From the IMG/VR virus record IMGVR_UViG_3300027807_000001, positions 19,285 to 83,284 of that record: DNA of 64,000 bases. One strand, written 5' to 3'. How positions within the stretch are numbered: position 1 is the first letter of the stretch; each line of letters opens with the position of its first letter. The position numbers and the translations under genes are program-made. A model generated the notes under the pieces. That model was not told where the DNA came from, made no database searches, and worked only from the letters and a program-made list of their open reading frames with translations. This stretch comes from a virus. Lineage: Duplodnaviria; Heunggongvirae; Uroviricota; Caudoviricetes. Shown here piece by piece: positions 1 through 64,000 of the stretch.

Positions 1-481
1 GATCGCCATATGCAGCTGTGTGATATATCTTCAGATATCGAGTACCATCATCGACAACTTTGAAATCAGAGAAAGAAGCAGTAACAACGGGAGAGGATGT
101 TACAGGAGCAGCTATTTCTTTAAGGGCTGCTTTGGCTAACGCTTCTTTAATATCTTTAGCGATGACATCAACTTCAGACTTGTTAATAGAAACAGGGATA
201 GAGGCTATTCTTTCTTGGCTACCATCGAGGAATGATACCCTTGCAGTAATTTTGCCGGAGTACATCGGGACACTAGATTCTGCGTCTTCTGTAGCAGATA
301 AGCTATCAACCTTTGTTTCGAGGATCTTTGCACCCGCAATAGTTCTTAGATGCGCAGTGAGCGTTCGCTCCGCTTTAAATACAAATTTCGCTTTAATATC
401 CGACAAACGATATTCTTCAGCGGAATCTCTGCGCCGCAATGAATCGACCGCTTTAAACTTTCCGTCTAAATTGTTATCCAT
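1..481 (-). CDS. hypothetical protein, 3' end cut by window edge (MDNNLDGKFKAVDSLRRRDSAEEYRLSDIKAKF...)
   Basis: minus frame open from ATG (481-479) to position 2; SD AGGAGCACC upstream; K/E/D-rich protein-like composition; the + ORF 60-512 over it is low-complexity antisense. Confidence 0.5.
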   Translation of the reverse strand, partial: MDNNLDGKFKAVDSLRRRDSAEEYRLSDIKAKFVFKAERTLTAHLRTIAGAKILETKVDSLSATEDAESSVPMYSGKITARVSFLDGSQERIASIPVSINKSEVDVIAKDIKEALAKAALKEIAAPVTSSPVVTASFSDFKVVDDGTRYLKIYHTAAYGD

Positions 482-579
482 GGTGCTCCTCTGCTTTAAT
501 GACTTAACGTAAAATTGACATAACTTCTATATAAATAAACTGGCCGATAATAGTGTTTCTGCTTAGTTCGTCATAAAAA

Positions 580-602
580 TTGCACAGGCGACTGTGTATA
601 AT
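580..602 (+). promoter_or_regulatory. weak candidate promoter upstream of tmRNA (TTGCAC ... TGTGTATAAT)
   Basis: TATAAT at 597-602 with TG immediately upstream; -35-like TTGCAC at 580-585 sits too close (11 nt), so weak; about 20 nt before the tmRNA 5' end. Confidence 0.25.
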
Positions 603-622
603 TAATATAAGCGACAATATTT

Positions 623-992
623 GGGCCCGAATTGGCTTCGACTATGTTGCATTTTAGTTAATTGGTGTTCCGGGTTTGTCGGCTGGCCCGGTAACAAGCC
701 GACAAAACATAACTGACAAGTCGTTACTTGCAGTGGCGAATGAGATTGTCAACAACGCGTTTGCGCGCGAATTGGCAGTAGCGTAAGCCCTCGGCCTAAT
801 AAGCCGTGTCACCCCAGTAGGTCTTCGCTCTCTTCCCACTACTGGGATCACGAAGAGAGCTGGTGGAGGGTAGCATGAAGCAGTCTACCCCTGTAGTACA
901 GAAGTAAGTTGTCGAACTCAAATCGACTACGACACTAGACGTTAACTAAAATCAATTATAGCACGTGAGTTCGACTCTCACCGGGTCCACCA
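623..992 (+). ncRNA. ssrA: tmRNA (SsrA-like) with tag ORF ANEIVNNAFARELAVA*
   Basis: 5' GGGCCCGAATTGGCTTCGAC pairs with 3' CGGGTCC-ACCA acceptor; T-arm GTGAGTTCGACTCTCAC; length 370 nt; internal frame 736-786 encodes ANEIVNNAFARELAVA then TAA. Confidence 0.7.
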
Positions 993-998
993 CTTTAA

Positions 999-1337
999 AT
1001 GAGCGAAGACGATAAGTTCAGAGCAAACCTCTGCCGCATCCTAGGCCATAACTACGATGAGATGGGCGTATGCCTCCGCTGTGAACCGGAGATAAGTGCC
1101 CAGCTAAAACACTCTTTATATTCTATGTCTGTGGGACGTAAAATTACAGGTAACCTCTTGGAGGAGGCAAAGATGTGTGCGGCTAACGTTCTAGAAACAA
1201 TGCGCCAGGAGGGCAAAATAGATTCGTTCTCCGATTTGAGAACATCCCTATCCATCTACGGCTGCCCCACTATATTCGTAACCGTAAGATATCCACAGCA
1301 ACTGACTAATATCCAACTGCAGGTGCAATTTAGCTAA
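999..1337 (+). CDS. Cys-rich hypothetical protein (subfamily B motif NLCRILGHNY...CLRC)
   Basis: ATG ORF straight after tmRNA; LxCxLGH motif shared with about 10 other ORFs. Confidence 0.5.
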   Translation: MSEDDKFRANLCRILGHNYDEMGVCLRCEPEISAQLKHSLYSMSVGRKITGNLLEEAKMCAANVLETMRQEGKIDSFSDLRTSLSIYGCPTIFVTVRYPQQLTNIQLQVQFS

Positions 1338-1522
1338 TGGAAATTAGAGGTACGACTTGGGAAATTAAATGCAGCTGTGGCGAATTTATTTCAGCTGATG
1401 ATAACGCTCATAAGAGTAAATGTTTAGCTTTCCAGGTCAACGGCCTTATTGAGGAATACCGCGTCACCTTAGAAGTTCCTGCAGAGTACATAACTATGAC
1501 ATATGATTTTGAGCCAAGTTAA
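1337..1522 (+). CDS. hypothetical small protein
   Basis: TAATG overlap with previous ORF; 61 aa. Confidence 0.4.
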   Translation: MEIRGTTWEIKCSCGEFISADDNAHKSKCLAFQVNGLIEEYRVTLEVPAEYITMTYDFEPS

Positions 1523-1676
1523 AAAGTTACGTAGAGATCTCTGTAGAGCTGTAGGACATGCCGAGCTTGACGTTCGATACCGGTGTACCCGTTATAAAAA
1601 GTTTAATTGGGTGGGTTATTTATGATGGCGGTTACGCAATAATCAACCCCACGCCTATTATGTCTATAAATATATC

Positions 1677-1871
1677 ATGAGAGATGAAGATCTGCCCGAT
1701 TTTACCCCGACGCATATTAATTCCGCGATTAAAGAGTTTATTCCAAATCTTTGCTGCGAAGTCAACCCAACCGTAATAGTTTACCGGAAAAGAGTGTGTC
1801 AGCGCTGTTTTGACGTATTACGCGCTAGTTATGGAGCAGATGCCTGGATGCTAGGCGGCGGCAGTGAATAA
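1677..1871 (+). CDS. LCC-family Cys-rich mini-protein (LCCEVNP)
   Basis: N-terminal LCCxVNP motif followed by CxxC. Confidence 0.55.
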   Translation: MRDEDLPDFTPTHINSAIKEFIPNLCCEVNPTVIVYRKRVCQRCFDVLRASYGADAWMLGGGSE

Positions 1872-1921
1872 GTTAAATCACCTCACCAGGCCCAAACATT
1901 AGGTCTGAACAAAAGTTAAAC

Positions 1922-2149
1922 ATGTTTGAGCCGACAAAATCTCTAGAAACTATTCAGGCAGAACTATGCTGTTACGTAGCAAGAGCAGGAGGCTCTGTAG
2001 TAATTTCTTGTGACTCCTGCGGATGGTACATCTGTAACGAATGTTTTGTTGCACTGGGCCCAGTATCCGCCCAGATACTTTTACTGGGTACCTGTAAGAA
2101 TTGTCGTAAGCCTTTCTCCTCCCACCTGGATCACTTGTCCGATCCTTAA
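1922..2149 (+). CDS. LCC-family divergent member (LCCYVA...CDSCGWYICNEC)
   Basis: LCC motif plus CxxC and CxxC. Confidence 0.5.
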   Translation: MFEPTKSLETIQAELCCYVARAGGSVVISCDSCGWYICNECFVALGPVSAQILLLGTCKNCRKPFSSHLDHLSDP

Positions 2150-2292
2150 TCCCTCCTCCAAATTAAACAGCAACCCCGCTGTTTGGCCGTACCTCCCGCG
2201 AATTTTATTTGTCGCCCATCGAGGCATAAAGAAGGCGGCATCGCTGCTTCGCAACGCCGCACTCGCTCAATCTAATGAGATATCTTCAGAAA

Positions 2293-2511
2293 CTACGTTT
2301 CTTCAGGAGAATCTTCTCTCGGAATAAGGGGATCATCTTGCAAAGTCGCCATGCCCTTCTGGGCTAGATCAAGAAGAATCCACTTCAGTCTAGAGACCTT
2401 ACATCTAGTGCACTGACGTGGGCCCGGCTTATTGTCCCATGTATGCCCCATAAGGCGACAAAGATCTCTGCGCAGCTTCTTAATTTGGCTTATTCTCATC
2501 AGGTCGATCAT
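2293..2511 (-). CDS. Cys-containing hypothetical (LCRLMGHTW...CTRC, subfamily B-like)
   Basis: minus-strand ORF; subfamily B motif; first of a small minus-strand block 2293-3512. Confidence 0.45.
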   Translation of the reverse strand: MIDLMRISQIKKLRRDLCRLMGHTWDNKPGPRQCTRCKVSRLKWILLDLAQKGMATLQDDPLIPREDSPEET

Positions 2512-2717
2512 ACCAGCTTATCTAAGTGGACGCCGCTATCATCCAGGAGCTTTATTAACTTGTCGTAAAGCTCTGAGTCATGGATATCGGGATCATAAAT
2601 AATGTCGTATATCTTCTCGCGCAGCTTCTCTTTCTTATTTTGTCTTTTCATCGGAGAGCTCCATTTTAAATTGACTGATAAGTTCCTCTTGAAGTTTAAC
2701 TGCCTCCCGGTAATCAA
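2508..2717 (-). CDS. hypothetical protein (true start probably the internal ATG near 2652)
   Basis: minus ORF; overlaps the next minus ORF unless the internal start MKRQNKKEK is used. Confidence 0.35.
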   Translation of the reverse strand: MITGRQLNFKRNLSVNLKWSSPMKRQNKKEKLREKIYDIIYDPDIHDSELYDKLIKLLDDSGVHLDKLV

Positions 2718-2910
2718 AAGAGGAACTTAGGCCTAACACAGATCGAGTGTACACCTCCGCTTCAACTCGACACTCCTGATCTTTTGTCATCTCAAGATCG
2801 TACGCTTGCTTCAGTACTCGCCTAATAGGAGGAATCATGCAGGCGGCAACCTTCTTGTATCCATCTTCGGCCGACATTAATCTACTAAACGCCTCATCGA
2901 TGGGCTTCAC
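2635..2910 (-). CDS. hypothetical protein
   Basis: minus ORF of 91 aa with balanced composition. Confidence 0.45.
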   Translation of the reverse strand: MKPIDEAFSRLMSAEDGYKKVAACMIPPIRRVLKQAYDLEMTKDQECRVEAEVYTRSVLGLSSSFDYREAVKLQEELISQFKMELSDEKTK

Positions 2911-3000
2911 TGCAGCGCTGCCCGACTAACAAAATAGTACAACCCGCCGTACCCTACCACGAGAGTAATGGTACTTATTACTAAAAACCATAGGAAGTAT

Positions 3001-3222
3001 TTAAGATAGATCATTGTTTTCTACATGAATTGTTTCATGTCCACATTCAGGGTAATTACAACAGGGACAATTCTTAAGACGTTCTTCAGCCAACTGTGTT
3101 TGGAGTCTCACAACGTACTGTCTCATCTCTCTTAGCGCATGCAGGAGATCTATTACTTTACAATAATGTTTTGTCCCTGCCTCATAATTCTGAAGACATT
3201 CAGAGCAGCCCATGATTATCAA
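3001..3222 (-). CDS. Cys-rich hypothetical protein (CSEC...CPCCNYPEC)
   Basis: minus ORF; ATGA overlap with 3219-3512. Confidence 0.45.
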   Translation of the reverse strand: MIIMGCSECLQNYEAGTKHYCKVIDLLHALREMRQYVVRLQTQLAEERLKNCPCCNYPECGHETIHVENNDLS

Positions 3223-3512
3223 AAGGTCTGTCTGGCTGCTTGTCTTGCTGCCTTCGGTACTTCCTTCTTTGTATCCGGAAGCGGTTCCCAGGTTACGCTG
3301 CCATCTGCATGAATGACAAATACAATCGGATAAGCTTTCGGATGCAGCTTTCCATCAGATCCAGGCACTAAGACTACGGGTACTCCGATCAAGATGCCTG
3401 GATCAGCAGGAGGAGCAGCAGTCGCAGCAGTCGCGGCATACTTGGTTACCCCAACGACCAAGCCTACGATAAAACTAATTAATAAAATCCATCGGATTTT
3501 TGTGTTTTTCAT
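3219..3512 (-). CDS. small membrane or secreted protein
   Basis: N-terminal hydrophobic segment MKNTKIRWILLISFIVGLVVGV. Confidence 0.5.
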   Translation of the reverse strand: MKNTKIRWILLISFIVGLVVGVTKYAATAATAAPPADPGILIGVPVVLVPGSDGKLHPKAYPIVFVIHADGSVTWEPLPDTKKEVPKAARQAARQTF

Positions 3513-3865
3513 CCACCACCTCTATAAAAATCGACATATTCAATTTAATTATACACAGAAACCTAAAATTGGGTTTTAAAATTTTTGGTATATTTTAGGG
3601 CGATTTCGGCATTTAAACACAGATTTCGGGGTTTGGGTCGGCCGGATTTGGGGCTGATTTACTCCCAATCTTATACTATAATGTACCCTCAAAAATGCAG
3701 TTTGGGTGACAAATTTGGTAAAACCCGGGTACATTGAGAAAAACAAACAAAGTGGAAAAATGCACGATTTTGCCGGGTATATCTACCCCGGCGACATCCC
3801 CGGGTATATGCGGAGGGGATGTATACATGAGCGGGGTTAACATACCCCCGGAGGAGGTGGTAGCA

Positions 3866-3949
3866 ATGGAGAAGATGCTTGACATGCTGATGGCGTTGGT
3901 CTTGATCGTCAGCTTCGTAGAGTGGATTCGTTCGGAGGTGAACGGATGA
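3866..3949 (+). CDS. small hydrophobic peptide (MEKMLDMLMALVLIVSFVEWIRSEVNG)
   Basis: SD GGAGGAGGTG 8 nt upstream; first plus-strand gene after the divergent intergenic region. Confidence 0.35.
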   Translation: MEKMLDMLMALVLIVSFVEWIRSEVNG

Positions 3950-4083
3950 ACGTTAAGCAGAGAAGGAAGGCGGTGGATACTGATCAAGTCACCGTGCTGG
4001 ACGTTGTCGGGATGATCGCAGGAAGCGTGATCGTATTCGTTGGCATCTTAGCGTTCATCTTCGTTGCATCATTCAAAGGCTAA
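3946..4083 (+). CDS. small membrane protein (45 aa)
   Basis: ATGA overlap with previous ORF; transmembrane segment VVGMIAGSVIVFVGILAFIFVA. Confidence 0.4.
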   Translation: MNVKQRRKAVDTDQVTVLDVVGMIAGSVIVFVGILAFIFVASFKG

Positions 4084-4092
4084 GGAGGAAGT

Positions 4093-4347
4093 ATGATCAG
4101 CGTGTGTGCTTGGCATCAGCCTAAGCCGATTGTCATAGGGGAGAAGGAGCCTCTAGATGACAAACGTGAGACACACGTCATGTGTAACGATTGCGCGGCA
4201 GCTATTAATGCTGAGCTCGATCGAATCGAAAACAGAAGTAAAATCCATAGGAGAAAACAAATGAAGAAGCGAATCGTCAGCATCCTGATGTCAGCGAAGT
4301 TCCGCTGGGTTGCTTGCGGCAAGAAGCCGCTGTACATGGTGGACTAG
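4093..4347 (+). CDS. hypothetical protein (CAWHQ...CNDC)
   Basis: SD AAGGAGGAAG upstream of ATG. Confidence 0.5.
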   Translation: MISVCAWHQPKPIVIGEKEPLDDKRETHVMCNDCAAAINAELDRIENRSKIHRRKQMKKRIVSILMSAKFRWVACGKKPLYMVD

Positions 4348-4349
4348 CA

Positions 4350-4508
4350 ATGATCACACAACCGGAGCCTGCTGCTCCTCTTGGTTCGATCGTTCGCATT
4401 CGAATCGGAAGCGTGATCAAGACGGAGGAGGACTTAGGGCATTACGTTCTGCATGCGATTTACTCCATGCAGAGCGAGGGTCGTGAGTTCAAGAAGTTGG
4501 AGCGCTAG
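4350..4508 (+). CDS. hypothetical protein
   Basis: ATG just after previous stop; track start 4314 lies inside the previous gene. Confidence 0.4.
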   Translation: MITQPEPAAPLGSIVRIRIGSVIKTEEDLGHYVLHAIYSMQSEGREFKKLER

Positions 4509-4516
4509 GAGGAGCA

Positions 4517-4678
4517 ATGAAGAAGAAGAAGCTTGTCTTCGTCGTCCAAGTTGACATTGAAGAAGAGAAGGACTTCGACCTCCGAGAACCCAACGTCCGA
4601 AAGTACATTCGCGACTTCAAGGAGGAGACCGAAGCATTGTACGACACGCGAGTGAAGATCGATGAGGTCAAGTTGTAA
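4517..4678 (+). CDS. hypothetical acidic protein (53 aa)
   Basis: SD GGAGGAGCA then ATG; below the ORF track length cutoff. Confidence 0.4.
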   Translation: MKKKKLVFVVQVDIEEEKDFDLREPNVRKYIRDFKEETEALYDTRVKIDEVKL

Positions 4679-4746
4679 GTCGGTTCAATAGCTATACGCT
4701 ATTGTATTGATAAGTCGTTTAAAGTTGCTGCTGGGAGAAAACTACA

Positions 4747-4935
4747 ATGAACACTAACCACCCGCTGGACAAGTTCGTGAAGACGGTTGCGCCGAAGATT
4801 GTTCGCATCTCTTCGGGAGCGACGGCGTATATTCTGTCGCTCGAGCTGTTGGGACGATTGACGCCGCTGGGAGAGAAGATCTACACCGGCTGCGGCGACG
4901 ACATGAACAGCATGCAGCGAACGCCCGTTCGTTAG
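4747..4935 (+). CDS. hypothetical protein
   Basis: ATG ORF of 62 aa. Confidence 0.4.
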   Translation: MNTNHPLDKFVKTVAPKIVRISSGATAYILSLELLGRLTPLGEKIYTGCGDDMNSMQRTPVR

Positions 4936-4966
4936 TCAGCGGCCCAAAATTGGAATCGGAGGTCAA

Positions 4967-5140
4967 ATGAAAACGATGGTACTGATGTTGCTGGCGTGTC
5001 TTCTGATGTGCGGGTGCAAAGGAGATCAGGCGCCGTTCTTCTTCAACAACGGTCCTGATCAGAATGCGCCTGCGCACAAGGAGTGTCCGAGAGTGAGTGA
5101 CAGCTGCGGACCCAATTCGCCGCCTCACAAGGAGCTGTGA
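4967..5140 (+). CDS. putative lipoprotein (MKTMVLMLLACLLMCGCKGD...)
   Basis: signal peptide with lipobox-like LMCGC; SD GGAGG upstream. Confidence 0.45.
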   Translation: MKTMVLMLLACLLMCGCKGDQAPFFFNNGPDQNAPAHKECPRVSDSCGPNSPPHKEL

Positions 5141-5284
5141 TGAAACAACGACTGTTGTTTATGTACCTGATGTGGAAGCTGAGAAGCTTCTAACCTGTGC
5201 TACTTCCATCTGATGAGCCTCGGCGACAGCTACATGCTGTCGCCGAGGCTTTGTCTTTCTACTTGTAAGCTAATAGGAGAGTAT

Positions 5285-5608
5285 ATGAACAACGACATGC
5301 TGAAGGTTTCCACTGCGCGCCTTATCCTCGTCCGCGAGTTGGCGGAGGGGCCCAAGATGCACAAGCAGCTGCGCCTCGCCTACTTCGGCGAAGGACGAGC
5401 CGCTGGCAACGCTGCCAACACGTCCTTCTACAACAAGCTGAAGGCTGCTCTGGCGGATGGCTTGGTGAAGAAGACGGCTGTCGGAATGTACGAGCTCGAC
5501 ACCAAGGGTCTGGAAATGCTGACGTTCGTTCGCGAGCAGAAGATGGACCTGACGGCGGTGAAGAGCGAGGCGCAGGTGAGATGGGAGATGGAACACCCGC
5601 AGGCCTAA
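5285..5608 (+). CDS. winged-helix-like family protein, paralog A (LRLAYFGEGRAAGNAANTSFY)
   Basis: shares L-x-LRxAYFGExRA...T-FY...Y-LTE-G core with ORFs 7425, 8956 and 10425; SD TAGGAGAG. Confidence 0.6.
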   Translation: MNNDMLKVSTARLILVRELAEGPKMHKQLRLAYFGEGRAAGNAANTSFYNKLKAALADGLVKKTAVGMYELDTKGLEMLTFVREQKMDLTAVKSEAQVRWEMEHPQA

Positions 5609-5685
5609 GAAGTAACTGAAGAGGAGGGAATGAAAGGTCCGATCCCTTTCATAGTCGTTTAAATAAAAGCCATAGGAGAAAACAA

Positions 5686-6198
5686 ATGAGAATAGTGCTG
5701 TATGCTTCTATTCTTCCATCTGCCTGGAAGAAAGAATACCGTACGCAGGGCATTAAGAGAGTAGAGAACGTCAGTGATCTCTACGCTCAGCAGCGAGATG
5801 GCAAAGGAGGTTATATCGACATCAAGGATGCCATCTTAACGCAGGCGACCCCGTTCTGGATTCTATTCCCGAATCCTCCAGATTGGTCTAACGAAGTGGT
5901 GATTCAATTCTCTAAGGAATTGAAAGACATCTATGTTGACTTCGGAGATGAGCCCTCCGCGTATGCGGATCAGCTAATGCCGGAATGTCTAGAAGGAGAA
6001 GAAGAACTTACCTACGAGAAGCTTGATGTAGAGAAGTTCTTGAAGCAGAGCGCTCCCCTCTACGGTTCCTGGGTGAAGGAGATTCGCCCCGAAGAGATCA
6101 TGGGAGTCTACCGGCTGAAGCACAATTCGCAGACGCAGCTGGTTGACGGAGAAGAAGTGCATAAGTGGATGGAACGACAGCCGCGCGTTATAAAGTAA
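5686..6198 (+). CDS. hypothetical protein (170 aa)
   Basis: SD ATAGGAGAAAACAAATG. Confidence 0.55.
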   Translation: MRIVLYASILPSAWKKEYRTQGIKRVENVSDLYAQQRDGKGGYIDIKDAILTQATPFWILFPNPPDWSNEVVIQFSKELKDIYVDFGDEPSAYADQLMPECLEGEEELTYEKLDVEKFLKQSAPLYGSWVKEIRPEEIMGVYRLKHNSQTQLVDGEEVHKWMERQPRVIK

Positions 6199-6214
6199 CA
6201 AAGGAGAAAGCGAA

Positions 6215-6466
6215 ATGAAGAATGAGAGGCAGCCTCACCCACTCGGACCCTGGTTGTTCTACCAAGCGGAGTTCATTAAGATGAGGGACGACATCGGTCA
6301 TTACATGAAGTTGATGTTCGTCCGGAGAGATGGCAAACCGAACAAAGACTACCAGATGGTCTACGTGTGGGCTCCCAATACGGTCGTCGCTGTTCGTCAT
6401 ATCCTCTTCAGCGGAGAAGAGGATCTCACGAAGTTCAACGACGCGGTAATTCCTCGGAGGGAATGA
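6215..6466 (+). CDS. hypothetical protein
   Basis: SD AAAGGAGAAAG upstream. Confidence 0.5.
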   Translation: MKNERQPHPLGPWLFYQAEFIKMRDDIGHYMKLMFVRRDGKPNKDYQMVYVWAPNTVVAVRHILFSGEEDLTKFNDAVIPRRE

Positions 6467-6467
6467 C

Positions 6468-6668
6468 ATGGGTGAGAAGCTTCCGAAGTTGTATCCATAC
6501 CTCTTCACAGAGCGGCAGCGTTCCATCATTCACGCTGCTCTGGAAACAGAGTGGGAAGCAACCAGAGCTCTTCTAAAGGGAGAAGAGAACCGAGATGAGC
6601 TGATCACAATACGTGACTATATGAGTGAGACGGAGACACTCATGAAACAAATGAAGGAGGGACAATGA
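6468..6668 (+). CDS. hypothetical protein
   Basis: compact spacing; SD GGAGGGA. Confidence 0.45.
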   Translation: MGEKLPKLYPYLFTERQRSIIHAALETEWEATRALLKGEENRDELITIRDYMSETETLMKQMKEGQ

Positions 6669-6919
6669 GCAAGAAAGATAGACACATAGTCGTTCCTGAT
6701 ACGTTTGAAGAGGCCGAAGCTGCTGACACCAGTACTCTTGAATCTGATGGAATCATGGAGGCTGCTTCACACTTTGTTATGAGTGAGACGGAGCCCCTCG
6801 AGATCACAGAAGAGTATATGTGCACGGCTTGCTTCGACGTTTTCACCAAGGCTGACCTTAATGGTAACCTCGATGACTGCCCTAACTGCAAAGAGAAAGA
6901 AGTAATCATGGAGAGGTGA
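6665..6919 (+). CDS. zinc-ribbon-like hypothetical protein (CTAC...CPNC)
   Basis: ATGA overlap; two CxxC pairs. Confidence 0.5.
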   Translation: MSKKDRHIVVPDTFEEAEAADTSTLESDGIMEAASHFVMSETEPLEITEEYMCTACFDVFTKADLNGNLDDCPNCKEKEVIMER

Positions 6920-6925
6920 ATCGAA

Positions 6926-7105
6926 ATGAAGAAGAGAAGGAAAGAATTCATGGTCACAATCAAAGTGAAGTGGAGAACGTCTGATGGGATCTTTGCGTTG
7001 GAAGATCTCCACGCGCTTCTTCAGAAGTTGAATAATGAATTAGAGGCGACGGAGAAGGGAAAGTTCGAAGCAGGAACGACCGGCGCGACGTTCACCGCTA
7101 AGTAA
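6926..7105 (+). CDS. hypothetical protein (59 aa)
   Basis: SD GGAGAGGTGA; below track cutoff. Confidence 0.4.
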   Translation: MKKRRKEFMVTIKVKWRTSDGIFALEDLHALLQKLNNELEATEKGKFEAGTTGATFTAK

Positions 7106-7120
7106 CAAAGGAGAAATCAA

Positions 7121-7399
7121 ATGACTAAGAAAGATAAAGTAGCACTAGAGAGGGCTTGGAAGAGAAAGATGGAGCTTACTGCGAAGGCACACAAGATCCT
7201 CTTAAGAGGATCTAAACACTTCGAAAAGGTTCAATCGGAGATCTTCAAGAAGATACGTGCTAGGGCCCTTAAGAGACAGGTGAGGGAGCCGTGGATGGCT
7301 ACGACCTGGATTCCTGTCGTAGCTCCTCACTACGCTCCTTTCGATATAGTTGTTCGTATCGGGAGCAGAAGCAAGAAGCTCAGATACACCGTTAAGTAA
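7121..7399 (+). CDS. basic hypothetical protein
   Basis: SD AAAGGAGAAA; K/R-rich. Confidence 0.5.
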   Translation: MTKKDKVALERAWKRKMELTAKAHKILLRGSKHFEKVQSEIFKKIRARALKRQVREPWMATTWIPVVAPHYAPFDIVVRIGSRSKKLRYTVK

Positions 7400-7424
7400 A
7401 ATAAAACCAATAGGAGAAACTAAA

Positions 7425-7661
7425 ATGATGAAGATCACGTTCGAGAAGATGAAGATCCTGACGGCGCTGATCAACGGACCGAAATCTCACAAGCTCCTTC
7501 GCTTAGAGTACTACGGAGAGGAGCGAGCGAAGAACCCTGCTAACACTTCCTTCTATAATCAGCTCAACCGGATGATGGAGGCTGGACTGATCCAGAAAGA
7601 TGTTGTGGGCGTCTACAGCATCACGGAGTTCGGTCAGCAGGTTCTTGAGGAGGCTATCTAG
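7425..7661 (+). CDS. winged-helix-like family protein, paralog B (LRLEYYGEERAKNPANTSFY)
   Basis: family motif; SD TAGGAGAAAC. Confidence 0.6.
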   Translation: MMKITFEKMKILTALINGPKSHKLLRLEYYGEERAKNPANTSFYNQLNRMMEAGLIQKDVVGVYSITEFGQQVLEEAI

Positions 7662-7662
7662 C

Positions 7663-7836
7663 ATGAAAACATTATCAATAATCGAGGCGGTGATGGCTGC
7701 GTACCCCGACGTGAGATCATACGAGGTAACTCCTATGTTTGAGAACGAAGACGACCTCATTAAGTTCGCCCGCGAATGTGCGGCTTCAGTTGGAGCGAAA
7801 CTCGTCATCGATGTACGGCCATCAGACTACTTATAG
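7663..7836 (+). CDS. hypothetical protein (57 aa)
   Basis: SD GAGGAGG; start context GAGGCTATCTAGCATG repeated at 7836-7853. Confidence 0.4.
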   Translation: MKTLSIIEAVMAAYPDVRSYEVTPMFENEDDLIKFARECAASVGAKLVIDVRPSDYL

Positions 7837-7863
7837 AGAGGCTATCTAACATGGAGATACCCG

Positions 7864-8067
7864 ATGAATCCAATAGATGAGAAGTGCGTCTTCTGCGACG
7901 ACGTAGCCGTAATAGAAGTGTGCGGAGAGAAGCCCGACGTCTGGATAGCAGTATGCCAGGCACACATTGATGACTACCGGGTGCAGCTCTGCACTATCTG
8001 TGGGTGTCTTCTAACTAAGCACGCGGCTACCTGTTCTAAGAATCCCGCTGCGGGAGGTGGCGCATAA
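7864..8067 (+). CDS. Cys-rich hypothetical protein (CVFC...CQAH...CTICGC)
   Basis: ATG ORF of 67 aa. Confidence 0.45.
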   Translation: MNPIDEKCVFCDDVAVIEVCGEKPDVWIAVCQAHIDDYRVQLCTICGCLLTKHAATCSKNPAAGGGA

Positions 8068-8127
8068 GACTACATGCATCTGTCTGGGCCCAGGGGACAG
8101 GCAATTGTCTCTGCTACCCATACGTGT

Positions 8128-8160
8128 GGTGAGGTCTCAGGTGCACCTCACCAAAATAAA
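8128..8160 (+). terminator. intrinsic terminator hairpin GGTGAGGT/ACCTCACC with A/T-rich tail
   Basis: 8-bp GC-rich stem followed by AAAATAAAAA; ends the 3.8-8.1 kb gene block. Confidence 0.5.
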
Positions 8161-8180
8161 AAGGCCTTAAGTAAAATATA
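8146..8180 (+). promoter_or_regulatory. degenerate copy of the CCTCAC...TAAGTAAAATAT promoter-like element
   Basis: CCTCACC...TAAGTAAAATATA with a short spacer; overlaps the terminator 3' arm. Confidence 0.3.
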
Positions 8181-8214
8181 TCCTCAGCGTCTGCGCACGA
8201 CTCTATAGCCTTAT

Positions 8215-8250
8215 CCTCACAAAAAGATATAGGGTCGATAAGTAAAATAT
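8215..8250 (+). promoter_or_regulatory. promoter-like element CCTCACAAAAAG-N16-TAAAAT (copy 2)
   Basis: 10-copy conserved motif; -10-like TAAGTAAAATAT; 29 nt upstream of ORF 8279. Confidence 0.5.
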
Positions 8251-8278
8251 CGCATCACCTTCATAGGAGCCTATACAA

Positions 8279-8668
8279 ATGCTGACCCATGAACGCAATA
8301 AGAATCCTCGGACGAAGCGAGGGTGCCTCGCTTGCTACCAGATCGGTTCCACCGGAAAGGCGTTCGGATACATCGAGCTGACCTTGATGCCGATGTACGT
8401 CTCGAAGAAGGAAGGGGCGCCGCAGAAGTTGCCGGTCACGAAGGTCGTTGGTCTTTGCTTCAAGCATACCAAGGAGATGTGCGACCAGAGTCAGGGCTTC
8501 TGGCAAAAGACTCCCTTCGGGAAGATTCCCGTTCGCGATGAGGTCTACGCTCTTCGAGCGGAGTCCAAGGCCGTTAAGACTCCTTACTCCGCTCGGGACG
8601 AAGAGAAGACTTACCGGTCGGCGGCGCCGGGGGAGAGACCCTTCCTTCGCGTTCCGATGTGGTGGTGA
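8279..8668 (+). CDS. hypothetical protein (129 aa)
   Basis: first ATG after promoter copy 2; SD TAGGAG. Confidence 0.5.
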   Translation: MLTHERNKNPRTKRGCLACYQIGSTGKAFGYIELTLMPMYVSKKEGAPQKLPVTKVVGLCFKHTKEMCDQSQGFWQKTPFGKIPVRDEVYALRAESKAVKTPYSARDEEKTYRSAAPGERPFLRVPMWW

Positions 8669-8669
8669 C

Positions 8670-8885
8670 ATGAAGGCAAGCATCTTCGACGCGGCGGAAG
8701 TAGAACTTATCTATGGCATCCTCAATAAGATTGCCATGGCGGTTCCTCTGGATCAGACGGACAAGTCCGTGGCGAAAGCTCTGGTTGCCCGGTCGTTCGA
8801 CTGGACGCTGGCGAAAGCTCTGGCTGCCCGGATCGAAGCGCGAGACAGTAAGCTTTATCCTCACAAAAGCTTTAATGGTCTTTAA
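8670..8885 (+). CDS. hypothetical protein with internal AKALVAR/AKALAAR repeat
   Basis: ATG 2 nt after previous stop; track ORF 8448-8885 begins inside the previous gene; 3' end runs through promoter copy 3. Confidence 0.4.
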   Translation: MKASIFDAAEVELIYGILNKIAMAVPLDQTDKSVAKALVARSFDWTLAKALAARIEARDSKLYPHKSFNGL

Positions 8886-8894
8886 GTAAAATAG
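8859..8894 (+). promoter_or_regulatory. promoter-like element (copy 3) CCTCACAAAAG-N-TAAGTAAAATAG
   Basis: conserved motif; 60 nt upstream of ORF 8956. Confidence 0.45.
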
Positions 8895-8955
8895 ATCATC
8901 GACGTAGCCGTTCAACGATATAAGTCCTTAGGGTGACCTAAGGCAGGAGAAAGAA

Positions 8956-9312
8956 ATGTCCAACGAAGTCAAGCCGTTGCAGGTCAAGGAAGGGATGGTC
9001 GTGATTCTGCGGGCTCTGGAGAACGGGCCGCTCGGGTTCTCCAAGCTGCGGACCGCGTACTTCGGAGAGGGTCGCGCGAAGCTGCCCGCCACCACGGCCT
9101 TCTACATGAAGACCAAGGAAGCGCTGGAGAAGAAGCTGATCCAGAAGATCGACAAGACCTACAGCCTGACCGAGCTGGGCCAGGTGACCATCGCCGCTGT
9201 TCCGGACGAGGTCAAGGCCTCGGCGAAGTCCGAGGCGCAGAAGGCCTTCGAAGCCAGCCCGAAGGGCATCGCGTGGGCCGCGGCGCAGGCCGAGACCGAG
9301 GTCGCGGCTTAA
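8956..9312 (+). CDS. winged-helix-like family protein, paralog C (LRTAYFGEGRAKLPATTAFY)
   Basis: family motif; GC-rich codon usage; SD AGGAGAAAG. Confidence 0.6.
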   Translation: MSNEVKPLQVKEGMVVILRALENGPLGFSKLRTAYFGEGRAKLPATTAFYMKTKEALEKKLIQKIDKTYSLTELGQVTIAAVPDEVKASAKSEAQKAFEASPKGIAWAAAQAETEVAA

Positions 9313-9335
9313 GAACCGGACCCTGCCTTAGAGAC

Positions 9336-9368
9336 GGCCGCGGCAGATCTATATGGTCTGCCGCGGCC
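9336..9368 (+). terminator. GC-rich hairpin GGCCGCGGCAGA/TCTGCCGCGGCC (possible terminator)
   Basis: 12-bp perfect stem 24 nt after the stop of 8956-9312; weak U-tract. Confidence 0.4.
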
Positions 9369-9746
9369 TCTGTACAGAGATATCCGAGAGCCAGCCGTAT
9401 ATACCTAGACACAGTCTAGCCGTCTGGCTGATAGGCTTGGGTATCTCTATACAGGGGCTTGCAGTTAGTGGACGTGTAGCTAATGGAGTCCTGAGCAATC
9501 TCTATAGACAGTGGTATAGAGTTGAGACTGATACAAGTCCACTGGATGCATCTACTCGGTGCTACAAAATAGAGTACGCTAGTAGGAACCGGTGGCTCAG
9601 AGCTATGACCTCTTTATTCCGGAGGCCCATAGACACAGCTCCCTAATTAAAGGGACAAAAGGCCATCCTAGTACAGGGAATAGAAGGACGCTAGCAGTCA
9701 CAGAGTTGGACGCCATAACGACTAGCAGCGCGTAGAGACTAGTCGA

Positions 9747-9816
9747 GTTAGTCACGGATGAGCTAGGCCCAGGTGAATCGATACCTGCGAAGGCGGGAGC
9801 GATCCGTGCACATTTT
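9747..9816 (+). promoter_or_regulatory. bipartite leader element GTTAGTCACGG-N46-CCGTGCACATTTT (copy a)
   Basis: conserved flanks shared with 6 other loci; CACGG/CCGTG can close a hairpin; 44 nt upstream of ATG 9860. Confidence 0.45.
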
Positions 9817-9859
9817 GTACCGCCGTTGAAGACCAATAACCATACAAGCGAGGTGTCAT

Positions 9860-10162
9860 ATGGCTTCGAAGGTCTATCGTCCCGACTCACTCGGTCAGGT
9901 GATGGAGATGAATCACTCCGCCCTGTGCTTCAAGTCGCATAAGGAATTCCGTCCCGTCAAGGAAGCTTACAACGTGGCCAAGGATCTCTTCGTCAGCGAG
10001 GAGCAGCTGTTCCAGCAGGCCGTCGAACGCTGGCACAAGGCCAAGGAAAATTTTCGGAACGCCCGGCAGCATTTCCGGATCTGCCTGGAGGCGCGGCAGA
10101 CGCTTCAAAAAGATTGCCCGAGGTGCGAGCTGAATCGCTCCCTCACGGAAAAGAAGGACTAG
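9860..10162 (+). CDS. hypothetical protein (100 aa)
   Basis: ATG after leader element; SD-like GAGGTG. Confidence 0.5.
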   Translation: MASKVYRPDSLGQVMEMNHSALCFKSHKEFRPVKEAYNVAKDLFVSEEQLFQQAVERWHKAKENFRNARQHFRICLEARQTLQKDCPRCELNRSLTEKKD

Positions 10163-10179
10163 CCTTCGTAGGAGGTCCA

Positions 10180-10368
10180 ATGGATGAGACAGTCGTAGAC
10201 TGGCTCGGTAGACCGCTGGGCATCGTAAAGAAGGAAGGGGATCGTACAACCGTCACCTCATGGACGGGAGATCCCCTCGGATCGGCAGATAATAAAGGTA
10301 CGCGTACGTGGCTGGGACAACCCGTAAGTCCCAACAACGTGCCAGACCTCTTGCTGCCGAAGAAGTAA
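10180..10368 (+). CDS. hypothetical protein with W-x-G-x-P-L-G repeats
   Basis: SD GTAGGAGGTCCA then ATG; track start 10114 lies inside the previous gene. Confidence 0.45.
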   Translation: MDETVVDWLGRPLGIVKKEGDRTTVTSWTGDPLGSADNKGTRTWLGQPVSPNNVPDLLLPKK

Positions 10369-10424
10369 GTGCCCTACACTAGGTAACTAGGTAGGTTTGT
10401 CCGTATACCGTAAGGAGAAATACC

Positions 10425-10805
10425 ATGGCTACGCATACGCATCCGTCCACCAAGGCCGCGGCCGTCCCCGTTCAGACCGCGATGTCCAACAAAGCCGGGA
10501 AGCTGACCCCGGGCCGCATCGTCCTGCTCCGAGAGCTGCACAAGGCGCCGGGCGGCATCCTGAGCTTCGGTCAGCTCCGGATGGCGTACTTCGGGAAAGA
10601 GAGGGGCGCGGGCAACAAAGCCACGACGGCGTTCTACATGGCTCTGCAGCGCGTGATCGAGTTCCTCTGGATCGACAAGAACCCCGAGGGCGGCTATCGG
10701 CTGTCCGAGGCGGGAAAGGACATCATCGAAGCGGAGCTCAAGAAGGACCCGCGCGCCGTGGACCGCGCTCAGTCGCAGGCGGCGTTGAAGTACCACGTCG
10801 CCTAG
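10425..10805 (+). CDS. winged-helix-like family protein, paralog D (LRMAYFGKERGAGNKATTAFY)
   Basis: family motif; SD AAGGAGAAATACC; very GC-rich. Confidence 0.6.
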   Translation: MATHTHPSTKAAAVPVQTAMSNKAGKLTPGRIVLLRELHKAPGGILSFGQLRMAYFGKERGAGNKATTAFYMALQRVIEFLWIDKNPEGGYRLSEAGKDIIEAELKKDPRAVDRAQSQAALKYHVA

Positions 10806-10910
10806 TAGCGTAAGCCGTACGATCACCTGAGCCCAGCCGGGAGGGCGGCAGCACTATCCCGGCACAATTTTGTTATACGTGGGATGTCGACTTAACTTCG
10901 AGGTATTAAA

Positions 10911-11213
10911 ATGCTCCGAGAAGACATCAGTGCCACCATTCCCACCCTGCCTACCAGCGTCGTCTCTCCTGTCCATACCGAAGGATGCCGGACATCCCAC
11001 CAGACCTTCAAGGAGAGACAGGCGCGGTACGAAGCCGCCAAGCGTCGCAACAAGGCTGCCCATGAGGCCTTCAAGGCCGCCGTCGCTTCTTGGGAAGCCG
11101 AGAAAGAGAAGTTCCGAGAAGATGCCGACATCTTCTTCACGACCTTGGACATCCGCAAGGCCATCCAGAGCAAGTGCGCCGGCTGCTGCGGCGGTCGCAA
11201 GACCAAGAGGTAA
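10911..11213 (+). CDS. hypothetical protein (CAGCCGG C-terminus)
   Basis: SD GAGGT; balanced composition, unlike the P/S/R-rich alternative frame 10870-11262. Confidence 0.45.
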   Translation: MLREDISATIPTLPTSVVSPVHTEGCRTSHQTFKERQARYEAAKRRNKAAHEAFKAAVASWEAEKEKFREDADIFFTTLDIRKAIQSKCAGCCGGRKTKR

Positions 11214-11216
11214 CCC

Positions 11217-11456
11217 ATGGATCTCGAAAATCCTAAGTGCCCTTTCTGGTCTAAGCGCATGACCAATAAAGATCTCAAGGCTCGCCGGTGCGCCTCCCAG
11301 CAGCTTGTGCCTGTGCCAACCCCTAAAGGCAAGACCCTCTTGATCTGCCGGCAGCACAGGGCAGAGTTTCTTCAGACCGGAAAAGTCCGCACCAAGGTCG
11401 AAGCCAACCAACCTTACTCGACCCGCATCTACCGACCCACGGAGTGGCACAAGTGA
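11217..11456 (+). CDS. Cys-containing hypothetical protein (CPFW...CRQH)
   Basis: ATG 4 nt after previous stop. Confidence 0.5.
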   Translation: MDLENPKCPFWSKRMTNKDLKARRCASQQLVPVPTPKGKTLLICRQHRAEFLQTGKVRTKVEANQPYSTRIYRPTEWHK

Positions 11457-11508
11457 GCGACAAAGAAATCGCCAAGCGCTGGATGGATCATCTCTACGGA
11501 GTGACCAA

Positions 11509-11694
11509 GTGAGATTCTGGAATGACTTCCTCAGCCTCTTGATGGGCATCTATCTGTTCACATTCGGATGGATGTTCGTTTGGGGACTGATGTCCCACGT
11601 CGACCCCGTTCTTAACAGGTCGAATCGTTATCGATTCGAATTGATCTGCCCTGGCTATCAGCTCGGCAGATGGCTTACGGAGGCCGTCAAGTGA
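11509..11694 (+). CDS. small membrane protein
   Basis: hydrophobic LMGIYLFTFGWMFVWGLM. Confidence 0.45.
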   Translation: MRFWNDFLSLLMGIYLFTFGWMFVWGLMSHVDPVLNRSNRYRFELICPGYQLGRWLTEAVK

Positions 11695-11927
11695 ACGAAC
11701 CTATCATACTTCCAAGCGGATGGATCATCACCGCGGACCCTAAGGCCGAGGGATGCAAGCGCGCCATCGTCTTCCTTAAGAAGCGAATCATCTTTATGTC
11801 GCCGGCCATGTTCAGTTTGCTGGAAACCGACAGGAAGGCTGTCTTGGCCTCTCTTAAGTTCCTGAATGCCGATGCCCTTCTGGATGCCGAAATGGCCGGG
11901 TCGCGCACAAGCGGAGTGGCCACATGA
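11691..11927 (+). CDS. hypothetical protein (GTG start overlapping previous stop)
   Basis: GTGA overlap; track ATG start 11670 lies inside the previous gene. Confidence 0.35.
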   Translation: MNEPIILPSGWIITADPKAEGCKRAIVFLKKRIIFMSPAMFSLLETDRKAVLASLKFLNADALLDAEMAGSRTSGVAT

Positions 11928-12175
11928 TCTTGCTCCTGATCCTCCTGGCACTGTACGCTGCTCTCTTCCTCGGATGGGATGTATCCCGCTATGACAGGGA
12001 GAGAGGGGTCTGGGCGGCGTCGCTCTGGTTAGTCGGAACCGTTCTCTTAGCCGTCCTGGTCTTCCTCCGGCTCTTCCCCTGGTGGGTCGCTTTGATCTTC
12101 CAGTTCTGGTTGGACCAGGTCGTCAGCAACTTCAAACGGATCGACGGTAAAGAAGAAGTAGATTCTAATTTCTAG
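11924..12175 (+). CDS. membrane protein (two transmembrane segments)
   Basis: ATGA overlap; strongly hydrophobic. Confidence 0.5.
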   Translation: MILLLILLALYAALFLGWDVSRYDRERGVWAASLWLVGTVLLAVLVFLRLFPWWVALIFQFWLDQVVSNFKRIDGKEEVDSNF

Positions 12176-12208
12176 AAGGCAACGTAAAGGAAGGAGATAT
12201 CATCTTCT

Positions 12209-12349
12209 ATGATAGAGATAACCTTTGTGATGCAGCCGCATCCGAAACGGCCCGGCTGGTGGCAGCCTGTCGCCGTGGCGACGGTCTCCGAGATCATGAA
12301 GGACGGGAGCCGCCAGCCTATCAAGGGGACAATCGTCGTCGCACCCTGA
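12209..12349 (+). CDS. hypothetical small protein (46 aa)
   Basis: SD AAGGAAGGAGAT then ATG. Confidence 0.3.
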   Translation: MIEITFVMQPHPKRPGWWQPVAVATVSEIMKDGSRQPIKGTIVVAP

Positions 12350-12407
12350 ACCTAAAATTTGGTTTTAGAATTGCAGCAGGCCGAACCGGGGCCACCGTGA
12401 AAGGATC

Positions 12408-12707
12408 GTGAAAGGATGTAGAAGCGGGGTTAACGACAAATCTATGATCAGAAAAGGTTCTTTTATTGTTCCTCATCCTAATCGTTATCTACCTTTAGTT
12501 TACCATGGCAAGGTAGGTAAGGTTGAATTAGCGGGTAAGAAAGGGGAAACGCTTGTCGCTAACTTACTCTCCGTTAAATTTGAAGGATCAGGGATGACGG
12601 AACCTTATCGGTTATTCCGGAAGGATGAAGTAAGACCAGCGACTAGAGAAGAAGTACGCGCACATAAGTTTGTTATAAATGTCGCGACAATGACAATAAG
12701 GAAGTAG
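12408..12707 (+). CDS. ATEEE-tail family protein (C-terminus ATREEVRAHKFVINV)
   Basis: one of 4 paralogs (12408, 16996, 27648, 27957) sharing C-terminal ATEEE-x-R-x-[FY]-[KL]-[FL]-I motif. Confidence 0.5.
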   Translation: MKGCRSGVNDKSMIRKGSFIVPHPNRYLPLVYHGKVGKVELAGKKGETLVANLLSVKFEGSGMTEPYRLFRKDEVRPATREEVRAHKFVINVATMTIRK

Positions 12708-12708
12708 T

Positions 12709-12912
12709 ATGAAGAGAAAGGCGATCTGGACAGCATACGGCGTAGGTGTTATTACCTTCTATATCGTATGCTCGTGTTGTGTATTAATCAGGATGAAGCA
12801 GGCCCAGTTGCGGATTCGCTTAGAGAAGCAAGCTCTTTGCGTTCAACGGGGAGGAACTGACGCTTACGTTGATAGCGACGGCTACTGCGTAAAGAAGGTC
12901 ATACCTAAATAA
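12709..12912 (+). CDS. small membrane protein
   Basis: hydrophobic core AYGVGVITFYIVCSCCVLI. Confidence 0.45.
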   Translation: MKRKAIWTAYGVGVITFYIVCSCCVLIRMKQAQLRIRLEKQALCVQRGGTDAYVDSDGYCVKKVIPK

Positions 12913-12941
12913 TCGGAGATCCTGTGAAACGAATAGGCGTT

Positions 12942-13055
12942 ATGTTCTTGGATTGTATCCAGTGCGCCTTATGTGTTCATATCGTTTATGACAATGGTAA
13001 GGCGAAGTGTATGCTTTGTTCTACCATTAGGCCTCTCCCAGAGCTTCCTAAATGA
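12942..13055 (+). CDS. small Cys-rich peptide (MFLDCIQCALC...CMLC)
   Basis: 37 aa with two CxxC pairs. Confidence 0.3.
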   Translation: MFLDCIQCALCVHIVYDNGKAKCMLCSTIRPLPELPK

Positions 13056-13225
13056 GATACATACTTCTGTCGCTACTTCTCTGCGGGTGTGGAGAGGTAA
13101 GACCTTTGCCGACATTACATTATACCTGCTATAAGAACGACAAAGAGGTCTTTAGCGGAGATAGAGACGTCCTTACGTTGTCGGCAGAGGATCGATTTGA
13201 TAGGTGCGTCGTGCGAGAAAGATGA
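13052..13225 (+). CDS. putative lipoprotein (MRYILLSLLLCGCGEV...)
   Basis: ATGA overlap; lipobox-like LLLCGC. Confidence 0.4.
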   Translation: MRYILLSLLLCGCGEVRPLPTLHYTCYKNDKEVFSGDRDVLTLSAEDRFDRCVVRER

Positions 13226-13458
13226 AAGTTAGAGCTTCTGGTTGGGTAATCCTTAAAGAGGGTAAGAAAGATCTAGCGTGTCTTATCAATAGGCATGCTC
13301 TGTGTAATGAAGAATGTAACAAGTATAGATCTTGTCGTAGGAGAAAGAGAGCCCATTGTTTGCGGTGTGATACTATTTTCGGATGGGCTAGATTAGATAC
13401 CTTCCGTTCGTCGAAATGGAAGAAAGCTGCCATAGGTAATTCATTAGAGAGTTCATGA
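13222..13458 (+). CDS. Cys-rich subfamily B protein (LACLINRH...CLRC)
   Basis: ATGA overlap; paralog of 13455-13682 (RRKRAHCLRC versus RRDRAHCPRC). Confidence 0.5.
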   Translation: MKVRASGWVILKEGKKDLACLINRHALCNEECNKYRSCRRRKRAHCLRCDTIFGWARLDTFRSSKWKKAAIGNSLESS

Positions 13459-13682
13459 TGCGCCAAGTTTGGTATCTTATCAAACCAGGTAGTACCAATC
13501 TAATTTGTTTAATCAAAGGGCATCTACTCTGTAGAATATATTGTCGCGTAACTAAGGCGTGTGGTAGAAGAGATAGAGCGCATTGCCCACGCTGCGGAGC
13601 TCTTACCGGATATCTAAAACAAGAGCGGGTGACTAATAAATTTCCTGAGGTACTGATAGACGGCGACGGATACGAATCTTAG
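13455..13682 (+). CDS. Cys-rich subfamily B protein (LICLIKGH...CPRC)
   Basis: tandem paralog of the previous gene. Confidence 0.5.
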   Translation: MMRQVWYLIKPGSTNLICLIKGHLLCRIYCRVTKACGRRDRAHCPRCGALTGYLKQERVTNKFPEVLIDGDGYES

Positions 13683-13692
13683 AGGTACCTAA

Positions 13693-13728
13693 CCTCACAA
13701 AAGGTTCTATGGGCGAAAGGTAAAATAT
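13693..13728 (+). promoter_or_regulatory. promoter-like element (copy 10) CCTCACAAAAG-N17-TAAAATAT
   Basis: conserved motif; immediately upstream of ATG 13732. Confidence 0.45.
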
Positions 13729-13731
13729 AAG

Positions 13732-13841
13732 ATGAGGATGACAATGACAACCATCTGCATCGCTTCATTGTTAGGACTCGAGGCAGTGAAGATTTACCTT
13801 TGCGCCAAGGCGTGGCGACTGCTAATGGAGAAAAAGAAATG
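13732..13841 (+). CDS. hypothetical small membrane peptide (36 aa)
   Basis: first ATG after promoter copy 10. Confidence 0.3.
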
Positions 13842-13961
13842 AACCTCTTCAAGGCAGTAGAAACCTGGTTGTCGACATACCTATACACCACCAATGCGAC
13901 CCTTCTTTTGATCATCGTTCTTTCGATGATCGTCGGGGCGTTCATAGGGAGACTATTGTGA
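13839..13961 (+). CDS. small membrane protein (40 aa)
   Basis: ATGA overlap; hydrophobic. Confidence 0.3.
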   Translation: MNLFKAVETWLSTYLYTTNATLLLIIVLSMIVGAFIGRLL

Positions 13962-14125
13962 GCAAGAAGATCAAGATCACGCGCCCTTTGAAGAGGCGGA
14001 AGACGAGGTTTCTCACAGGGAAGATTGTCGTTCGACCGTCTACTTGGCAAAGCTTCGGCATGCGATGGCTTACCAATCAGGCCGCCACTAAGAGCGATTA
14101 TCAGACTGTCGGAGGCACTGAATGA
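13958..14125 (+). CDS. basic hypothetical protein (GTG start)
   Basis: GTGA overlap; K/R-rich. Confidence 0.3.
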   Translation: MSKKIKITRPLKRRKTRFLTGKIVVRPSTWQSFGMRWLTNQAATKSDYQTVGGTE

Positions 14126-14415
14126 GCACAGACAAAGTCGTCTGCAAGTGCGGTTCATCTTACGAGAGTAAGATCGAGATCAAGGTTGTCGAGGGAGTCA
14201 AGATCCCTGTCACCGATAAGAAGTGCCCTGGATGTCAGAAGAATGATAACTGGCTTATCGCTGAGAGCATGGAGCAAGTGAAGCTCGCTTGCGAAGAGGA
14301 GATGGCTTGGGCGAGGCTGGAAGCGGAGCGGCAGTCATCAGAACTTCACTATCCGAAAGACTGCTTGGACAGCAATTGTCATCAGTGTGATCCCCGATAC
14401 AAGCAGCCCGTTTGA
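14122..14415 (+). CDS. zinc-ribbon hypothetical protein (CKCG...CPGC...CHQC)
   Basis: ATGA overlap; this run of + ORFs argues against the antisense ORF 13679-14158. Confidence 0.5.
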   Translation: MSTDKVVCKCGSSYESKIEIKVVEGVKIPVTDKKCPGCQKNDNWLIAESMEQVKLACEEEMAWARLEAERQSSELHYPKDCLDSNCHQCDPRYKQPV

Positions 14416-14795
14416 GCAGCTGGATTGGGTTGATGACCGCCAGCTACTTCTCCCCCTATTTACCCATATCGACAATGACCGATATCATAGTGTTTGTGAT
14501 AGTATGGAACTTGATTGGGGTAGCAACCCTGTTCACGATTACTTCACCGAAGGCAAATTGCCGCTGCGGTAAAGTCGTCGAGGAGATCATTCCTCTAAAG
14601 CCTCTACTCAGGTTCATGACACGGATTGCTGCCAAATGGTCGCAAGAGAAGTATGGCACAGCCATGCTGATGCTAGCAGCTATCTTCCAAGCTGTGCCTG
14701 TGCTCGGCGCATGCGAACTCGTCCGCCGCTTTCATTTGAGTCGCCATGGCTCCCGCTGCTTGGTTTACCAGATGGTGCTGCTGGAGAGAAAGTAA
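14412..14795 (+). CDS. membrane protein (127 aa)
   Basis: ATGA overlap; several hydrophobic segments. Confidence 0.5.
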   Translation: MSSWIGLMTASYFSPYLPISTMTDIIVFVIVWNLIGVATLFTITSPKANCRCGKVVEEIIPLKPLLRFMTRIAAKWSQEKYGTAMLMLAAIFQAVPVLGACELVRRFHLSRHGSRCLVYQMVLLERK

Positions 14796-14814
14796 ATTGT
14801 CGGCGTCAGTCCTT

Positions 14815-14854
14815 CCCCAAGGCCAAGGTGTCAGTCGCCTTGGGGCTTTTTGTT
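14815..14854 (+). terminator. rho-independent terminator CCCCAAGGC...GCCTTGGGG-CTTTTTGTT
   Basis: 9-bp GC stem plus T-tract 20 nt after stop; followed by about 270 nt non-coding. Confidence 0.6.
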
Positions 14855-15122
14855 AGGGCCGACAAGAGCATTTCTTATAGTATAAAGGTCAGACCCTAAA
14901 ATTATATTCCGACAATGCTGATGCATTTAGCTCATTCTCGGGAAACATTTTAGGTTAAAGTGGATAGAATTTTGAGGTACACCCTCAAATTGATTTAGAC
15001 TTATAGTAGTAGAATCATAAGAAAGTCGCTGAGAATCCAAAGGAGAGCTTCTCCGCAGCTGTCGGCGGACTACTTGATCATGGTGACCTGCGCGGCTAAC
15101 GCACTCTACAAAAATTAGGGAG

Positions 15123-15371
15123 GTGAATGTTATGCGGAAGATCAGCAAGAACCTCGATAGAGGCATCCGCTACGAGAAGCCGCGCTGGCTGCAGAAGGAG
15201 ACTGAATATGGTTATGGTCCCTTCCACTACAGCCGCGTCGAAGACTTCCTCAAGAGCACCGATGATCCGGTCTTCGTCAAGTTGTACGCCGAGTTCCGGG
15301 ATCTGCAGCTGAAGGTGGAGCTCTCCGACAATGAGGAGGCGCGACGTCTCATCGAGGCGTTCTTGAAGTAG
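15123..15371 (+). CDS. hypothetical protein
   Basis: SD AGGGAGGTGAATG; preceded by 19-mer ATAAGAAAGTCGCTGAGAA at 15017-15035. Confidence 0.5.
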   Translation: MNVMRKISKNLDRGIRYEKPRWLQKETEYGYGPFHYSRVEDFLKSTDDPVFVKLYAEFRDLQLKVELSDNEEARRLIEAFLK

Positions 15372-15373
15372 TC

Positions 15374-15808
15374 ATGATGAAGAAACAAATCGTCATCGAC
15401 AAGATTATAGTCCCCGAAGGACTTCATGTGCACCCCAGTTATTTTAACTGGCACAACAAACATTCCTCTGTCGAAGTTTTTGTCGAAGGTAAGGGATCGT
15501 TCAACGTCGACAAAGGATGTTCTGATTTATGCTTTGCACTCTGGCAGAGCAATATTTATACGACCGAATCTTGCGAAGATGGATATGTGCGCCTCGACAG
15601 AAAACAAGGTCTGTTAAAAGAATTGAATTCATACCAACAGAAGATGTGTTTGTCATCACTCGCCAAAGAGCATCTCACGATGTTCCATATAGCCAAGGTG
15701 TCTGAGAAAGATCATCTCCTATATGACGATCTCTTTATCATTTGGGGAGTTTGGGTGGAGAGATTAAAACACCTGGGCTTAAGGAATCGCGTACGCTGGG
15801 TTATATAA
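15374..15808 (+). CDS. hypothetical protein (144 aa)
   Basis: ATG 3 nt after previous stop. Confidence 0.5.
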   Translation: MMKKQIVIDKIIVPEGLHVHPSYFNWHNKHSSVEVFVEGKGSFNVDKGCSDLCFALWQSNIYTTESCEDGYVRLDRKQGLLKELNSYQQKMCLSSLAKEHLTMFHIAKVSEKDHLLYDDLFIIWGVWVERLKHLGLRNRVRWVI

Positions 15809-15841
15809 GAAAGTCGCTCAGAAGAATGGAGTACATGTACG

Positions 15842-16213
15842 ATGGGTATTGAACACGAAGTCACGCCGACACTCATGGAGTTGAAGGACCGCATCGTCTC
15901 CTTGGAAACCAAACTCGCCGCCTACGAGCATGGGACGGACGACGCGGATTTGAGGGAGGCGCTAGAGGAAATCAAGTACGCAGGATCGCCCCCAGGCTGG
16001 ATGCACGAAATTATCTCCGGCACCCTGCGCTCCGAGCGGGCGAAGGTGGCGGAGTTGAAGGGGATGACATCTTACGGGACTATGAGCGACCTGGGCGTGG
16101 CAAGAGCGGCCATTCGTCAGGAGTATGCTCGCGCCGAGTCCGCCGAGAGCCGGGTCAAGGAGTTGGAGGCGAAGGTCGCGGGGTTAGAAGCGCAAATCAG
16201 GAGGTCAATCTAG
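15842..16213 (+). CDS. coiled-coil hypothetical protein
   Basis: heptad-like ELEAKVAGLEAQIRR; GC-rich block. Confidence 0.5.
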   Translation: MGIEHEVTPTLMELKDRIVSLETKLAAYEHGTDDADLREALEEIKYAGSPPGWMHEIISGTLRSERAKVAELKGMTSYGTMSDLGVARAAIRQEYARAESAESRVKELEAKVAGLEAQIRRSI

Positions 16214-16830
16214 TGGCCACGAAAATAGATCAGAAGTGGGCGCAGTCGATTCTTGCCAACGTCAACGCCCTGATTTCCGAAGTGGAACGTCTCGAAGGTC
16301 AGGTCGAGTCGCTTGAGGCCCGCGTCAAGTCGCAGGGCGAGGCGCTGGCGGGGGCTGAGAAGGCGCTGGAAAACGCTGTGCCTAAAGTTCATGAATATTT
16401 GCCCAGCGTCGCTAATGACTTGACTACTGCCCTCGCCAAGCTGCGCGAGTCCGCGAAGGACGCCCGCATCGCCGATCTTCTGGAAGCAAACCAGGACTAC
16501 GAAAAATACCAGGAAGAGGCGGAAATTAAAATCGCCGACCTGTCCGCGCGGCTGGAGGAGGCGCGCCGGAGTGCAGAAGACCTCGCAAAGACGGAATGCA
16601 CATGCGGTGCTGACGACGGAGATAATCTCGGTTCCGGCGGTCAGGAGACGCGGTGCTTTATCCACGAAATACTTGCCCGCCTCGGCTCGCCGTCCCCGGT
16701 GGCGGCGCTCAAGGACAAGGTGGTGGAGTTAATTCAGGACGCGATAGACAATGGCGAGTACGACGTGTCGCAACCGGTGCTCGATGCAATGAAAGCCCTC
16801 GCCGCCGCCAAGGCCCAGGAGAAGCCGTGA
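16213..16830 (+). CDS. coiled-coil hypothetical protein (205 aa)
   Basis: GTGA/ATG overlap; long alpha-helical E/A/L-rich sequence. Confidence 0.55.
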   Translation: MATKIDQKWAQSILANVNALISEVERLEGQVESLEARVKSQGEALAGAEKALENAVPKVHEYLPSVANDLTTALAKLRESAKDARIADLLEANQDYEKYQEEAEIKIADLSARLEEARRSAEDLAKTECTCGADDGDNLGSGGQETRCFIHEILARLGSPSPVAALKDKVVELIQDAIDNGEYDVSQPVLDAMKALAAAKAQEKP

Positions 16831-16949
16831 AACATTTTATCGGCGGTTCTGCGCTCGGATTTACTCTGTCCGTATTCATGCCGAAAGAATGGCCAAATTG
16901 GCTTGGGGCGCTTCTTGGAGGGTTAATAGCCTGGGGACTACTGCCATAA
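16827..16949 (+). CDS. small membrane protein (GTG start)
   Basis: GTGA overlap; hydrophobic VKHFIGGSALGFTLSVF...; track start 16653 is a GTG inside the previous gene. Confidence 0.35.
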   Translation: MKHFIGGSALGFTLSVFMPKEWPNWLGALLGGLIAWGLLP

Positions 16950-16995
16950 CCCCTCCAATCTAGTATAAGATCTTTCTCGCTACCAACAACTTACC

Positions 16996-17268
16996 ATGAA
17001 GTATAAGCCTGGCACCTACGTTGTTCCGCTCGAAGTTTCTCCGGAAGAATGGGAACATGCTCCCTACTATAGCATTGAAATGGATCCGTACATAGGACAG
17101 GTAGGAAAGGCTGTCTCTCAATCCCATTCTGATAAAAACGTCTACCGCGTAATCTTTGAATTGTCTGCATATGATAAAACATTCTGGTATAGAGAGCACT
17201 GGCTTAGGCTAGCAACTGAAGAGGAGATCAGGAACTACAAGTTCATTAAAAACATCCGAAGGATGTAA
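16996..17268 (+). CDS. ATEEE-tail family protein (ATEEEIRNYKFIKNI)
   Basis: family C-terminal motif. Confidence 0.5.
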   Translation: MKYKPGTYVVPLEVSPEEWEHAPYYSIEMDPYIGQVGKAVSQSHSDKNVYRVIFELSAYDKTFWYREHWLRLATEEEIRNYKFIKNIRRM

Positions 17269-17277
17269 GGAGGAGCC

Positions 17278-17532
17278 ATGAGAGTAGCGTGCCTTGTTGT
17301 CACTGCGTTTGTGCTAACGATCTTCGCAGGAAGTTTTGCTCTCATCCTCATTGAGGATCCCCCTCACCCCGACGGAGTACAATTTTTATTAGCCCACGAC
17401 AACTGCCGCATCTACGCGATTTGGAAAGATAGCCATGCTCATTTCATTAGCGTGTGTCGCAGTACCTTTGACCCTACCACTACTCGACATACCGTAGCAC
17501 CCGTTGCAAGAAAAGAGATCACCCAATTCTAA
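17278..17532 (+). CDS. membrane protein
   Basis: SD AGGAGCC; N-terminal transmembrane segment. Confidence 0.45.
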   Translation: MRVACLVVTAFVLTIFAGSFALILIEDPPHPDGVQFLLAHDNCRIYAIWKDSHAHFISVCRSTFDPTTTRHTVAPVARKEITQF

Positions 17533-17756
17533 TGGAAATTATGATCGGAAAGAGTACAACGGAATTTTTACGTACTCTTTTACTCATCACAGTCGTGGGT
17601 CTAACGTTAGTAGGCCTTCTCTTTGAAGTGGATGGTTGCATGGATTACGGAACCAACATTATTGAAAGCCAGCTTGCTATTCAGCGAAGGCAACATCTTG
17701 ACCACAAAGGAACTTACAAATGGTTCACGAAGCTACTGAAAAGGAATGTGAACTGA
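17532..17756 (+). CDS. membrane protein
   Basis: TAATG overlap; transmembrane segment LLITVVGLTLVGLLF. Confidence 0.45.
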   Translation: MEIMIGKSTTEFLRTLLLITVVGLTLVGLLFEVDGCMDYGTNIIESQLAIQRRQHLDHKGTYKWFTKLLKRNVN

Positions 17757-17889
17757 TTAAGAATCGGTTCATGCGAATGTATCCAAAGGATAAACCTCTT
17801 TCGAATTCAGAAGCAGCAATGGTCGTCATCGCACTGAAGACAGGAAGGCAGTGGTTAAGGGTTCTGAAAGAAGAAACTGCCCCGAGATA
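17721..17889 (+). CDS. hypothetical protein (56 aa)
   Basis: ATG ORF overlapping the end of the previous one; low support. Confidence 0.3.
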
Positions 17890-17914
17890 AGATTCTTATA
17901 CTAGTAGTTCTCCA

Positions 17915-17950
17915 CCTCACAAAAAGACAACTGGGCGATAAGTAAAATAT
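17915..17950 (+). promoter_or_regulatory. promoter-like element (copy 4)
   Basis: CCTCACAAAAAG-N-TAAGTAAAATAT; 18 nt before ATG 17968. Confidence 0.5.
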
Positions 17951-17967
17951 AATGAACACCAGCCATT

Positions 17968-18231
17968 ATGAAGAATAAACTGTTACTCGCCATAGCGATG
18001 ATTGTGGGGACTCTTTCTGCCTGTAAGCGCGAAGAGCAAGCGAAGAAATCTTACTGGCATCAAGAGCGATCAGGTTGGTTAGAACGATATCACGACGACG
18101 AGAAGAATGTAACCTGCTGGCTAATACCGGCAGGCCTCTCTTGCATCCCTGATTCGCAGCTGCAATCCTGCCACACAAATTTTCCATTGAATGAGTGGAC
18201 GACATCAAAGCCGCGAATCTGCCCTAGATAA
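17968..18231 (+). CDS. lipoprotein (MKNKLLLAIAMIVGTLSACKRE...)
   Basis: signal peptide with LSAC lipobox. Confidence 0.55.
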   Translation: MKNKLLLAIAMIVGTLSACKREEQAKKSYWHQERSGWLERYHDDEKNVTCWLIPAGLSCIPDSQLQSCHTNFPLNEWTTSKPRICPR

Positions 18232-18237
18232 ATAAAT

Positions 18238-18432
18238 TTGCTGGTGCGCTTCTTAATACAACAAAGGACCAGGATATTAAAGACAATGATAAAATATGTA
18301 CATGGGCTTAACTTGGTCACAGCAGCTCTATGCCTTCACGGCGCCATGGACGCGTTTAAAAGAGGCTGGAAAGCTATCGCTTTGACTAATTTTCTTCTGG
18401 CTGTAACGAATGTACTTGTCGTATTCTTCTAA
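18238..18432 (+). CDS. small two-transmembrane protein (holin-like topology, speculative)
   Basis: two hydrophobic segments; 64 aa. Confidence 0.4.
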   Translation: MLVRFLIQQRTRILKTMIKYVHGLNLVTAALCLHGAMDAFKRGWKAIALTNFLLAVTNVLVVFF

Positions 18433-18443
18433 GAGGAGACTCC

Positions 18444-18584
18444 ATGAAATACAAGAGCTACAACGAGCCGGGCAGCGATCGTCGCAAGAGGAAGTATTCT
18501 CGCCGCGAAGTGTATTCGTTCAATCGCGAGCTTCACACCTCCAGATCGAAGAAGGAAGCTCGCGCTAAGGATTCCGCCAAGTAA
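18444..18584 (+). CDS. small basic protein (46 aa)
   Basis: SD GAGGAGAC; R/K-rich. Confidence 0.35.
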   Translation: MKYKSYNEPGSDRRKRKYSRREVYSFNRELHTSRSKKEARAKDSAK

Positions 18585-18631
18585 TAGCAGGTCGCTAGGT
18601 TAATAGTAGTGTCAGCAGAAGAGGAGAAGAG

Positions 18632-18760
18632 ATGAAGAATCTGAAGCGCAGGAGAGGTCGCCCTCAAGATCTCACGGAGAAAGACGTTCAGAAGATCATT
18701 CGGGGAGTCAGACATAACTGGCTGATCGAGCGAGAGAAGCTTCTCTTGAAGAACAATTAA
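18632..18760 (+). CDS. small basic protein (42 aa)
   Basis: SD GAGGAGAAGAG. Confidence 0.35.
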   Translation: MKNLKRRRGRPQDLTEKDVQKIIRGVRHNWLIEREKLLLKNN

Positions 18761-18786
18761 CCTCCCTTTAAACAAGGAGGAGTAAC

Positions 18787-18915
18787 ATGAAGTTGCTAAG
18801 CAAGACGATGGGAGTAATATCTCTTATCGTCATCGTAGTAGGGCTAGTATTGTGCCTCAATGCACGGGCTAATGTGGAACCGTGTGTCTGGCCTAACCAC
18901 TGCATCACCAAGTAA
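18787..18915 (+). CDS. small membrane protein (42 aa)
   Basis: SD AAGGAGGAG; transmembrane segment. Confidence 0.35.
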   Translation: MKLLSKTMGVISLIVIVVGLVLCLNARANVEPCVWPNHCITK

Positions 18916-18974
18916 AAGAAAGCTTAGGCTTTGGAAATACAGAGTCTAAGCCAATTTTGTTTACAGGAGAGCAT

Positions 18975-19223
18975 ATGATCCCGAAAATCCTTGGAGTCGT
19001 AGTTGTCGCCACACTTGTCGGGATGTTGATCTACAATCCGCAGGCGCAGTGGAACAACCACTGGAAGAATGTACAGCAAGAAGAAGTCTTCCCTGACAAC
19101 GCTCTTATTCACCAGAAGATGTTAAATGAACATGTCCCTCCGATCTTTACGTCGAAGCCTCCATTCTTTGGAATGGGAGATACGATGTCGTATTTGATTC
19201 ACGGCGATCAGACGAAGAAGTAA
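18975..19223 (+). CDS. membrane protein
   Basis: SD ACAGGAGAGCAT; track start 18957 is further upstream. Confidence 0.45.
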   Translation: MIPKILGVVVVATLVGMLIYNPQAQWNNHWKNVQQEEVFPDNALIHQKMLNEHVPPIFTSKPPFFGMGDTMSYLIHGDQTKK

Positions 19224-19245
19224 TATCTACGTAAGGAGAAATCAA

Positions 19246-19395
19246 ATGGCCGATCCACAAGGTATGGACACAAAACAGTTGGTCAGCTATCTTTGGACCA
19301 ATCGCAACAACCCGAGGAAGCTGACGGAGGTGGGTTTCGGAGTCGCCGACGCCCAGTCCTACTTCAGGCGCTTCCCGCAGTTCGTTCCGAAGTAG
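19246..19395 (+). CDS. hypothetical protein (49 aa)
   Basis: SD TAAGGAGAAATCAAATG. Confidence 0.4.
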   Translation: MADPQGMDTKQLVSYLWTNRNNPRKLTEVGFGVADAQSYFRRFPQFVPK

Positions 19396-19440
19396 ATTTC
19401 GCGGGGTCGCACCCTGCGGGTAACTTCCGCCTTTGGAAGA

Positions 19441-19471
19441 GTTAGCCACGGCATAGAGCCGTGCATAATTT
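19441..19471 (+). promoter_or_regulatory. bipartite leader element, compact copy (GTTAGCCACGG-cataga-GCCGTGCATAATTT)
   Basis: same conserved flanks closing a 6-bp hairpin. Confidence 0.4.
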
Positions 19472-19736
19472 AGTTCAGCGAAGGCTGACTAGAACTTACG
19501 CGAAGAAGCTCTCTGGGTTGCAATTGGGCTTCTTCGCGTAATTACGAGAGGGAGATGAACAGCCCTTCAGAGATAATTTCCCTCTCGACCAATTTGGGAG
19601 TGATAGCCCAGACAGACACTCGGACAGCTACAAGGGGCTATAGAGTGTCAGATGCGGATCGAATGCCTCATCCATATCGATCCTCTACAGGTGTATGTAA
19701 AGAACGAGATACACTTGAACTAGCCCATAGGCTAGA

Positions 19737-19793
19737 GTAAGTCACTCCTCATGAGAGTTCGTTTAATCAGAGTGAGGGGTGCACAATTCATTT
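19737..19793 (+). promoter_or_regulatory. bipartite leader element variant (AGTCAC-hairpin-GGGTGCACAATTCATTT) just before tRNA
   Basis: 3' flank identical to the copies at 50588 and 51067; CACTCCTCA/TGAGGGGTG stem. Confidence 0.4.
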
Positions 19794-19795
19794 GT

Positions 19796-19869
19796 GGGCT
19801 CTTAGCTTAGTTGGTCAAAGCACCGACCTCATAAGTCGGCAATCATTGGTTCGAGTCCAATAGGGCCCA
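19796..19869 (+). tRNA. tRNA-Met or tRNA-Ile2 (anticodon CAT)
   Basis: cloverleaf: acceptor GGGCTCT/AGGGCCC, anticodon arm CCGAC-CTCATAA-GTCGG, T-arm ATTGG-TTCGAGT-CCAAT; CCA not encoded. Confidence 0.7.
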
Positions 19870-20057
19870 GATTTTGTAAGAGGGATAGTCACACGCAGTA
19901 GACTCAAACCAATAAGATCTACTGTAGATGGATCAAACAGTTGCGAGGAGGAAGAGGCTGCCGCATAAGGGCCCCAACTGAACCTCGGCAAGCCAACTGT
20001 GCTAGGCGTAGCTTGACGCTGAATTTGCCCCTCTTACTTACTTCTTAAGGAGGCTGT

Positions 20058-20294
20058 ATGCCTGAAGCCAAGCAGACTGTTTACACCGTCACCCTCAATG
20101 AAGAGAAACCTCCCCTCATGGTAGGGGAGACAGTTTACCACAACAATCCTATCCTCAATATTGTCTTCACCGGCAAGGGCTACCCCTCCACTCTAAAAGT
20201 GGGAGTAGGGAAGGTTCGCATGATTCTTCATGCTCTCCCGGAGCTCGTCGCCTTCTACGAGAAGTATAAGGGGAACCTTAGCTCAGCCGATTAG
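20058..20294 (+). CDS. hypothetical protein
   Basis: SD TAAGGAGGCTGT then ATG. Confidence 0.5.
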   Translation: MPEAKQTVYTVTLNEEKPPLMVGETVYHNNPILNIVFTGKGYPSTLKVGVGKVRMILHALPELVAFYEKYKGNLSSAD

Positions 20295-20407
20295 ATAAGT
20301 TTTGTCTCGAGAAAGCGCAAGGATTTGCGCGAACAACCCTGCTGGGAAGTCGGGGAGATCCTGCGATTGTAACGGACCTTAATCCACGAATTTGTCGGAG
20401 GAATACT

Positions 20408-20638
20408 ATGTCGCGCAAGAAGAATAACTGCTGTAAGCTATACCGCACATCTAGAGGGGGCTCTCTTAATCTAGAAATACACTCGGATTATTGCGTGACA
20501 CTCCAGCAGTGCGGTTGTGGCACTAAAGGATGTAAGGACATCCCTGAACTAACCCAGAAAGAAATGGAGAATGCTTACCGCTGCTTCTTTACTCCTGAGA
20601 AGAAACAGGAGCGCGAGAAGATCTCCAGGGAACTTTAA
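20408..20638 (+). CDS. Cys-rich hypothetical protein (NNCCKLYRT...CGCGTKGC)
   Basis: SD GGAGG; CC motif distantly resembling the LCC family. Confidence 0.5.
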   Translation: MSRKKNNCCKLYRTSRGGSLNLEIHSDYCVTLQQCGCGTKGCKDIPELTQKEMENAYRCFFTPEKKQEREKISREL

Positions 20639-20651
20639 GATCAATTGTTCT

Positions 20652-20885
20652 ATGAACAAGGGTATCTGTTGTTTAATTAACCCCTGCGTTAAGTGTCGAA
20701 TCTGCAACGAGAGCTGGTGCGAAGAACACTGGTTTGGGGTCGTTGACTCCAACACTGCTACCTCCCATTCATCTTCTTCCAATGAGTATGGTGGATGGGG
20801 AGTTTGCCCAAAGACCAAGCAGCACGTGCGATGGGATTCATCCAACTCTACTCGAGATTCGATATCTTGGATTTGCGCCGCTTAA
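20652..20885 (+). CDS. LCC-family mini-protein (ICCLINP)
   Basis: MNKGICCLINPCVKCRICNESWC; track start 20571 lies inside the previous gene. Confidence 0.55.
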   Translation: MNKGICCLINPCVKCRICNESWCEEHWFGVVDSNTATSHSSSSNEYGGWGVCPKTKQHVRWDSSNSTRDSISWICAA

Positions 20886-21012
20886 GATCTTCCTTCCGCT
20901 AGTTTGGAAGGAATAGACACGTTAGTCTTCAACTGAAGACAGCTGTCGAAAGGTTAACGAGGCTAAACCTTACAAAACCTCGAGTACGATAACGCTCAAC
21001 TCGAGCGTTCAA

Positions 21013-21399
21013 ATGACCGGAACAGGAGCTCCTGAAATCCTAGTTAGTCACGGAGCGCGTCGCGAGGATTGGTGCTATCGAGAGATAGCACTTGGCGGAC
21101 ACCTCCAGGTGTTCGTTCATTTTCAAGTCCACACGAACATCCGTGCTATATTTATGGGCTCACCTCCTCCTGATGGTAGAGAACTTTGTTGCCAAATCAA
21201 CCCTGCTCCTCTTTACATCATTCATAACAAGAAGATGGAGTACAAATTATGCGCGTTCTGCACACAGCCTATCTGTGAGCTGTGCATCGAAACATATAAG
21301 GCCTTAGACTTTTATCACCACAAATCTTGCAGAGATACGTGTCCTCACGATCGAAAGCATCATACCTTCTTCGCTCCCGATTTCGCGGCTTCTCCGTAG
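21013..21399 (+). CDS. LCC-family protein (LCCQINP), possibly starting at an internal ATG near 21157
   Basis: LCCQINPAPLY...CAFCTQPIC. Confidence 0.5.
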   Translation: MTGTGAPEILVSHGARREDWCYREIALGGHLQVFVHFQVHTNIRAIFMGSPPPDGRELCCQINPAPLYIIHNKKMEYKLCAFCTQPICELCIETYKALDFYHHKSCRDTCPHDRKHHTFFAPDFAASP

Positions 21400-21543
21400 A
21401 AAGATGGAACAATATAGATGCCTTGAGTGCAACCATTCGTGGGAAGCCTCCACAGGACCTCAAACGTGTTCCTGTAAATCAATTTGGGTGTTATGGATTA
21501 ACCATCCACTCATTCAGAAGTACTCCTAAGTCTACCCAACAAC

Positions 21544-21615
21544 GCCCTGTTAGTCTTAATGGTAGAGCGCTCCCTTTACACGGGAGAGAAAGAGGTTCGA
21601 TTCCTCTACGGGGCA
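21544..21615 (+). tRNA. tRNA-Val (anticodon TAC)
   Basis: acceptor GCCCTGT/ACGGGGC, anticodon arm CTCCC-TTTACAC-GGGAG, T-arm AGAGG-TTCGATT-CCTCT, CCA encoded to 21618. Confidence 0.7.
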
Positions 21616-21622
21616 CCACTTT

Positions 21623-21817
21623 ATGAAATGGCCAGACGGGAGGGATCTCTGCTGCACTGTCAATAGTTCATGGTTATGCTGCACTTTATGTCGTAATCCG
21701 ATATGCGACACCTGCGGTGAATCTTATAAGGTAGAAGGATATTTCCACCATCGCCGCTGCTGGACTGCATGTCCTCATGGCGCATTTTTTCATAGTCGAT
21801 TCGACGACAGACAATAA
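21623..21817 (+). CDS. LCC-family mini-protein (LCCTVN)
   Basis: motif DLCCTVNSSWLCCTLCRNPICDTC; starts 5 nt after tRNA. Confidence 0.55.
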   Translation: MKWPDGRDLCCTVNSSWLCCTLCRNPICDTCGESYKVEGYFHHRRCWTACPHGAFFHSRFDDRQ

Positions 21818-21832
21818 AGAGAATTCAACCCC

Positions 21833-22216
21833 ATGAAAAGTTCTTGGACCACTCCCGAAATGTCGCTCTCTCAAAGCTGGATGAGAACTGCTCTGGAAGA
21901 AATGTTCGTTGCGCTACGACGTCAAGGACAAGGACTAACTTTGGATCAAGAAGATGTCATCTGGGCTACTATGGGAATGCCTCGATATCCTACTCCTCTT
22001 GTTCGTAAAGGTATCGGAGTGAATGATACTCTCTCGCCCTCTGCGCCAGCTCCCGCTGCTCCCGCTGCTCCCTTACCTGCTAAGGCAGGGGATACGCTAA
22101 GCTTTCCCTCTCCTATCGCGGAAGACACAGAGATGCTAGAGGCGCCGCGGATCGATATCACTCAGACCGATGAATATAAAGCAATGCTAAAGGCACGCCA
22201 GGAGAGAGGATCATGA
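21833..22216 (+). CDS. hypothetical protein with P/A-rich linker
   Basis: ATG ORF of 127 aa. Confidence 0.5.
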   Translation: MKSSWTTPEMSLSQSWMRTALEEMFVALRRQGQGLTLDQEDVIWATMGMPRYPTPLVRKGIGVNDTLSPSAPAPAAPAAPLPAKAGDTLSFPSPIAEDTEMLEAPRIDITQTDEYKAMLKARQERGS

Positions 22217-22350
22217 CGATAGGATCAGGGATCGCTGTCGTAGGGATTTGGCTTGGAGTAGGGATAATCAGCAATAGAGATCCTGCCCGCGGCATGTTTG
22301 CCGCATTCTTCGCAACATTCGCTACAATGATGGTTTGCGCTCCAAAGTAA
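22213..22350 (+). CDS. small membrane protein (45 aa)
   Basis: ATGA overlap; hydrophobic. Confidence 0.3.
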   Translation: MTIGSGIAVVGIWLGVGIISNRDPARGMFAAFFATFATMMVCAPK

Positions 22351-22408
22351 TATAACCTGTAGCCGTAAGGCTATGATAGCTCCGCCCTTCAGCACCGTCA
22401 ATAGGGTA

Positions 22409-22490
22409 GTTAGTCACGATTGTTAACTGGGACAGAGGGAGACGAAAGTCAACATTACCTCATACCGAGTTAATATACCGTGCACATTTA
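22409..22490 (+). promoter_or_regulatory. bipartite leader element (copy d) GTTAGTCACG-N59-CCGTGCACATTTA
   Basis: conserved flanks; inside the 600-nt non-coding region. Confidence 0.4.
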
Positions 22491-22961
22491 AATCTAGGCG
22501 GCAAAGATGGTCCTATATGGAATAGACTTCGTCTTTAATGTCTAGCGAGATATCGGGGCTCCAAGCCCCTTGACCGCTTAACCAATGTGGGAGCGGCGGT
22601 CAGATAAACCCTCGGCAGCGGAGGGCAATACAGCTGAGCAGGAAGATCGCCTATCCCACAGCATCTTACTTGACAATGCAAGTCATGAAGAAGCTGAAGG
22701 CCCTCAGAGACATAGGTAACGTCTACGGTACAGTAGGAGAGAGGTCCATCCACTTTCCGTGCAAGGAAAGTAACGGTGCGCGCCATACACCCTGTACCTC
22801 ATTTTGGTGAACCAGAGCACCTACATAACCTCGAGTGGTCTTATATACGATTCCACGCTTGCAGAGGTTCTCTGGCGGTAGACTAGAAAGGACATCTAGT
22901 CTTCTAAAGTACCTTGCGCAGGGCAAGTAAAAACCTGAAGTCCAAACCAAGGGAGAAGAAC

Positions 22962-23246
22962 ATGAAAGCCATCGATGGTATCGACCTGAAGACAGAGCTC
23001 GCTGCTGTCCAGCAGCAGGAGCTCGAAGAGCAGAAGCAGAAGCTGCGCGTCAAGATCGCGCATATCCGCGGCCAGCATTCCGAGGCAGCGGGTTCAGTCA
23101 GGAAGCTTCGAAAGGACTTGGAGAAGGCCGAAGCTTCCCTGGCGAAGCATCAGGCGCGACTCGCCAAGCTGGAAGCTGGCGACTGGTCCGTTCTCGACGA
23201 GGAGAAGGATCAGAAGCAGGGCAATCAGACTCCTGCTGCAGAGTAA
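22962..23246 (+). CDS. coiled-coil hypothetical protein
   Basis: SD AGGGAGAAGAACATG; track start 22914 is earlier. Confidence 0.5.
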   Translation: MKAIDGIDLKTELAAVQQQELEEQKQKLRVKIAHIRGQHSEAAGSVRKLRKDLEKAEASLAKHQARLAKLEAGDWSVLDEEKDQKQGNQTPAAE

Positions 23247-23283
23247 TTAGCCAGGTCCACTACAGTACACGAAAGACCTAACA

Positions 23284-23333
23284 AGATAGCGCACGTATGG
23301 AAGTAGATATAAGACTCCATACGTGCGCTATCT
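23284..23333 (+). terminator. 18-bp perfect hairpin AGATAGCGCACGTATGGA/TCCATACGTGCGCTATCT (possible terminator or processing site)
   Basis: perfect inverted repeat 38 nt after the stop codon; weak T-tract. Confidence 0.4.
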
Positions 23334-23339
23334 CTTAAG

Positions 23340-23675
23340 TTGGAAACCATGCCCAGACTATATTGGCTTACATTAGAGGTAACTTCCGTAATAATGGCAT
23401 TTGATGGGATAGTAACGGCTGTTTATAGTCGCCTCTTCAATGGCGAAGGGTGGGAAAGTTGCGCTTGCGGTAAGCGGTTTTTCCGTGACCCTTTTTACAG
23501 AGATGAACCAAAGTCAGTTATTGTAGTATGGGCGTACTTGCTATTCCTTCTTTACCTATACTTGCCTTTAATAATCCCCTCAGAAATAGCCCAGAGACTT
23601 TTTCACCAACGAAAGTGTCTGCCATATCAATTAAGTAAAATTCACCATGAAGATGACACCACGTCAAATTATTGA
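23340..23675 (+). CDS. membrane protein
   Basis: hydrophobic segments; 111 aa. Confidence 0.5.
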   Translation: METMPRLYWLTLEVTSVIMAFDGIVTAVYSRLFNGEGWESCACGKRFFRDPFYRDEPKSVIVVWAYLLFLLYLYLPLIIPSEIAQRLFHQRKCLPYQLSKIHHEDDTTSNY

Positions 23676-23844
23676 TGAACTTGCAAAGATGGATTATCGC
23701 GAGATGAAAGAGTTTCGAGTCCGTCTTATGGAGTATCTCGGGATCGACTTAGGACCTGACGATGGCTTAAGTTCTTCCGTTGCAGCAGGCCCAAAGCAAC
23801 CTGTCTTGACAGGGGAGGCGAAGAAGTTCATCGACAGCCTATGA
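23647..23844 (+). CDS. hypothetical protein
   Basis: 65 aa, overlapping the previous by 29 nt. Confidence 0.45.
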   Translation: MKMTPRQIIDELAKMDYREMKEFRVRLMEYLGIDLGPDDGLSSSVAAGPKQPVLTGEAKKFIDSL

Positions 23845-24014
23845 ATTACGCTCACATTGACGAAGTCATGAAGGCATATGAGAAGTCAAAGGCGCGGGGC
23901 CTCATGTACAAGAAGTTTCGACTCAACGACGAATCCACCATCAAAAACCTTTCCTTCGGTGACTCGTGGGCACTAGGAGAGCAGCTGATCGCTGAACGAT
24001 GGGGACTCGTATGA
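23841..24014 (+). CDS. hypothetical protein (57 aa)
   Basis: ATGA overlap. Confidence 0.35.
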   Translation: MNYAHIDEVMKAYEKSKARGLMYKKFRLNDESTIKNLSFGDSWALGEQLIAERWGLV

Positions 24015-24220
24015 CTCCTCCTCTCTGCTCATGTCCAACGTCCAACCCAGAAACATTTTGGACTCTCCTCCACGACCTAGCGCACTGGGAATTTGAAGGC
24101 TTTCTCATGCTCATAGACAATTTTGTCATCGGAGGACTAGTGTTAGGACTTCTGTGGCCTAAGATTAAGGAACACTGGGCGCACCACCTCGCTCGCGATA
24201 AGATGGACGGCATTAAATGA
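24011..24220 (+). CDS. hypothetical membrane protein
   Basis: ATGA overlap; FLMLIDNFVIGGLVLGLLW. Confidence 0.45.
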   Translation: MTPPLCSCPTSNPETFWTLLHDLAHWEFEGFLMLIDNFVIGGLVLGLLWPKIKEHWAHHLARDKMDGIK

Positions 24221-24270
24221 ACGCAAGTGAGATACCCCAAGATTGTTTCAACTGCGCAGTTAAATTGGAC

Positions 24271-24343
24271 GGCCTCATAGCTTAATGGATAAAGCCCTCG
24301 CCTTCTAAGCGAGTTATTCCAGGTTCAATTCCTGGTGAGGCCA
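24271..24343 (+). tRNA. tRNA-Arg (anticodon TCT)
   Basis: acceptor GGCCTCA/TGAGGCC, anticodon arm CTCGC-CTTCTAA-GCGAG, T-arm CCAGG-TTCAATT-CCTGG. Confidence 0.75.
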
Positions 24344-24348
24344 AATTT

Positions 24349-24465
24349 ATGGTTAAGTTCAAATCAAGATTATGTTGTCTTGTCAACCCATTCGCCGAAT
24401 GCAAATACTGCAGAACAAAAATTTGTTCTGCATGCCAAAGAGCTCTCGGGGCCCTACATACCTAA
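24349..24465 (+). CDS. LCC-family mini-protein (LCCLVNP), 38 aa
   Basis: MVKFKSRLCCLVNPFAECKYCRTKICSAC; starts 6 nt after tRNA-Arg; below track cutoff. Confidence 0.5.
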   Translation: MVKFKSRLCCLVNPFAECKYCRTKICSACQRALGALHT

Positions 24466-24490
24466 TAATGGTACAAGAAGTTAATGACCC

Positions 24491-24739
24491 ATGCGCAGAA
24501 GATGGACTTATAGATTCCAGAGGGTATCACTGGTGGATCTAGTCTCGAATAAAGATAAGACTGCGCTTCCCTGTATTATAAATGGGTGTCAAGAGTGCAA
24601 ACTCATACGCCTTGTCTGTAATATATTGAAGCACAATCGCGACGAATCATTTCGTCAACTAGATAAGCCTGCTATACTCCACTGTAGATGGTGTGGCCAC
24701 GAATTGTCTAAGTCTGCTTTTAAAAGAGTTATCCAGTAA
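24491..24739 (+). CDS. Cys-rich subfamily B protein (LPCIINGCQEC)
   Basis: subfamily B motif; CRWCGHEL. Confidence 0.5.
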   Translation: MRRRWTYRFQRVSLVDLVSNKDKTALPCIINGCQECKLIRLVCNILKHNRDESFRQLDKPAILHCRWCGHELSKSAFKRVIQ

Positions 24740-24945
24740 TGACTAAGTTTGTGCCACAATTATGCTGTAGAGTTAATCCTCGTGTCAAGTGCAAATGCGG
24801 CGCCGTCGCATGTGTAACGTGCCTGGAAGCTGTTTCTTATGAAAATTCCCCTTGGAGGATTCTCAAGTCGCCTGAATCAAATGACCCCTGTGCGGATGAA
24901 GGGAACCTAGATTCTAGGGGATACCATTGGTGGAGAATAGCGTGA
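24739..24945 (+). CDS. LCC-family mini-protein (LCCRVNP)
   Basis: TAATG overlap; LCCRVNPRVKCKCGAVACVTC. Confidence 0.55.
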   Translation: MTKFVPQLCCRVNPRVKCKCGAVACVTCLEAVSYENSPWRILKSPESNDPCADEGNLDSRGYHWWRIA

Positions 24946-25292
24946 ATCATCCTAAAAATTGCTTAGTCTGTAGTGTACAACGCCCTACAGGTCGACTCGA
25001 GATGTGGGAGTATAAGGAAGGAGAAAAAACTATCGCCGGGTTAATTTTCGGAGATTCTAAAGGAAGATGGGAGGATGGTCATTGGATTCGCTCTTCTCTT
25101 CTCAAGAATCTCGACATCGAGAATGGTCACGCACTCACACTGAATTCCCTATACGTGCTTGGGGAAAGATCAAACAAGTGTCTTCGCTGTTATCGAGGCA
25201 CTGTCTCCGATGACAATCTATCAAGGCGTCTTGGAGCATGTGTAGCGTGTCAACAGAAGGGAATTGTCTCCAGCAAGGTATCAAATGAATAG
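24927..25292 (+). CDS. hypothetical Cys-containing protein
   Basis: 121 aa ORF. Confidence 0.45.
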   Translation: MVENSVNHPKNCLVCSVQRPTGRLEMWEYKEGEKTIAGLIFGDSKGRWEDGHWIRSSLLKNLDIENGHALTLNSLYVLGERSNKCLRCYRGTVSDDNLSRRLGACVACQQKGIVSSKVSNE

Positions 25293-26457
25293 TCTCTTAC
25301 TACAAAAGATATTGGCGAACCCAATGATGGCACCAGGTCTCAGCATTTATGTAGCAGGTATGCTCGCCTTCATAATGAAGGATGTTCCTGGTCAAATCTG
25401 GGAGTTTGTGTCGAAGCACTCTACGACAACTCTATCAATGACCGCCAATACGGACAGTTTCTTTGCTCTAGCAGAGTGGATAGAAAATTCCCCCTACGCG
25501 AAGAAGTTTCGCACTATCCGTGTTGGAGACAACGACAAGATATCCGTCGGGTTTGGAAGACACTTCTTCATCTTCAAAAAGAGGATGTGCTGGCTCTCAC
25601 GCAATCGTGTTCAGAATAAGAATTATGAATTAGAAGAGATTAGTCTCTCTTACTTTGGAAGAGATCAGCAAATCCTGAGAGACATTCTTAAAGAAGCAAT
25701 GGAAGCGCGTCTGCAGTCAACCAAGACGCGAATTTACACCCACCCGCATGGAGAGTGGACCCTTCACGCGGAGCAGGAGAGGAGAGCGCTATCTACCGTT
25801 CTTCTTTCTGACGAGAACAGAAAAGCTCTTCTTAACCACCTCAATGATTATGTCAATCAGAAAGACTGGTATCTTAAACACGGCATTCCCTATAGAACCG
25901 GGATCTGTTTATCGGGCCCTCCCGGCACTGGAAAGACTTCGCTAGTCAGAGCCATCTGCGCTGAGTATAAGTTAAAGCTGTGCACGCTAGACCTGTCGCA
26001 GGTGGGCAATGGATCCTTAATGGTACTGATGTCTCGGCTAGAACCCAAGAGCCTACTACTAGTAGAAGACATAGATACCATCTCCGTAACAGAGGACAGA
26101 GACAGAGTTCAGCCTCGCGGAGAGAAGCTCTCACTAGAGACGCTGACTCTGGGAGGCGTTCTCAATGCGCTCGATGGAGTCGTAGGATCTGATGGGCGTA
26201 TCTTAGTTGTCACCACCAATAAGCTAGCCAAGCTAGACCCTGCCCTATTGCGTCCCGGTCGCATCGATCTGGCTTTGGAACTCGGGTATTTAACACCCCC
26301 GCTGTTCGTAGAGGCGATGAAGAACTTCTTTCCTAACTTCATCGTGACTAATATCGACTGGCCTACAACTATGACGCCTGCTACACTGCAACAGATTATC
26401 CTGGGGCACAAGGATAATCCAAACAAGGTTTTAGAAGTTATTCAGCGAACAAAATAA
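25264..26457 (+). CDS. AAA+ ATPase, BCS1-like
   Basis: Walker A GPPGTGKTS, Walker B LLLVEDID, sensor and arginine finger region VVTTNKLAKLDPALLRPGRID; long N-terminal domain before the AAA core. Confidence 0.8.
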   Translation: MSPARYQMNSLLLQKILANPMMAPGLSIYVAGMLAFIMKDVPGQIWEFVSKHSTTTLSMTANTDSFFALAEWIENSPYAKKFRTIRVGDNDKISVGFGRHFFIFKKRMCWLSRNRVQNKNYELEEISLSYFGRDQQILRDILKEAMEARLQSTKTRIYTHPHGEWTLHAEQERRALSTVLLSDENRKALLNHLNDYVNQKDWYLKHGIPYRTGICLSGPPGTGKTSLVRAICAEYKLKLCTLDLSQVGNGSLMVLMSRLEPKSLLLVEDIDTISVTEDRDRVQPRGEKLSLETLTLGGVLNALDGVVGSDGRILVVTTNKLAKLDPALLRPGRIDLALELGYLTPPLFVEAMKNFFPNFIVTNIDWPTTMTPATLQQIILGHKDNPNKVLEVIQRTK

Positions 26458-26469
26458 ATAGAGAGAACA

Positions 26470-26763
26470 ATGACCCCGACGATAGAAGCCCCTGAGGTAG
26501 GTACCATCAGTATTTCGGATTCCCGAACAGAGAATGCAATGAATTGGAATGTCGTACTCCACAATTGCGACTGCCATACATTCACAGATGTAGAAGATTC
26601 TCTTGTCAGAGTTATCCGCTGCGACCTAGAGAAGGCGAAAGAGTACGCGATGACTGTTCACGAGAAAGGAGTCTGCGTCGTATTTTCAGCACACAAGGAA
26701 AGGGCGGAAGTAAAATATCTAGGATTAAAAGAAGACGGTCTAACAGTTGAACTGACTAAATAG
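26470..26763 (+). CDS. clpS: ClpS-like adaptor protein
   Basis: WNVVLHNCDCHTFTDVEDSLVRV...AMTVHEKGVCVVFSAHKERAE matches the ClpS core fold pattern. Confidence 0.65.
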   Translation: MTPTIEAPEVGTISISDSRTENAMNWNVVLHNCDCHTFTDVEDSLVRVIRCDLEKAKEYAMTVHEKGVCVVFSAHKERAEVKYLGLKEDGLTVELTK

Positions 26764-26789
26764 TCTTCGTTTTCGGTATAGACATTAAT

Positions 26790-27467
26790 ATGAAAATTGC
26801 GGCGGTTAGTGACTCCCATCTCCGCAAGTACACGATACCTAAAGTAGATGTACTTGTGCACGCAGGAGATCATACCCTCCAAGGGAACTTTCAAGAGCTT
26901 AATCGTTCCATCGAGCAGTTAAAAGAACACAAGGAGAATGCTTCTCACATTGTTGTGATCGCAGGTAATCATGAACGTGTCGTAGAGAAAGACCCTTCGC
27001 TTGCGAAGCAACTTTACAAGGAAGCAGGTATCATCTATTTGCAGGATGATATGGTTGAAATTCAGGGTGTTAAATTTTACGGGTCACCTTACACTCCAGA
27101 GTTTTGTAACTGGGCGTTTGCTACCCATCAATTTGATGCAGAGGTTGGAATAGATCCTGAAGAAGTGTGGTCTCGTGTTCCCGAAGAAGTAGACGTACTA
27201 ATCACCCATGGGCCACCATGGGGGCGCTTTGATGTTCCGTTTGGAAGCAACAGCCACGTAGGCTGCCCTACCCTAATGCGTCATCTTCAGCGAATCAAAC
27301 CACAAGTCCATGTCTTTGGACACATACATTCTCCCGGAGATGTCGTAGGAGCAGATGGTATTCGATACATCAACGCTGCAGTGTGTAATGGTCTTTATGA
27401 GAGAGTGTATGAGCCAACCGTCTTCGAAATCGAACCCAGAGTCAAACCTGCCGCAGCTTATTTGTAA
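26790..27467 (+). CDS. calcineurin-like metallophosphoesterase
   Basis: motifs VHAGDH, GNHE, GHIH in canonical order. Confidence 0.75.
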   Translation: MKIAAVSDSHLRKYTIPKVDVLVHAGDHTLQGNFQELNRSIEQLKEHKENASHIVVIAGNHERVVEKDPSLAKQLYKEAGIIYLQDDMVEIQGVKFYGSPYTPEFCNWAFATHQFDAEVGIDPEEVWSRVPEEVDVLITHGPPWGRFDVPFGSNSHVGCPTLMRHLQRIKPQVHVFGHIHSPGDVVGADGIRYINAAVCNGLYERVYEPTVFEIEPRVKPAAAYL

Positions 27468-27471
27468 AGCA

Positions 27472-27651
27472 ATGGGATGCGACTGGGAATCTATTTATGG
27501 AGGTACTAGATACAATCCGGAGATACGCGAGAAGTGCACTAGATGTCTTCTCGAACGCAAATGGGTAAACTTTGTTATGACAAAGCAGGTGCCCCGTAAA
27601 GATGGAACCAAACCCCCTAACGGCTACTGGGAATACGAAGATCCTAAATGA
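27472..27651 (+). CDS. hypothetical protein (59 aa)
   Basis: ATG 5 nt after previous stop; track start 27355 is internal to the previous gene. Confidence 0.4.
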   Translation: MGCDWESIYGGTRYNPEIREKCTRCLLERKWVNFVMTKQVPRKDGTKPPNGYWEYEDPK

Positions 27652-27944
27652 CTTGTAAATTTAAGAAGGGCGATATCGTTGTTATCACCAGGAAATTTAC
27701 GGGTGATAAGACATTGTCTTGGCTACCTGATATGGACAAATTGATAGGTATTCCTGGCATTGTTACAACCACATGGTCAAACGCCTGGGAAGCTGACACT
27801 GCAGCCACAGGCGTAAGAACTTATTTTGAGCCAGCCCCCGTTGTATCCTTCGCATACCGGAGCAGCGTTCTTCGTCCAGCAACTGAAGAAGAGAAGCAGT
27901 CATTCCTTTTAATCCATTTAGTCCGGAAAGATGAGAGTCTCTAA
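27648..27944 (+). CDS. ATEEE-tail family protein (KKGDIVVI ... ATEEEKQSFLLIHLVRK)
   Basis: family motif; KOW/SH3-like N-terminus. Confidence 0.5.
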   Translation: MTCKFKKGDIVVITRKFTGDKTLSWLPDMDKLIGIPGIVTTTWSNAWEADTAATGVRTYFEPAPVVSFAYRSSVLRPATEEEKQSFLLIHLVRKDESL

Positions 27945-27956
27945 AAGCAACCACTC

Positions 27957-28322
27957 ATGTCTAATTCATTTAAGATTGGCGACATTGTTGTCATAGAAAA
28001 ATTATGGACCAGAGACGAAGAGGGCCCAGCTGGGCCTACCAAAAGAAGGTTCGGAGTAGATCATTCTCATATGCCTCTACTTATAGGCAAAGTAGGGGTA
28101 GTAGTTCCTCCCCGAGAGTTGGCTACAAGGGTGATGGGGTCAGGCCCTCTTTCTGAATGCTTAGATGACAATTTACTTTGCAAAGTAAGAACATATGATG
28201 TAGCGCACGAAGTAGGATGGGAAGAACCCGGATGGTATTACTACGCGGACGGGTTACGTCTCGCGACTGAAGAAGAGAAGAGATCATTCCTTCTAATTCA
28301 CTTAATTCGGAAAGAAAGTTAA
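27957..28322 (+). CDS. ATEEE-tail family protein (KIGDIVVI ... ATEEEKRSFLLIHLIRK)
   Basis: tandem paralog of the previous gene. Confidence 0.5.
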   Translation: MSNSFKIGDIVVIEKLWTRDEEGPAGPTKRRFGVDHSHMPLLIGKVGVVVPPRELATRVMGSGPLSECLDDNLLCKVRTYDVAHEVGWEEPGWYYYADGLRLATEEEKRSFLLIHLIRKES

Positions 28323-28330
28323 AGGCCTAA

Positions 28331-28366
28331 CCTCACAAAAAGTCTGCGTGCTGTTTAGTAAAATAT
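28331..28366 (+). promoter_or_regulatory. promoter-like element (copy 5)
   Basis: CCTCACAAAAAG-N-TTAGTAAAATAT. Confidence 0.5.
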
Positions 28367-28392
28367 AACGATGCCGCAAGGAGATAGCAGCT

Positions 28393-28509
28393 ATGCTACC
28401 CGCTTCTGCCAAGAAGAAAAAGATAAAGGTTCGCGTTAAGAGAAAGAGAGTGAACGCTACCGCTCATCAGCTGCAGCTGGAACGGGAACGCGAGTTTCTA
28501 GATCTGTAG
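28393..28509 (+). CDS. small basic protein (38 aa)
   Basis: SD CAAGGAGATAGCAGCT then ATG. Confidence 0.35.
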   Translation: MLPASAKKKKIKVRVKRKRVNATAHQLQLEREREFLDL

Positions 28510-28511
28510 CC

Positions 28512-28724
28512 ATGAATAAACAAGTTCATGACTTCTGTCGCACAATCAATCCGGGATACGATGTTCTCCGACTTAAGACTTTCGTCATAAAGCATCCTAT
28601 CTTAGCAGCTAAGGTCATGCAGAATCAATGGCCTGAAGAAGCAGATTATTGGAAATCAATAGTTGCTTGGTCACCTGGCTTCGTGGCCGGATGGCTGCAC
28701 AGCGCTATGAAGAAAGATCGTTAG
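28512..28724 (+). CDS. hypothetical protein
   Basis: ATG 3 nt after previous stop. Confidence 0.45.
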   Translation: MNKQVHDFCRTINPGYDVLRLKTFVIKHPILAAKVMQNQWPEEADYWKSIVAWSPGFVAGWLHSAMKKDR

Positions 28725-28733
28725 AGGTAAGAA

Positions 28734-29051
28734 ATGATACATACTTGGGCGCCTGTGTGGATCTACACCCACCTGCTCTACGTGATAGTCTGGGCGCACT
28801 TCATGATGGACTTCATCTGTCAGCGCTGGATGAAGAATGCAATACTCAAGAAGCAAGTGTTTGGGCTTGCGACAATCTATGCATTGCCGTTCCTATTCTT
28901 CGGCCCATCCTTTGCGTTCGTCGCTCTTGGGGGTTGGTACTTCGTTACCTCACGGCTAGATGGAGATAGTTTGGCGATCGTGTACATCCGTCAGACAGTG
29001 CTGATAACTTCTCTCCTGCACCTTTCACACCGCTTCTTCATGGTATTCTAA
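28734..29051 (+). CDS. membrane protein (multiple transmembrane segments)
   Basis: SD GAGGTAAGAA; hydrophobic. Confidence 0.5.
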   Translation: MIHTWAPVWIYTHLLYVIVWAHFMMDFICQRWMKNAILKKQVFGLATIYALPFLFFGPSFAFVALGGWYFVTSRLDGDSLAIVYIRQTVLITSLLHLSHRFFMVF

Positions 29052-29052
29052 T

Positions 29053-29370
29053 ATGAACAACAAAATTCAAAAAGAACTAGATAGACTTCTTGAGTTGGAT
29101 AAGCAACGTACGCCGACCGGCAGTCAAGCCAGGTGTGGTAGTCGTCTGAAGAAGGGCGACCTAGGGGAGTTAACGAAAGAACTTTTATCGATAAAATCGG
29201 ACAAAGAGTTAATTTCTTCCTTAAATGAACTGCCTGGTGAGATATTGCGGGCGCTCGGGACCGCTTCCGTAGAATTAAACTACAGAGTATATAATATAGC
29301 GACAGCGGACAAGATGACACATGATCTCGCGCGGCATACTCTTGAGCAGAAATCTCTCGGAAAGAAATGA
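29053..29370 (+). CDS. hypothetical protein, tandem paralog 1 of 3
   Basis: shares LDKxR...LKKxD...LxxALLSIxxDxEL...LxELxxxLL pattern with the next two ORFs. Confidence 0.5.
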   Translation: MNNKIQKELDRLLELDKQRTPTGSQARCGSRLKKGDLGELTKELLSIKSDKELISSLNELPGEILRALGTASVELNYRVYNIATADKMTHDLARHTLEQKSLGKK

Positions 29371-29681
29371 CAATTCCTCTTAAAATTCAGAAGGAAGTAG
29401 AAGCGCTACGAGTACTCGATAAGAAGAGGCAGCAAGAGGGCCCAGCACATAAAGTGTCGAAGCCTCCTTTCTCCTTCCTTAAGAAAGAAGATTACCGTGG
29501 CTTGCGAAAAGCGCTCTTGTCTATTTCTAACGACGCGGAACTTTTTAAGACTCTTAAGGAATTGGAAGCGCCTCTTCTATTTGGAGTTGTGCTGCCAAGG
29601 GAGGCAGCCCCGGATGTGTTAAAATTAGTTAACCGGGTAGAAACCTTCCTGAGAGAAAAGAAATATGACAATCCCACCTGA
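29367..29681 (+). CDS. hypothetical protein, tandem paralog 2 of 3
   Basis: ATGA overlap. Confidence 0.5.
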   Translation: MTIPLKIQKEVEALRVLDKKRQQEGPAHKVSKPPFSFLKKEDYRGLRKALLSISNDAELFKTLKELEAPLLFGVVLPREAAPDVLKLVNRVETFLREKKYDNPT

Positions 29682-29949
29682 ACTTCTAAAGCTTATTGTC
29701 GACCTCGAGAAGAGAAACGCGACGAAGATCTCTCTCGGAGATGTAGAGCCTCTCGCAGACTTCGCAGAGAAGCTTGAGTCTGATAACGACTTTATGGAAT
29801 TTCTGACAAGCCTGCCTACCCAACTGATCGCACGGGTGGGAATAGTTTCCCCTCCTGTTCTTGCGCGTATTCAGAAACTCTTAGAGTTGAAAGAGACTCC
29901 TCTTGTGCAAGATGATAATCGCTTCGAGAGAACATACGACGAGGAATAG
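29665..29949 (+). CDS. hypothetical protein, tandem paralog 3 of 3
   Basis: overlapping start. Confidence 0.5.
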   Translation: MTIPPELLKLIVDLEKRNATKISLGDVEPLADFAEKLESDNDFMEFLTSLPTQLIARVGIVSPPVLARIQKLLELKETPLVQDDNRFERTYDEE

Positions 29950-30300
29950 ATGAACTTTCGACAAGCTAAGAAAATCTATTTGTACCCTGAGAATCACCAG
30001 AAGTCTTCTATCCTGAAAGCAGGAAGGATCTGGAGAAAGAGGTACCCTACCGCTATAAAGATAGGTGACCACGTTGTCGATATCGGATGTGGATGCAATC
30101 ACACAGTCGTTACCGTGGGTAACAAGTATATAGGGATGATCAAGCCTCCCGACTCCCGTTTCCCCGACGAAGAACCCGACGCATACGTATGGAATGTCTC
30201 TCGGAGATATTTCCATAAGGACTATCAAGTCCTTAATCAAGGTGATGAATGTCAATATTGTAAAGCGCAAGGGCAGGACCATTGGGCAGGTAAGATCTAG
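29950..30300 (+). CDS. hypothetical protein (GDHVVDIGCGCN glycine-rich loop)
   Basis: ATG right after previous stop. Confidence 0.45.
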   Translation: MNFRQAKKIYLYPENHQKSSILKAGRIWRKRYPTAIKIGDHVVDIGCGCNHTVVTVGNKYIGMIKPPDSRFPDEEPDAYVWNVSRRYFHKDYQVLNQGDECQYCKAQGQDHWAGKI

Positions 30301-30326
30301 AGGCAGGCAGCCCTATCAAGAATCAA

Positions 30327-30560
30327 ATGGGTAAAAAGAAAGCGGTAGAGGATTGGCCCAGGACGAGGAAGTCTCCCCTCTGTTGCATTATCAATCCTAT
30401 AACAGTATGCGTCGCATGCGACGCGAAGGTTTGCTATGACTGTAACACCAAAGATTGGGACGGAGCAGCGGAGCATGACGAGCGAGCAGCTGACTGGGGC
30501 CATCAAGATGTCGCATGTATTGGCCAAAGAGATGTTCGCCTGTGGGTAGATCCTATCTGA
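30327..30560 (+). CDS. LCC-family mini-protein (LCCIINP)
   Basis: SPLCCIINPITVCVACDAKVCYDC. Confidence 0.55.
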   Translation: MGKKKAVEDWPRTRKSPLCCIINPITVCVACDAKVCYDCNTKDWDGAAEHDERAADWGHQDVACIGQRDVRLWVDPI

Positions 30561-30569
30561 GGTAAAATT

Positions 30570-30950
30570 ATGATACTCTGGTTAGACGATATTCGAGATC
30601 CTTCGGCCTTTCGACCTTCCGATGATCGCTATGTGTGGTGTAAGACCAATACGGAGTTTATCCGCAAACTAGACACGATGAGCGCTCATATTGAAGGCGT
30701 CGCCTTCGATCACGATAAGAGTCACGCTCTCGACAGCGAGAGTGTTGTCGCTCCGTTCTCTTGCGACGAGACGTACGAGCCTTCTGTTCGTTATCTAGTT
30801 CTCTGGGCGGAGAAGTATGATAAGAGGGATTTCCCTGTCGAGATCATAACTTCTAATGTCGCAGGTGCAGATCGGTATAAGAAAATTCTTACCGCCGAAG
30901 ACAACACGCGGTTTAATATAATCATGAATCTTGGTGGCGTAAGAAGATAG
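30570..30950 (+). CDS. hypothetical protein (N-terminus MILWLDDIRD, receiver-like start)
   Basis: SD GAGGTAAAATTATG; no recognised catalytic motif. Confidence 0.5.
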   Translation: MILWLDDIRDPSAFRPSDDRYVWCKTNTEFIRKLDTMSAHIEGVAFDHDKSHALDSESVVAPFSCDETYEPSVRYLVLWAEKYDKRDFPVEIITSNVAGADRYKKILTAEDNTRFNIIMNLGGVRR

Positions 30951-30954
30951 TACT

Positions 30955-31143
30955 ATGAATCTTTGTTGTCAAATCAACGCAGTGGTGTATTGTCAGTTCT
31001 GCGGAGTGGGAGTTTGTGGCACGTGCTATGCTAACCGAGAGTGGAGGCGGACCCCTACTTGCAGTCCCTGCACTCCACGTTCAATACATTTGACCCCAGA
31101 TGGGCATTGGTTAACAAAATTAAAGCAGCCAAAGAAATTATGA
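30955..31143 (+). CDS. LCC-family mini-protein (LCCQINA)
   Basis: MNLCCQINAVVYCQFCGVGVCGTC. Confidence 0.55.
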   Translation: MNLCCQINAVVYCQFCGVGVCGTCYANREWRRTPTCSPCTPRSIHLTPDGHWLTKLKQPKKL

Positions 31144-31328
31144 ATTCTTCCCTGTGCTGTATAATTAACCCATCACTCCACTGTAAATTCTGCAACATAG
31201 CTATGTGTGTTGATTGTTTTCAAAAAGCAAGGGCAGGTGTAGATCCCGCCTGCTCTGATAGAAAGTTCCTCATAGGATCTGCAGGGCATTGGATGACTAG
31301 GAGAACAGTATGGAACTTGTCGACATAG
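31140..31328 (+). CDS. LCC-family mini-protein (LCCIINP)
   Basis: ATGA overlap; MNSSLCCIINPSLHCKFCNIAMC. Confidence 0.55.
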   Translation: MNSSLCCIINPSLHCKFCNIAMCVDCFQKARAGVDPACSDRKFLIGSAGHWMTRRTVWNLST

Positions 31329-31555
31329 TGGTGACCTCTATATTAATACTATTGCTTTGGAAGCCCTTCGAATGGGTGACGACAAAGCTAGTGCTGAAGG
31401 CTATCCGCATTTGGAAAGGGATGGATAACGACGTAGAAGAGATTAGCGATGCGCTAGATGAGACTAAGAAGTGTGGCTCAACTTGTCGCTGTGGTAAACC
31501 TTGTGATAGGAGCGACTTTGCTGCAAAGAAAAACAAACCAAAGAAAGGAGCGTAA
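31310..31555 (+). CDS. hypothetical protein (C-terminal CGSTCRCGKPC)
   Basis: 81 aa ORF. Confidence 0.45.
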   Translation: MELVDIVVTSILILLLWKPFEWVTTKLVLKAIRIWKGMDNDVEEISDALDETKKCGSTCRCGKPCDRSDFAAKKNKPKKGA

Positions 31556-31558
31556 AGA

Positions 31559-32449
31559 ATGTCATTAAAAGATAACGAGCTAGCGGCTGTAGTCGCCAAG
31601 GTTGGAGGGCTGTTAGGGGCAGGCTTGCTGGTACTGGCGGTATTGAATTCGTATGTTTTGGTACCTCAAGGCGAAGTGGGCGTTGTATTTGATAAGTGGT
31701 CTGGCGGAGTACAGTCAGAGACACTGCGAGAGGGGTGGCACTTCAAGTGGCCCATCAAGCAGAAGGTTACGACTTATCCCGTTTCGCTGCGAACGTATTC
31801 AGCGATTGGCTTGGGCGAAGGAACCAATCCTGATCACCCGGAGCTGGTGTCTCTGCCTACGAAGGGCGGTCAGCATATCGATCAGCAGATGTCGATGACG
31901 TATCACGTCGATCCTTCGAAGGCTTCTCTTGTCTTTGATAAGTTTCAGGGTCGCGATATCAATGACATTGAGGTCGAGTTCATTCGTCGGAATGTACAAT
32001 CGGTGGCCACTAACGTCACTGGCACGTATGATCTGATGGATGTCTTAGGTCCTAAGAAGCTTGAGATTCAGGGTCTTATCCAGAGCGGCGTGAAAGAAAG
32101 GCTCGAGTCTTATGGCTTCGTGATTGATCAAATCAACCTGGGCTATGCTGTAGCGCCTGCTTCTATCGAGCAGTCTCTGCAGGCAAAGATGCAGTCTGAA
32201 CAGGCGGCTGATGCGGCCAAGTATGGTCTGCAGAAGGCGGAGATGGATGCCCGTGCAAAGATCGCGACTGCTGAGGGCGAGGCGAAATCCAACGCCTTAG
32301 TACGGCAGCAGTTGAGTCCCGAATTCCTTCAGTTTAAGGAACTCGAGGTTCGCCTCAAGGCGATCGAGAAATGGGACGGTAAACTTCCCGAGCAGTTTGT
32401 TCCGGGCTCTGCAGTCCCCTTCCTTCAGCTGGAGAACAGCCGCAAGTAA
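31559..32449 (+). CDS. SPFH/band-7 (prohibitin/HflK-like) membrane protein
   Basis: N-terminal transmembrane segment then SPFH core (GVVFDKWSG...GWHFKWPI...) and C-terminal coiled coil; 296 aa. Confidence 0.75.
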   Translation: MSLKDNELAAVVAKVGGLLGAGLLVLAVLNSYVLVPQGEVGVVFDKWSGGVQSETLREGWHFKWPIKQKVTTYPVSLRTYSAIGLGEGTNPDHPELVSLPTKGGQHIDQQMSMTYHVDPSKASLVFDKFQGRDINDIEVEFIRRNVQSVATNVTGTYDLMDVLGPKKLEIQGLIQSGVKERLESYGFVIDQINLGYAVAPASIEQSLQAKMQSEQAADAAKYGLQKAEMDARAKIATAEGEAKSNALVRQQLSPEFLQFKELEVRLKAIEKWDGKLPEQFVPGSAVPFLQLENSRK

Positions 32450-32480
32450 TTCGCAAGTAATTCGCAAGTAATTCGCAAGG
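32441..32480 (+). repeat. tandem 11-mer repeat (CGCAAGTAATT) x3.6
   Basis: direct repeats that include the stop codon of the SPFH gene. Confidence 0.6.
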
Positions 32481-32527
32481 GCCGGGCCTATCCATTAGGC
32501 AAAGTCAGATCTCTACTTAAGAGGTCA

Positions 32528-32557
32528 GTTAGTCACGGGGCACGTAACCCCGTGCAC
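32528..32557 (+). promoter_or_regulatory. bipartite leader element (copy e) GTTAGTCACGGGG-cacgtaa-CCCCGTGCAC
   Basis: perfect hairpin; 6 nt before ATG 32563. Confidence 0.45.
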
Positions 32558-32562
32558 GATCT

Positions 32563-32751
32563 ATGTCTACTAATTTAATTTGTCTTGTTAAAGGACATTA
32601 CCCGTGCGACATAGAAGGTTGCACATGGTGCTACAACAACGATGAGATTACTGAGTGCTACCACTGCAAACAGCCTATAGAGAGGGATCTCTCTTCCTAT
32701 GTCGGCGTTAATGGTCCTTCTCACCCATACAAATGGCGATTAATAAAATGA
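32563..32751 (+). CDS. Cys-rich subfamily B protein (LICLVKGHYPC)
   Basis: subfamily B motif; CYHC. Confidence 0.5.
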   Translation: MSTNLICLVKGHYPCDIEGCTWCYNNDEITECYHCKQPIERDLSSYVGVNGPSHPYKWRLIK

Positions 32752-32921
32752 ATGATCTCGCCTGCTTAGTCAATGGGCATTATCCATGTAAAAATCGGAA
32801 CTGTGTAATTCATAATGCAGTAGTAGTAGAGTTGTGCTTTCAGTGCGGTCGAACGATAGAAAAAGCATCTGAGACGCCCACATCAGGTATTTACGAATGG
32901 CGATCAAAAGGAAGCGCTTAG
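32733..32921 (+). CDS. Cys-rich subfamily B protein (LACLVNGHYPC)
   Basis: tandem paralog of the previous gene. Confidence 0.5.
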   Translation: MAINKMNDLACLVNGHYPCKNRNCVIHNAVVVELCFQCGRTIEKASETPTSGIYEWRSKGSA

Positions 32922-33058
32922 AAAAGTTATGCTGTATCGTTAACACGCTAGTGTCTTGTGCATCGTGTGAACGGAAGTGGTGTAGCAAATGTTGGAAGTC
33001 TCTACCTTGGTGCGCAAAAAGTTCCTCTAAAAGACATTGGTTAATATTAAGAGCTTGA
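32897..33058 (+). CDS. LCC-family mini-protein (LCCIVNT), 53 aa
   Basis: MAIKRKRLEKLCCIVNTLVSCASCERKWCSKCW; below track cutoff. Confidence 0.5.
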   Translation: MAIKRKRLEKLCCIVNTLVSCASCERKWCSKCWKSLPWCAKSSSKRHWLILRA

Positions 33059-33078
33059 TAGAAGATACGAGGTTCTAA

Positions 33079-33297
33079 TTGTCTGAACAACTTTGCTGTA
33101 TAGTTAATCCGAGATTTAGATGCACCACTTGTAGACGCAGCTGGTGTAGTGGTCATCAGCACCTATGGCATATGTTTCCATGCAAAGTTAAGACAACGCC
33201 TGTTTGGCATTCTGAGAATGATAACTATCATGATCTGGAGAAAATGGGCCCGCCGGCCGATTCCGGGGACTACAAGGCCTGGTGGATTGAGGATTAG
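33079..33297 (+). CDS. LCC-family mini-protein (LCCIVNP)
   Basis: MSEQLCCIVNPRFRCTTCRRSWC. Confidence 0.55.
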   Translation: MSEQLCCIVNPRFRCTTCRRSWCSGHQHLWHMFPCKVKTTPVWHSENDNYHDLEKMGPPADSGDYKAWWIED

Positions 33298-33299
33298 GC

Positions 33300-33470
33300 A
33301 TGATTTTCATCAAGAATAAGAAAGGATCTACTCTCATTGAGCTCATGATTATCGTTGCAATGCTTGGGGACAACGGTATCAACTTTATCAACGGATCATA
33401 TACATACCCTCCTTATCATATTGTAAAGTACAAGAAAGAATATGGCGCCCCAGCAACCCGCTCAAGATAG
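33300..33470 (+). CDS. prepilin-like small protein (N-terminal KGSTLIELMIIVAML)
   Basis: matches the type IV pilin and pseudopilin N-terminal motif G-[FS]-TLIELMIVVAI; 56 aa. Confidence 0.45.
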   Translation: MIFIKNKKGSTLIELMIIVAMLGDNGINFINGSYTYPPYHIVKYKKEYGAPATRSR

Positions 33471-33720
33471 TTGCCTTCCTTGTCAAGTACAAAGAATCAT
33501 CGGCTTTGATGTCGAATGTTATCGATGTGGTGAAGGATACTGCCATCGTTGTTTTAAGAGAACAGACACAGGTGGACGACGATGCACCCTACGTCCTATC
33601 CGCGAGATAAGTGACGACGAGCAATGTGAAATAGAGTGGTCAGTAAGACTCCCTTCGTACTATCATTCATTTACTTATAAGAGGCCTGAGCCTTCAGAGG
33701 AGATTGAACAAAATGGCTGA
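33442..33720 (+). CDS. Cys-rich hypothetical (CLPC...CYRCGEGYCHRC)
   Basis: 92 aa. Confidence 0.45.
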   Translation: MAPQQPAQDSCLPCQVQRIIGFDVECYRCGEGYCHRCFKRTDTGGRRCTLRPIREISDDEQCEIEWSVRLPSYYHSFTYKRPEPSEEIEQNG

Positions 33721-34114
33721 CGAAGAAGTTACAGACGAGATCGTAGAAGACACAGAAGTAGCGCACTACGACGCTTTCGCTGACCTTTGTAACAGGAAGC
33801 AGGGCGTCCAGTGCCCTAACCCCGAATGCGGAGATCATCTTTACTCGTATGTGGTTAATAAGAGCGTTAATTGTCGGTGTGGCCTGACATGGTCCTCGGG
33901 AGGATCCCTGTGCCTACGGTACGGCGTTGGATACCCTTTTACGCTCGCAGACGTGCGAGTCGTGAGCCAAAGGCTGGAAGATACCAGCTTTACTGCGCCC
34001 CACCCAGCAGAACCTAATATGGATGGCTTTGAGGAAGCTGTCGCTGAAGAGATGAATCAGACTGTAGAAGAGACCCTAGCTGATGGATCAGTGGTAGATC
34101 CAGAGGTGCCCTGA
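33704..34114 (+). CDS. acidic zinc-ribbon hypothetical protein (CPNPECGDH...CRCG)
   Basis: 136 aa. Confidence 0.5.
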   Translation: MNKMADEEVTDEIVEDTEVAHYDAFADLCNRKQGVQCPNPECGDHLYSYVVNKSVNCRCGLTWSSGGSLCLRYGVGYPFTLADVRVVSQRLEDTSFTAPHPAEPNMDGFEEAVAEEMNQTVEETLADGSVVDPEVP

Positions 34115-34315
34115 TGATCATTCTTAGTCTTATCGGCTACGCTTGTGTTGGCGGCGTAGTGGCGGGCTCTTAACCAGAGTAGTCAAGAGCGCGACTCAAA
34201 GAGAAATTGGAGACTACGATCTCTTCCTCACAGGAGTGCTGTGGCCTATGACCTTTTGTATGCTTACTGGGTGGATTTGCTATCGGGTAGCATTTAAGTA
34301 GATTAGTCGCCTTAT

Positions 34316-34351
34316 CCTCACAAAAAGACTAGAGGACTCAGAGTATAATAT
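34316..34351 (+). promoter_or_regulatory. promoter-like element (copy 6), 37-nt identical core with copy 7
   Basis: CCTCACAAAAAGACTAGAGGACTCAGAGTATAATAT. Confidence 0.5.
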
Positions 34352-34361
34352 AAAACAAGAT

Positions 34362-34769
34362 ATGGCAAATAAATTCAACTTTGCTTGGCAGTTAGTCCGT
34401 GTTCAAGCGCGAAAGATAAAAGATGTAGAACAGAAGATCCAAAAGGTCGTAGAGTATCTGAAGGAGAATCCTAACATCCATAATTATGATCGCGTTCATA
34501 ATTGGATGAAAATGACTGCCCTTGGGTACAAAGGCAATACCGCAGCAATCTCCCTTTTTAATCAAGCCATTAAAGAACTAGAGGATCACAAGAGTAAGTA
34601 TGATGATCCTTTCGATAATGAGGCAGATCTTCATCTTGCCAAGACAGAAGATCTAAAAGCGGTGCTGACAGATTTAAATAGTCGGAAGTATGATTTCCAA
34701 TACTCATCTGTACCTAAAGCTCATACGGAATTTGTTAAACAGTTAGAGACAGAACTGAAGTCGCGGTAG
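34362..34769 (+). CDS. hypothetical protein (135 aa)
   Basis: first ATG after promoter copy 6. Confidence 0.5.
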   Translation: MANKFNFAWQLVRVQARKIKDVEQKIQKVVEYLKENPNIHNYDRVHNWMKMTALGYKGNTAAISLFNQAIKELEDHKSKYDDPFDNEADLHLAKTEDLKAVLTDLNSRKYDFQYSSVPKAHTEFVKQLETELKSR

Positions 34770-34770
34770 C

Positions 34771-34977
34771 ATGAAGCTTCGTCGCCCCAAAGAACTTTGC
34801 TGCTTAATAAACTACAAGCTAACGTGCATCTATTGTAGAATCGTTTGGTGCAAAGATCACCACGATAATTCACGGAATGTAGTAGGCGCTCCATGCACGC
34901 AGCGAATAGGTAACTATGCGCCGGACGGGCACTGGAGCACTCCAGTTGGTCCAGAGGATAGAATCTCTTTTGGCTAA
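34771..34977 (+). CDS. LCC-family mini-protein (LCCLINY)
   Basis: KELCCLINYKLTCIYCRIVWC. Confidence 0.55.
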   Translation: MKLRRPKELCCLINYKLTCIYCRIVWCKDHHDNSRNVVGAPCTQRIGNYAPDGHWSTPVGPEDRISFG

Positions 34978-34990
34978 AATAAAAATTGAA

Positions 34991-35296
34991 GTGGTCCGAG
35001 ATGTAAGACCGACAGATTCAAATCTCTGTTGTGTTATTCATCCTGATTATTGTTGTCTCTATTGTGGGCAGAAGTTATGTAAGATGTGCGCACAGCGTTG
35101 GTCAGGACGAAAACATTTCATCCTTGATCAGTGCAGAAAGAGATTTACCGAGAGCGACATCCTTGCAGCTAACATCTGCTTTAAGAAGAGATTCGTCAAT
35201 GGTGAAATACCAAAGGGTCTTGGAGATTGTAAGATCTGTCTTAGTAAGAAAAAGTTGGGCATAAATGACCGAGGGAGGATATCCCTAGATGACTAA
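34991..35296 (+). CDS. LCC-family protein (LCCVIHP), GTG start inferred
   Basis: NLCCVIHPDYCCLYCGQKLCKMC; track ATG 34916 lies inside the previous gene. Confidence 0.45.
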   Translation: MVRDVRPTDSNLCCVIHPDYCCLYCGQKLCKMCAQRWSGRKHFILDQCRKRFTESDILAANICFKKRFVNGEIPKGLGDCKICLSKKKLGINDRGRISLDD

Positions 35297-35332
35297 TATA
35301 GAAGACATCTGGATTGATCTAGGTGGAGAAGG

Positions 35333-35563
35333 ATGATCACCAGGGCACCCAGTGGAAGAATGGAAGATAAGAAAGATTTAGCTTGCGTAGTTAACGGCTG
35401 TACTCCCAAACAAGTAGCGGATCTTGAGAGACAGGGCAAGGGGCTTGAAGCGCTTGTCCCTGGCGGCGACTATTGCGACAGATGCGGAAGCGCAATGCGC
35501 ATCTCCCAGATGTGGGCAGGAATGAAATGGAGATACTCTTGGTATAAGTTGCCTCACAGCTAG
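35333..35563 (+). CDS. Cys-rich subfamily B protein (LACVVNGC)
   Basis: subfamily B motif; CDRCGS. Confidence 0.5.
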   Translation: MITRAPSGRMEDKKDLACVVNGCTPKQVADLERQGKGLEALVPGGDYCDRCGSAMRISQMWAGMKWRYSWYKLPHS

Positions 35564-35598
35564 AACGCCGCAGCCCTCCTATTACAATACCTTATTGC

Positions 35599-35799
35599 AT
35601 GAATACGCCACTATGTTGTATCATCAACTCGTATGTTGTATGTGAGTGTAAAGGGAGGCTGTGTATGGATCATTGGACAGAGGCAGTCAAAGATCCTGTA
35701 GCAGAATGGCTATGCCCTAACTGCAAGCGAACATGGAAGGACAAATACAGCATAGTGACACTTCCTGTCGTTAACGTTATACATAACAAGCAGCTGTGA
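35599..35799 (+). CDS. LCC-family mini-protein (LCCIINS)
   Basis: MNTPLCCIINSYVVCECKGRLC...CPNC. Confidence 0.55.
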   Translation: MNTPLCCIINSYVVCECKGRLCMDHWTEAVKDPVAEWLCPNCKRTWKDKYSIVTLPVVNVIHNKQL

Positions 35800-36002
35800 A
35801 CTCTAAACTCTGTTGTTGCGTTAATACCTGGAGTAAATGTTCTCTCTGTGGGAAAAGATGGTGCGCCGAGTGCTGGGATGCTGAAAAAGAAGATCACCGT
35901 GATTCAGATAAGCTAAATATATGCCCATCTGCGGGCGTTCAATTGCATTGGGTTAAGCCGCTTAGGCAACCCTATACTTTAGAAGAAAGGCGCTTACGAT
36001 AA
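35796..36002 (+). CDS. LCC-family mini-protein (LCCCVNT)
   Basis: ATGA overlap; MNSKLCCCVNTWSKCSLCGKRWC. Confidence 0.55.
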   Translation: MNSKLCCCVNTWSKCSLCGKRWCAECWDAEKEDHRDSDKLNICPSAGVQLHWVKPLRQPYTLEERRLR

Positions 36003-36202
36003 TGAATTCTCGCCTTTGCTGCGTAGTTAATACCGAGGTGGCCTGTTCTATCTGTAGCAAGAGATGGTGCGCACTCGACTGGCTATCCGAGAGAAGAGAC
36101 CATAGAGATCGAACTGCGTATACCAGGTGTCCTCGCACGAATCAAAAAGTTTACCACTCGGCAGGCACAGTCCCGCCATATACGCTGGTATCTGTCGAAT
36201 AG
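36002..36202 (+). CDS. LCC-family mini-protein (LCCVVNT)
   Basis: TAATG overlap; close paralog of the previous gene. Confidence 0.55.
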   Translation: MNSRLCCVVNTEVACSICSKRWCALDWLSERRDHRDRTAYTRCPRTNQKVYHSAGTVPPYTLVSVE

Positions 36203-36214
36203 CCTTTAACAACC

Positions 36215-36436
36215 ATGAAAATCCCGAAGAGGGGGCTTTGTTGTATTGTCCATCCAGTATGGATATGTCTATCGTGTAACGATAGACAGTGTTATGAGTG
36301 TTGGGAGCAATGGTGCTCATTACATATAGAAAAACGACGAGGTAGCACACCTATCAGGGATTATATTTGCCAGGTGACAGGCAAAACTCTTCGGGTTACC
36401 CACGACACCGGCATTAACATTTGGCATGAGATTTGA
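36215..36436 (+). CDS. LCC-family mini-protein (LCCIVHP)
   Basis: GLCCIVHPVWICLSCNDRQCYEC. Confidence 0.55.
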   Translation: MKIPKRGLCCIVHPVWICLSCNDRQCYECWEQWCSLHIEKRRGSTPIRDYICQVTGKTLRVTHDTGINIWHEI

Positions 36437-36439
36437 TTC

Positions 36440-37819
36440 ATGGATAAACTAACAGAAGTTCTTGAGCGTATAGTCTCACAAGGAGGCGAGCCTTATTTTG
36501 TCGGTGGATACGTTCGCGATCATGTTCTGAAGATGTCTAGTAAGGATATAGACATAGAGGTGTTTAATATGTCGCTAGATGTTCTTCAGAAGACGTTAGA
36601 AACTTTCGGTACCGTAGATCTTGTCGGCAAACAGTTCGGTGTACTGAAGGTGCACGAATTGCCTAATGTAGATTTTAGTATACCTAGGCGCGATAATAAG
36701 ACGGGAGTAGGCCATAAAGATTTTAAAGTAGAGCTGTGGGAGGGTGCTACTTTAGAACAAGCAGCGTCCCGCAGGGATCTTACTATGAACAGTATGTTCA
36801 TGCGTCCCAGCGACCAGCAGATAATTGATCCCTTCAATGGATTAATTGATATGGCGAAGGGAAAGTTAAGAGCAACCACGCTCTCCACTTTTCTAGAAGA
36901 TCCCCTAAGGCCATTAAGAGTGGCGCAATTCATATCGCGCTTCCCTCAAATGGGTCCCGATGATGAGTTAGTTTCCCTTTGTTCAAAGGCAGATCTCTCT
37001 CATCTGCCAGGAGAAAGAGTATGGGAAGAGTTTCGAAAACTTCTACTAAAGGGAAGTCGTCCCGATCTCGCTCTAGATTTTCTCGAGCACACTGGATTGT
37101 TGAGATTCTTCCCGGAGGTCAAGGCTACCATTGGGTGCATGCAACATCCAGTCTTCCACGCGGAGGGAGACGTCTTTACTCATACTAAGATGGCTCTCAA
37201 GGTAGCCACTACTCTTAAAGGTAGTGACGAGAAAGAGAATCTTCTTTTGATGTTGGCGACGCTTTGTCACGACTTTGGCAAACCTCTGACGACAGAATGG
37301 AGCCACGAGAAGCAACGACTTGTGTCGAATGGCCATGATGTTGCAGGCGTTAAGCCTGCAGAAGACTTCTTAAAGAGAATGAAAGCTCCATCGGAAGTTG
37401 TCGATGCAGTTAAAGTTCTTGTCAAAGAACATTTAAAGCCCTTTGAGTTGGTAAGAGAGAATGCTGGAGCGGCAGCATACAGACGCCTTGCTCGCCGTAT
37501 GAATGGCACTTCTCTAAATCTCTTGGCAAAGTTATCCATCGCTGACGGAGATGGACGTATTTGTTACGATGAGAAGCATCAGACGCGCGATGACATAAAT
37601 ACCTTTCTCGCGAAGGCAAGTGAGATAGGCGTTCATAATCTGGATTCAATTCCTGAAGATGTAGTCAAAGGAAGACACCTCCTTGAAGAGGGGTTACAGC
37701 CAGGTCCTCTTATAGGTAAGATCCTGCAGGAGTGCCGGGCTTATCAAGACGAGTCTGGAGAAAAAGATCCTAAGAAGATTCTCGGAGTAGTATTCGCCAG
37801 GAATACAAGAGGACAGTGA
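36440..37819 (+). CDS. cca: CCA-adding tRNA nucleotidyltransferase with C-terminal HD domain
   Basis: polymerase-beta head GGYVRD...DIDIEV, RRDLTMNSM motif, HD signature LCHDFGKP; 459 aa. Confidence 0.8.
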   Translation: MDKLTEVLERIVSQGGEPYFVGGYVRDHVLKMSSKDIDIEVFNMSLDVLQKTLETFGTVDLVGKQFGVLKVHELPNVDFSIPRRDNKTGVGHKDFKVELWEGATLEQAASRRDLTMNSMFMRPSDQQIIDPFNGLIDMAKGKLRATTLSTFLEDPLRPLRVAQFISRFPQMGPDDELVSLCSKADLSHLPGERVWEEFRKLLLKGSRPDLALDFLEHTGLLRFFPEVKATIGCMQHPVFHAEGDVFTHTKMALKVATTLKGSDEKENLLLMLATLCHDFGKPLTTEWSHEKQRLVSNGHDVAGVKPAEDFLKRMKAPSEVVDAVKVLVKEHLKPFELVRENAGAAAYRRLARRMNGTSLNLLAKLSIADGDGRICYDEKHQTRDDINTFLAKASEIGVHNLDSIPEDVVKGRHLLEEGLQPGPLIGKILQECRAYQDESGEKDPKKILGVVFARNTRGQ

Positions 37820-37838
37820 ATTTCAGGAAGGAGACGAG

Positions 37839-37994
37839 ATGTGTAAATGGCCTCGAGGTTGTCGCAGAAAAGCGAGAGTATGGACTTTCGTTTCTCGACC
37901 AGGTATGGTAAATCATGCGTTCGGGAAGATGTGTAAAATACATGCAGCGGGCCTACAAATGTATTTTGGAAGTCTTATCAAGGTGCTGCCCTAA
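37839..37994 (+). CDS. small Cys-containing protein (51 aa)
   Basis: SD AGGAGACGAG; its TAATG junction with the next gene argues against the overlapping track ORF 37915-38142. Confidence 0.35.
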   Translation: MCKWPRGCRRKARVWTFVSRPGMVNHAFGKMCKIHAAGLQMYFGSLIKVLP

Positions 37995-38314
37995 TGTTGC
38001 CGAAAAGAGGGGATATAGTAAAGATAGATCAGCCGGTGCAGGCTCTGCCTGTTTACTCGTCCGGTGGGGGCCTTCTAAAGGATGGAGAAGCACAGACCTT
38101 CTTAGAAGGGACACTACTCCGATACCTTCGCACGACAGGTAGTAGTGTTGTAGTGCAACCAATTAATCCACCTAAGGTGCGGAGGATGTTGAAGATTGTT
38201 AATCCCGATACGAATAATCGGCAGACCTATCTTTTAGATGCTTATTCTGTCTCATTCTACTGTAAGAGAGAAGAGCTAAACTGGAATAAGAATGAAAGTC
38301 AGAACAGCCATTAG
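37994..38314 (+). CDS. hypothetical protein (KOW-like KRGDIVKI N-terminus)
   Basis: TAATG overlap. Confidence 0.5.
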   Translation: MLPKRGDIVKIDQPVQALPVYSSGGGLLKDGEAQTFLEGTLLRYLRTTGSSVVVQPINPPKVRRMLKIVNPDTNNRQTYLLDAYSVSFYCKREELNWNKNESQNSH

Positions 38315-38546
38315 CGACGCAAAAATACTTTTCGTATTTGAAATTAACGTATGGGAAGCTGCCAAGTGGCATCTCACCGGCACATCTCTCACCGACGAGC
38401 TTGACGCTAGAGCGTGTAAAGCCGCCGGAATTAATCCTACAGACCCTACCATCGTTATAAAACAACAAGTTACAAACACTCCCGGTTGGCTTTTTCGAGT
38501 GACAATACAGCGCACAGTGTGGAAGGAATTTAAGGAATTCCCGTGA
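38292..38546 (+). CDS. hypothetical protein
   Basis: 84 aa. Confidence 0.45.
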   Translation: MKVRTAISDAKILFVFEINVWEAAKWHLTGTSLTDELDARACKAAGINPTDPTIVIKQQVTNTPGWLFRVTIQRTVWKEFKEFP

Positions 38547-38818
38547 GTTTCTTCGCTAAAACAAGAATAGGCTCTATCGTAAAAATTACAGGGGGCGTAC
38601 TCCGGGACAAGTATGCCATGATTGTAGGGGTCTTCCCTAAGACAAAAACCGCTGATGCGGGAGTCGCTGTCATAGTAGATCCTTCTGATTGGCCTGCGGA
38701 GGTCCCTTCTGCCTTTAATGCTATTTATGTTTTAGAAGAACGCGTCCTGGAGCTCACAAAAGAAGAACAGGCTTTGCTAAAACTCAAGTTCCCTAATCCA
38801 GATCAGTTTGAGGAATAG
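38543..38818 (+). CDS. hypothetical protein (GSIVKITGG KOW-like)
   Basis: ATGA-type overlap. Confidence 0.5.
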   Translation: MSFFAKTRIGSIVKITGGVLRDKYAMIVGVFPKTKTADAGVAVIVDPSDWPAEVPSAFNAIYVLEERVLELTKEEQALLKLKFPNPDQFEE

Positions 38819-39040
38819 ATGAAGCCACCGAAGAAGCGCAAGTCAGGTTCTCACAAGCCTAAACTATGTTGCCTTGTGGCAAAGGCATCTCCAATGCCTA
38901 GAGATGTCTTTTGTGTTAGGTGTCGTGAAATTTGGTGCAACATGTGTTACCGTTCGTTTGAAAGCGAAAATTATACACACATTGGGTGCGGTGGTCAATT
39001 GTACTTCGAGAGCGTTAGAGAAAGGTTAGAGAAAGAATGA
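38819..39040 (+). CDS. LCC-family divergent member (LCCLVA...CVRCREIWCNMC)
   Basis: LCC plus CxxC and WCxxC. Confidence 0.5.
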   Translation: MKPPKKRKSGSHKPKLCCLVAKASPMPRDVFCVRCREIWCNMCYRSFESENYTHIGCGGQLYFESVRERLEKE

Positions 39041-39047
39041 GAGCGCT

Positions 39048-39164
39048 ATGGCTAAAAAATTCAAAAGAGTATCGCGACTTAGCAAAAAACCATCCCCGGT
39101 AAAGAAGAAAGTTTTTATGTTACGTACTGTCGGTATCAATCTCAAATACAAGAGGACTAAATGA
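39048..39164 (+). CDS. small basic protein (38 aa)
   Basis: ATG with K/R-rich product; TGA/ATG junction with the next gene. Confidence 0.3.
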   Translation: MAKKFKRVSRLSKKPSPVKKKVFMLRTVGINLKYKRTK

Positions 39165-39517
39165 AACAGAAGATCGACGATCTCAAGCAAGGATTTACCT
39201 GGGTAAAAGTTAAGCACTACAATACTCCGGAGTACAAAGCGACTCATGTCGCTTTGGTCAAAGATGGCGAAGTTTTTGTGGGGATAGCTAGGGCTAATCC
39301 TAACGACCAATTTAGCAGAGCCATCGGGAGAGAGGTGGCCCTCGGCCGCGCGATGCACGTTTGGAAAGTGCATGTGGGCATTATTCAGGAGAGAGCCAGA
39401 GCGTTAGCACTGGGGCGCAAGACCGCCTACGTTCGAAAGTATGAGACGGTCGAGGAGCTGGAGAAGATCCTCCAAGAGGAGGTCTTTTCCGGGGAGGCCG
39501 TTCTCTCCCCACTCTAG
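39161..39517 (+). CDS. hypothetical protein (118 aa)
   Basis: ATGA overlap. Confidence 0.5.
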   Translation: MKQKIDDLKQGFTWVKVKHYNTPEYKATHVALVKDGEVFVGIARANPNDQFSRAIGREVALGRAMHVWKVHVGIIQERARALALGRKTAYVRKYETVEELEKILQEEVFSGEAVLSPL

Positions 39518-39526
39518 AACTAATCT

Positions 39527-39661
39527 ATGGACAGTCTTCCCGACTTCAACAGGATAATCATAGACGTGGCGGCCGCTGCTTTGCTCTGCTTGGGGATCTT
39601 AGGGGGGGGGGCTTATGTATCTTTTTTATTGTCCATGACGCGTATAAGTCTTTGGGGCTAA
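39527..39661 (+). CDS. small membrane protein containing a G10 homopolymer tract
   Basis: MDSLPDF...LGILGGGAYVSFLL; G10 at 39602-39611 encodes GGG. Confidence 0.35.
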   Translation: MDSLPDFNRIIIDVAAAALLCLGILGGGAYVSFLLSMTRISLWG

Positions 39662-39846
39662 AGATTATACTAATGCCAGTAGGGGTAGCAGTACTATGGG
39701 CAGCTGGCCACTGTATTAGTGGGAGGGCTGCTGCTCAGCAGGTTCCATGCAGGGGATGTCATACTTACAGATATGGAAACATATTCAGCGAGTACTGGCA
39801 CAAAAGGGCGTGTCTTCCCTTCTTAACGGAGAAAGTTGGTGGATAA
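39652..39846 (+). CDS. hypothetical Cys/His-containing protein (TTG start in track)
   Basis: start uncertain; frame relation to the previous ORF depends on G-tract length. Confidence 0.3.
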   Translation: MGLKIILMPVGVAVLWAAGHCISGRAAAQQVPCRGCHTYRYGNIFSEYWHKRACLPFLTEKVGG

Positions 39847-40087
39847 TAAACTCTGCTGTTTAGTGAATAGAGTCTACGGAAACTCTCTTCGCGGAAAGAA
39901 TTATTGTGTTCGTTGCGACAAGATATTCTGTTCATTCACCTGCGAAGAAGAGACGCCTTGTGATACTCCTCAGCACAGGCACTTCACCTTCATCTTATTG
40001 CCGGGAACACAGTGGACTCCTAGCACGCACCCAGACAAAGAAGGCACAAGACAAAGGCTTGATTTAAGCCGTAACTACGATAAATGA
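39836..40087 (+). CDS. LCC-family mini-protein (LCCLVNR)
   Basis: MVDNKLCCLVNRVYGNSLRGKNYCVRCDKIFC. Confidence 0.55.
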   Translation: MVDNKLCCLVNRVYGNSLRGKNYCVRCDKIFCSFTCEEETPCDTPQHRHFTFILLPGTQWTPSTHPDKEGTRQRLDLSRNYDK

Positions 40088-41223
40088 AAAATCTAAACTC
40101 GTTGTTCATTGAGCATGGGCTTTATGATAAGCACACGCTAGATCTGTATGCGGAAAGACATACGGTACGCTTGCGTATGTCTGAAAGGCTACCCCATCTC
40201 GGCATCCTTCACTACCGAGATGATGTTGTTTTCGGGAAAGGTCAATGGACTGACTTTACAAAATCGTGCCGCGGAGTAGTTGTAGATTTCAATCAAAAGA
40301 AAATCTTGGCGCAAGGGTACAATAAGTTCTTTAACCTGGGAGAAGCTGAAGCGCCTTCACTCAGGGAGCTAGAAGCGAAGGGCGAATTTGTCGTGACAGA
40401 GAAGTTAGATGGATCTATGATTCTTCTCTTTTGGGATGAGACGACAAAACAGTTTGTCGCTACAACCAAAGGCTCGATAGACTCCGAGCAGGGCCAACAT
40501 GCCACAACACTAATCCCTTCTTCTGTCCGCGATGTTAAACTCGTTCAATCGCATACTTTAATGTTCGAGCTCATTTCCCCCAAGTATCAAATTGTCGTCC
40601 CGTACGACAAGATTGGGTACGAAGAAGGACTCTACTTGATCGGAGTTCGCGAGTTAAAGTCGGAGAAGATCTTCTCTCCTAAAGAAGTTCTCGCCTTTGC
40701 GAAAGAGTATAATCTCAAGGCATACAAGACTTACCCCTTCGCAAGTCTCCAAGCTGTCGTAGAGGATGTCAAAGAGCTCCCATACACTCGCGAAGGATTC
40801 GTTGTTGTTTACAACGATGCGATGGTAAAGATCAAAGGTAAAGAGTATCTGCGTGTCCATAGGTTCATCTCTACCCTCAGCGATAAGAACTTGTTGGATG
40901 TAATGATTGCAGGTGAAGATAAGAATGTTGTCGAGAACATAGGATCAGTTCCTGAGGAGTACAGACAGGACGTACTCGATACGTTTGCTAACTTCAAAAG
41001 AAAGGCGCTGGACTTTCAGAAGCAGTGCTACTCTTACTTCGCAGACGTAGTAGGAAAGATTCCTGCTGATACACAGAAGATTGAGAATCAGAAGAGGAAA
41101 GCGTTCGCAGCACATGTACAGTCAATCCCTGAAGAGTACAGAGGCTTCTTATTTAAGATGTATGATCACAAAGAGCCGGAACTGACTCAGATTTATATGC
41201 TGTTCAAGAGAAGAGGGGTATGA
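40084..41223 (+). CDS. ATP-dependent RNA ligase (Rnl-like nucleotidyltransferase)
   Basis: motif I TEKLDGSM (KxDG lysine nucleotidyltransferase); size and neighbourhood (CCA enzyme, Pnkp, tRNAs) fit an RNA repair ligase. Confidence 0.65.
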   Translation: MKNLNSLFIEHGLYDKHTLDLYAERHTVRLRMSERLPHLGILHYRDDVVFGKGQWTDFTKSCRGVVVDFNQKKILAQGYNKFFNLGEAEAPSLRELEAKGEFVVTEKLDGSMILLFWDETTKQFVATTKGSIDSEQGQHATTLIPSSVRDVKLVQSHTLMFELISPKYQIVVPYDKIGYEEGLYLIGVRELKSEKIFSPKEVLAFAKEYNLKAYKTYPFASLQAVVEDVKELPYTREGFVVVYNDAMVKIKGKEYLRVHRFISTLSDKNLLDVMIAGEDKNVVENIGSVPEEYRQDVLDTFANFKRKALDFQKQCYSYFADVVGKIPADTQKIENQKRKAFAAHVQSIPEEYRGFLFKMYDHKEPELTQIYMLFKRRGV

Positions 41224-41495
41224 TAAACAGAATACTGTGTTGGTATGGACATCACATGTGGACTTATCAAATTCATGTTCCAAGTCGCTGTGTCGATGAA
41301 CGTTTCTGCAAGAGCTGTAGGAAGACAGAGAACGTTTTACGACATCGATGGAGCAAATGGATAGTAGAGTTCTGGGGCAGCGAGACCCGTCAAACAGATG
41401 GAACTATTACTACCCATAAGATCGCGGTACAGACACGAGTGTGCGTAGATTGTAGTTTAAGGGAGTCGAACGAATATCACGCAAGGAAAGTATAA
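41220..41495 (+). CDS. zinc-finger hypothetical (ILCWYGHH...CKSC...CVDC), subfamily B-like
   Basis: ATGA overlap. Confidence 0.5.
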   Translation: MINRILCWYGHHMWTYQIHVPSRCVDERFCKSCRKTENVLRHRWSKWIVEFWGSETRQTDGTITTHKIAVQTRVCVDCSLRESNEYHARKV

Positions 41496-41659
41496 TGAAC
41501 ACCGCTTGGGCTGCATGGTCCCTTATCTGCGTAGCACTTATGGCTAACGGAGCAAGGAACAGATACAATATCTACGGTTGGAAGGATAAATGGTTCGGTA
41601 TCTTTTTAGTAGGAACTGTTTATAACGCAGTGGGGTTCTGGTTATTCCTAACTCACTAA
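41495..41659 (+). CDS. small membrane protein (54 aa)
   Basis: TAATG overlaps on both sides; hydrophobic. Confidence 0.35.
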   Translation: MNTAWAAWSLICVALMANGARNRYNIYGWKDKWFGIFLVGTVYNAVGFWLFLTH

Positions 41660-42084
41660 TGAGCATGGATCTTGTCTTTTTCTTCAGTGCACTAGCACTT
41701 CCCAGCTATATGCTAGTCTGCTTAGCAGATGTAGTGTTAGCAACCAGCTTAGAGAAGAAGCTACATTACTACCCACTGATAGACTTTGATTGCTTCTGCG
41801 GAAAGCACTGGAGCAATCTGTCGTCTCCAATTCTATTTCCTAATAGACTATACGACCTATATAAAATACACAGGCACATTAGTAGATGTCTCCCATGGAT
41901 AATGGTCGCAGAATTCAACGGGCTAACCCCTTACTGGGGATCTAGCCTAGCAGAAGACTTATCAAAACCTTCGGTGCTGTCAAGCTTTATAACCAAAGAA
42001 TGGCTCTTGAAGAAGGCTAGATTCAGAAGTCAAAGAGTAAGGGCAGGAAGAGATCCTTTTGATGACAGTGATGGACGCAAATAG
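41659..42084 (+). CDS. hypothetical protein with N-terminal transmembrane segment
   Basis: 141 aa; its stop abuts the tRNA-Leu 5' end. Confidence 0.5.
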   Translation: MSMDLVFFFSALALPSYMLVCLADVVLATSLEKKLHYYPLIDFDCFCGKHWSNLSSPILFPNRLYDLYKIHRHISRCLPWIMVAEFNGLTPYWGSSLAEDLSKPSVLSSFITKEWLLKKARFRSQRVRAGRDPFDDSDGRK

Positions 42085-42166
42085 GTCTAGTGGTGAAATG
42101 GCAAACACTGGAGACTTAAAATCTCCCGCTCGCAAGGGCTTGTGGGTTCGAGTCCCACCTAGACCA
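42084..42166 (+). tRNA. tRNA-Leu (anticodon TAA) with long variable arm
   Basis: acceptor GGTCTAG/CTAGACC, anticodon arm GGAGA-CTTAAAA-TCTCC, 15-nt variable arm, T-arm GTGGG-TTCGAGT-CCCAC, CCA encoded. Confidence 0.75.
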
Positions 42167-42173
42167 CCAATTT

Positions 42174-42398
42174 ATGTCTAAATTACAATTCTGGATTGTT
42201 AAATACGATCGTGGAGAAAAGTCTCACGCGACCGGATGGAATGCAGGGCAAGCCTTCGGGTGCTCATCTATTTGTAGAATGGGCCCGTATAACTGCCCAG
42301 AAGTAAGTCGTGCACCTTTTGACGGAAAGAACTTCCCCTCTTGTGTCCCCTGTGCGAAGTTAACTCAAAAGATGCTCCCAATGATAGCGATCAAATAA
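42174..42398 (+). CDS. hypothetical Cys-containing protein
   Basis: 74 aa. Confidence 0.45.
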   Translation: MSKLQFWIVKYDRGEKSHATGWNAGQAFGCSSICRMGPYNCPEVSRAPFDGKNFPSCVPCAKLTQKMLPMIAIK

Positions 42399-42400
42399 TT

Positions 42401-42694
42401 ATGGCAGACCTCTGTTGCTACGTATCTCCTATAATCAATACGGAGTACCCTTACTCTTATTGCTACTGTGTTCATTGTCATGATCTTATCTGCAATGAAT
42501 GCTCCGGAAAATTTCTTTACATTTCTGATGATGATGGAAGTGGATACTTTCACCACCAGAAATGTAAAGAAATCTGCGATGAGAATCCCTCCATTTATAA
42601 CAGTCAGTGGCATGAAAAGTACCCACGAACAGAGGATTGTAATGATCATGCCCTCTGCTTAAAAAGAAAGATTGTCACCGGGAAGAAGCCTTGA
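42401..42694 (+). CDS. LCC-family protein (LCCYVSP)
   Basis: MADLCCYVSPIINTEYPYSYCYCVHCHDLICNEC. Confidence 0.55.
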   Translation: MADLCCYVSPIINTEYPYSYCYCVHCHDLICNECSGKFLYISDDDGSGYFHHQKCKEICDENPSIYNSQWHEKYPRTEDCNDHALCLKRKIVTGKKP

Positions 42695-42903
42695 ACAGCA
42701 ACCTCTGTTGCCTCGCTAAAGCAGCGTATAGGTGCTGCGGATGCCATATAACTCTCTGCGAAGACCATTCCACAGAATACACAGCACCTATATGCGCTAC
42801 ACCACATAGGGTTACCATAGCCGCAGGGTCCCGTGTATGCCACGCGCATCCTCTAGATGATTTTGTTTTTGAAGAGGGGGCTTGGAGATTTTGGCATGAA
42901 TGA
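42691..42903 (+). CDS. LCC-family mini-protein (LCCLAKA)
   Basis: ATGA overlap; MNSNLCCLAKAAYRCCGCHITLC. Confidence 0.55.
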   Translation: MNSNLCCLAKAAYRCCGCHITLCEDHSTEYTAPICATPHRVTIAAGSRVCHAHPLDDFVFEEGAWRFWHE

Positions 42904-43087
42904 GCAGCTATGCTGTCAAATACATCCGGCGTTCAGATGCTGTGAATGCGCTCTATCTGTATGTACAGAACATTTTTCCACTAGCCAGGAAAGAGAATGC
43001 AGACTAATCCCCGGGAATTCTCATTGCTGCCTTCATGGTCTAGAGACCACCTCCATACTCTTGTTCCAGAGATCATATGAAGAATAA
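42896..43087 (+). CDS. LCC-family mini-protein (LCCQIHP)
   Basis: MNEQLCCQIHPAFRCCECALSVC. Confidence 0.55.
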   Translation: MNEQLCCQIHPAFRCCECALSVCTEHFSTSQERECRLIPGNSHCCLHGLETTSILLFQRSYEE

Positions 43088-43220
43088 GGCCCTTTGTTGC
43101 ATATTAAATCCTGTTGTGCAGGAAATGTGTATAGACCGTTATTCGGAAATGGCAGCTAAGAAAGTCACAGAGGGGCTCGATGCATTTCTAAAGAAGCTTA
43201 AGATACCCCTACCTCCGTAG
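43077..43220 (+). CDS. LCC-family mini-protein (LCCILNP), 47 aa
   Basis: MKNKALCCILNPVVQEMC; below track cutoff. Confidence 0.45.
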   Translation: MKNKALCCILNPVVQEMCIDRYSEMAAKKVTEGLDAFLKKLKIPLPP

Positions 43221-43226
43221 TCCTCA

Positions 43227-43262
43227 CCTCACAAAAAGACTAGAGGACTCAGAGTATAATAT
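43227..43262 (+). promoter_or_regulatory. promoter-like element (copy 7)
   Basis: identical 37-mer to copy 6. Confidence 0.5.
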
Positions 43263-43339
43263 ATTAACAGAAGGCGCCTCTTACAGGAGTAAACAAAAAC
43301 CGTTTGGAGAACACAATAGAATTTAAACGAGAAGGCGCA

Positions 43340-43540
43340 ATGCAGTCTCTGCCCCTATGTTGTAGCGTTAATCCCGTTAGATGTGATACCCGTAAAGGTA
43401 TGGCGTATTGTCCAGGTAACATAGGCATCTGTGCAGAACATCAAAAGGTTCTTTTTCAAGAGAAGGGCAAATGGATCACCCTCTGTAGAGCTTGTAGCGA
43501 CGCAATCTATGAAGCCGATAAGAAAAGACGCCATGGTTAA
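43340..43540 (+). CDS. LCC-family mini-protein (LCCSVNP)
   Basis: SD GAGAAGGCGCA; MQSLPLCCSVNPVRCD. Confidence 0.55.
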   Translation: MQSLPLCCSVNPVRCDTRKGMAYCPGNIGICAEHQKVLFQEKGKWITLCRACSDAIYEADKKRRHG

Positions 43541-43739
43541 GAACAATCTGTGTTGTCTAGTTAATCCATTCGTAAGGTGCAGGGAATGTTCAGCTACCAG
43601 GTGTGAGCAACATGGCGCTGCACCTTACGATTGTGGGACGGGCGTTTGGCCTGACACGCCCATAAAGGCGCACCTCTTCGAGTCGCTAATAGGATGGGGT
43701 CCTCTTATCTGGACAAAAGAATCTGGGTGGACATTTTGA
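43533..43739 (+). CDS. LCC-family mini-protein (LCCLVNP)
   Basis: MVKNNLCCLVNPFVRCRECSATRC. Confidence 0.55.
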   Translation: MVKNNLCCLVNPFVRCRECSATRCEQHGAAPYDCGTGVWPDTPIKAHLFESLIGWGPLIWTKESGWTF

Positions 43740-43918
43740 AGAAACTATGCTGTGCTGTTAATCCCTATATAATGTGCGCTACCTGTGGGTGGACATGTTG
43801 TAAAGATTGTGGTAATGAGATTTGGGAGATGCCAGGAGGACTTCTCTATTCTACTCACGCAAAAGACTCTGAGGAGTGTTATTATTGGGATCCAATAACA
43901 GTCGCCTCTGCTGCATAA
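43727..43918 (+). CDS. LCC-family mini-protein (LCCAVNP), GTG or TTG start
   Basis: KKLCCAVNPYIMCATCGWTCCKDC. Confidence 0.5.
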   Translation: MDILKKLCCAVNPYIMCATCGWTCCKDCGNEIWEMPGGLLYSTHAKDSEECYYWDPITVASAA

Positions 43919-44091
43919 TCAACCCTGTAGTTAGATGTACATCCTGTAGTACAACTAGATGTTCAGACCATGGAGAAGATCCTATCTATTTTGTGTACCT
44001 CCTTATACCTATATGGGTCACCACTTTATCACTACCTCTCCAAAAGCTACGTTTCGCCAAGCCCACTGGACAAAACAGCATGGGTGGGTAA
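43876..44091 (+). CDS. LCC-family mini-protein (LCCIINP), non-ATG start
   Basis: SRLCCIINPVVRCTSCSTTRC. Confidence 0.45.
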   Translation: MLLLGSNNSRLCCIINPVVRCTSCSTTRCSDHGEDPIYFVYLLIPIWVTTLSLPLQKLRFAKPTGQNSMGG

Positions 44092-44095
44092 TATA

Positions 44096-44287
44096 ATGTC
44101 TACGTCTTTCTGGAACTGGCTAAAGTTACTCCCTAGGGGATGTAGTAATGGGCATAAGTGGGTAATACCCATTAAGCATGTAAGAGGCAATGGCGCCATA
44201 GTATACGACTACTCCGAGGACGTTTTGTATAATGGCCTTCGCGTATGCGCTAGATGTAATGTACGAAATGACCAGAAGAAATCATGA
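44096..44287 (+). CDS. hypothetical protein (GCSNGH...CARC)
   Basis: ATG after previous stop; alternative to the longer track ORF 43970-44287. Confidence 0.35.
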   Translation: MSTSFWNWLKLLPRGCSNGHKWVIPIKHVRGNGAIVYDYSEDVLYNGLRVCARCNVRNDQKKS

Positions 44288-44355
44288 TATCAATTAACTA
44301 TTTACATCAATGTCATGATCTGTGAACAGATACTAAGCATTAACTAGAAAAGTCT

Positions 44356-44589
44356 ATGGCATTACCCCAGATAAGACCATCACCGCTATGTTGCCTTATT
44401 AGGCCTGCATTCATATGTAGAATATGCCACGCTAGAATCTGCGACGACTGTAATGACCAAGATTTAGCGGCTGCCGGCCAAGCTGGTGAAACTCCAAACA
44501 ATTTTGGGCATGTAAGCAGGGAGTGCTTGTCAAGAACTCACGAGCAGCGAATGAACGACTGGATAGTTGTTGAACACGAAGGAGAATGA
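44356..44589 (+). CDS. LCC-family mini-protein (LCCLIRP)
   Basis: SPLCCLIRPAFICRICHARICDDC. Confidence 0.55.
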   Translation: MALPQIRPSPLCCLIRPAFICRICHARICDDCNDQDLAAAGQAGETPNNFGHVSRECLSRTHEQRMNDWIVVEHEGE

Positions 44590-44596
44590 TCTGTCT

Positions 44597-44821
44597 ATGC
44601 TGCAGCGACATACCATGCAATCTTCTCTATGTTGTTTAATTAATCCAGAGCGCTACTGCCTCCCCTGTGGGAAGAGATATTGCAAAGAGTGTCTCCGAGT
44701 ACTTATTCACACCACACCCAGTGATCAACTTTGTGAGGCAGGGTTTATCATTTGTAGTTGTGGATCGGCTGAAAAGAAGAGATGGAAAGAAGGGGCACCT
44801 GCCCCGAGAGTATTTCCTTGA
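44597..44821 (+). CDS. LCC-family mini-protein (LCCLINP)
   Basis: SD GAAGGAGAATG upstream; QSSLCCLINPERYCLPCGKRYC. Confidence 0.55.
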   Translation: MLQRHTMQSSLCCLINPERYCLPCGKRYCKECLRVLIHTTPSDQLCEAGFIICSCGSAEKKRWKEGAPAPRVFP

Positions 44822-45027
44822 ATAATTTAGCGTGTCTTATTAACGGGCACGAATGGCACGGAGAGTTCGACGCGAACGACCTTTCCCTACAAGCCTCTTT
44901 GGCTACGGGGTTCAAGGTGCTGTATGATAGCAAGGCTATCTGTTATTGGTGTAAAGAAAGAATTTTCTGGTCGTATAAAAATCCTAGTAGGCCTCGCTGG
45001 CAAACGTCAAAGGAAATAAATGGCTAA
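44818..45027 (+). CDS. Cys-rich subfamily B protein (LACLINGHEWHG), TTG start
   Basis: TTGA overlap. Confidence 0.45.
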   Translation: MNNLACLINGHEWHGEFDANDLSLQASLATGFKVLYDSKAICYWCKERIFWSYKNPSRPRWQTSKEING

Positions 45028-45901
45028 GCTTACCGTTTTAGTAGGACCGCCTGGCAGTGGGAAGAGCACCTACGCAAAGACTACTCAAGCGACATATATC
45101 AACCAAGATTCTCAAGGAAAGAATCATCTTAACTTGTTCAACGAGGCGCTTTCTCGGAAGGAAGATATAATTGTCGATAGGATGGGCTTTGACAAGGGGC
45201 AACGCGCCCGCTACATCGATCCAGCCAAAGCAGCTGGCTACGAAGTTAACATCCGTACCTTTGTCGTTCCTCGTAAGGTTTGTTTCGAGAGAGTGATGGC
45301 GAGAGTAGGACATGAGACCATCAAAGATGAGGTCGCAGCCAGATCAGCTATCAATCTCTTCTTCGCCAAGTACGATAAGCCTACGGATGCGGAAGGCAAG
45401 CTTGAGTTCGTTCAGTATGGTAGCCAGGATCTGGGCGGAGTTGTTCGCACCAAGCCTAAGGCTATCATTTGCGATCTCGATGGCACGATGTGCAACATTG
45501 ATCATCGGTTGCATTACGTGAAAAAGAATGTCGAGGGAGTTAAGCCTAACTGGTATATGTTCTTCAAAGGTATTCCTCGAGATACTCTCAATGAGTGGTG
45601 CGCTGATCTCGTTAGACGTTACAGCGGCGACCACCAGATCGTTTATTGTTCTGGGCGCGACGAAACTACGCGAGAGGTTACTGAGAAGTGGCTGAAGGAA
45701 CAGGGCGTATGGTTCGGTCATCTCTTTATGCGAAGTGCCGGCGACCACCGTCCGGATAATATCGTTAAGGAGATCTTACTAGACTTCGATATCCTTACTC
45801 AGTTTGATCCGGTACTCATGATCGATGATCGTCAACAAGTGACAGACATGTGGCGACGGCGTGGATTTATTTGTTTGCAGTGCGCGAAAGGCGATTTCTA
45901 A
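45020..45901 (+). CDS. polynucleotide 5'-kinase/3'-phosphatase (T4 Pnk-like)
   Basis: N-terminal P-loop GPPGSGKST kinase domain; C-terminal HAD motif CDLDGTM plus downstream MIDD; two-domain order as in T4 PseT. Confidence 0.8.
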   Translation: MAKLTVLVGPPGSGKSTYAKTTQATYINQDSQGKNHLNLFNEALSRKEDIIVDRMGFDKGQRARYIDPAKAAGYEVNIRTFVVPRKVCFERVMARVGHETIKDEVAARSAINLFFAKYDKPTDAEGKLEFVQYGSQDLGGVVRTKPKAIICDLDGTMCNIDHRLHYVKKNVEGVKPNWYMFFKGIPRDTLNEWCADLVRRYSGDHQIVYCSGRDETTREVTEKWLKEQGVWFGHLFMRSAGDHRPDNIVKEILLDFDILTQFDPVLMIDDRQQVTDMWRRRGFICLQCAKGDF

Positions 45902-45907
45902 GTTAGT

Positions 45908-46162
45908 ATGGAAAAAGAAACGTCGTACAGGCATAGGGCCTTCGCTAGAAGAGTGGAGCGATTAGACCTTAAAGGAGATGGGATCTATACTGTAGATCCT
46001 TGTAAGCCTGGGCTATGTTGCCAAGTCAATCCACATGCAACGTGCGCTACTTGCAACAACAAACTCTGTCAGGAATGCGTGGATAAACTCTACGGGGCAG
46101 TACCTCCGTGGACTCTCGAGAATGAGTTCTGCGGGAAGTTCTGCGGGAGCTGGGTAATATAA
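45908..46162 (+). CDS. LCC-family mini-protein (LCCQVNP)
   Basis: PGLCCQVNPHATCATCNNKLCQEC. Confidence 0.55.
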   Translation: MEKETSYRHRAFARRVERLDLKGDGIYTVDPCKPGLCCQVNPHATCATCNNKLCQECVDKLYGAVPPWTLENEFCGKFCGSWVI

Positions 46163-46209
46163 GTTGTCACCAGCTTACTAAGGGAGATCTGGAGAAGAAG
46201 GCTCTAGAG

Positions 46210-46497
46210 ATGGCCAATGATAGATACCTTAGAGAGGGGGGGGTACACATTATGTCCTATCTAAGCATCAGCGGAATTAATGGCCCATACTCTTCTCTTG
46301 AAGAGTCTGAATTTAGGGCGGATATTGCAGAAGCCCTGATCGAGAAAGGATTAGATCCTGTAGCGCAAACAACGAAATGCCCTACGTGCAAAGCGCGCAG
46401 AGGACAGAGTTGTCGTAACGAGAAGATGAAGAAGATTCCCTCTCACACAGAGAGAGGAGTTGCTGCATTGAAGATTTCGGTTAATCCGGAGGGCTAA
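46210..46497 (+). CDS. hypothetical protein with G8 tract near the N-terminus (alternative start ATG 46252)
   Basis: G8 at 46236-46243; CPTCKARRGQSC zinc-ribbon-like. Confidence 0.45.
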   Translation: MANDRYLREGGVHIMSYLSISGINGPYSSLEESEFRADIAEALIEKGLDPVAQTTKCPTCKARRGQSCRNEKMKKIPSHTERGVAALKISVNPEG

Positions 46498-46501
46498 CAA
46501 C

Positions 46502-47044
46502 ATGGCTAAGAAAGTGACGTTAAAGAGTCAATCAGCGATCTGGTGGGCAAGAACCAAGAAGTCAGATGCCTTAACCACTCTCTGGCTTCAGAAACAGTTT
46601 ATGGGCGAGGCTCGCGCGGCCGCTCGTCTAAAAGCGTACCTAGACAAGTTTAATCTTAATACTAAGGTTAGAAAGATTGTCCAGGTCATCGCTATGCAGG
46701 AAGGCGCCCACGCTGGATGGATTGCAGATCTTCTCCAGACAAGAAAGGCTTTACCTGATTTAGATCATGAGGATCGTTACTGGAAACATACTCTCAAGAA
46801 CATCAAATCTTTTGACGATATGTGCGGAGTGGCTTGGGCTGCAGAGAACATGCGCTTGGTACGAATACGTACTATCGTTGAAGACACTAAAGCCCCTAAG
46901 GATATTCGCTCTACCTTCCAAAAGATTCTTAAGGATGAGATCTTCCACGAGAAGGCATTCCGTGCTTTATCTTCAACTTCTTCTAAGAAGAAAGCGCTGG
47001 TCAAGCATTCCGAAGGGATGAAAGCAATTGGATTATTCGCCTAA
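46502..47044 (+). CDS. ferritin-like di-iron protein (possible MiaE-like tRNA hydroxylase)
   Basis: two E...ExxH pairs (GEARAA...EGAH and ENMRL...EIFHE) typical of di-iron carboxylate proteins; the tRNA hydroxylase assignment is inference from context. Confidence 0.5.
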   Translation: MAKKVTLKSQSAIWWARTKKSDALTTLWLQKQFMGEARAAARLKAYLDKFNLNTKVRKIVQVIAMQEGAHAGWIADLLQTRKALPDLDHEDRYWKHTLKNIKSFDDMCGVAWAAENMRLVRIRTIVEDTKAPKDIRSTFQKILKDEIFHEKAFRALSSTSSKKKALVKHSEGMKAIGLFA

Positions 47045-47054
47045 AGAGATTCAA

Positions 47055-47276
47055 ATGGAACAGGAATTCCTTAGAACGAAAAAGCAGTCCTTATGCTGCT
47101 TATTGAATCCAATGTGGATTTGTCGCAGGTGTGGTGCAAAGAACTGCGAACTATGCTGGCGCATAGATCATGAGGCAGCTCAACTTCTTGGAATAAGCGT
47201 TAACCAGATGGGGCACTTGCCCGGCTGTACTATACTAAAAACAGAACTGACGACTATATGGGCAAGATATGCCTAA
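47055..47276 (+). CDS. LCC-family mini-protein (LCCLLNP)
   Basis: MEQEFLRTKKQSLCCLLNPMWICRRCGAKNC. Confidence 0.55.
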   Translation: MEQEFLRTKKQSLCCLLNPMWICRRCGAKNCELCWRIDHEAAQLLGISVNQMGHLPGCTILKTELTTIWARYA

Positions 47277-47499
47277 GGAACTATGTCTCGTGTGTCTCAC
47301 CGGCCAAAGAGTATCGGGAGAAGTGTTCTGGTGCGAAGCATGCCATAGACAGGTATGCGTTAACCATGCTAATCCAGAATCCCTAGCAGGATGGGACTAT
47401 ACGAGTTTAAATCTGCTTTGTCCTGACTGTAAGTATAAAAAGTACCCTATCTCACTAGGGGTCTTCAATTCCCTAAAAATCATTGCGGGGATTGTATAG
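47269..47499 (+). CDS. Cys-rich variant (LCLVCLTG...WCEACHRQVC)
   Basis: shifted-Cys variant of the family. Confidence 0.45.
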   Translation: MPKELCLVCLTGQRVSGEVFWCEACHRQVCVNHANPESLAGWDYTSLNLLCPDCKYKKYPISLGVFNSLKIIAGIV

Positions 47500-47508
47500 G
47501 GTGCTACG

Positions 47509-47673
47509 ATGAGCCACAAAGAGAAGATGAAACTTCCCAAGAAAGAGGTTAAGATTAGAAAGACTTGGGGTAATCTTAATCCAATAACTAAGGTTATTGC
47601 GACAGAAAAAAAGTACAATCGAAATAAAGAGAAGAGAAGCTTCCGAAAAGAGACACACGAATGTGATTGGTAG
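47509..47673 (+). CDS. small basic protein (54 aa)
   Basis: K/R-rich ATG ORF. Confidence 0.35.
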   Translation: MSHKEKMKLPKKEVKIRKTWGNLNPITKVIATEKKYNRNKEKRSFRKETHECDW

Positions 47674-47676
47674 CTA

Positions 47677-47877
47677 ATGAAAGATAGCCAGGAAACTAAA
47701 AGGTTTCTTCGTCAGCTTCGTCAACGAAGAGAGAAGGCAGCGGCGCGACAAGAGCGACAAGCTAAAGAGCCACGGAATAGTATATGTAAGATATGGGGAC
47801 ACGAGAATGATGAAGCCATCTATTCCTGCACACTTTGTCGTATGATTCCCATAAAGCGCGCCGCGAATCTGCCCTGA
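47677..47877 (+). CDS. small basic protein (66 aa)
   Basis: R/K/E-rich. Confidence 0.4.
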   Translation: MKDSQETKRFLRQLRQRREKAAARQERQAKEPRNSICKIWGHENDEAIYSCTLCRMIPIKRAANLP

Positions 47878-48020
47878 CGATATTGTATAAGTGCTCGAGA
47901 TGTGATAGCATCATACAGGCAGACAATTAAATAAAGAAGTGCCTGTGCCGTTTTATCCATGCATATATTATTTGTGTGGATTGTAAAGAAGGATCTCACT
48001 CCCTGAGTTAGCGAGAATCT

Positions 48021-48608
48021 ATGAATGACATTATCAAGAAAGCGATTGAGGAAGCGACTATAAAAGCAGGTGGGCTGCCTGAGAATGTCAAGGAAGTTCT
48101 AGCGCCCAAACCTAGGGAGTACTGTGACGGTCGATGCGGGGGAGGTCCTACGTTTGCAACAAGAGAAATTTCTCTCCCCAAGAGCGAACCTACAGAAGGC
48201 CTTCTTTCTAGAAAAGAGGCTGTTTGGCCCGTTGAACCTGGACAGATGTCCTTGTGGAAGTTAGAAACGGAGCAAGCCCATAGGAAGCGAGAACTGTTTC
48301 TCCAATCGCTTGATACCCCGGAACACTTAGATAGTGTACGTGAGGCCGGGGCTGCTTCTGCTCAAAAGAAAATGTCGCTTAAATCCCAAGCCACTCCTCC
48401 AAGAGAAATTGTTGATAAAGAGCCCAAACTTAAGAAAGTACCTCGACAAAATCGTCTAGGACAAACTAAGCTAATCGACGGCCTGTTAAGAGCTGGAAAG
48501 AATGAGAAAGAGATCTTCGCTGCGGTGAGAGAGCAGATTCCTTCCTATCCTGCAGATAAGCTGCCTAAGCTGATTAAGTTGCGACAATACCATGTGACAA
48601 AGAAATAA
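48021..48608 (+). CDS. hypothetical protein (195 aa)
   Basis: ATG ORF after a 140-nt gap. Confidence 0.5.
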   Translation: MNDIIKKAIEEATIKAGGLPENVKEVLAPKPREYCDGRCGGGPTFATREISLPKSEPTEGLLSRKEAVWPVEPGQMSLWKLETEQAHRKRELFLQSLDTPEHLDSVREAGAASAQKKMSLKSQATPPREIVDKEPKLKKVPRQNRLGQTKLIDGLLRAGKNEKEIFAAVREQIPSYPADKLPKLIKLRQYHVTKK

Positions 48609-48609
48609 C

Positions 48610-48795
48610 ATGAGTCAGTGTCTTGTATGTTTAATAAACACGTCTTCAAGGTGTCTTAACTGTGGAAAAAGATGGTGCGTAGACTGTATCCGCCAGCGAG
48701 ATATGGGAACAGATATAACTCGCTGTCCAAATAGGCCTCTCTACGGAGGCGGGGATGGTCATTGCGTTGTGCATAATCCATGGATCCCAAGATAA
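48610..48795 (+). CDS. Cys-rich variant (CLVCLINT...CLNCGKRWC)
   Basis: shifted-Cys variant. Confidence 0.5.
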   Translation: MSQCLVCLINTSSRCLNCGKRWCVDCIRQRDMGTDITRCPNRPLYGGGDGHCVVHNPWIPR

Positions 48796-49025
48796 CTAAT
48801 CTTCAAGATAGCAGGAGTCTTTGCTGCATAGTTAATGGCAGAAAGTTGAAGATTCCCCGGGATTGTACGTGCAATTTTAAATTGTGCGACGAGTGCATTA
48901 ACCGTAACAAGAACTCCAATTCTAAAATCTTCTGCGGCCGACGTAACTTAAACGCAGACGTTCATTACCGTTTCAATCCCTCATGTCCTTCCTTTAAAGG
49001 ATATACTCTTGTCAATAACCCATAA
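48780..49025 (+). CDS. LCC-family mini-protein (LCCIVNG)
   Basis: SRSLCCIVNGRKLKIPRDCTCNFKLCDEC. Confidence 0.55.
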   Translation: MDPKITNLQDSRSLCCIVNGRKLKIPRDCTCNFKLCDECINRNKNSNSKIFCGRRNLNADVHYRFNPSCPSFKGYTLVNNP

Positions 49026-49209
49026 TAGAAAGCTTTGCTGCGTGGTTAATACGGTTTACGTATGCAGAGACTGTGGCGAAAAGTATTGTGGGCCATGCGG
49101 AGATGACCGATGGATCTTAGTGTGGGTACCTTGGCCATCTCCAAGGATTAGATGCCGTATCTGCAATGGAGGCCACATCTATAACAAAGACGAGATTAGG
49201 CTATTATGA
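49009..49209 (+). CDS. LCC-family mini-protein (LCCVVNT), start uncertain
   Basis: RKLCCVVNTVYVCRDCGEKYC. Confidence 0.45.
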   Translation: MSITHNRKLCCVVNTVYVCRDCGEKYCGPCGDDRWILVWVPWPSPRIRCRICNGGHIYNKDEIRLL

Positions 49210-49340
49210 ATAATCTCTGTTGCACGGTAAATCCCGTCCTAAGGTGTGAGGTGTGTAAGTACTCGTACTGTCGGGATCATACATATCTGTGGCGGCGTCA
49301 TCACCTCACAAAAAGATATAGGGCATTAAGTATAATATGA
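49206..49340 (+). CDS. LCC-family mini-protein (LCCTVNP), 44 aa, 3' end runs through promoter copy 8
   Basis: ATGA overlap; MNNLCCTVNPVLRCEVCKYSYC. Confidence 0.45.
   Translation: MNNLCCTVNPVLRCEVCKYSYCRDHTYLWRRHHLTKRYRALSII
49304..49338 (+). promoter_or_regulatory. promoter-like element (copy 8)
   Basis: CCTCACAAAAAG-N15-TATAAT; 77 nt upstream of the MoxR gene. Confidence 0.5.
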
Positions 49341-49414
49341 TACAAGCTTCGCAGTTTGCACAAAGTTTGTATAGAAAGATCTTGTCGTAGCTACAGCAGC
49401 AAAGGAGGAGTAAG

Positions 49415-50467
49415 TTGAGACCACTCGAAGTTGAAGAAGTCCTCAAATCGATTATCAGCAAGGGAGTTAAGTGTCCTGTCGTTGTGAAGGGAGACGCCGG
49501 AATCGGAAAGAGCCAGGTCATCCAGAAGGTTGGTCGGGACTTGGGCATGCACGTGATTGATTTGCGTCTTGCCCAGATGGAGCCGGGAGATTTGATTGGT
49601 CTTCCCCGGACCGACCCGGAATCCCACAAGACGGTGTGGTACGCTCCGGAGTGGTGGCCTTCGAAGAGCGATAAGGGGACTATCGTATTCTTCGACGAGC
49701 TCAATCGCGCGCCTGTCGATGTGCGACAGGCGGTTTTCCAGGTGCTGACGGAGTATAAGATGCACACGCACGTCCTCCCTGAGAACACCTTCCTCGTCGC
49801 GGCTATCAACCCTGATGAGGGCGGCAAGATGAATTACCAGGTCGAGCAGTTCGACCCCGCCATGGTAAATCGCATGTGCTTCATCTCCATGGAACCTGAT
49901 GGGCAGCAGTGGATCAACTGGGCCACCGCTGCGGGCGTGCATGAGATGGTGATTAAGTTTATCGCCGTCAATACCGCGATGTTGTACGCCGGCAGCGAGA
50001 CGGGCCCTTTCCCGTCGCCTCGCTCGTGGGTCCGCTTGTCGGATCTGATGAATGCGAATGCGATTCCGGCGTCAGCCCAATCGGAGGTTATCTCCGGCCT
50101 GATCGGTGAGAAGCCGGCGATCTCGTTCATTCGCTTCTTGGATAAGTCTTACAAGAAGCCGGTGAGCGGCAAGGAAGTCCTGGAATCGTTCGCGAAGTTC
50201 AAGGACAAGATCAAGGCGCAGAAGAACGACGAGAACTTCGTTACGATCTCGGAGCTCGTCGGTCTCCTGGGCGACGGAGCGAAGCTGAAGAAGGATCAGC
50301 TGACCAACGTCACCGACTTCGCCTTGGCGTTGAAGCAAGAGGAGAAGATGGCCTTGCTGAAGAAGCTGCCGAATTCTCTTCTGTCGAAGCTCGGTCAGAC
50401 CTCGCAGGACCTGTGCAATACGATCGCCTCTATCGCGGCTGAAATGGACAAGGAAAGAGGGCGGTAA
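49415..50467 (+). CDS. MoxR-type AAA+ ATPase
   Basis: TTG start with strong SD AAAGGAGGAG; Walker A GDAGIGKSQ, Walker B IVFFDELNRAP, MoxR-type sensor region. Confidence 0.85.
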   Translation: MRPLEVEEVLKSIISKGVKCPVVVKGDAGIGKSQVIQKVGRDLGMHVIDLRLAQMEPGDLIGLPRTDPESHKTVWYAPEWWPSKSDKGTIVFFDELNRAPVDVRQAVFQVLTEYKMHTHVLPENTFLVAAINPDEGGKMNYQVEQFDPAMVNRMCFISMEPDGQQWINWATAAGVHEMVIKFIAVNTAMLYAGSETGPFPSPRSWVRLSDLMNANAIPASAQSEVISGLIGEKPAISFIRFLDKSYKKPVSGKEVLESFAKFKDKIKAQKNDENFVTISELVGLLGDGAKLKKDQLTNVTDFALALKQEEKMALLKKLPNSLLSKLGQTSQDLCNTIASIAAEMDKERGR

Positions 50468-50534
50468 GGTCTAAGTGATTCTGCGCCCGTACGGGGCCCT
50501 TTATTCGATTCGGGGGACAAGGTTAAAATCGAAA

Positions 50535-50600
50535 GTTAGTCACGGTAATTATCATCTGCGAGCGTAGGAAGGGTATCGATGATAAATCCGTGCACAATTT
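50535..50600 (+). promoter_or_regulatory. bipartite leader element (copy f) GTTAGTCACGG-N42-CCGTGCACAATTT, directly before ATG 50601
   Basis: conserved flanks with nested stem TATCATC/GATGATA. Confidence 0.45.
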
Positions 50601-50908
50601 ATGATTGAACTCCAAGATAGTAATTCTTTTGATCAAGAGGTAGCACAGGGATTAACACTAGTCGACGTGGGGGCCCCCGGTGCGCTCCGTGTAGAGCTTT
50701 AGCTCCAACTATAGAAGCAGTAAGTACCATCCTAGTGGGCAAACTTAAGGTAGTAAAGATAAACGCGGACGAACATACGGAGCTAGTAAATAAGTTAGGT
50801 GTCCATAGTATTCCGACTATTTTATACTACAAAGATGGCGCTCTAGTTAGACGCAGCGTCGGAGTAACAGACCAAGCCACTATTACTGCGGTTGTTGCAT
50901 CACTCTAA
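50601..50908 (+). pseudogene. thioredoxin-like gene interrupted by a -1 frame change in a G5C5 run (50669-50678)
   Basis: frame 0 gives MIELQDSNSFDQEVAQGLTLVDV then stops at 50700; a shifted frame continues GGPRCAPCRALAPTIEAV...IPTILYYKDGALVRRSVGV (CxxC active site and thioredoxin C-terminus). May be a sequencing error or a real frameshift. Confidence 0.6.
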
Positions 50909-51040
50909 AGACACGAACCAGCTTTGCTGTTAAATCCCTCTAAGGAACAAGGACGGTAATTGTGTTGCATTGAAATATAGGAGTCTACCCGTTAGGTAAA
51001 CTCCTCCCTGGACGGTAAACTTCCAACCGTATAAATGGAA

Positions 51041-51082
51041 GAGTTAGCCACTCGCACGCCAGGTGCGGGTGCACAATTCATG
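51041..51082 (+). promoter_or_regulatory. bipartite leader element variant (GTTAGCCACTCGCACG-N-GGGTGCACAATTCATG)
   Basis: 3' flank identical to copies at 19778 and 50588; abuts ATG 51080. Confidence 0.4.
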
Positions 51083-51322
51083 ACGAATCAGAATAAAGCA
51101 AGAGGGGATGGAACAGATCTATGTTGTCTAGTTAACCCTTATAGACGGCATCGAAATTGTTCTTATGCTTTTTGCATAGCTCATTACTGGAACGAATCCC
51201 GCGCACGAGCAGGACTAGGGCCACTGCAAGACGTAGCAAATACTCTTGACGGCAAATGTATTCGATGTGGTAAGGATGCAAGCACTGAAGCTGAATGGGA
51301 GTACGTTGTTGAAGAAAGCTAG
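51080..51322 (+). CDS. LCC-family protein (LCCLVNP)
   Basis: MTNQNKARGDGTDLCCLVNPYRRHRNCSYAFC; close paralog of 52435-52686. Confidence 0.55.
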   Translation: MTNQNKARGDGTDLCCLVNPYRRHRNCSYAFCIAHYWNESRARAGLGPLQDVANTLDGKCIRCGKDASTEAEWEYVVEES

Positions 51323-51512
51323 GCTGTGCTGTTTAATAAACACCCACACAGCGTGTTCTGTTTGCGAAAAGAAGTGGTGTGCACCTCATTGGGTGCAGGA
51401 AGGGGCTAGTCATTATTTTTTCAAGACGGCGGGAAACCTCGAATACAGTTGCAACGGCTTATCTTTAATAAGAAGTGAACCTTGCGGAATCTACCTCAAA
51501 GTCTCTACTTGA
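51276..51512 (+). CDS. LCC-family mini-protein (LCCLINT), start uncertain
   Basis: KARLCCLINTHTACSVCEKKWC. Confidence 0.5.
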   Translation: MQALKLNGSTLLKKARLCCLINTHTACSVCEKKWCAPHWVQEGASHYFFKTAGNLEYSCNGLSLIRSEPCGIYLKVST

Positions 51513-51564
51513 GAAGCAAACTGAGATGCGGTTATAGTGATTCGAACAATCTTGGAGATAAATA

Positions 51565-51903
51565 ATGAAACCTGCCACTTTACTTTCTAGAGAAGATATT
51601 GTATTACTACTAGAGCGCGCGCGTAGCCGGCGAATGTTCAGCGCAGAGGACCTCAGAGAATTCGCTTCAAATCTGCCGGATGACAAAGCATTTGCGCTGT
51701 CGCGACTACTCCCGAAAGATATTCAAGAGAAACTTCTCTCTCATAGAGACCAGACCTTTGCAGACAAGGTATTAAACTTTTGGAGTTCAATTTCAAAGGA
51801 AGGAGCCTTAGTAGAAGTAACTAAGGCTAAGGTTGCCGATGATCAGTTTTTAGTAACTCATGCAATCCCGTTGCTTACACTTATTGGGGTTGAAGGTTAC
51901 TAA
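51565..51903 (+). CDS. hypothetical protein (112 aa)
   Basis: ATG ORF, not Cys-rich. Confidence 0.5.
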   Translation: MKPATLLSREDIVLLLERARSRRMFSAEDLREFASNLPDDKAFALSRLLPKDIQEKLLSHRDQTFADKVLNFWSSISKEGALVEVTKAKVADDQFLVTHAIPLLTLIGVEGY

Positions 51904-52081
51904 ATAGTAGGTGTTTATAGAGATGTTTATGCCACGCACTTGTAGTGAGTTGTAGCTCGTGAGCCCCAATAAAGGGGGTGCGTCTGGTTAGATTATTGAC
52001 GTACTCACCGAACTGCTAAAACAAGATCGTAATAGCGGTAATGTTCGGGAGATAAAAATCCGAATCCTGAGGATAGATTTT

Positions 52082-52285
52082 ATGCAGACAGATCAACAGT
52101 TGTGTTGCATTATTAATCCAAGGTTCACCTGCGATAGATGCAAACAAAAGAGTTGTGAGGACCATTTCTTCGCCTGGCGCAATATCCATAAGATACCTTC
52201 GTACAAAGAGTCGTTACACAACAACGCCCATTGGTATTGCGAAAGTGCACGAGGATATATCGGAAGATATGGTAGACCAGTCTAA
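52082..52285 (+). CDS. LCC-family mini-protein (LCCIINP)
   Basis: MQTDQQLCCIINPRFTCDRCKQKSC. Confidence 0.55.
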   Translation: MQTDQQLCCIINPRFTCDRCKQKSCEDHFFAWRNIHKIPSYKESLHNNAHWYCESARGYIGRYGRPV

Positions 52286-52454
52286 GCGCTTGTGCTGCAT
52301 CGTTAATGAGATCGTCAAATGCGAAGACTGCGGCTATGGTATTTGTAAAGGTCACTTCTTCAAGAAGAGGGCTAGCAGCAGAACAAGATGTCTAAAGTGT
52401 TTCCGCAAGCAGATCATGCGGCACAGGCAAGGGAATGAACAACCTAAAATCTAA
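52269..52454 (+). CDS. LCC-family mini-protein (LCCIVNE)
   Basis: MVDQSKRLCCIVNEIVKCEDCGYGIC. Confidence 0.55.
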   Translation: MVDQSKRLCCIVNEIVKCEDCGYGICKGHFFKKRASSRTRCLKCFRKQIMRHRQGNEQPKI

Positions 52455-52686
52455 AGGAGACGGTACAGATTTATGTTGTCTAATAGCGCCTATTCGGAAG
52501 TGTTTAAACTGCGGTCTTACGCTATGTAATGACCACTGGTGGAATTCTGCTAGGGATTTGTTAGGGCTGTCTCCTCTGCCGACAACCGGAGGGGAGGATC
52601 CCCACGCTGTATGCCCTAGATGTTTTTATGCCAAAAAAGCTACATCTAAAGAGTTAGAGAGCTTACGCACCTGGGAAATTGCATGA
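52435..52686 (+). CDS. LCC-family protein (LCCLIAP)
   Basis: KGDGTDLCCLIAPIRKCLNCGLTLC; paralog of 51080. Confidence 0.55.
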   Translation: MNNLKSKGDGTDLCCLIAPIRKCLNCGLTLCNDHWWNSARDLLGLSPLPTTGGEDPHAVCPRCFYAKKATSKELESLRTWEIA

Positions 52687-52913
52687 AGTATTTTACTAGA
52701 TGGGGATTTGAGCCAGGAAACGCCTCCACTGGATTCGAATTTGGTAATCGAGAATTATACTCAACTGATTGGGATCGACAAGAGAGATGGCGTCTAGTAG
52801 GGAATATCCTTACAGGATACATAGCTATCGGCCGCTTTAGAACAGCTCTTAAATTTTACCACCCCGGTTCCTGGCGATTCTATATGATTTTGGTTCATCC
52901 AACTCGCGGATAA
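52683..52913 (+). CDS. hypothetical protein (not Cys-rich)
   Basis: ATGA overlap; 76 aa. Confidence 0.45.
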   Translation: MKYFTRWGFEPGNASTGFEFGNRELYSTDWDRQERWRLVGNILTGYIAIGRFRTALKFYHPGSWRFYMILVHPTRG

Positions 52914-52929
52914 TTACGAGGGTTTCATA

Positions 52930-53151
52930 ATGAAACTTTGCTGTATCGTTAATCCCTACACCATATGCATTTGTAACATGCAGTTTTGCTCACAATGCCT
53001 CGGAGATACTTCTAGAGATTCCTCTTTAGGAGGAGGGCACATTGTGCAAGTGAACAGTGCATGGGATGGTCGAGGACGATGTACAGTTACTGGGAAGATA
53101 GTGATCTGCTCACCTAAGCAGAAGAATACCGACCCGTGGCGATTAATATAG
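52930..53151 (+). CDS. LCC-family mini-protein (LCCIVNP)
   Basis: MKLCCIVNPYTICICNMQFCSQC. Confidence 0.55.
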   Translation: MKLCCIVNPYTICICNMQFCSQCLGDTSRDSSLGGGHIVQVNSAWDGRGRCTVTGKIVICSPKQKNTDPWRLI

Positions 53152-53160
53152 AGAGGGCAG

Positions 53161-53358
53161 ATGGAGATTAAATGGTTTAAGAAGTACAGACCCCTCTGCT
53201 GCATCGTTAACCCAGTAGCATCTGAAGATACGCGTTCATACTACGATGGATACCAGACTTATGTGAAGAAAGTTTACTGCTGCGAAGCTGTAAACAGATG
53301 TGCTGATCATCATGCACCAGGATGTTGGAGAAGAATTAAGTGGCACCCGGTTGTTTAG
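53161..53358 (+). CDS. LCC-family mini-protein (LCCIVNP)
   Basis: YRPLCCIVNPVASEDTRSYYDGY. Confidence 0.55.
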   Translation: MEIKWFKKYRPLCCIVNPVASEDTRSYYDGYQTYVKKVYCCEAVNRCADHHAPGCWRRIKWHPVV

Positions 53359-53371
53359 TTTGTCTTATTAA

Positions 53372-53517
53372 TCCAACACCATCGCTGCCTAGCAAATGCT
53401 ATAGCTGTCTTGTAGAAGGAAAGTGCGCAGAGCATCATGCCGATAATTGTATAAGAAAAGTTATTTGGCGACTACAACAAAGTTTAGAAGAGTTATCGAA
53501 ACCATCCGAGGATTAAA
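53372..53517 (+). CDS. Cys-rich variant (LVCLINP...CYSC), GTG start
   Basis: shifted-Cys variant, short. Confidence 0.35.
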
Positions 53518-54785
53518 TGGACAAAATACAAAAAGCGCAGATAGCATTACTTACTTCTAATGGTATCTTCTACGCTGCCCTCATGCAACAGATGAATCGC
53601 ATTGAAGGGAAAGATGTCCTCCCTAAGGATGCTCTCGCTGCTGTTCTCGTCCAGAACGGTCGTATCAATCTTTATACGAACTGCGAACTCTACGACAAGT
53701 TTAATCTTGATCAGATGTGTCGAATCTTGGAGCATGAGATGCTCCACGTGATCTTAGAGCATGGTAGCCGTTGCCCGAGCGGCGCAGGTTCTCTGTGGAA
53801 TATCGCATCAGATCTTGCCGTTAATTCATTAATCCCCGGCATGGATTTAGGGCTTCTTCCTGGTAAAGATCAGTTCAAAGATTTCCCCCTTGCCAAGTCT
53901 GCCGAATTTTACTACGGTCTGTTAAAGGATAAGCAGGGCAAAGGCGACTTATCTATTGACAAAGATGGCGATGTAAGTATGAAGGGTAAGGGCGGAAAGA
54001 TGGAGAAGGTAAAGACGGGCAAGTGCCCCTCTACTGAAAAGAGCGATTCTAAGTCCTCCGACGCGGAAAAGCTTGCCAAAGAAGTAGTTAAGCAAGCGGT
54101 TGCAGAAGCGATGGCAGAATCGTCTAGAACAGCCGGCGGCGCTCCTGCTGGACTTGAATCTATCATTGATGATCTTCTGAAGAAGAGCACCGTTAATTGG
54201 AAAGCAGTCCTTCGCCAGTTCGTCGGCTCTGCAGTCAAGTGTGGATCCAAATCTACCTGGAAAAGACAGTCCCGTCGCTTTGGAGATACGCAGAAGGGCA
54301 AGATGCCCGACCGAATGTTAGAGGTGGCAGTCGCTATCGATACCTCGGGGTCTATCACAGATGAAGATCTTGCCGAGTTTGTTGGTGAGATGAAGGGTAT
54401 CTTGAAGTCATACAAGTCAAAGATTCACGTCGTTGAGTGTGGCACATCCGTCGACAGGGCCTACGATCTTAAGCCGCATACCAAGATCAATTCAAAGTTC
54501 TTCGGTCGCGGCGGCGGAGACTTACGCCCCCCGTATGAATACTTCAAGGAAAAGAGGAAGAAGCCCAATGTATTAGTGTATTTTACGGACTGCTATGAAC
54601 AAGCTCCCGACAAAGAAACTATCAAGACTTTGTGGGTACGACCGAGTCAGGTTGACGGTACTAAGCCGCCTGAGATGCCCTTTGGCAAAGTTCTGCAGAT
54701 CCCTCGCCGGGGAGATTCTAGATCAGGCTACTGCCCTATTTGTAATCAGCCGGGGTGTAATTGTAACACGGCGGCGCGTCGCTAA
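53517..54785 (+). CDS. vWA-domain protein with N-terminal HExxH putative metallopeptidase domain (MoxR partner type), paralog 1
   Basis: HEMLHVILEH near the N-terminus; MIDAS motif VAIDTSGSI in the C-terminal vWA domain; 422 aa. Confidence 0.75.
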   Translation: MDKIQKAQIALLTSNGIFYAALMQQMNRIEGKDVLPKDALAAVLVQNGRINLYTNCELYDKFNLDQMCRILEHEMLHVILEHGSRCPSGAGSLWNIASDLAVNSLIPGMDLGLLPGKDQFKDFPLAKSAEFYYGLLKDKQGKGDLSIDKDGDVSMKGKGGKMEKVKTGKCPSTEKSDSKSSDAEKLAKEVVKQAVAEAMAESSRTAGGAPAGLESIIDDLLKKSTVNWKAVLRQFVGSAVKCGSKSTWKRQSRRFGDTQKGKMPDRMLEVAVAIDTSGSITDEDLAEFVGEMKGILKSYKSKIHVVECGTSVDRAYDLKPHTKINSKFFGRGGGDLRPPYEYFKEKRKKPNVLVYFTDCYEQAPDKETIKTLWVRPSQVDGTKPPEMPFGKVLQIPRRGDSRSGYCPICNQPGCNCNTAARR

Positions 54786-54794
54786 GGATGATGA

Positions 54795-55025
54795 TTGAAT
54801 AAACTTTGCTGCCAAGTTAACACATACCTACTGTGTGAGGGATGTAACGCAAGGTGGTGTTTGACATTCCACATTAGTGGAATGTCAGAGGACCATCCTT
54901 ACGTCGGAGCAGACCGCTGGAGATGCCCTGTTGTCCAAGAAGTTCAGCGTCGCTATGCAGGAAGGCGCCATATCTTTTATGTTAGGGCTAACGAGGTAAA
55001 CCTAAATGGGTTACGCATTAACTAA
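54795..55025 (+). CDS. LCC-family mini-protein (LCCQVNT)
   Basis: MNKLCCQVNTYLLCEGCNARWC. Confidence 0.55.
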   Translation: MNKLCCQVNTYLLCEGCNARWCLTFHISGMSEDHPYVGADRWRCPVVQEVQRRYAGRRHIFYVRANEVNLNGLRIN

Positions 55026-55464
55026 GATACTTTTGTACGGAATTGAAGTTCCAGAAGAAGTAGCAGAGCGAATATATAACGACCCAGATTGCTACGACGA
55101 AGGTGAGTGTATTATCCTGGAAGCTCCGTATGAGGCAGGCGTATTGAAATCTATAAAGCACGAGCCCTGGATGGCTCAAGATGATGATAATTCTAGGTAC
55201 GAAGTAGAATTATTATCAGATGGAACAGACTCTAGAATCGAGTCACTTACATTTGAACCGGGATTTCAACATTACTTCGGAGTCTCATTGGCATTCAAGG
55301 GGTACGGCAGTGACGATAATCTGTCGGGAAAATTTCATCACCCAGTAACGGCTAAACATCCTGAAGCAATTGATAGGTGGAGCAAGTATGCTCTTCCTAT
55401 TTTATTAAAACACATGAAAGAAGTACCCAAGCCAGATTTGCATACAATAGGACAAACATGGTAG
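55006..55464 (+). CDS. hypothetical acidic protein (152 aa)
   Basis: ATG ORF. Confidence 0.5.
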   Translation: MGYALTKILLYGIEVPEEVAERIYNDPDCYDEGECIILEAPYEAGVLKSIKHEPWMAQDDDNSRYEVELLSDGTDSRIESLTFEPGFQHYFGVSLAFKGYGSDDNLSGKFHHPVTAKHPEAIDRWSKYALPILLKHMKEVPKPDLHTIGQTW

Positions 55465-55976
55465 AAGAGATTTGGAAGACAGTACCATCGAACGACGACT
55501 ACGCTGTGTCGAACTTTGGGCACATCAAGAGGACCAGGTGGGTCAATGGCGCCAAGCGCGCGGGTCGTTCTTTAGGATACAACTGCGAGAGCGGCTATAG
55601 AGAAGTAGCATTCTATGACACTAAGCATAGGAAGACAGTTAGACTTATACACCAAGTTGTCGCAGAAGCATTCTTAGGACCTTGCCCCCCAGGCAAAGAA
55701 ATTAATCATAAAGATGGGAATAAGCGTAACAATAGATTAGACAATCTGGAGTACGTGACTCCCAGCCAGAACATCCGGCATGCTATCGAGACAGGGCTAC
55801 TTGTACCTGTACGCGGGACTCAAGTCAGCACTTCTGTGCTAACGAACAGGCAAGTTCGGCGAATACGGGAGCGGTTTAAAAAAGGAGCGTCGATGTCGGA
55901 TATTGCTAGACGTCTCAAGATAGGATTGACTACTGTTTCGGACATTGTTAATCGGCGTACTTGGACACATATTTAA
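55458..55976 (+). CDS. HNH homing endonuclease with NUMOD4-like N-terminus and C-terminal HTH
   Basis: WKTVPSNDDYAVSNFGHIKR (NUMOD4-like), HQVVAEAF...NHKDGNKRNNRLDNLEYV (HNH core), C-terminal helix-turn-helix. Confidence 0.75.
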   Translation: MVEEIWKTVPSNDDYAVSNFGHIKRTRWVNGAKRAGRSLGYNCESGYREVAFYDTKHRKTVRLIHQVVAEAFLGPCPPGKEINHKDGNKRNNRLDNLEYVTPSQNIRHAIETGLLVPVRGTQVSTSVLTNRQVRRIRERFKKGASMSDIARRLKIGLTTVSDIVNRRTWTHI

Positions 55977-55997
55977 TAAGATGGTCCTGAGGAGAAT

Positions 55998-56276
55998 GTG
56001 AGCAGCCAGGATACTCTAGACGATGATAGAGCAGACAGAGTACCTTTCAACGGGCTCTGTTGTCAAACCAACCCTGTTCTGGTCTGTGAAGGGTGCGGCG
56101 TACGCTGGTGCAATGATCATGAACTATCATATAGATGGCGAGATGCTATCTCGCATAGGAACTTGGGATACTCTATACCGAAAAAAGAATGTTGTTGGGA
56201 TTGTCCAGTGGTGGGACACGTTCGACGCGTAGAGCCTCGCGTTAAAGACGCACCTTGGGCCTTCAGATCATTCTAA
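55998..56276 (+). CDS. LCC-family protein (LCCQTNP), GTG start
   Basis: GLCCQTNPVLVCEGCGVRWC; close to 54795 (CEGCNARWC). Confidence 0.5.
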   Translation: MSSQDTLDDDRADRVPFNGLCCQTNPVLVCEGCGVRWCNDHELSYRWRDAISHRNLGYSIPKKECCWDCPVVGHVRRVEPRVKDAPWAFRSF

Positions 56277-56336
56277 TCAGATTTACGCTAATACGCACCG
56301 GAGACTATATTCTATGTCCAATGCACCGAGCGGAAA

Positions 56337-56618
56337 ATGACTTTCAATAAAATCTTACTGGCGTATGCCATTGGATTTGTAGTCGCTCCATTTATTTCAG
56401 GTAAACTGGTCAAAGTGCCTCCCGAGCAAGCGGAGCAAAGAGTCTGGGTGGACTTGATTATCGCATGTATGTGGCCTGCATTCGCAGGATTTGTAATACT
56501 GCTAACGATCGTTAGTCTCCCCACCATTCTTAAAAATCTATCGAATAGACTCTCTGCTAAGTTAGAGGCTAAGCGGGAAGTCAAGAAAGTTCTAAGCGAT
56601 CTTGGAGTAAAAGAATGA
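56337..56618 (+). CDS. membrane protein (two transmembrane segments)
   Basis: hydrophobic. Confidence 0.5.
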   Translation: MTFNKILLAYAIGFVVAPFISGKLVKVPPEQAEQRVWVDLIIACMWPAFAGFVILLTIVSLPTILKNLSNRLSAKLEAKREVKKVLSDLGVKE

Positions 56619-57058
56619 CAGTATTCAATGTTACGTTGAAGGATAAGGATTATGTCATCAAAAGCTTTGATAAGATGAGAAACGTCAAAGCTATTAAACT
56701 CAAGAGACTGCTGGCGAAAGTTCCCGCTTGGGAAAGAGAAATAACGCGCCTTGAGGATACTACTCCCCTCGCTCTTCTGAAAGAAAGACTAGCTCTTCTA
56801 GAAAAGCTGTCTAAAGAAGAAGGGCTATCTTATAACAAACAAGGAACCCTTTCTTATTCAAAGGGGGCAGTCACTTTCGACGACCTTCGCAGCAGAATTT
56901 GCACACACCAAGACGGCTCTGTTTCTCTCGATGTATATGTCCCTAGGAGTAAGTATGGCGCGTACCGCTCACCGAGCGACAGGGTGTTGCGTATCTTCGT
57001 GGGAGATACCACACGAATAACTAACACAATCCTGCAGCACCTACTAAAGAAGGTGTGA
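56615..57058 (+). CDS. hypothetical protein (147 aa)
   Basis: ATGA overlap. Confidence 0.5.
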   Translation: MTVFNVTLKDKDYVIKSFDKMRNVKAIKLKRLLAKVPAWEREITRLEDTTPLALLKERLALLEKLSKEEGLSYNKQGTLSYSKGAVTFDDLRSRICTHQDGSVSLDVYVPRSKYGAYRSPSDRVLRIFVGDTTRITNTILQHLLKKV

Positions 57059-57173
57059 GTGCGTAGCATTAAAATGAACTTGCCTATCCCCTGCAAGCAA
57101 GTAATGGGTTTTCCTTCGTCTGAGAAAAACGGGGATGCCGTCACAATATACGAAAGGAAGAAAGGGTGATTCC

Positions 57174-57518
57174 ATGAAAATTGGACGAAAGGTGCTAGAA
57201 TCGTGGCGTCGATTCCTGAGTAATATTTTGATCGCCCTTGGAGCCAAGGAATATATGCCAGCGCCTGCACCCATCAACACAATTGAAGCCATACTCTCAA
57301 CTCTGAATGGTGGTCCAACGGGCCCCTGGGTAACCGTTGAAGGCTATCATGCGGTTTCAGTTCCGATAGTTAGTTCTAACTTCGTTAATTTTACTCCCCC
57401 AAATCCGGGCGGAATTATTTTGAAGACGTTTTTTAATACGGCAACGGGAGAGGTCCGCTTTTATGCGGCTAAGTTCCTGAATATCCCAGAGGGTGAGAGA
57501 GAGTTTCTTTTTCGGTAA
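57174..57518 (+). CDS. hypothetical protein
   Basis: SD AAGGGTGATTCC then ATG; track start 57135 is earlier. Confidence 0.45.
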   Translation: MKIGRKVLESWRRFLSNILIALGAKEYMPAPAPINTIEAILSTLNGGPTGPWVTVEGYHAVSVPIVSSNFVNFTPPNPGGIILKTFFNTATGEVRFYAAKFLNIPEGEREFLFR

Positions 57519-57702
57519 ATCTCATGTCCCCAGCTCCAACCAAAGCCGTTTTGGCCGAATCAGTTTCGCAATTAGCTCAAAAAGTCGTCGCGACGCGGAG
57601 TATGCAGGAGAAGTCTTTCTCTCGGAGAGAGTATAACTTTGCCATGTAACATCTTCTCCCCGGGTACTCCACTTGAATGTAGGAAGTAACTGTGATACCA
57701 CA

Positions 57703-57738
57703 CCTCACAAAAAGCCTCGTAGGCGTTTAGTATAATAT
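57703..57738 (+). promoter_or_regulatory. promoter-like element (copy 9)
   Basis: CCTCACAAAAAG-N16-TATAATAT; 67 nt upstream of ORF 57805. Confidence 0.5.
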
Positions 57739-57804
57739 ATTATCAGCGGTAACCGCGAATAGCTTATTGCTGGCAACAAAATATATCTCGTACGGAGAGA
57801 CAAA

Positions 57805-59016
57805 ATGTCTATGGACAAGATGCAGAAGGCGCTGATCCATCTGCTGGGCGGCGACGGCATCTTTTATGCATCTCTGTTGATGCAGATGAGAACAATTGAC
57901 GGGAAGGATCTCCCCAAGGATGCTCTCGCCGCGGTCTCCGTCCAAAACGGACGGATTCAGTTACACATTGATCCCCCTCGCTTAGAGCCATTTTCCGTTG
58001 ATCAGGTCGCCCGGATCTTAGAGCATGAGTGCTTACATCTTGTGCTAGAACACATCGGCCGCATGGAAAATCGGCACCCTTACCTTTGGAATATCGCTAC
58101 GGACCTTGCAGTGAATTCGTTGATCAACGGCATGGATATGGGATTGCTCTGCGGCAAGGAGCCTTTTACAGATATCCCTGAAAAGAAGTCGGCCGACTTC
58201 TACTACGCGATCCTTCGCGACAAATATGATATGAAGGAGGTTACCTTCAACGCCGACGGCACCGTTACCGTTAAAGATGGTAAGACCGGCAAATCGGTGA
58301 CGTTGAAGCCTACAGGTGATCATAAAGATTGGGAGAAGTCTTCGAGTTCCGCAGCTGAAGCTTTGGCGAAAGAGGTAATTAAGCAGGCGGTGGCAGAAGC
58401 CGCGGCTTCTGCCAAAGCTGCAGGCAAGTGGCCTGCGGGTGTGAAAGAGCTTGTTGACGACCTGCTTGGTGCAGAGAAGATTAACTGGAAGAGGTTGTTG
58501 CGCCAGTATATCGGTAATAAGGTTAAGTCTGGCCAAAAGAATTCATGGAAGCGAGAGAGTAAGCGATTCGGGGAGATGCAGAAAGGTAAGCTGAAGAATC
58601 GCATCGTTAAGATAGGTGTCGCTATCGATACCTCTGGGTCTGTCAGCTCTGCCGAACTTCAGGAATTCATGAACGAGATCAACGCTATCATGGGCTCTTA
58701 TAAGACAGATATTACGATCTTAGAGTGTGACGCTGCTGTGCAGAAAGTTTACACCATGAAAAGGCATATGAAGGTTGATCCTAAGTTCGCCGGCAGGGGA
58801 GGAACTTCTTTTATTCCTCCTTATGAATACTTCAAGGGCGTAGGCAAAGGTAAGCGCCCGGAGCTACTTGTGTATTTTACGGATGCTGAAGGAACTGCTC
58901 CTGCTACTGAAGAAATCAAGACCGTGTGGGTGATTACCTCTGCTTCTAGCATTGAAACCATGCCTTGGGGCAGAGTACTGAAAATTCCGCGAGATGAAGG
59001 AAAGAGGAAGCGCTAG
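57805..59016 (+). CDS. vWA-domain protein with N-terminal HExxH putative metallopeptidase domain, paralog 2
   Basis: HECLHLVLEH; VAIDTSGSV MIDAS motif; collinear with 53517-54785. Confidence 0.75.
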   Translation: MSMDKMQKALIHLLGGDGIFYASLLMQMRTIDGKDLPKDALAAVSVQNGRIQLHIDPPRLEPFSVDQVARILEHECLHLVLEHIGRMENRHPYLWNIATDLAVNSLINGMDMGLLCGKEPFTDIPEKKSADFYYAILRDKYDMKEVTFNADGTVTVKDGKTGKSVTLKPTGDHKDWEKSSSSAAEALAKEVIKQAVAEAAASAKAAGKWPAGVKELVDDLLGAEKINWKRLLRQYIGNKVKSGQKNSWKRESKRFGEMQKGKLKNRIVKIGVAIDTSGSVSSAELQEFMNEINAIMGSYKTDITILECDAAVQKVYTMKRHMKVDPKFAGRGGTSFIPPYEYFKGVGKGKRPELLVYFTDAEGTAPATEEIKTVWVITSASSIETMPWGRVLKIPRDEGKRKR

Positions 59017-59327
59017 TGGTAATTGCAGGGCTACTTATTGCTGTAGCAATACTAATCTGCGGCATACTTTACTTTCTCGGGATGGTCAGCGGCGTCCTTC
59101 GCAACCTAATCAAAGAGCTTAGGGAGGAAAGAGAATTAATCTTACTTCAGAAGCAAATCGTGTCACTTACTGCGAAGGAAGTAGCAATCCAGCGATCCCT
59201 GATTGACAAGCGGTACGAGATGATGGTCAATACTCTTACCATGATGAAGCTGATTGCTGACAAACAGGCTGACCCTGTTTGGGCAAAAAAGTTCGATGAA
59301 GGGCGTGAAAACTCGAAGTGGAATTAA
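59016..59327 (+). CDS. membrane-anchored coiled-coil protein
   Basis: ATGA/TAGTG overlap; N-terminal transmembrane segment. Confidence 0.5.
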   Translation: MVIAGLLIAVAILICGILYFLGMVSGVLRNLIKELREERELILLQKQIVSLTAKEVAIQRSLIDKRYEMMVNTLTMMKLIADKQADPVWAKKFDEGRENSKWN

Positions 59328-59328
59328 A

Positions 59329-59547
59329 ATGGAGAAGACACAGTATTACTGTGATAAGTGCGGCGAGGAAGACGAGCGCTGTCGGACTTGGCGTTTAGGT
59401 ACTACAAGCGGATCCTACGAGGTTCTCTTTATTCTTTGTCGCAAATGCAAGACTAAAGTCTTCGACGATTTCGTCTCGGGCCTAAAAAGTTACAGCGACC
59501 TTAAACGGGACTCCGTAGAAATTGTTAGAAGCGGAAGAGTTTTGTGA
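59329..59547 (+). CDS. zinc-ribbon protein (CDKCG...CRKC)
   Basis: ATG after previous stop; track start 59254 lies inside the previous gene. Confidence 0.45.
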   Translation: MEKTQYYCDKCGEEDERCRTWRLGTTSGSYEVLFILCRKCKTKVFDDFVSGLKSYSDLKRDSVEIVRSGRVL

Positions 59548-59556
59548 AAAGTACGT

Positions 59557-59712
59557 ATGAAATACTTTTGTAGCAACTGCGGTCTGGTAAATGACCCGGA
59601 GAAGTGTTCTTATTGTGACAATGAAGTTATTGAGGTCGTAGAAGAGAAGCCCAAGGTGAAAGTCTTCAAAGGACCAACTAAACTAAGCGACTTTGAAGAC
59701 GCAGGGGGATAA
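59557..59712 (+). CDS. zinc-ribbon protein (CSNCG...CSYC), 51 aa
   Basis: below track cutoff. Confidence 0.4.
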   Translation: MKYFCSNCGLVNDPEKCSYCDNEVIEVVEEKPKVKVFKGPTKLSDFEDAGG

Positions 59713-59718
59713 AATTAT

Positions 59719-59916
59719 ATGTTTTGTCATAAGTGCGGGAATCAGATTCCGGAAGAGCGGCTGGAAATTTTACCGGAGACCCGGGTATGCGTTAGCTGCT
59801 CAACTGAGCCGCCTTACCGCGGCTTCGTAAGCACTACTCCTCGTCATAAGGGCACAGAACTTTCAATTACGAAAGATCCTGAAGCTGCCGCTCAAATGGA
59901 TCGATACCGAATTTAA
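59719..59916 (+). CDS. TraR/DksA-like C4 zinc-finger protein
   Basis: CHKCGNQIPEERLEILPETRVCVSC matches TraR/DksA C-terminal finger spacing. Confidence 0.5.
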   Translation: MFCHKCGNQIPEERLEILPETRVCVSCSTEPPYRGFVSTTPRHKGTELSITKDPEAAAQMDRYRI

Positions 59917-59918
59917 TT

Positions 59919-60125
59919 ATGGAAGAGTGGTATGATCCAACGCAAACTAAAAGACAGCTTCCTTGTATTTTAAATGGATGTAAGCCATGTGTCGCTAAAA
60001 TATACTGTCAGACACATGACAAGCCCGTTAAAGGTAACATCCCTTCACTACCATCTCATTGTGCCGAATGCGGGGAGTACATTTATGATATTGATAAAGA
60101 TACCAAAGGCATGTTCGAGGGCTAA
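59919..60125 (+). CDS. Cys-rich subfamily B protein (LPCILNGCKPC)
   Basis: subfamily B motif. Confidence 0.5.
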   Translation: MEEWYDPTQTKRQLPCILNGCKPCVAKIYCQTHDKPVKGNIPSLPSHCAECGEYIYDIDKDTKGMFEG

Positions 60126-60545
60126 ATGGAACTCTGCTGCTCTATAAACGGCGACAACAAGTGCGTCTTCTGTAAGAAAGCATTCTGCTCAAATCATTCT
60201 TACAGGACGAAAGATTTATATGGGGTTTCATCAGAATACTCTTGCGTGGACTGCTACGACAAAGAAGTGAGAGAGCCTTTTCTTTCCAAGCCGAGGTCAG
60301 GTATGACTTTTGCAGATTTGGTTAGAGAAGTAAGGCGCCTTGAACCTCAAGGTTATATAAGTGTATCAGTTGCTGTGGATGATTCCCGACCAGGAGCTGT
60401 GCTCCCTGTAGCAAGGTGGGCAGTGTATCATCACAGTTACGGGCATTGCACAGGGAATTCTCCAGAACAGACCCTGGCGGAATTTAAGGCAAAAAGAAGC
60501 GCGCATTCCCTCCCTGCTGCGCCGTTGACCAACGTAACCATTTAA
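60126..60545 (+). CDS. LCC-family protein (LCCSING)
   Basis: TAAATG junction; MELCCSINGDNKCVFCKKAFC. Confidence 0.55.
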   Translation: MELCCSINGDNKCVFCKKAFCSNHSYRTKDLYGVSSEYSCVDCYDKEVREPFLSKPRSGMTFADLVREVRRLEPQGYISVSVAVDDSRPGAVLPVARWAVYHHSYGHCTGNSPEQTLAEFKAKRSAHSLPAAPLTNVTI

Positions 60546-60547
60546 TT

Positions 60548-60766
60548 ATGTCTAGATCACGCTTTCTGAAGAGTGCCTCTGACCACGAGATTGGACGTAT
60601 TAAGCAGTTTACAGCTAAGGCCCGAGACGAAGAACATCTTAGACAACTACTTCTAGTGCGAGCGGCTAGATGCGGGCCTGAAAAATTGGAAAGGTTTATC
60701 GCCGCTCTAAAACAGATGGGCAGACAGGATCTTGCTGGTTTTATTGAAATGGTAATGAAGAAGTAA
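60548..60766 (+). CDS. hypothetical protein
   Basis: 72 aa. Confidence 0.45.
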   Translation: MSRSRFLKSASDHEIGRIKQFTAKARDEEHLRQLLLVRAARCGPEKLERFIAALKQMGRQDLAGFIEMVMKK

Positions 60767-60785
60767 ATAACCGAGGTGAAATAGC

Positions 60786-61220
60786 ATGGCCTGTGAAGGT
60801 GACAAAATCGCCAGTTACGATATGGGGCAGGTGTGTTATCGCTTAGAAGGATGCCCTGGGTGTGCGAAGTGCATTATCAAGTGCGATCCCCCTTGTGAGA
60901 ACTGCCCAACTTGGGAAGGAACCAAACCTCGCGATCCAGAGCCCGGCGACTACGTAACGGTAGTGCAGCCTATCATCACTACTGACTATAAGGGACCTAA
61001 GTGGTCAGCTGCAATGGATTTAGCTGTTGGAAGGCTGGCTTGGGTCAAGAATGGAGACCCGGTTAACGGGTATAAACTCAAGTTCACGACTACTTCTAAG
61101 GATATCTTAGATCAATTCGTATACCCGCCGCAGGCGCTAAAGCTTGCATTTCCCGGCGATCAGGCTATCGACAAGATGATTAAGACCGCAAAGGAAGGGT
61201 CAGTTAACGAAGAGATGTAA
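60786..61220 (+). CDS. Cys-rich hypothetical protein (CPGCAKCIIKCDPPCENC)
   Basis: 144 aa. Confidence 0.5.
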   Translation: MACEGDKIASYDMGQVCYRLEGCPGCAKCIIKCDPPCENCPTWEGTKPRDPEPGDYVTVVQPIITTDYKGPKWSAAMDLAVGRLAWVKNGDPVNGYKLKFTTTSKDILDQFVYPPQALKLAFPGDQAIDKMIKTAKEGSVNEEM

Positions 61221-61222
61221 GG

Positions 61223-61744
61223 ATGAATGCAAACTCGTTGAGACAGCAGCTGGATCTAATATCGTTACTTAGATACGGATATGACATAGGATATAAAATG
61301 AACTTACATATAGGGGATTTACTTAGAGGACCTATTGCATACCAGGGAGACTATTTACTGAAGGTAATAGACTCGCAAAACGGTTATAGTATCTCTTATG
61401 GCCAAGCTTCTACTGTAGAAATTGTCGGCCGTAATATGGGCCCTTTACCTGTGGGATATAAGTGTAATGTAACACATGATGGTACTCTTCGAGGAGCAAC
61501 TAATCAAGATTTAATAGCATTCGGTTGGGCGCCAAAAGACGAAAAGATTAACAGTTCATACAAAGGAGAAACTAAAATGAAGTTTGGCACGTGGCTTAAC
61601 GACTATGTTGAGAAGCATCGTGACGTACTGTTCACGATTGCGGTAGTTCTCGTTCTTGATCATTATGTATTCGAGGGTAAGTTTCGCCAGAAGATCGAGG
61701 ATATGGTCGAGGGCTTCTTAAAGAAGAATACGGCCGGAGCGTAA
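61223..61744 (+). CDS. hypothetical protein with C-terminal transmembrane segment
   Basis: 173 aa. Confidence 0.5.
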   Translation: MNANSLRQQLDLISLLRYGYDIGYKMNLHIGDLLRGPIAYQGDYLLKVIDSQNGYSISYGQASTVEIVGRNMGPLPVGYKCNVTHDGTLRGATNQDLIAFGWAPKDEKINSSYKGETKMKFGTWLNDYVEKHRDVLFTIAVVLVLDHYVFEGKFRQKIEDMVEGFLKKNTAGA

Positions 61745-61748
61745 CCTT

Positions 61749-61874
61749 ATGAAGGATAAGGCACTCCCTTTCTTAATAGGGTTCGCTCTTGGCCATAGGG
61801 GGAGCTCTGTGCTAGTGCACGGAGTATACCTGACTATTATAGCTCTTCTGCTTGTTGCAAGACATTGGCATTAA
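61749..61874 (+). CDS. small membrane peptide (41 aa)
   Basis: ATG 5 nt after previous stop. Confidence 0.3.
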   Translation: MKDKALPFLIGFALGHRGSSVLVHGVYLTIIALLLVARHWH

Positions 61875-62029
61875 CTTCCAACAAGCTGTGTTGTATCGTT
61901 AATCCTTATGTAGAGTGCCCTGGGTGCAGCCATGGAATATGTGAACAGTGTCTTCTCGATGGCACAGGTGTGCGCTCATTGGCGTGTGCCGTATGCAATA
62001 ATGCTCTCCGCTGGAGCAAACTTAGATGA
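61865..62029 (+). CDS. LCC-family mini-protein (LCCIVNP), non-ATG (TTG) start
   Basis: LTSNKLCCIVNPYVECPGCSHGICEQC; frame open from 61799 with no ATG. Confidence 0.4.
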   Translation: MALTSNKLCCIVNPYVECPGCSHGICEQCLLDGTGVRSLACAVCNNALRWSKLR

Positions 62030-62370
62030 AAGTAGAATCTCTAGGACGGCCTGCACACTTTTATATTCCAGCTAGTAAGTGGAATGATCCGGCCTACTCC
62101 TTTAGGAATAAGACGATTGACGTATTGATCCACGAGTTCATGATAGGAAACTATAATGGCTACACTGTAAGAGGTCCCTATAAGGGTAACTGGCGCCCAC
62201 ACAAAGGTGTTGCGCCAGTAGTGGAATCTGTTATAGAGATAAAGGTTTCTTTCAAAGGTAAAGACCGTATACCAAAACTTCAGAAGTTCTTAGCGGGTAT
62301 GTGTTCTCTAATGAAAGAAGAATGCCTTTACCTAGAAACAGGGGAGGATAGTTGGATAATTCATCCTTAG
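62026..62370 (+). CDS. hypothetical protein (114 aa)
   Basis: ATGA overlap. Confidence 0.5.
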   Translation: MKVESLGRPAHFYIPASKWNDPAYSFRNKTIDVLIHEFMIGNYNGYTVRGPYKGNWRPHKGVAPVVESVIEIKVSFKGKDRIPKLQKFLAGMCSLMKEECLYLETGEDSWIIHP

Positions 62371-62591
62371 TGCCACCTCTATGCTGTACAATCAATCCAA
62401 TAAGAAGATGTCAAATATGTCGATGGACTGTATGTAACAGCCACTGGTGGACAAATTTCTTCGCAGGAGACGATTTCGAGATCGTAAACGATCGATGGCA
62501 TGTACCTACAGTAGGTGGTCGAGATACGACCGCAGTCTGTCTTCGATGTAAAGGAGTGTCGTGGGGAACCTATGAAACAAATGACATCTAA
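62352..62591 (+). CDS. LCC-family mini-protein (LCCTINP)
   Basis: PPLCCTINPIRRCQICRWTVC. Confidence 0.55.
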   Translation: MDNSSLVPPLCCTINPIRRCQICRWTVCNSHWWTNFFAGDDFEIVNDRWHVPTVGGRDTTAVCLRCKGVSWGTYETNDI

Positions 62592-62832
62592 TTCAATGCA
62601 AGTTGAGGACGAATTTGTATCTGTTGATGGCAAAGTTAAATTACCGGGTGCCAAGGTAGGAACCTGGAAAGTTATCTCTGTCGGGCAGAGTAAGATGTAC
62701 CTGCATAGCTCTCTCAGTGTAGAGGTAGCTTCTTCTTTAGCCCTCTGGGAAGATGTTGAAGGATTTACTGATACAGTAAAGCTTACGCGAGATATAGACG
62801 GTCTAATCGTAGGCGTTGCTATAAGGAAATAA
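62572..62832 (+). CDS. hypothetical protein
   Basis: ATG preceded by GGGGAACCT; track start 62515 is earlier. Confidence 0.45.
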   Translation: MKQMTSNSMQVEDEFVSVDGKVKLPGAKVGTWKVISVGQSKMYLHSSLSVEVASSLALWEDVEGFTDTVKLTRDIDGLIVGVAIRK

Positions 62833-62833
62833 A

Positions 62834-63094
62834 ATGTCCAAGAAGACGAAGGTAATTGAATTATTTACTGGTCAAAGTTTTGAAGAGAGTGCTGTAGAGA
62901 TGTTGGCCAGATTTGAACCAGGCCCTGTCTATCTTCTCTCCGCAGAAACCCCGGAAGGAAGCGGCCTCTATATTTGTGATGAGCCTTTCACCCTCGAGGA
63001 AGCGGAAGAGCAACACATGCCCAACTTCTCTGATGAAGTAGATGATCTAGAGGATGACGACATCCCTTTTGAAGAGGAGCTGGATCTTGAGTAA
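62834..63094 (+). CDS. acidic hypothetical protein
   Basis: D/E-rich C-terminus. Confidence 0.45.
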   Translation: MSKKTKVIELFTGQSFEESAVEMLARFEPGPVYLLSAETPEGSGLYICDEPFTLEEAEEQHMPNFSDEVDDLEDDDIPFEEELDLE

Positions 63095-63644
63095 GATTTT
63101 TTCTTACAAAGGTAAAAAACTTACCCCGCTAACTCCTGCAGAGGCGGCCTCTCTAGATCGGGGAGATAAGCTAAAGTATATAGGCGACACCTTGGATACT
63201 GGGTACCTCCGCTCCGGAAGAATCGAGTGGGGTTCCTATTGGGGCAGAAAAGTAATCTCTCTCCCAGACAAGCCTTTCGTTAAATCTGATGTATTGAATG
63301 TATTGATAGTCCAATCTAACTCATATGTTCAGACGTCTATTGAGAGCAAAATAAAAAATCTTGCTCTTGTAGAAAGAGGAGACCCTTCCGCGTTTGACTT
63401 CAAGAAAGCCAAAAGATACATCCCGGTGAATTTAAAGGGGTTCAAACAAAATCTGCAAAATCAGGCGATGCGTGTCAAAGAAAATATAGATTTCTATTTA
63501 GAGGCTCTTCCTCTGCACAAGAAGCTAGAGCTTTTCAGCAAGCTAACTCCTCAAGAAATGGCCATTTACAATTTCTTGTATAAGGATATCGATGAGGTAG
63601 TAGGATTGAAAGATGTCGAAGGTATACAAAAAATCGAATCCTGA
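63054..63644 (+). CDS. hypothetical protein (true start probably TTG near 63087)
   Basis: 196 aa ORF. Confidence 0.45.
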   Translation: MTTSLLKRSWILSKIFSYKGKKLTPLTPAEAASLDRGDKLKYIGDTLDTGYLRSGRIEWGSYWGRKVISLPDKPFVKSDVLNVLIVQSNSYVQTSIESKIKNLALVERGDPSAFDFKKAKRYIPVNLKGFKQNLQNQAMRVKENIDFYLEALPLHKKLELFSKLTPQEMAIYNFLYKDIDEVVGLKDVEGIQKIES

Positions 63645-63906
63645 CCTAGAACCTTCCTCAGAAGATATAGAGACTGCAGTGAATACTGCTAGAGTCTTTG
63701 GCCGCGGAAGAGCATTGTATCTTGAATTTAATTACGCCGGACGATTCCATAACTTTCAAATATCTAAAAGACAGATTCTATGGGCAGGAAGTCATGGATA
63801 CAAAGCGCGCATGCTGGCCGTCTGCGTGTGGGAGCACATACTCCAGTATCCAAACAGTTTTCTTCCGCCGGAATTGATATTAGTGGTACTCATGGGTAAC
63901 GACTGA
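63613..63906 (+). CDS. hypothetical protein
   Basis: 97 aa. Confidence 0.45.
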   Translation: MSKVYKKSNPDLEPSSEDIETAVNTARVFGRGRALYLEFNYAGRFHNFQISKRQILWAGSHGYKARMLAVCVWEHILQYPNSFLPPELILVVLMGND

Positions 63907-64000
63907 TGCACAAGAAGCATTCATTTACTAGAAAAGAGATAGCTCTTTTACTAGATCTAATTACGTTAACCACAAAACAAATAGACCCGGATACAATGAG
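63906..64000 (+). CDS. hypothetical protein, 5' fragment cut by window end
   Basis: ATGA overlap; open to the window end. Confidence 0.3.
   Translation, partial: MHKKHSFTRKEIALLLDLITLTTKQIDPDTM

Follow-up and report, generated by a model that had tools for sequence, protein, structure and literature searches.

Among known systems, the element described here comes closest to the PeSL (promoter-early stem-loop) cassettes of T4-like phages. Like the element, PeSL and PmSL (PMC2839356, PMC4122927) recur as composite motifs between genes, in those parts of large phage genomes that are accessory and rich in ORFans, and place a stem-loop of variable sequence between or beside two conserved boxes. 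The cassettes and the element alike run in the direction of the genes, extend up to the next start codon and are located at the breakpoints of insertions or replacements. The boxes themselves differ: those of PeSL, for which promoter and terminator activity have been demonstrated (PMC2839356, PMC4122927), are sigma-70 hexamers close to consensus, with a constant N17 between them and a Shine-Dalgarno sequence (SD), whereas the element combines GTTAGY and CACAAT at 17-97 nt, often with an ATG that lacks an SD, and its flanks, unlike those of PeSL, also occur in unrelated phages that are not T4-like. A search of the literature returned no match to the element.

The element also resembles RNase E sites that adjoin structured RNA (trailers of tRNA precursors and intercistronic 3' stabiliser hairpins): an AU-rich, single-stranded RN|WUU stands directly 3' of a stable helix, a second unpaired segment lies across that helix, the position is intergenic in polycistronic RNA, and the tRNA trailers of the window (the whole 64,000-nt stretch of phage DNA analysed) look alike. 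Known RNase E sites, however, are degenerate rather than 7- or 8-mers conserved between phages, and a fixed distance of 8 nt from helix to AUG has not been described for them. Our preferred reading, to which we assign a probability of roughly 0.4, is that the element serves as RNA-level intercistronic punctuation and as a processing mark in the sense transcript.

Each full copy consists of an invariant A directly 5' of GTTAG, a pyrimidine (A-GTTAG-Y), a 17-97-nt hairpin with a CAC..GTG closing helix, and the 3' box CACAATTT. The initial annotation had listed seven loci sharing two boxes, all of which proved to be as described, but the list was incomplete: the window holds eight full copies, the additional one at 21042, and a ninth, partial copy without the 5' box at 10837-10870, all nine on the + strand and all nine intergenic. 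The boxes occur far above chance, with 7 matches to the 5' box GTTAGYCACGG at up to one mismatch (1.15 expected; 0/100 shuffles reach 7) and 5 matches to the 3' box CCGTGCACAWTT (0.38 expected). The genome-wide search for paired boxes that had been suggested was run on the window, with boxes up to 130 nt apart and up to two mismatches in each, and returned 12 pairs on the + strand and none on the - strand; similarly, a covariance model of the boxes and closing helix recovered, at E<0.1, only + strand copies in the window. Gaps between + strand ORFs hold 9/9 copies, although they occupy only about 13% of the window. Pairing of CACGG with CCGTG, as originally proposed, does close the hairpin, but its conserved part is CAC..GTG, to which 6/8 full copies add GG/CC (GA/CC in one of the six) and the other 2/8 add TC/GG, and what had been read as an insert of 6-59 nt is a hairpin of 17-97 nt.

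In four window copies, an ATG follows the 3' box directly. Copy 4 (21042..21153), which was absent from the earlier list, has AGTTAGT, a branched hairpin of 97 nt and the variant 3' box CTATATTT at 21146-21153, ahead of an LCC-family ORF starting at 21154. Copy 6 (32527..32562; AGTTAGT, a 21-nt hairpin and CACGATCT; 28.7 bits in the covariance model) lies directly 3' of a Band_7 gene with an ATG at 32563, and copy 7 (50534..50600; AGTTAGT, a 52-nt hairpin and CACAATTT) directly 3' of a MoxR-like AAA gene with an ATG at 50601; both have same-site copies in relatives. Copy 8 (51042..51079; AGTTAGC, a 23-nt hairpin CACTCGCAC..GTGCGGGTG and CACAATTC; 27.2 bits) again precedes an LCC-family ORF, with its ATG at 51080.

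The remaining copies border other features. Copy 1 (9746..9816) comprises AGTTAGT, a 56-nt hairpin at 9753-9808 and the 3' box CACATTTT at 9809-9816, 43 nt upstream of a start codon at 9860 that has the SD GAGGTG. Copy 2 (19440..19471; 29.5 bits, E 2e-5) has AGTTAGC, a 17-nt hairpin of 6 bp with the loop ATAGA, and CATAATTT, after which come a structured leader of 83 nt and the ORF at 19555. Copy 3 (19736..19789), with AGTAAGT, a 39-nt hairpin CACTCCTCA..TGAGGGGTG that includes one G.U pair, and CACAATTC, is indeed the one placed before tRNA-Met, which starts 5-6 nt downstream. Copy 5 (22408..22490; AGTTAGT, a 68-nt hairpin and CACATTTA) faces an ORF-poor stretch of 423 nt, and the partial copy (10837..10870; 18.3 bits, E 0.03) consists of a 26-nt hairpin CCGGGA..TCCCGG and CACAATTT, a form also found in the ~58-kb phages.

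To these we added copies from relatives of this jumbo phage, a group of ~58-kb phages and one other phage, giving a comparison set of 45 distinct copies. The tests of folding and covariation suggested at the outset favoured structure: across 44 distinct copies, 91.9% of cells in the closing helix are paired, vs 64% in shuffles (0/500 of which reach the observed score), and the helix, which covaries strongly, shows 74 double-sided changes. Every hairpin folds (mean z -3.4), with the sense strand giving the stabler fold in 23/34, and the hairpins contain 30 G.U pairs that would be A.C mismatches on the opposite strand. Outside the variable interior, the base of the stem is semi-conserved (C-A-Y-K-S / S-S-R-U-G) and lies between two conserved single-stranded segments, (W)WAGY 5' of it and CACAAUUU 3' of it; within the 3' box, the T at position 6 never varies, and conservation is at least 90% for the A at position 5 and for the T at each of positions 7-8. 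At orthologous sites, the hairpin interior is wholly replaced and the flanks are unchanged: relatives L147, L170, L171 and L172 show this downstream of the Band_7 and AAA genes, and L129-L146 downstream of the major capsid gene, with unrelated hairpins at these sites; in the more distant relatives L149 and L151, the hairpin alone is retained at the orthologous site and the boxes are gone.

The variable spacing, covariation, interior replacement, sense-strand folding and box-less hairpins of relatives all support the original preference for an RNA-level element over a -35/-10 promoter. A sigma-70 promoter can be rejected, since the boxes are spread continuously over 17-97 nt with no peak at 17, and the hexamers are GTTAGY and CACAAT rather than TTGACA and TATAAT at 16-18 bp; a scan with promoter consensus sequences found no site at any copy. 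An RNA-level role could be that of a processing site, a protein or ribosome binding site, or an attenuator.

Promoters of other kinds deserve separate consideration. A conserved contiguous block, CCGTGCAC(A/T)ATTT, ends at +1, and in the 35 copies with a 5' box, the first base after the 8-nt 3' box (+1) is a purine in 30 and the A of a directly following ATG in 14. The purine and the exact ATG adjacency are what a transcription start would give, which speaks against a processing site and for a promoter of an RNA polymerase, encoded or modified by the phage, that would initiate right after the 3' box, yielding leaderless mRNAs and tRNAs with a ready 5' end, the hairpin being part of what is recognized (as in phage N4) or a terminator of upstream transcription fused to the promoter in one compact cassette. 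We take CAC(T/A)AT to resemble the CACTATA at -7..-1 of T7, SP6 and K11 promoters, and AGTTAG presumably resembles their ATTTAG/AATTAG at -17..-12, both as leads only, and the stem-loops of PeSL in T4-like phages mostly lie between -35 and -10 (PMC2839356). Nevertheless, we regard such a promoter as rather unlikely. Its boxes would be 17-97 nt apart around a hairpin that is selected on the sense strand, G.U pairs included; relatives keep the hairpin after losing the boxes, and the ~58-kb phages drop the 5' box at one site where hairpin and 3' box stay. The same polymerase specificity would be needed in three unrelated phage groups, yet no RNA polymerase Pfam domain was found in the proteins of 17 larger ORFs over about 40 of the 58.8 kb of the small phage or in the ten largest ORFs of the window. 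Moreover, copies at tRNA-fMet would need to start with C, and tRNA-AUUU-ATG junctions have the same start geometry and no such box.

In phage N4, hairpins with 5-7 bp stems and 3-nt loops on the template strand mark three early promoters for the virion RNA polymerase. As in N4, conserved sequence surrounds a hairpin immediately 5' of a potential start point, but the hairpins of the element measure 17-97 nt, either are branched or have loops of 3-8 nt or more, show a preference for the sense strand and are also present in a late structural operon, such that an N4-type hairpin promoter, with its short stem and 3-nt loop at a fixed distance from the start, was rejected.

The tRNA and tmRNA genes of the window offer a parallel, in that 4/5 are followed 4-6 nt on by an ATG ORF, via (A/C)TTT. 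The tmRNA ends in CCACCA, followed by CTTTAA and the ATG of ORF 999-1337 (993..1001, +); tRNA-Val in GCACCA, followed by CTTT and the ATG of an LCC-family ORF at 21623 (21619..21625, +); tRNA-Arg in GGCCA, followed by AATTT and the ATG of a 38-aa LCC-family ORF at 24349 (24344..24351, +); and tRNA-Leu in ACCA, followed by ATTT and the ATG of ORF 42174-42398 (42170..42176, +). These 3' ends thus share the layout of the element (NCCA-AUUU-AUG), and because tRNA and tmRNA genes are followed by (A/C)UUU-ATG, the hairpin with CACA-AUUU seems to stand in for a tRNA end with NCCA-AUUU.

The single-stranded motif RN|WUU, with U at +2, is cut by RNase E in vivo (PMC5222698), and direct entry of the enzyme on tRNA precursors requires unpaired regions adjoining the structure on both sides (PMC3985628). 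This motif is present in 36/45 3' boxes, which qualify by sequence as candidate RNase E sites. We infer that a host RNase E-type endonuclease would engage both unpaired segments beside the structured domain, as on tRNA precursors, and cut inside the 3' box at A|UUU. The upstream RNA (e.g., major capsid, scaffold, Band_7 or AAA messages) would be left with a protective 3' hairpin, and the downstream RNA would be freed with a leader of about 3 nt, either as an mRNA beginning ..UUU-AUG or as a tRNA or tRNA-like RNA. The tRNA and tmRNA genes would do the same job in this phage, with (A/C)UUU after them and then ATG at once. This model assumes RNase E in the phage's host as well as translation of RNAs that, with a 3-nt leader, are not strictly leaderless. 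Several features run against processing: five copies read CACTATTT, without the R at -2; the 5' box matches RN|WU only partially (31/45), making its role the weakest part of the model; and the loose specificity of RNase E fails by itself to explain near-identical flanks of 7 and 8 nt and a conserved stem base in three unrelated phage groups.

In mitochondria, tRNAs, or stem-loops in their place, abut the next coding sequence, and their excision yields mRNAs with almost no leader. The element shares with that system structured RNAs that directly abut the next coding sequence; the mitochondrial system, however, is organellar and relies on RNase P and RNase Z, and the hairpins of the element are tRNA-like only in CACA vs NCCA. 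That this phage uses a bacterial-virus version of tRNA punctuation, in which tRNAs, tmRNA and hairpins mimicking acceptor ends would be excised by the tRNA-maturation machinery of the host (by an RNase P-like cut at AGY|C and an RNase E- or RNase Z-like cut after CACA), strikes us as unlikely. If true, every excision would set free an mRNA that starts at AUG with no leader or nearly none, dozens of small genes could be expressed without an SD, and the surrogate hairpin would be a portable cassette boundary spreading among unrelated phages.

In 14 copies the AUG lies at a fixed 8 nt from the helix, a distance repeated after tRNA-Leu and tRNA-Val, and the interval between hairpin and ATG holds no SD. 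Such an arrangement could reflect a translation-initiation module or operator, in which structured RNA ending 8 nt ahead of a start codon without an SD would promote or gate the loading of ribosomes, perhaps by docking at the position of the SD-antiSD helix, or in which the stem base and flanks would be bound by a protein of the phage or the host. Hairpins bring SD and AUG together in T4 genes 38 and 25, and an SD-like purine run (GAGGA, GGGGA, AGGAGA) stands just 5' of GTTAG in about 11/14 ATG-adjacent copies vs about 6/13 others, though even with the hairpin looped out this run would be separated from the AUG by about 14 nt. Roughly half of the copies, however, have no ATG after them and precede tRNAs, a tRNA-like RNA, an ORF-poor region or a normal SD-led gene; the copy downstream of the capsid gene in ~58-kb phages is followed by an ordinary AAGGAG SD; and many LCC-family genes have neither an SD nor the element. 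We consider a translational module improbable.

A weak or factor-dependent intrinsic terminator, acting as an attenuator that releases RNA at the UUU ending 8 nt past the stem and so lowers downstream expression and ends the capsid message, seems distinctly improbable. The release site of a terminator usually lies 7-9 nt from its stem, a distance matched by the UUU at positions 6-8, and the location after capsid and scaffold genes would fit, as would the orthologous site of L151, where a long hairpin is followed by ATTTTT. But the proximal tail is CACAA instead of U, the conserved 5' box goes unexplained, and tRNAs and start codons that still need to be transcribed lie right against the element, with no space for a promoter. 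A terminator scan called 0/9 copies (tail CACAAUUU) and did call other sites, such as 14823 and 18922. Because the window has both canonical terminators with a hairpin and full U-tract (e.g., 14823) and a separate promoter-like motif, the element duplicates neither.

Comparison with Rfam, another early suggestion, matched the element to no family: at gathering thresholds, only the tmRNA and four tRNAs were found in the whole window, and E-value searches of 19380-22600 and of L130 6500-8100 gave no match at the element. A self-cleaving ribozyme was rejected, with only the flanks and stem base conserved and no match to an Rfam ribozyme. Among one genome per species from 185,579 bacterial and archaeal species (GTDB representatives), there were 31 single-match loci, with no convincing copy and no array; 2-3 of the 31 have a short closing stem, possibly by chance. 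A host REP/BIME-type repeat or MITE was rejected, there being no convincing bacterial copy and no conservation of the hairpin interior, as was a CRISPR repeat or solitary repeat unit, there being no multi-copy locus among the 31 matches. Mimicry of a host CRISPR repeat (as an RNA anti-CRISPR or through hijacked Cas6 processing) is disfavoured and highly improbable: the short 5' GUU.. segment, hairpin and 3' handle of exactly 8 nt recall type I-E/I-F repeats in architecture only, and the motif is common to unrelated phages, but the upper hairpin varies over 17-97 nt, the nine copies lie at gene boundaries, and those 31 loci include no convincing copy and no array.

The element is shared by three unrelated phage groups. 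Because its flanks are conserved, it coincides with recombination breakpoints between gene cassettes: in four relatives and at two loci, homology breaks at the element, with upstream genes 68-80% identical in nucleotides among relatives and the downstream 1.5 kb without detectable homology, so that the element shares with PeSL both a covarying stem-loop with conserved boxes and a position at the boundaries of variable-region cassettes. Elsewhere, the 3' box lies 0-1 nt from tRNA-fMet (L139, L140 and L143) or abuts a YrlA-like permuted tRNA mimic (L129-L135 and L142). The ~58-kb phages carry the element on both sides of the capsid gene; in the roughly 40 kb walked of the 58.8-kb L132 contig (L189, L194), there are no copies beyond those bracketing that gene, and its relative L146 has one extra copy, upstream of the terminase gene.

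Two recurrent boxes had been proposed from the sequence, and both occur in the window far above chance (7 versus 1.15 expected for the 5' box, 5 versus 0.38 for the 3' box), with relaxed stringency yielding 12 box pairs on the plus strand versus 0 on the minus strand. All seven loci listed in the initial annotation are present, but the list proved short: there are eight full copies, all on the plus strand (9746-9816, 19440-19471, 19736-19789, 21042-21153, 22408-22490, 32527-32562, 50534-50600 and 51042-51079), and a ninth, partial plus-strand copy (10837-10870) that consists of the hairpin and CACAATTT without the 5' box. The element is intergenic, with 9/9 copies lying between plus-strand ORFs; no further copy occurs in the next 7.7 kb of the contig. 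From 5' to 3', the element comprises a small variable hairpin (often present), the sequence A-GTTAG-Y, a hairpin of 17-97 nt with CAC..GTG at its base (mostly CACGG/CCGTG, sometimes CACTC/GGGTG with a G.U pair), and an 8-nt box, CACAATTT or a near variant. When the flanks and closing helix were built into a covariance model, short-hairpin copies were recovered at E-values of 2e-5 to 0.03, with nothing significant on the window's minus strand; the insertion penalty kept the model from finding copies with long inserts. Two neighboring stretches are of note: a short tandem repeat (TTCGCAAGTAA, about 2.5 units) at 32450-32480, between the Band_7 stop codon and the sixth copy, and 423 nt directly after the fifth (22491-22913) that hold no convincing plus-strand ORF and fold strongly (MFE -135 kcal/mol, a raw value for the native sequence alone).

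Pattern scans and protein-anchored fetches provided 45 distinct copies. The potential of the boxes to pair is conserved among homologues: in an alignment of the seven closing pairs from 44 distinct copies, with interiors removed, 91.9% of cells pair, versus 64.3% in shuffled and 20-39% in partner-slid controls, and all seven pairs have double-sided changes (74 cells), giving a covariation score of 0.671 versus 0.164 that was reached by 0/500 shuffles. Moreover, every hairpin folds better than its own shuffles (mean z -3.4), the sense strand forms the more stable fold in 23/34 hairpins, and the sense-strand folds hold 30 G.U pairs; this places selection for the structure on the sense, transcribed strand. 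Orthologous sites retain the flanks and have hairpin interiors without similarity, and in the more distant relatives L149 and L151 the boxes have been lost and a strong hairpin is kept at the same position. The feature is thus real and strongly supported, an RNA-structured intergenic element with conserved flanks that is apparently undescribed and, with its clear covariation, a candidate new RNA family.

The doubt voiced at the outset about a -35/-10 promoter was well founded: box spacing varies over 17-97 nt without favoring any one distance and the hexamers do not fit, which rules out a sigma-70 promoter. A canonical terminator is likewise ruled out, as the tail, CACAAUUU, has no proximal U-tract; genuine hairpin-plus-U-tract sites are present elsewhere in the window. 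That the element is a weak terminator, with release at the UUU 8 nt after the stem, seems distinctly improbable. Comparison with Rfam, as the initial annotation advised, matched no family, eliminating a ribozyme or known RNA family, and a full-text literature search with the box sequences returned unrelated primers only. A separate promoter-like motif, (C)CTCACAAAAAG-N16/17-(A)GTA(A/T)AATAT, is also intergenic, with eight plus-strand copies in the window (8216, 13694, 17916, 28332, 34317, 43228, 49305 and 57704) and others in relatives (L147 8659; L170 1811, 9275 and 17984; L171 516, 8676 and 17367; L172 6222; L188 17253). With a TATAAT-like -10 and a non-standard upstream box, this second motif looks like the phage's own promoter class; an inverted repeat around the class-1 form was abandoned because its folding was inconsistent.

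Copies of the element occur in jumbo-phage relatives whose AAA protein is 79-88% identical (L147, L170, L171 and L172), at the positions they occupy in the window, immediately downstream of the Band_7 gene and of the AAA gene, and on metagenome contigs grouped with them (L177, L179, L183, L185, L186 and L187). A direct repeat of the element's 5' part (AGTCACGAT[T/C]T[A/G]AACTGTATAT) comes after the element in L173, L174, L181 and L182 (L174 4785-4880), which looks like a partial duplication. Unrelated phages of ~55-59 kb (L129-L146) form the second source, with one copy after the major capsid gene and another, usually lacking the GTTAG box, after a scaffold-like gene; these two regular copies flank the capsid gene within the late structural operon, and L146 has a third upstream of terminase. 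The third source, a further phage type (L005/L153), has one copy upstream of a Sak4-like gene. The unrelated smaller phages that share the element with the jumbo lineage come from soil, peat and freshwater metagenomes. The search pattern is highly specific, since almost all of the 15 loci found in the metagenome scan are hairpin-forming copies. A longer-gap scan of viral contigs gave chance matches only, and viral-contig relatives of the Band_7 and Sak4-like genes were too distant, with copies solely in the original L005/L153 contig. A scan of 185,579 bacterial and archaeal species, each represented by a single genome, gave 31 single matches, mostly without a hairpin and none convincing, and detected no array. 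At least in the genomes scanned, this eliminates a host repeat or a mimic of a CRISPR repeat.

In 14 of the 35 copies with a 5' box, an ATG directly follows the 8-nt box, with neither spacer nor Shine-Dalgarno sequence. Many of the genes so placed belong to the LCC family of small Cys-rich paralogues (LCCx[IV]N), whose conserved N-terminus demands the ATG that abuts the 3' box. A module for translation initiation would make use of such an arrangement, and we consider this reading doubtful, albeit better placed than a weak terminator. The family comprises ~40 window ORFs with an N-terminal LCCx(I/V)N(P) (e.g., at 21154, 21623, 24349, 30955, 34771, 43340, 51080, 52930 and 60126), many without a Shine-Dalgarno sequence and several beginning right after an element or tRNA. 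LCC-like sequences at about 43745-43770 and 50925-50945 are interrupted in frame by TAA at a position that is a sense codon in paralogues (e.g., CTT TGC TGT TAA ATC CCT) and could be pseudogenes or cases of recoding; no suppressor tRNA was seen.

Transfer RNAs recur at these junctions. The 3' box lies 0-1 nt from tRNA-fMet in three ~58-kb phages (L139, L140 and L143), and in others it directly borders a tRNA-like module that is circularly permuted, shows covariation in its acceptor and anticodon-like stems, and has a sub-threshold match to Rfam YrlA, a Y RNA-like family (37.7 bits, E 2.7e-6). This module, at L130 6609-6685 and also in L129, L132-L135 and L142, sits between the element and tRNA-fMet and runs from a T arm through an acceptor stem, capped by a 3-nt loop, to a D arm. 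From tRNA-fMet to the major capsid start codon runs a conserved untranslated stretch of ~230 nt (GTTACCAA..GGACAA..TAACGGACAAG..TGTACAATTGTGCA; L130 6761-6990, same place in L132-L143), which may be a structured leader or ncRNA. In the window, an ATG ORF begins 4-6 nt after four of the five tRNA/tmRNA genes, all on the plus strand, via (A/C)TTT: ..ACCA-ATTT-ATG for tRNA-Leu (42170-42176), ..ACCA-CTTT-ATG for tRNA-Val (21619-21625), ..A-AATTT-ATG for tRNA-Arg (24344-24351) and ..CCA-CTTTAA-ATG for the tmRNA (993-1001). This arrangement suggests tRNA-punctuated expression. The layout after tRNA-Leu and tRNA-Val is that of the element: a helix is separated from the AUG by about 8 nt, the last of them UUU, with CACA in place of NCCA.

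The mechanism we infer from these arrangements is one of RNA-level punctuation and processing, to which we assign a probability of roughly 40%. Cutting at A|UUU would leave the hairpin on the upstream message, where it would shield the 3' end, and would release the downstream RNA with only ~3 nt of leader; the cleavage itself, its position and the enzyme all belong to this proposal. The ATG adjacency, the tRNA-type junctions, the bracketing of the capsid gene and the presence in the 3' box of the in vivo RNase E motif RN|WUU (PMC5222698) in 36/45 copies favor it. Direct entry of RNase E on tRNA precursors depends on unpaired segments beside a structured domain (PMC3985628), which gives both conserved flanks a possible role. 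However, the flanks are conserved far beyond what RNase E needs, +1 (the first nucleotide after the 3' box) is a purine in 30/35 copies, and the ATG adjacency is exact. Because these three points would follow naturally from transcription starting at +1, the main rival is a phage-type polymerase promoter, possibly fused to a terminator hairpin. A further resemblance is that of the 3' box to CACTATA, the initiation region of T7/SP6-type promoters. Such a promoter is nevertheless hard to reconcile with the variable box spacing, the bias of structure to the sense strand, the persistence of the hairpin where boxes are lost, the same motif in unrelated phages, and the tRNA-AUUU-ATG junctions that lack such a box, and we regard it as unlikely, if the strongest of the alternatives. 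Among the larger ORFs scanned in the ~58-kb phages (~40 of 58.8 kb), none had a polymerase domain.

Nucleotide homology among relatives (68-80%) extends through the gene upstream of the element and ends within about 65-140 nt of it; for 1.5 kb downstream, none is detectable at either locus in any relative with detectable upstream homology. PeSL cassettes of T4-like phages show the same breakpoint behavior (PMC2839356, PMC4122927). In these cassettes, the -35 and -10 boxes most frequently stand on either side of the stem-loop (PMC2839356; PMC4122927), and unlike the element, PeSLs have consensus sigma-70 hexamers at N17 and a Shine-Dalgarno sequence. The kind of element, an intercistronic processing or regulatory cassette, is known; its form and distribution are new. 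If the processing reading holds, the element would be a compact, portable RNA signal, common to a jumbo lineage and unrelated smaller phages, that defines the termini of phage messages, shields those that are abundant (e.g., for capsid), and frees downstream genes with almost no leader. This would bear on how jumbo phages divide their long runs of same-strand genes into units, how many small genes are translated without Shine-Dalgarno sequences, and how accessory gene cassettes are exchanged among phages. A search for a factor gene common to the phage groups turned up only an HNH-like homing endonuclease family, found in one jumbo relative (L171 7616-7999, minus strand) and the ~58-kb phages, which indicates mobile-DNA exchange between the two. 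Its small ORFs are multi-copy between structural genes of the latter (L130 668-1036, 2388-2726, 9451-9789 and 14753-15214; L140 4068-4454, 6570-6959, 7296-7703 and 9456-9806).

The window comes from a metagenomic contig of 210,340 bp (JGI 3300009510, Ga0116230_10000007) and looks like an accessory region of a novel jumbo phage. No near match exists among 50,697 phage records and no close cultured relative was found in the phage collection; its protein-level relatives, at ~30% identity, are jumbo phages. Nearly all genes are on the plus strand, among them those for an RNA ligase, a polynucleotide kinase, a CCA-adding enzyme, BCS1-like and MoxR-like AAA ATPases, and two DUF2201 proteins, alongside one tmRNA and four tRNAs. 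The MoxR-like gene (49415-50467) is followed by the paralogous DUF2201 genes (both metallopeptidase plus VWA-like; 53517-54785 and 57805-59016), an order kept in every jumbo-lineage relative where it could be checked. The tmRNA is one-piece (560-992; 84.6 bits) and is preceded by an extended -10-like sequence, TGTGTATAAT; its predicted tag (..ANEIVNNAFARELAVA) is long and unusual.

Follow-up and report, generated by a model that had tools for sequence, protein, structure and literature searches.

A phage-encoded expansion of small cysteine-rich proteins with a probable RING/B-box-class zinc-binding fold

The DNA analysed in this study, a stretch of 64,000 nucleotides referred to as the window, is a portion of a jumbo-phage contig, 210 kb long, in a JGI metagenome. 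The contig belongs to an uncultivated bacteriophage from peat moss with a genome of at least 210 kb, and positions 20652-62591 form an accessory plus-strand arm. A tmRNA and four tRNAs are encoded in this setting. Neighbouring genes with PHROG matches encode a CCA-adding enzyme, an Rnl1-type RNA ligase, PNKP, a cREC receiver domain, ClpS, MoxR, and two DUF2201 proteins in which a putative metallopeptidase is combined with a VWA domain. An Acb5-family gene lies just beyond the window end.

We searched all six-frame open stretches of the window with HMMs and identified 47 canonical members of a small Cys-rich protein family, 45 of them within 20652-62591. A full-length HMM added four divergent members and six ORFs of a possibly related 'L-x-C-[ILV]-[ILV]-N-G' subgroup (five in this range). 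As shown in Table 1, the plus strand of 20652-62591 thus carries 45 canonical members, four divergent members and five possible relatives. These 54 ORFs represent about 47% of the plus-strand ORF-level genes there and take up about 28% of the bases of the 42-kb interval. An initial annotation had estimated about 50 members in this interval, which our count bears out; two canonical members and one possible relative also lie upstream of it in the window, and at least three further members lie beyond the 3' end. Lengths were 38-139 aa with a median near 70 aa, so that the lower end of the annotated range (38-130 aa) was correct and the upper end was not.

Table 1. Family members, possible relatives and promoter-like motifs in the window.
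Feature	Position	Strand	Remarks
Member, 64 aa	1677..1871	+	Outside 20652-62591; insertion variant, core NLCCEVNPTVIVYRKRVCQRC; HMM match
Member, 75 aa	1922..2149	+	Outside 20652-62591; ELCCYVARAGGSVVISCDSCGWYICNEC
Possible related subgroup member	13204..13458	+	LACLINRHALCNEEC; full-length HMM, weak match
Member, 77 aa	20652..20885	+	GICCLINPCVKCRICNESWCEEH
Member, 81 aa	21154..21399	+	Insertion variant; ELCCQINPAPLYIIHNKKMEYKLCAFC
Member, 64 aa	21623..21817	+	Start 5 nt 3' of tRNA-Val
Member, 38 aa	24349..24465	+	Shortest; start 6 nt 3' of tRNA-Arg
Possible related subgroup member	24491..24739	+	LPCIINGCQECK; full-length HMM
Member, 68 aa	24739..24945	+	CxC variant; QLCCRVNPRVKCKCGAVACVTC
Member, 77 aa	30327..30560	+	P0002
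Member, 62 aa	30955..31143	+	
Member, 62 aa	31140..31328	+	ATGA overlap with 30955..31143
Possible related subgroup member	32563..32751	+	LICLVKGHYPCDIEGC; full-length HMM
Possible related subgroup member	32733..32921	+	LACLVNGHYPCKNRNC; full-length HMM
Member, 53 aa	32897..33058	+	
Member, 72 aa	33079..33297	+	TTG start; LCCIVNPRFRCTTCRRSWCSGH
Divergent member, 92 aa	33442..33720	+	CLPCQVQRIIGFDVECYRCGEGYCHRC; full-length HMM, E 5.9e-5
Promoter-like motif	34316..34351	+	CCTCACAAAAAG-N13-AGTATAATAT; upstream of operon containing array 34771-36436
Member, 68 aa	34771..34977	+	
Member, 126 aa	34916..35296	+	Start uncertain, 36 residues ahead of motif; ortholog in contig L104, 54% identity
Possible related subgroup member	35333..35563	+	LACVVNGCTPKQ; full-length HMM
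Member, 66 aa	35599..35799	+	CxC variant; ortholog in contig L118, 52% identity
Member, 68 aa	35796..36002	+	AlphaFold model 1
Member, 66 aa	36002..36202	+	Nearest paralog 35796..36002 (47% identity)
Member, 73 aa	36215..36436	+	
Member, 73 aa	38819..39040	+	Insertion variant
Member, 82 aa	39839..40087	+	GTG/TTG start; insertion variant
Divergent member, 117-aa ORF	42341..42694	+	DLCCYVSPIINTEYPYSYCYCVHCHDLICNEC; full-length HMM
Member, 70 aa	42691..42903	+	TTG start
Member, 63 aa	42896..43087	+	
Truncated/degenerate member, 47 aa	43077..43220	+	LCCILNP retained, later Cys absent
Promoter-like motif	43227..43262	+	CCTCACAAAAAG-N13-AGTATAATAT; upstream of members 43340-44821
Member, 66 aa	43340..43540	+	Variant spacing
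Member, 68 aa	43533..43739	+	JGI call: 102-aa form, P0004
Member, 74 aa	43694..43918	+	
Member, 68 aa	43885..44091	+	TTG start
Member, 77 aa	44356..44589	+	
Member, 68 aa	44615..44821	+	
Member, 84 aa	45908..46162	+	Immediately 3' of PNKP; ortholog in contig L132, 53% identity
Member, 73 aa	47055..47276	+	
Divergent member, 76 aa	47269..47499	+	LCLVCLTGQRVSGEVFWCEACHRQVCVNH; full-length HMM
Member, 61 aa	48610..48795	+	LVC variant
Member, 81 aa	48780..49025	+	Insertion variant
Member, 66 aa	49009..49209	+	TTG start
Member, 44 aa	49206..49340	+	ATGA overlap
Member, 80 aa	51080..51322	+	Third Cys replaced by His
Member, 78 aa	51276..51512	+	
Member, 67 aa	52082..52285	+	
Member, 61 aa	52269..52454	+	
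Member, 83 aa	52435..52686	+	P0001; AlphaFold model 2
Member, 73 aa	52930..53151	+	CxC variant
Member, 65 aa	53161..53358	+	Long insertion following NP
Divergent member, 58 aa	53340..53516	+	GCLVCLINPTPSLPSKCYSC; full-length HMM
Member, 76 aa	54795..55025	+	TTG start
Member, 92 aa	55998..56276	+	GTG start; P0006
Possible related subgroup member	59919..60125	+	LPCILNGCKPCVAKIYCQTH; full-length HMM
Member, 139 aa	60126..60545	+	P0066-like; additional C-terminal region, fold unassigned; ortholog in contig L106, 46% identity
Member, 54 aa	61865..62029	+	TTG start; tail RING-like, CxxC...CxxC
Member, 73-79 aa	62370..62591	+	Start GTG at 62370 or TTG at 62352

A loose motif regex gave 26 matches in the three plus-strand frames and none in the three minus-strand frames. 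A degenerate DNA pattern encoding L-C-C-x-[IV]-N-x4-C-x2-C-x4-C matched exactly at 23 sites, all on the plus strand, against a chance expectation of 0.00 (100 shuffles). Synonymous codons were used about evenly at the conserved residues (six Leu codons; TGT and TGC at about 50:50), and conservation is therefore at the protein level and not that of a DNA repeat. No long minus-strand ORF lies opposite the arrays. These results confirm that the family at 20652-62591 is real and far above chance.

A consensus was built from 198 strictly spaced, non-redundant members. The signature is [KNR]-L-C-C-x-[VIL]-[NH]-[PT]-x3-C-x2-C-x4-C-x-[DE]-[C/H]-(W), and the residue immediately ahead of Leu is K, N or R, which corrects the '[basic]-x-L' given initially. 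Of these sequences, 122 have Cys and 72 have His as the sixth ligand. A loop of some 22 residues separates the signature from a seventh conserved Cys (138/147 sequences, often C-P), after which comes a conserved aromatic in the C-terminal strand (112/147). Cys/His is invariant or almost invariant at seven positions. At least two additional Cys/His were present in 97% of the tails, in which Cys, His and Trp are enriched. All conserved positions are putative metal ligands or hydrophobic core, and the remaining positions are variable. The C-terminus had been described as hypervariable; in the predicted structures this 'tail' belongs to the fold, and the proteins are modelled as whole single domains rather than as a motif with a random tail. 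Adjacent Cys residues are unusual as a ligand pair. An eighth ligand varied in position, with 44 of 138 sequences lacking Cys/His beyond the seventh Cys. With conservation limited to seven ligand positions, the presence of a second zinc site is uncertain.

Net charge ranged from -8 to +17 (mean +2.3); even leaving Zn-thiolate charge out of account, about one third of members are neutral or acidic. K/R was frequent at three core positions: one directly precedes Leu, another precedes the first knuckle Cys, and the third lies two residues N-terminal to the fifth Cys. A TM-like segment was absent in 44 of the 47 window members, no signal peptide was evident among family members, and a search of them for informative domain fusions found none.

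AlphaFold model 1 had a pLDDT of 80 (about 88 across residues 10-50), and model 2 a pLDDT of 83.5 and pTM of 0.71 (pLDDT above 90 across residues 11-40). Both models showed a hairpin at the CxxC knuckle, then a helix beginning at the third Cys pair; a C-terminal strand was present in model 2. This topology fits that of RING-like binuclear treble clefs, described with ligand strings CCCCCCHH or CC/HCCCCHH (PMC4506424). The predicted first ligand pair of the family is adjacent Cys-Cys instead of CxxC. The best BFVD matches were mostly viral RING proteins (E >=0.28), and the only weak fold or profile neighbours were RING, U-box, B-box, FYVE and AN1 domains. Searches of Pfam, NCBIfam, PHROG and PDB gave no match above threshold; sub-threshold Pfam/PDB matches were sporadic and mostly to binuclear treble-clef families. 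Ligand spacing and predicted topology suggest that each protein is probably a compact two-zinc cross-braced treble-clef domain of the RING/B-box class, in agreement with the zinc-binding treble-clef look noted at the outset. By these profile searches the family is previously undescribed and matches no named family, as in the initial annotation.

We then considered gene arrangement. The longest uninterrupted array contains eight genes (42341-44091), or ten if one 264-nt gap is permitted, rather than the 12 first reported; the second longest contains seven (34771-36436). Tight joining was upheld, with 35 of 47 genes either overlapping the preceding ORF or beginning no more than 20 nt from it, but ATGA or 1-nt overlaps, said to be the usual form, account for only 10 of 47. 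Shine-Dalgarno-like matches, which had been cited in favour of the genes, are weak or absent in about half of them. A promoter-like motif, CCTCACAAAAAG-N12-13-AGTA[AT]AATAT, occurred 12 times against 1.3 expected; it lies upstream of array-containing operons and is kept in related contigs. From gene order and this repeated motif, we infer that the family genes are in polycistronic units with RNA-repair and translation-maintenance genes.

The closest paralogs in the window are only 47% identical, and there are therefore no recent duplicates. Several paralogs have full-length orthologs at 45-54% identity in related phage contigs; for the PNKP, MoxR and SPFH proteins of these contigs, identity is 67-73%. 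Where orthologs were close enough to measure, dN/dS was 0.07-0.40, which indicates purifying selection and does not fit the earlier description of the paralogs as diversifying. We found 180 members across 58 metagenome loci, with arrays present on IMG/VR contigs, and 234 representative proteins without a name, almost all of them stand-alone and 55-160 aa long. A search of 185,579 bacterial and archaeal genomes yielded no credible member; relatives are restricted to uncultivated phage-like contigs and are often arrayed. On these sequence comparisons, the expansion is ancient, lineage-specific, maintained and common to a phage clade, and is not ongoing hypervariation.

We give about an even chance to the reading that zinc-binding mini-proteins, cytoplasmic and stand-alone, have undergone an old lineage-specific expansion, are co-transcribed and serve as a panel of target-specific binders. 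The binding modules of this panel would share one stable metal scaffold, with selection retaining each paralog for a partner of its own, either protein or nucleic acid. Jointly, the paralogs may serve host takeover, counter-defence or regulation in infection. The basis of this functional proposal is the neighbourhood and the conservation pattern.

The members may instead be sequence-specific transcription factors or structural DNA/RNA-binding proteins, as proposed for the zinc ribbons of Bacillus phage G (PMC7824862). That precedent, the positive mean charge, the recurrent K/R and the location among RNA-repair genes and tRNAs, with two members starting 5-6 nt past a tRNA, argue for such a role. 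However, the charge spread is very wide, known DNA-binding zinc-finger profiles gave no match, and more than 50 regulators would be extreme in a genome of about 210 kb; we consider this unlikely, though it is the strongest of the alternatives. Quite improbable is a role as adaptors or E3-like factors that hand host proteins over to proteolysis (through phage ClpS, host ClpAP or the MoxR/VWA-metallopeptidase pair) or block ubiquitin-like conjugation defences, the latter by analogy with the use of RING/U-box-like folds by eukaryotic viruses. The weak structural neighbours are mainly U-box, RING and B-box, ClpS, MoxR and both DUF2201 proteins are encoded in the window, and phage ClpS has been discussed as a means of redirecting host proteolysis (PMC7824862). 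However, the fold similarity is non-significant, no E1, E2 or Ubl genes were seen within the window, and the ClpS/MoxR association is mere co-location in a large accessory arm.

With its conserved N-terminus, variable C-terminus and numerous tandem copies, the family superficially resembles precursors of ribosomally synthesised modified peptides with a conserved leader and hypervariable core, such as multi-copy lanthipeptide precursors. We disfavour this as very improbable because the Cys/His ligand pattern continues through the supposed core to the seventh Cys and C-terminal aromatic, AlphaFold predicts a single compact domain with high confidence, and ortholog conservation spans the full length. 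Radical-SAM, YcaO, lanthionine synthetase, leader peptidase and exporter genes were also absent among the 86 other window ORFs scanned. Finally, the JGI gene caller took only 7 of 30 members in a 21-kb stretch and at one place preferred a minus-strand ORF, which, with the weak Shine-Dalgarno matches, might suggest that these are not genes but a chance or antisense product or a DNA-level repeat (a recombination site or regulatory element). We reject this with near certainty, given the excess of DNA-pattern matches, the lack of opposing long ORFs, the fully mixed synonymous codons, dN/dS below 1, hundreds of homologs with identical architecture on other contigs and confident structure predictions. 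The initial view that the ORFs are not antisense artefacts thus stands.

Overall, the initial interpretation is partly supported. For the family, a host-interaction or anti-defence role may reasonably be inferred from the neighbourhood. The sole comparable phage case found in the literature is the zinc-ribbon expansion of Bacillus phage G (PMC7824862), and the roughly 54 copies described here exceed its approximately 35.

The size and coding status of the LCC-motif family were determined by pattern and profile searches of the window. A loose regular expression for the motif gave 26 matches in the plus-strand frames and none in the minus-strand frames. A 57-nt degenerate pattern for L-C-C-x-[IV]-N-x4-C-x2-C-x4-C matched exactly at 23 positions, all on the plus strand, with 0.00 expected from 100 shuffles. 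When six-frame open stretches were searched with an HMM of the strict matches, 47 canonical members were identified, two of which (1677-1871 and 1922-2149) lie outside 20652-62591. A full-length HMM added four divergent members, as well as six ORFs from an 'L-x-C-[ILV]-[ILV]-N-G' subgroup that may be related; five of these six fall within that range. In total, 54 genes were found in 20652-62591, which is about 47% of the ORF-level plus-strand genes and 28% of the bases. Three further members were located past the window, at window-equivalent 69.1, 71.3 and 71.5 kb, and the copy number on the whole contig was greater than 60. BLAST clustering of all plus-strand ORFs showed no other paralog family of similar size, the runner-up having four members. 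These results confirm the expansion of about 50 paralogs described in the initial annotation. The motif began 2-17 residues past the start codon, with the Leu at median position 5. At the conserved Leu, Cys and Asn, the synonymous codons were all in about equal use, indicating that selection acts on the protein and that the motif is not a DNA repeat. The alternative that the ORFs are a non-coding artefact was rejected.

The genes were closely packed, and 35 of the 47 members overlapped the preceding ORF or sat 20 nt or less from it. Arrays of up to 12 genes, usually joined by ATGA overlaps, had been proposed. However, the longest uninterrupted arrays contained eight and seven genes, and an ATGA or 1-nt overlap was found in only 10 of the 47 members. 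Of the 30 family genes in 26440-47819 (contig L001), only 7 were annotated by the JGI gene caller. It left 35800-36440 blank despite the three members there, and placed a minus-strand ORF (32770-33162) over two members. Since most members of that stretch are not called, the family is under-represented in protein databases. This is an annotation blind spot, in which a standard pipeline misses most members of one stretch and the databases remain largely without the family.

We then aligned members from the window and related contigs. In 198 non-redundant sequences with strict spacing, the core was [KNR]-L-C-C-x-[VIL]-[N>H]-[P>T]-x3-C-x2-C-x3-[W/aliphatic]-C-x-[DE]-[C 62% / H 36%], and Trp frequently followed directly after the sixth ligand. 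The part after the core had been regarded as simply hypervariable, which did not hold. At least two further Cys/His were present in 97% of the tails, which were enriched in Cys, His and Trp. A seventh Cys, often as C-P, followed a loop of median 22 residues in 138 of 147 aligned sequences, and an aromatic residue was close to the C-terminus in 112 of the 147. The conserved ligand positions are thus seven (C, C, C, C, C, C/H, C). The eighth ligand was variable and could take one of three forms, a His directly in front of the C-terminal aromatic, a His within the loop or the last Cys of a CxxC, and 44 of the 138 sequences had no Cys or His beyond the seventh Cys. This pattern suggests that all conserved positions are metal ligands or hydrophobic core, the rest being variable. 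No signal peptide was evident in the window members, 44 of 47 were without a TM-like hydrophobic segment, and their net charge ranged from -8 to +17 (mean +2.3). In three homologous metagenome proteins (P0003, P0005 and P0024), a single ORF of 132-156 aa contained the family domain twice, which could be a true tandem fusion or read-through between neighbouring array genes.

The fold was investigated using AlphaFold2. Member 35796-36002, modelled with 42 window paralogs as alignment, gave a pLDDT of 80, and about 88 over residues 10-50. Member 52435-52686, modelled with 147 family sequences, gave a pLDDT of 83.5 and a pTM of 0.71, with more than 90 over residues 11-40. Both models contained a short L-C-C helix, a CxxC-knuckle hairpin and a helix from the next Cys pair (ligands 5 and 6). 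In the second model, the hairpin was E21-23/E29-30, the helix started from ligand 5, and a C-terminal strand (E80-82) carried the conserved Trp. A zinc ribbon, which has two CxxC knuckles on two beta-hairpins, was considered and is disfavoured, as ligands 5 and 6 begin a helix in both models. In RING-like binuclear treble clefs, the primary hairpin and a C-terminal strand form a three-stranded sheet, two zinc ions are bound in a cross-braced manner, and the strings of eight ligands are CC/HCCCCHH for B-box and CCCCCCHH for ZZ (PMC4506424). The predicted elements would fit this description, with weak similarity.

The initial annotation had matched the motif to no named family, and profile searches bore this out for 147 members against Pfam and for the family profile against PDB. 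The Pfam matches were scattered and below threshold, mostly to binuclear treble-clef families (ANCHR B-box, FYVE, AN1, RING_4, TFIIH C1, B-box, PHD, zf-UBP and IBR). One of the 147 members matched zf-B_box (PF00643; E 0.0023) and three matched ANCHR-like_BBOX (PF22586; best E 0.0037), both below the gathering cut-off. Among the RING finger profiles (C3HC4/C3H2C3; zf-RING_2, zf-C3HC4 and others), a single member of the 147 matched zf-RING_4 (E 1.2e-5) and the others matched none; compared with the RING spacing C-x2-C...C-x-H-x2-C-x2-C...C-x2-C, the family has CC instead of CxxC and CxxC instead of CxH. Against PDB, the family profile gave the Rabphilin FYVE domain at E 0.066 and the TRIM2 B-box at E 0.023 to 1.4. 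PHROGs returned only four single marginal matches for 36 members (E >=0.045), NCBIfam returned none for 42 members, and the structure matches in BFVD had viral RING proteins on top but at E >=0.28. As the fold and profile evidence is weak but alike in kind, the family was provisionally placed in the RING/B-box structural class and in no named family. The proposed treble-clef type of metal fold is therefore backed by the model topology and the weak profile neighbours, while every profile match stays below its curated threshold. There is good support for the inference that the members bind zinc in a treble-clef fold, probably a binuclear and RING/B-box-like one. An adjacent Cys-Cys where the first CxxC pair would stand is, to our knowledge, unusual.

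The age of the expansion was evaluated from sequence divergence. The closest paralog pair in the window was 47% identical over 62 residues, and most pairs were little alike outside the core. Several window paralogs had full-length orthologs in related contigs at 45-54% identity, and member 45908-46162 adjoined the polynucleotide kinase-phosphatase (PNKP) gene both in the window and in the related locus L132. For ortholog pairs close enough for informative synonymous sites, which were closer orthologs from other contigs, dN/dS was 0.07-0.40; dS was saturated between window paralogs and for all pairs including the window, so that no value was obtainable there. The low paralog identity, the orthologs and the dN/dS values indicate that the expansion is old and predates the split of these phages. 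Each copy appears to be kept by purifying selection, and the suggestion that the tails are currently diversifying was not upheld.

The CCA-adding enzyme gene had 100% nucleotide identity on JGI contig 3300009510|Ga0116230_10000007 (210,340 bp), on which the window is reversed, and three further samples contain identical, shorter contigs. Contigs L001-L004 were 99.99-100% identical to the window and carry no polymorphism information. No nucleotide match to the window was found among 50,697 GenBank phage records by megablast and blastn with 20 kb and 8 kb queries. The AAA ATPase showed about 30% identity to its best cultured relatives, which are jumbo phages of Xanthomonas, Klebsiella, Salmonella, Ralstonia, Erwinia and Pseudomonas. 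From their annotation, the larger genes of the window appear to be a typical jumbo-phage set (see the table). As large minus-strand genes lie upstream, the window constitutes most of a long plus-strand accessory arm. Four tRNA genes (Met, Val, Arg and Leu) are on the plus strand like the tmRNA, which they adjoin at the beginning of the arm. Both DUF2201 proteins contain a VWA domain and a putative metallopeptidase, and the PHROGs label for this family, 'HNH endonuclease', looks like a mis-annotation. Downstream of the Acb5-family gene are genes for a COOH-NH2 ligase, a GATase and an ATP-dependent DNA ligase. A separate four-member paralog family of 78-131 aa is found at 5213-5608, 7425-7661, 8956-9312 and 10425-10805. 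GC content is 0.54-0.58 at 8-12 kb of the window and about 0.46 elsewhere.

Features annotated in the window and just beyond its 3' end
Feature	Position	Strand	Remark
BCS1-like AAA ATPase			phrog_7485, E 7e-93
ClpS adaptor	26470-26763		
Metallophosphoesterase			among larger window genes
SPFH protein			among larger window genes
CCA-adding enzyme	36440-37819		
T4 Rnl1-type RNA ligase			among larger window genes
Polynucleotide kinase-phosphatase (PNKP)			among larger window genes
cREC_REC cyclic-phosphate receiver domain	30570-30950		tied to RNA repair
MoxR-type AAA ATPase and two paralogous DUF2201 proteins	49415-50467, 53517-54785, 57805-59016		
HNH/NUMOD4 endonuclease			among larger window genes
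Phage_zn_bind_8 zinc finger	46210-46497		
Rubrerythrin-like protein	46502-47044		
DksA/TraR-type zinc finger	59719-59916		
tmRNA	623-992	+	Rfam 84.6 bits; tag peptide DKSLLAVANEIVNNAFARELAVA
110-aa gene, Pfam PF26761 'Acb5' match	L210:13025-13357		~250 nt beyond window 3' end
Promoter-like motif	8215, 17915, 28331, 34316, 43227, 49304, 57703; variants 8146, 8859, 13693	+	repeat search

A k-mer search of intergenic DNA revealed the plus-strand motif CCTCACAAAAAG-N12-13-[TA][TA]AGTA[AT]AATAT, with 12 occurrences within one mismatch against 1.3 expected. It is kept in the related contigs L095, L123, L179 and L187, and looks like a phage-specific upstream box joined to a sigma-70-like extended -10 element. 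A generic scan for sigma-70 promoters and terminators gave the same counts as the shuffled expectation. The copy at 34316 heads a unit running through 34771-36436 into the CCA enzyme gene, and that at 43227 heads one running through 43340-44821 into PNKP. Two family genes start 5-6 nt past the 3' ends of tRNA-Val and tRNA-Arg (junctions at 21618-21623 and 24343-24349), which implies co-transcription with the mRNA 5' end set by tRNA processing. Given the unit layout and the promoter-like motifs, the family genes seem to share transcripts with genes for RNA repair and translation maintenance. It is established that in T4-type phages such RNA-repair genes counter host anticodon nucleases (discussed in PMC7824862). 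A second repeated element, GTTAGTCACGG...(10-60 nt)...CCGTGCACA[AT]TT, was observed at 9747, 21043, 32528 and 50535, with variants at 19737, 22409 and 51043. Its CACGG and CCGTG parts could pair as a variable-length hairpin, and it had no Rfam match at the gathering threshold.

To determine the distribution of the family, protein and DNA collections were searched. When 5.8 billion proteins were searched with a word index, the only two matches were proteins of the contig itself, partly because the JGI caller had annotated so few members in that 21-kb stretch. An exhaustive profile search of 1.84 billion representatives yielded 234 proteins at E <=1e-3, nearly all of 55-160 aa with the motif at the N-terminus, and a few of them two-copy fusions. 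The homologs checked had no name beyond 'hypothetical protein', and the extensions of the longer ones checked contained no recognisable Pfam domain. A DNA-pattern scan of IMG/VR found arrays on other viral contigs, among which IMGVR_UViG_3300038416_000116 has at least 21 members and 3300033155_001115 at least 11. The metagenome scan gave at least 114 loci, at least 58 of them with at least 180 HMM-confirmed members, and up to 14 per 9.7 kb among the matches listed. Related contigs have the gene set of the window, namely PNKP (68-73% amino acid identity), MoxR (73%), SPFH (67-69%), Rnl1 (57%), the CCA enzyme (44%) and an AAA ATPase. The family thus appears, by sequence, to be common to a whole clade of uncultivated phage-like contigs. 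In GTDB, where 185,579 species of bacteria and archaea were each represented by one genome, 64 loci were found, essentially all by chance. The sole plausible match was an identical 59-aa ORF (…LVLCCLINPFPACQRCSRYHC…) at L045:2335-2514 and L081:4447-4626, two small contigs binned into gammaproteobacterial MAGs, and it may be mis-binned phage DNA or a hint of the host. A tblastn search of single and concatenated cores, whose sensitivity is limited for domains this short, gave nothing better than E ~9 in the 50,697 GenBank phage records and no match in a Bacillus phage. Full-text literature searches found no description of the family.

These results demonstrate a very large, old, maintained and phage-restricted set of tiny Cys/His-rich single-domain proteins. 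Paralog families this large are rare because phage genomes are compact, yet this one accounts for nearly half of the genes in its arm and is found again throughout a clade of phages from peat, soil and sediment. The age of the paralogs and the purifying selection on them suggest that the phage depends on dozens of different small binders. Conservation restricted to the scaffold, the retention of dozens of paralogs, their diverse charges and the counter-defence or host-takeover neighbourhood modestly favour the reading that the family is a panel of target-specific binders. A more specific proposal is a phage effector library of a new class, built on a RING/B-box-like mini-scaffold that would hold two zinc ions and begin with a unique Cys-Cys ligand pair. 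One environmental jumbo-phage clade would have amplified and maintained it in more than 60 paralogs per genome, each against a different host factor. We regard this version as possible but rather unlikely. In it, each paralog would neutralise or redirect one host factor, such as a defence nuclease or another immune protein.

Other functions were considered alongside target-specific binding. The members may be DNA- or RNA-binding regulators; transcription-factor or DNA-binding roles have been proposed for the zinc-ribbon expansion of Bacillus phage G (PMC7824862). They might also serve as adaptors for proteolysis or as E3-like factors. Multi-copy RiPP precursor families, for example the prochlorosin precursors, have a conserved, unstructured leader and a hypervariable core, and maturase, protease or exporter genes lie close by. 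The present family looks similar in that its numerous short genes stand in tandem and are conserved towards the N-terminus but variable towards the C-terminus. However, its proteins are predicted to fold over their entire length into a metal-binding domain, the conservation between orthologs also extends over the full length, and no maturase-type Pfam domain was detected among the window ORFs scanned (10 large and 76 mid-size), so that RiPP precursors are disfavoured. If the members are target-specific binders, the family would offer a ready supply of candidates for inhibiting or modulating bacterial targets, as well as tiny scaffolds that are stabilised by metal and able to evolve.

Both the structural class and the expansion of small zinc-binding proteins in a jumbo phage as a phenomenon are already known. 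What seems new is an unnamed family, below threshold in each profile library searched, with a distinctive Cys-Cys-led signature. Its Cys/His string may be of the eight-ligand CCCCC[C/H]-C-[C/H] type of B-box/RING-like treble clefs, its eighth position being variable, and its models show the knuckle hairpin and the helix from ligands 5 and 6, with the C-terminal strand in the second model. Ligands 2-6 are spaced x7, x2, x4, x2, which we take to fit B-box type 1. Unlike that class, it has no profile match at any curated threshold, its first ligand pair is the adjacent Cys-Cys of L-C-C-x-V-N-P at 2-17 residues from the N-terminus, and the eighth ligand has no fixed place. The proteins are also stand-alone, phage-encoded and massively paralogous, and no partner from a ubiquitin system was seen in the window.

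A 2021 survey of jumbo phages described the zinc-ribbon family of Bacillus phage G, a lineage-specific expansion to about 35 copies, as 'unprecedented' (PMC7824862). In both cases, a jumbo phage encodes a very small protein, known or predicted to bind zinc, in dozens of paralogous copies. Those of phage G have been described as zinc ribbons, whereas the present family looks like a RING/B-box-type treble clef, is spread over a whole clade of contigs, and exceeds the published copy number (at least 54 copies within 42 kb, more than 60 across the contig). As the tblastn search gave no credible match in GenBank phages, a set assumed to include phage G, the two are different families at the BLAST level.

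Large eukaryotic DNA viruses carry RING, ankyrin and BTB multigene families, as in poxviruses, iridoviruses and giant viruses. The present family differs from these in that its host is bacterial, without a canonical ubiquitin system, and in that there is no sequence-level kinship, all E values being 0.28 or higher. It is similar in having dozens of diverged paralogs of a small interaction scaffold in an accessory genome arm, and its best BFVD matches are such viral RING proteins. If the effector-library proposal is true, bacterial viruses would have in this family an equivalent of the RING, ankyrin and BTB multigene families known from giant eukaryotic viruses.
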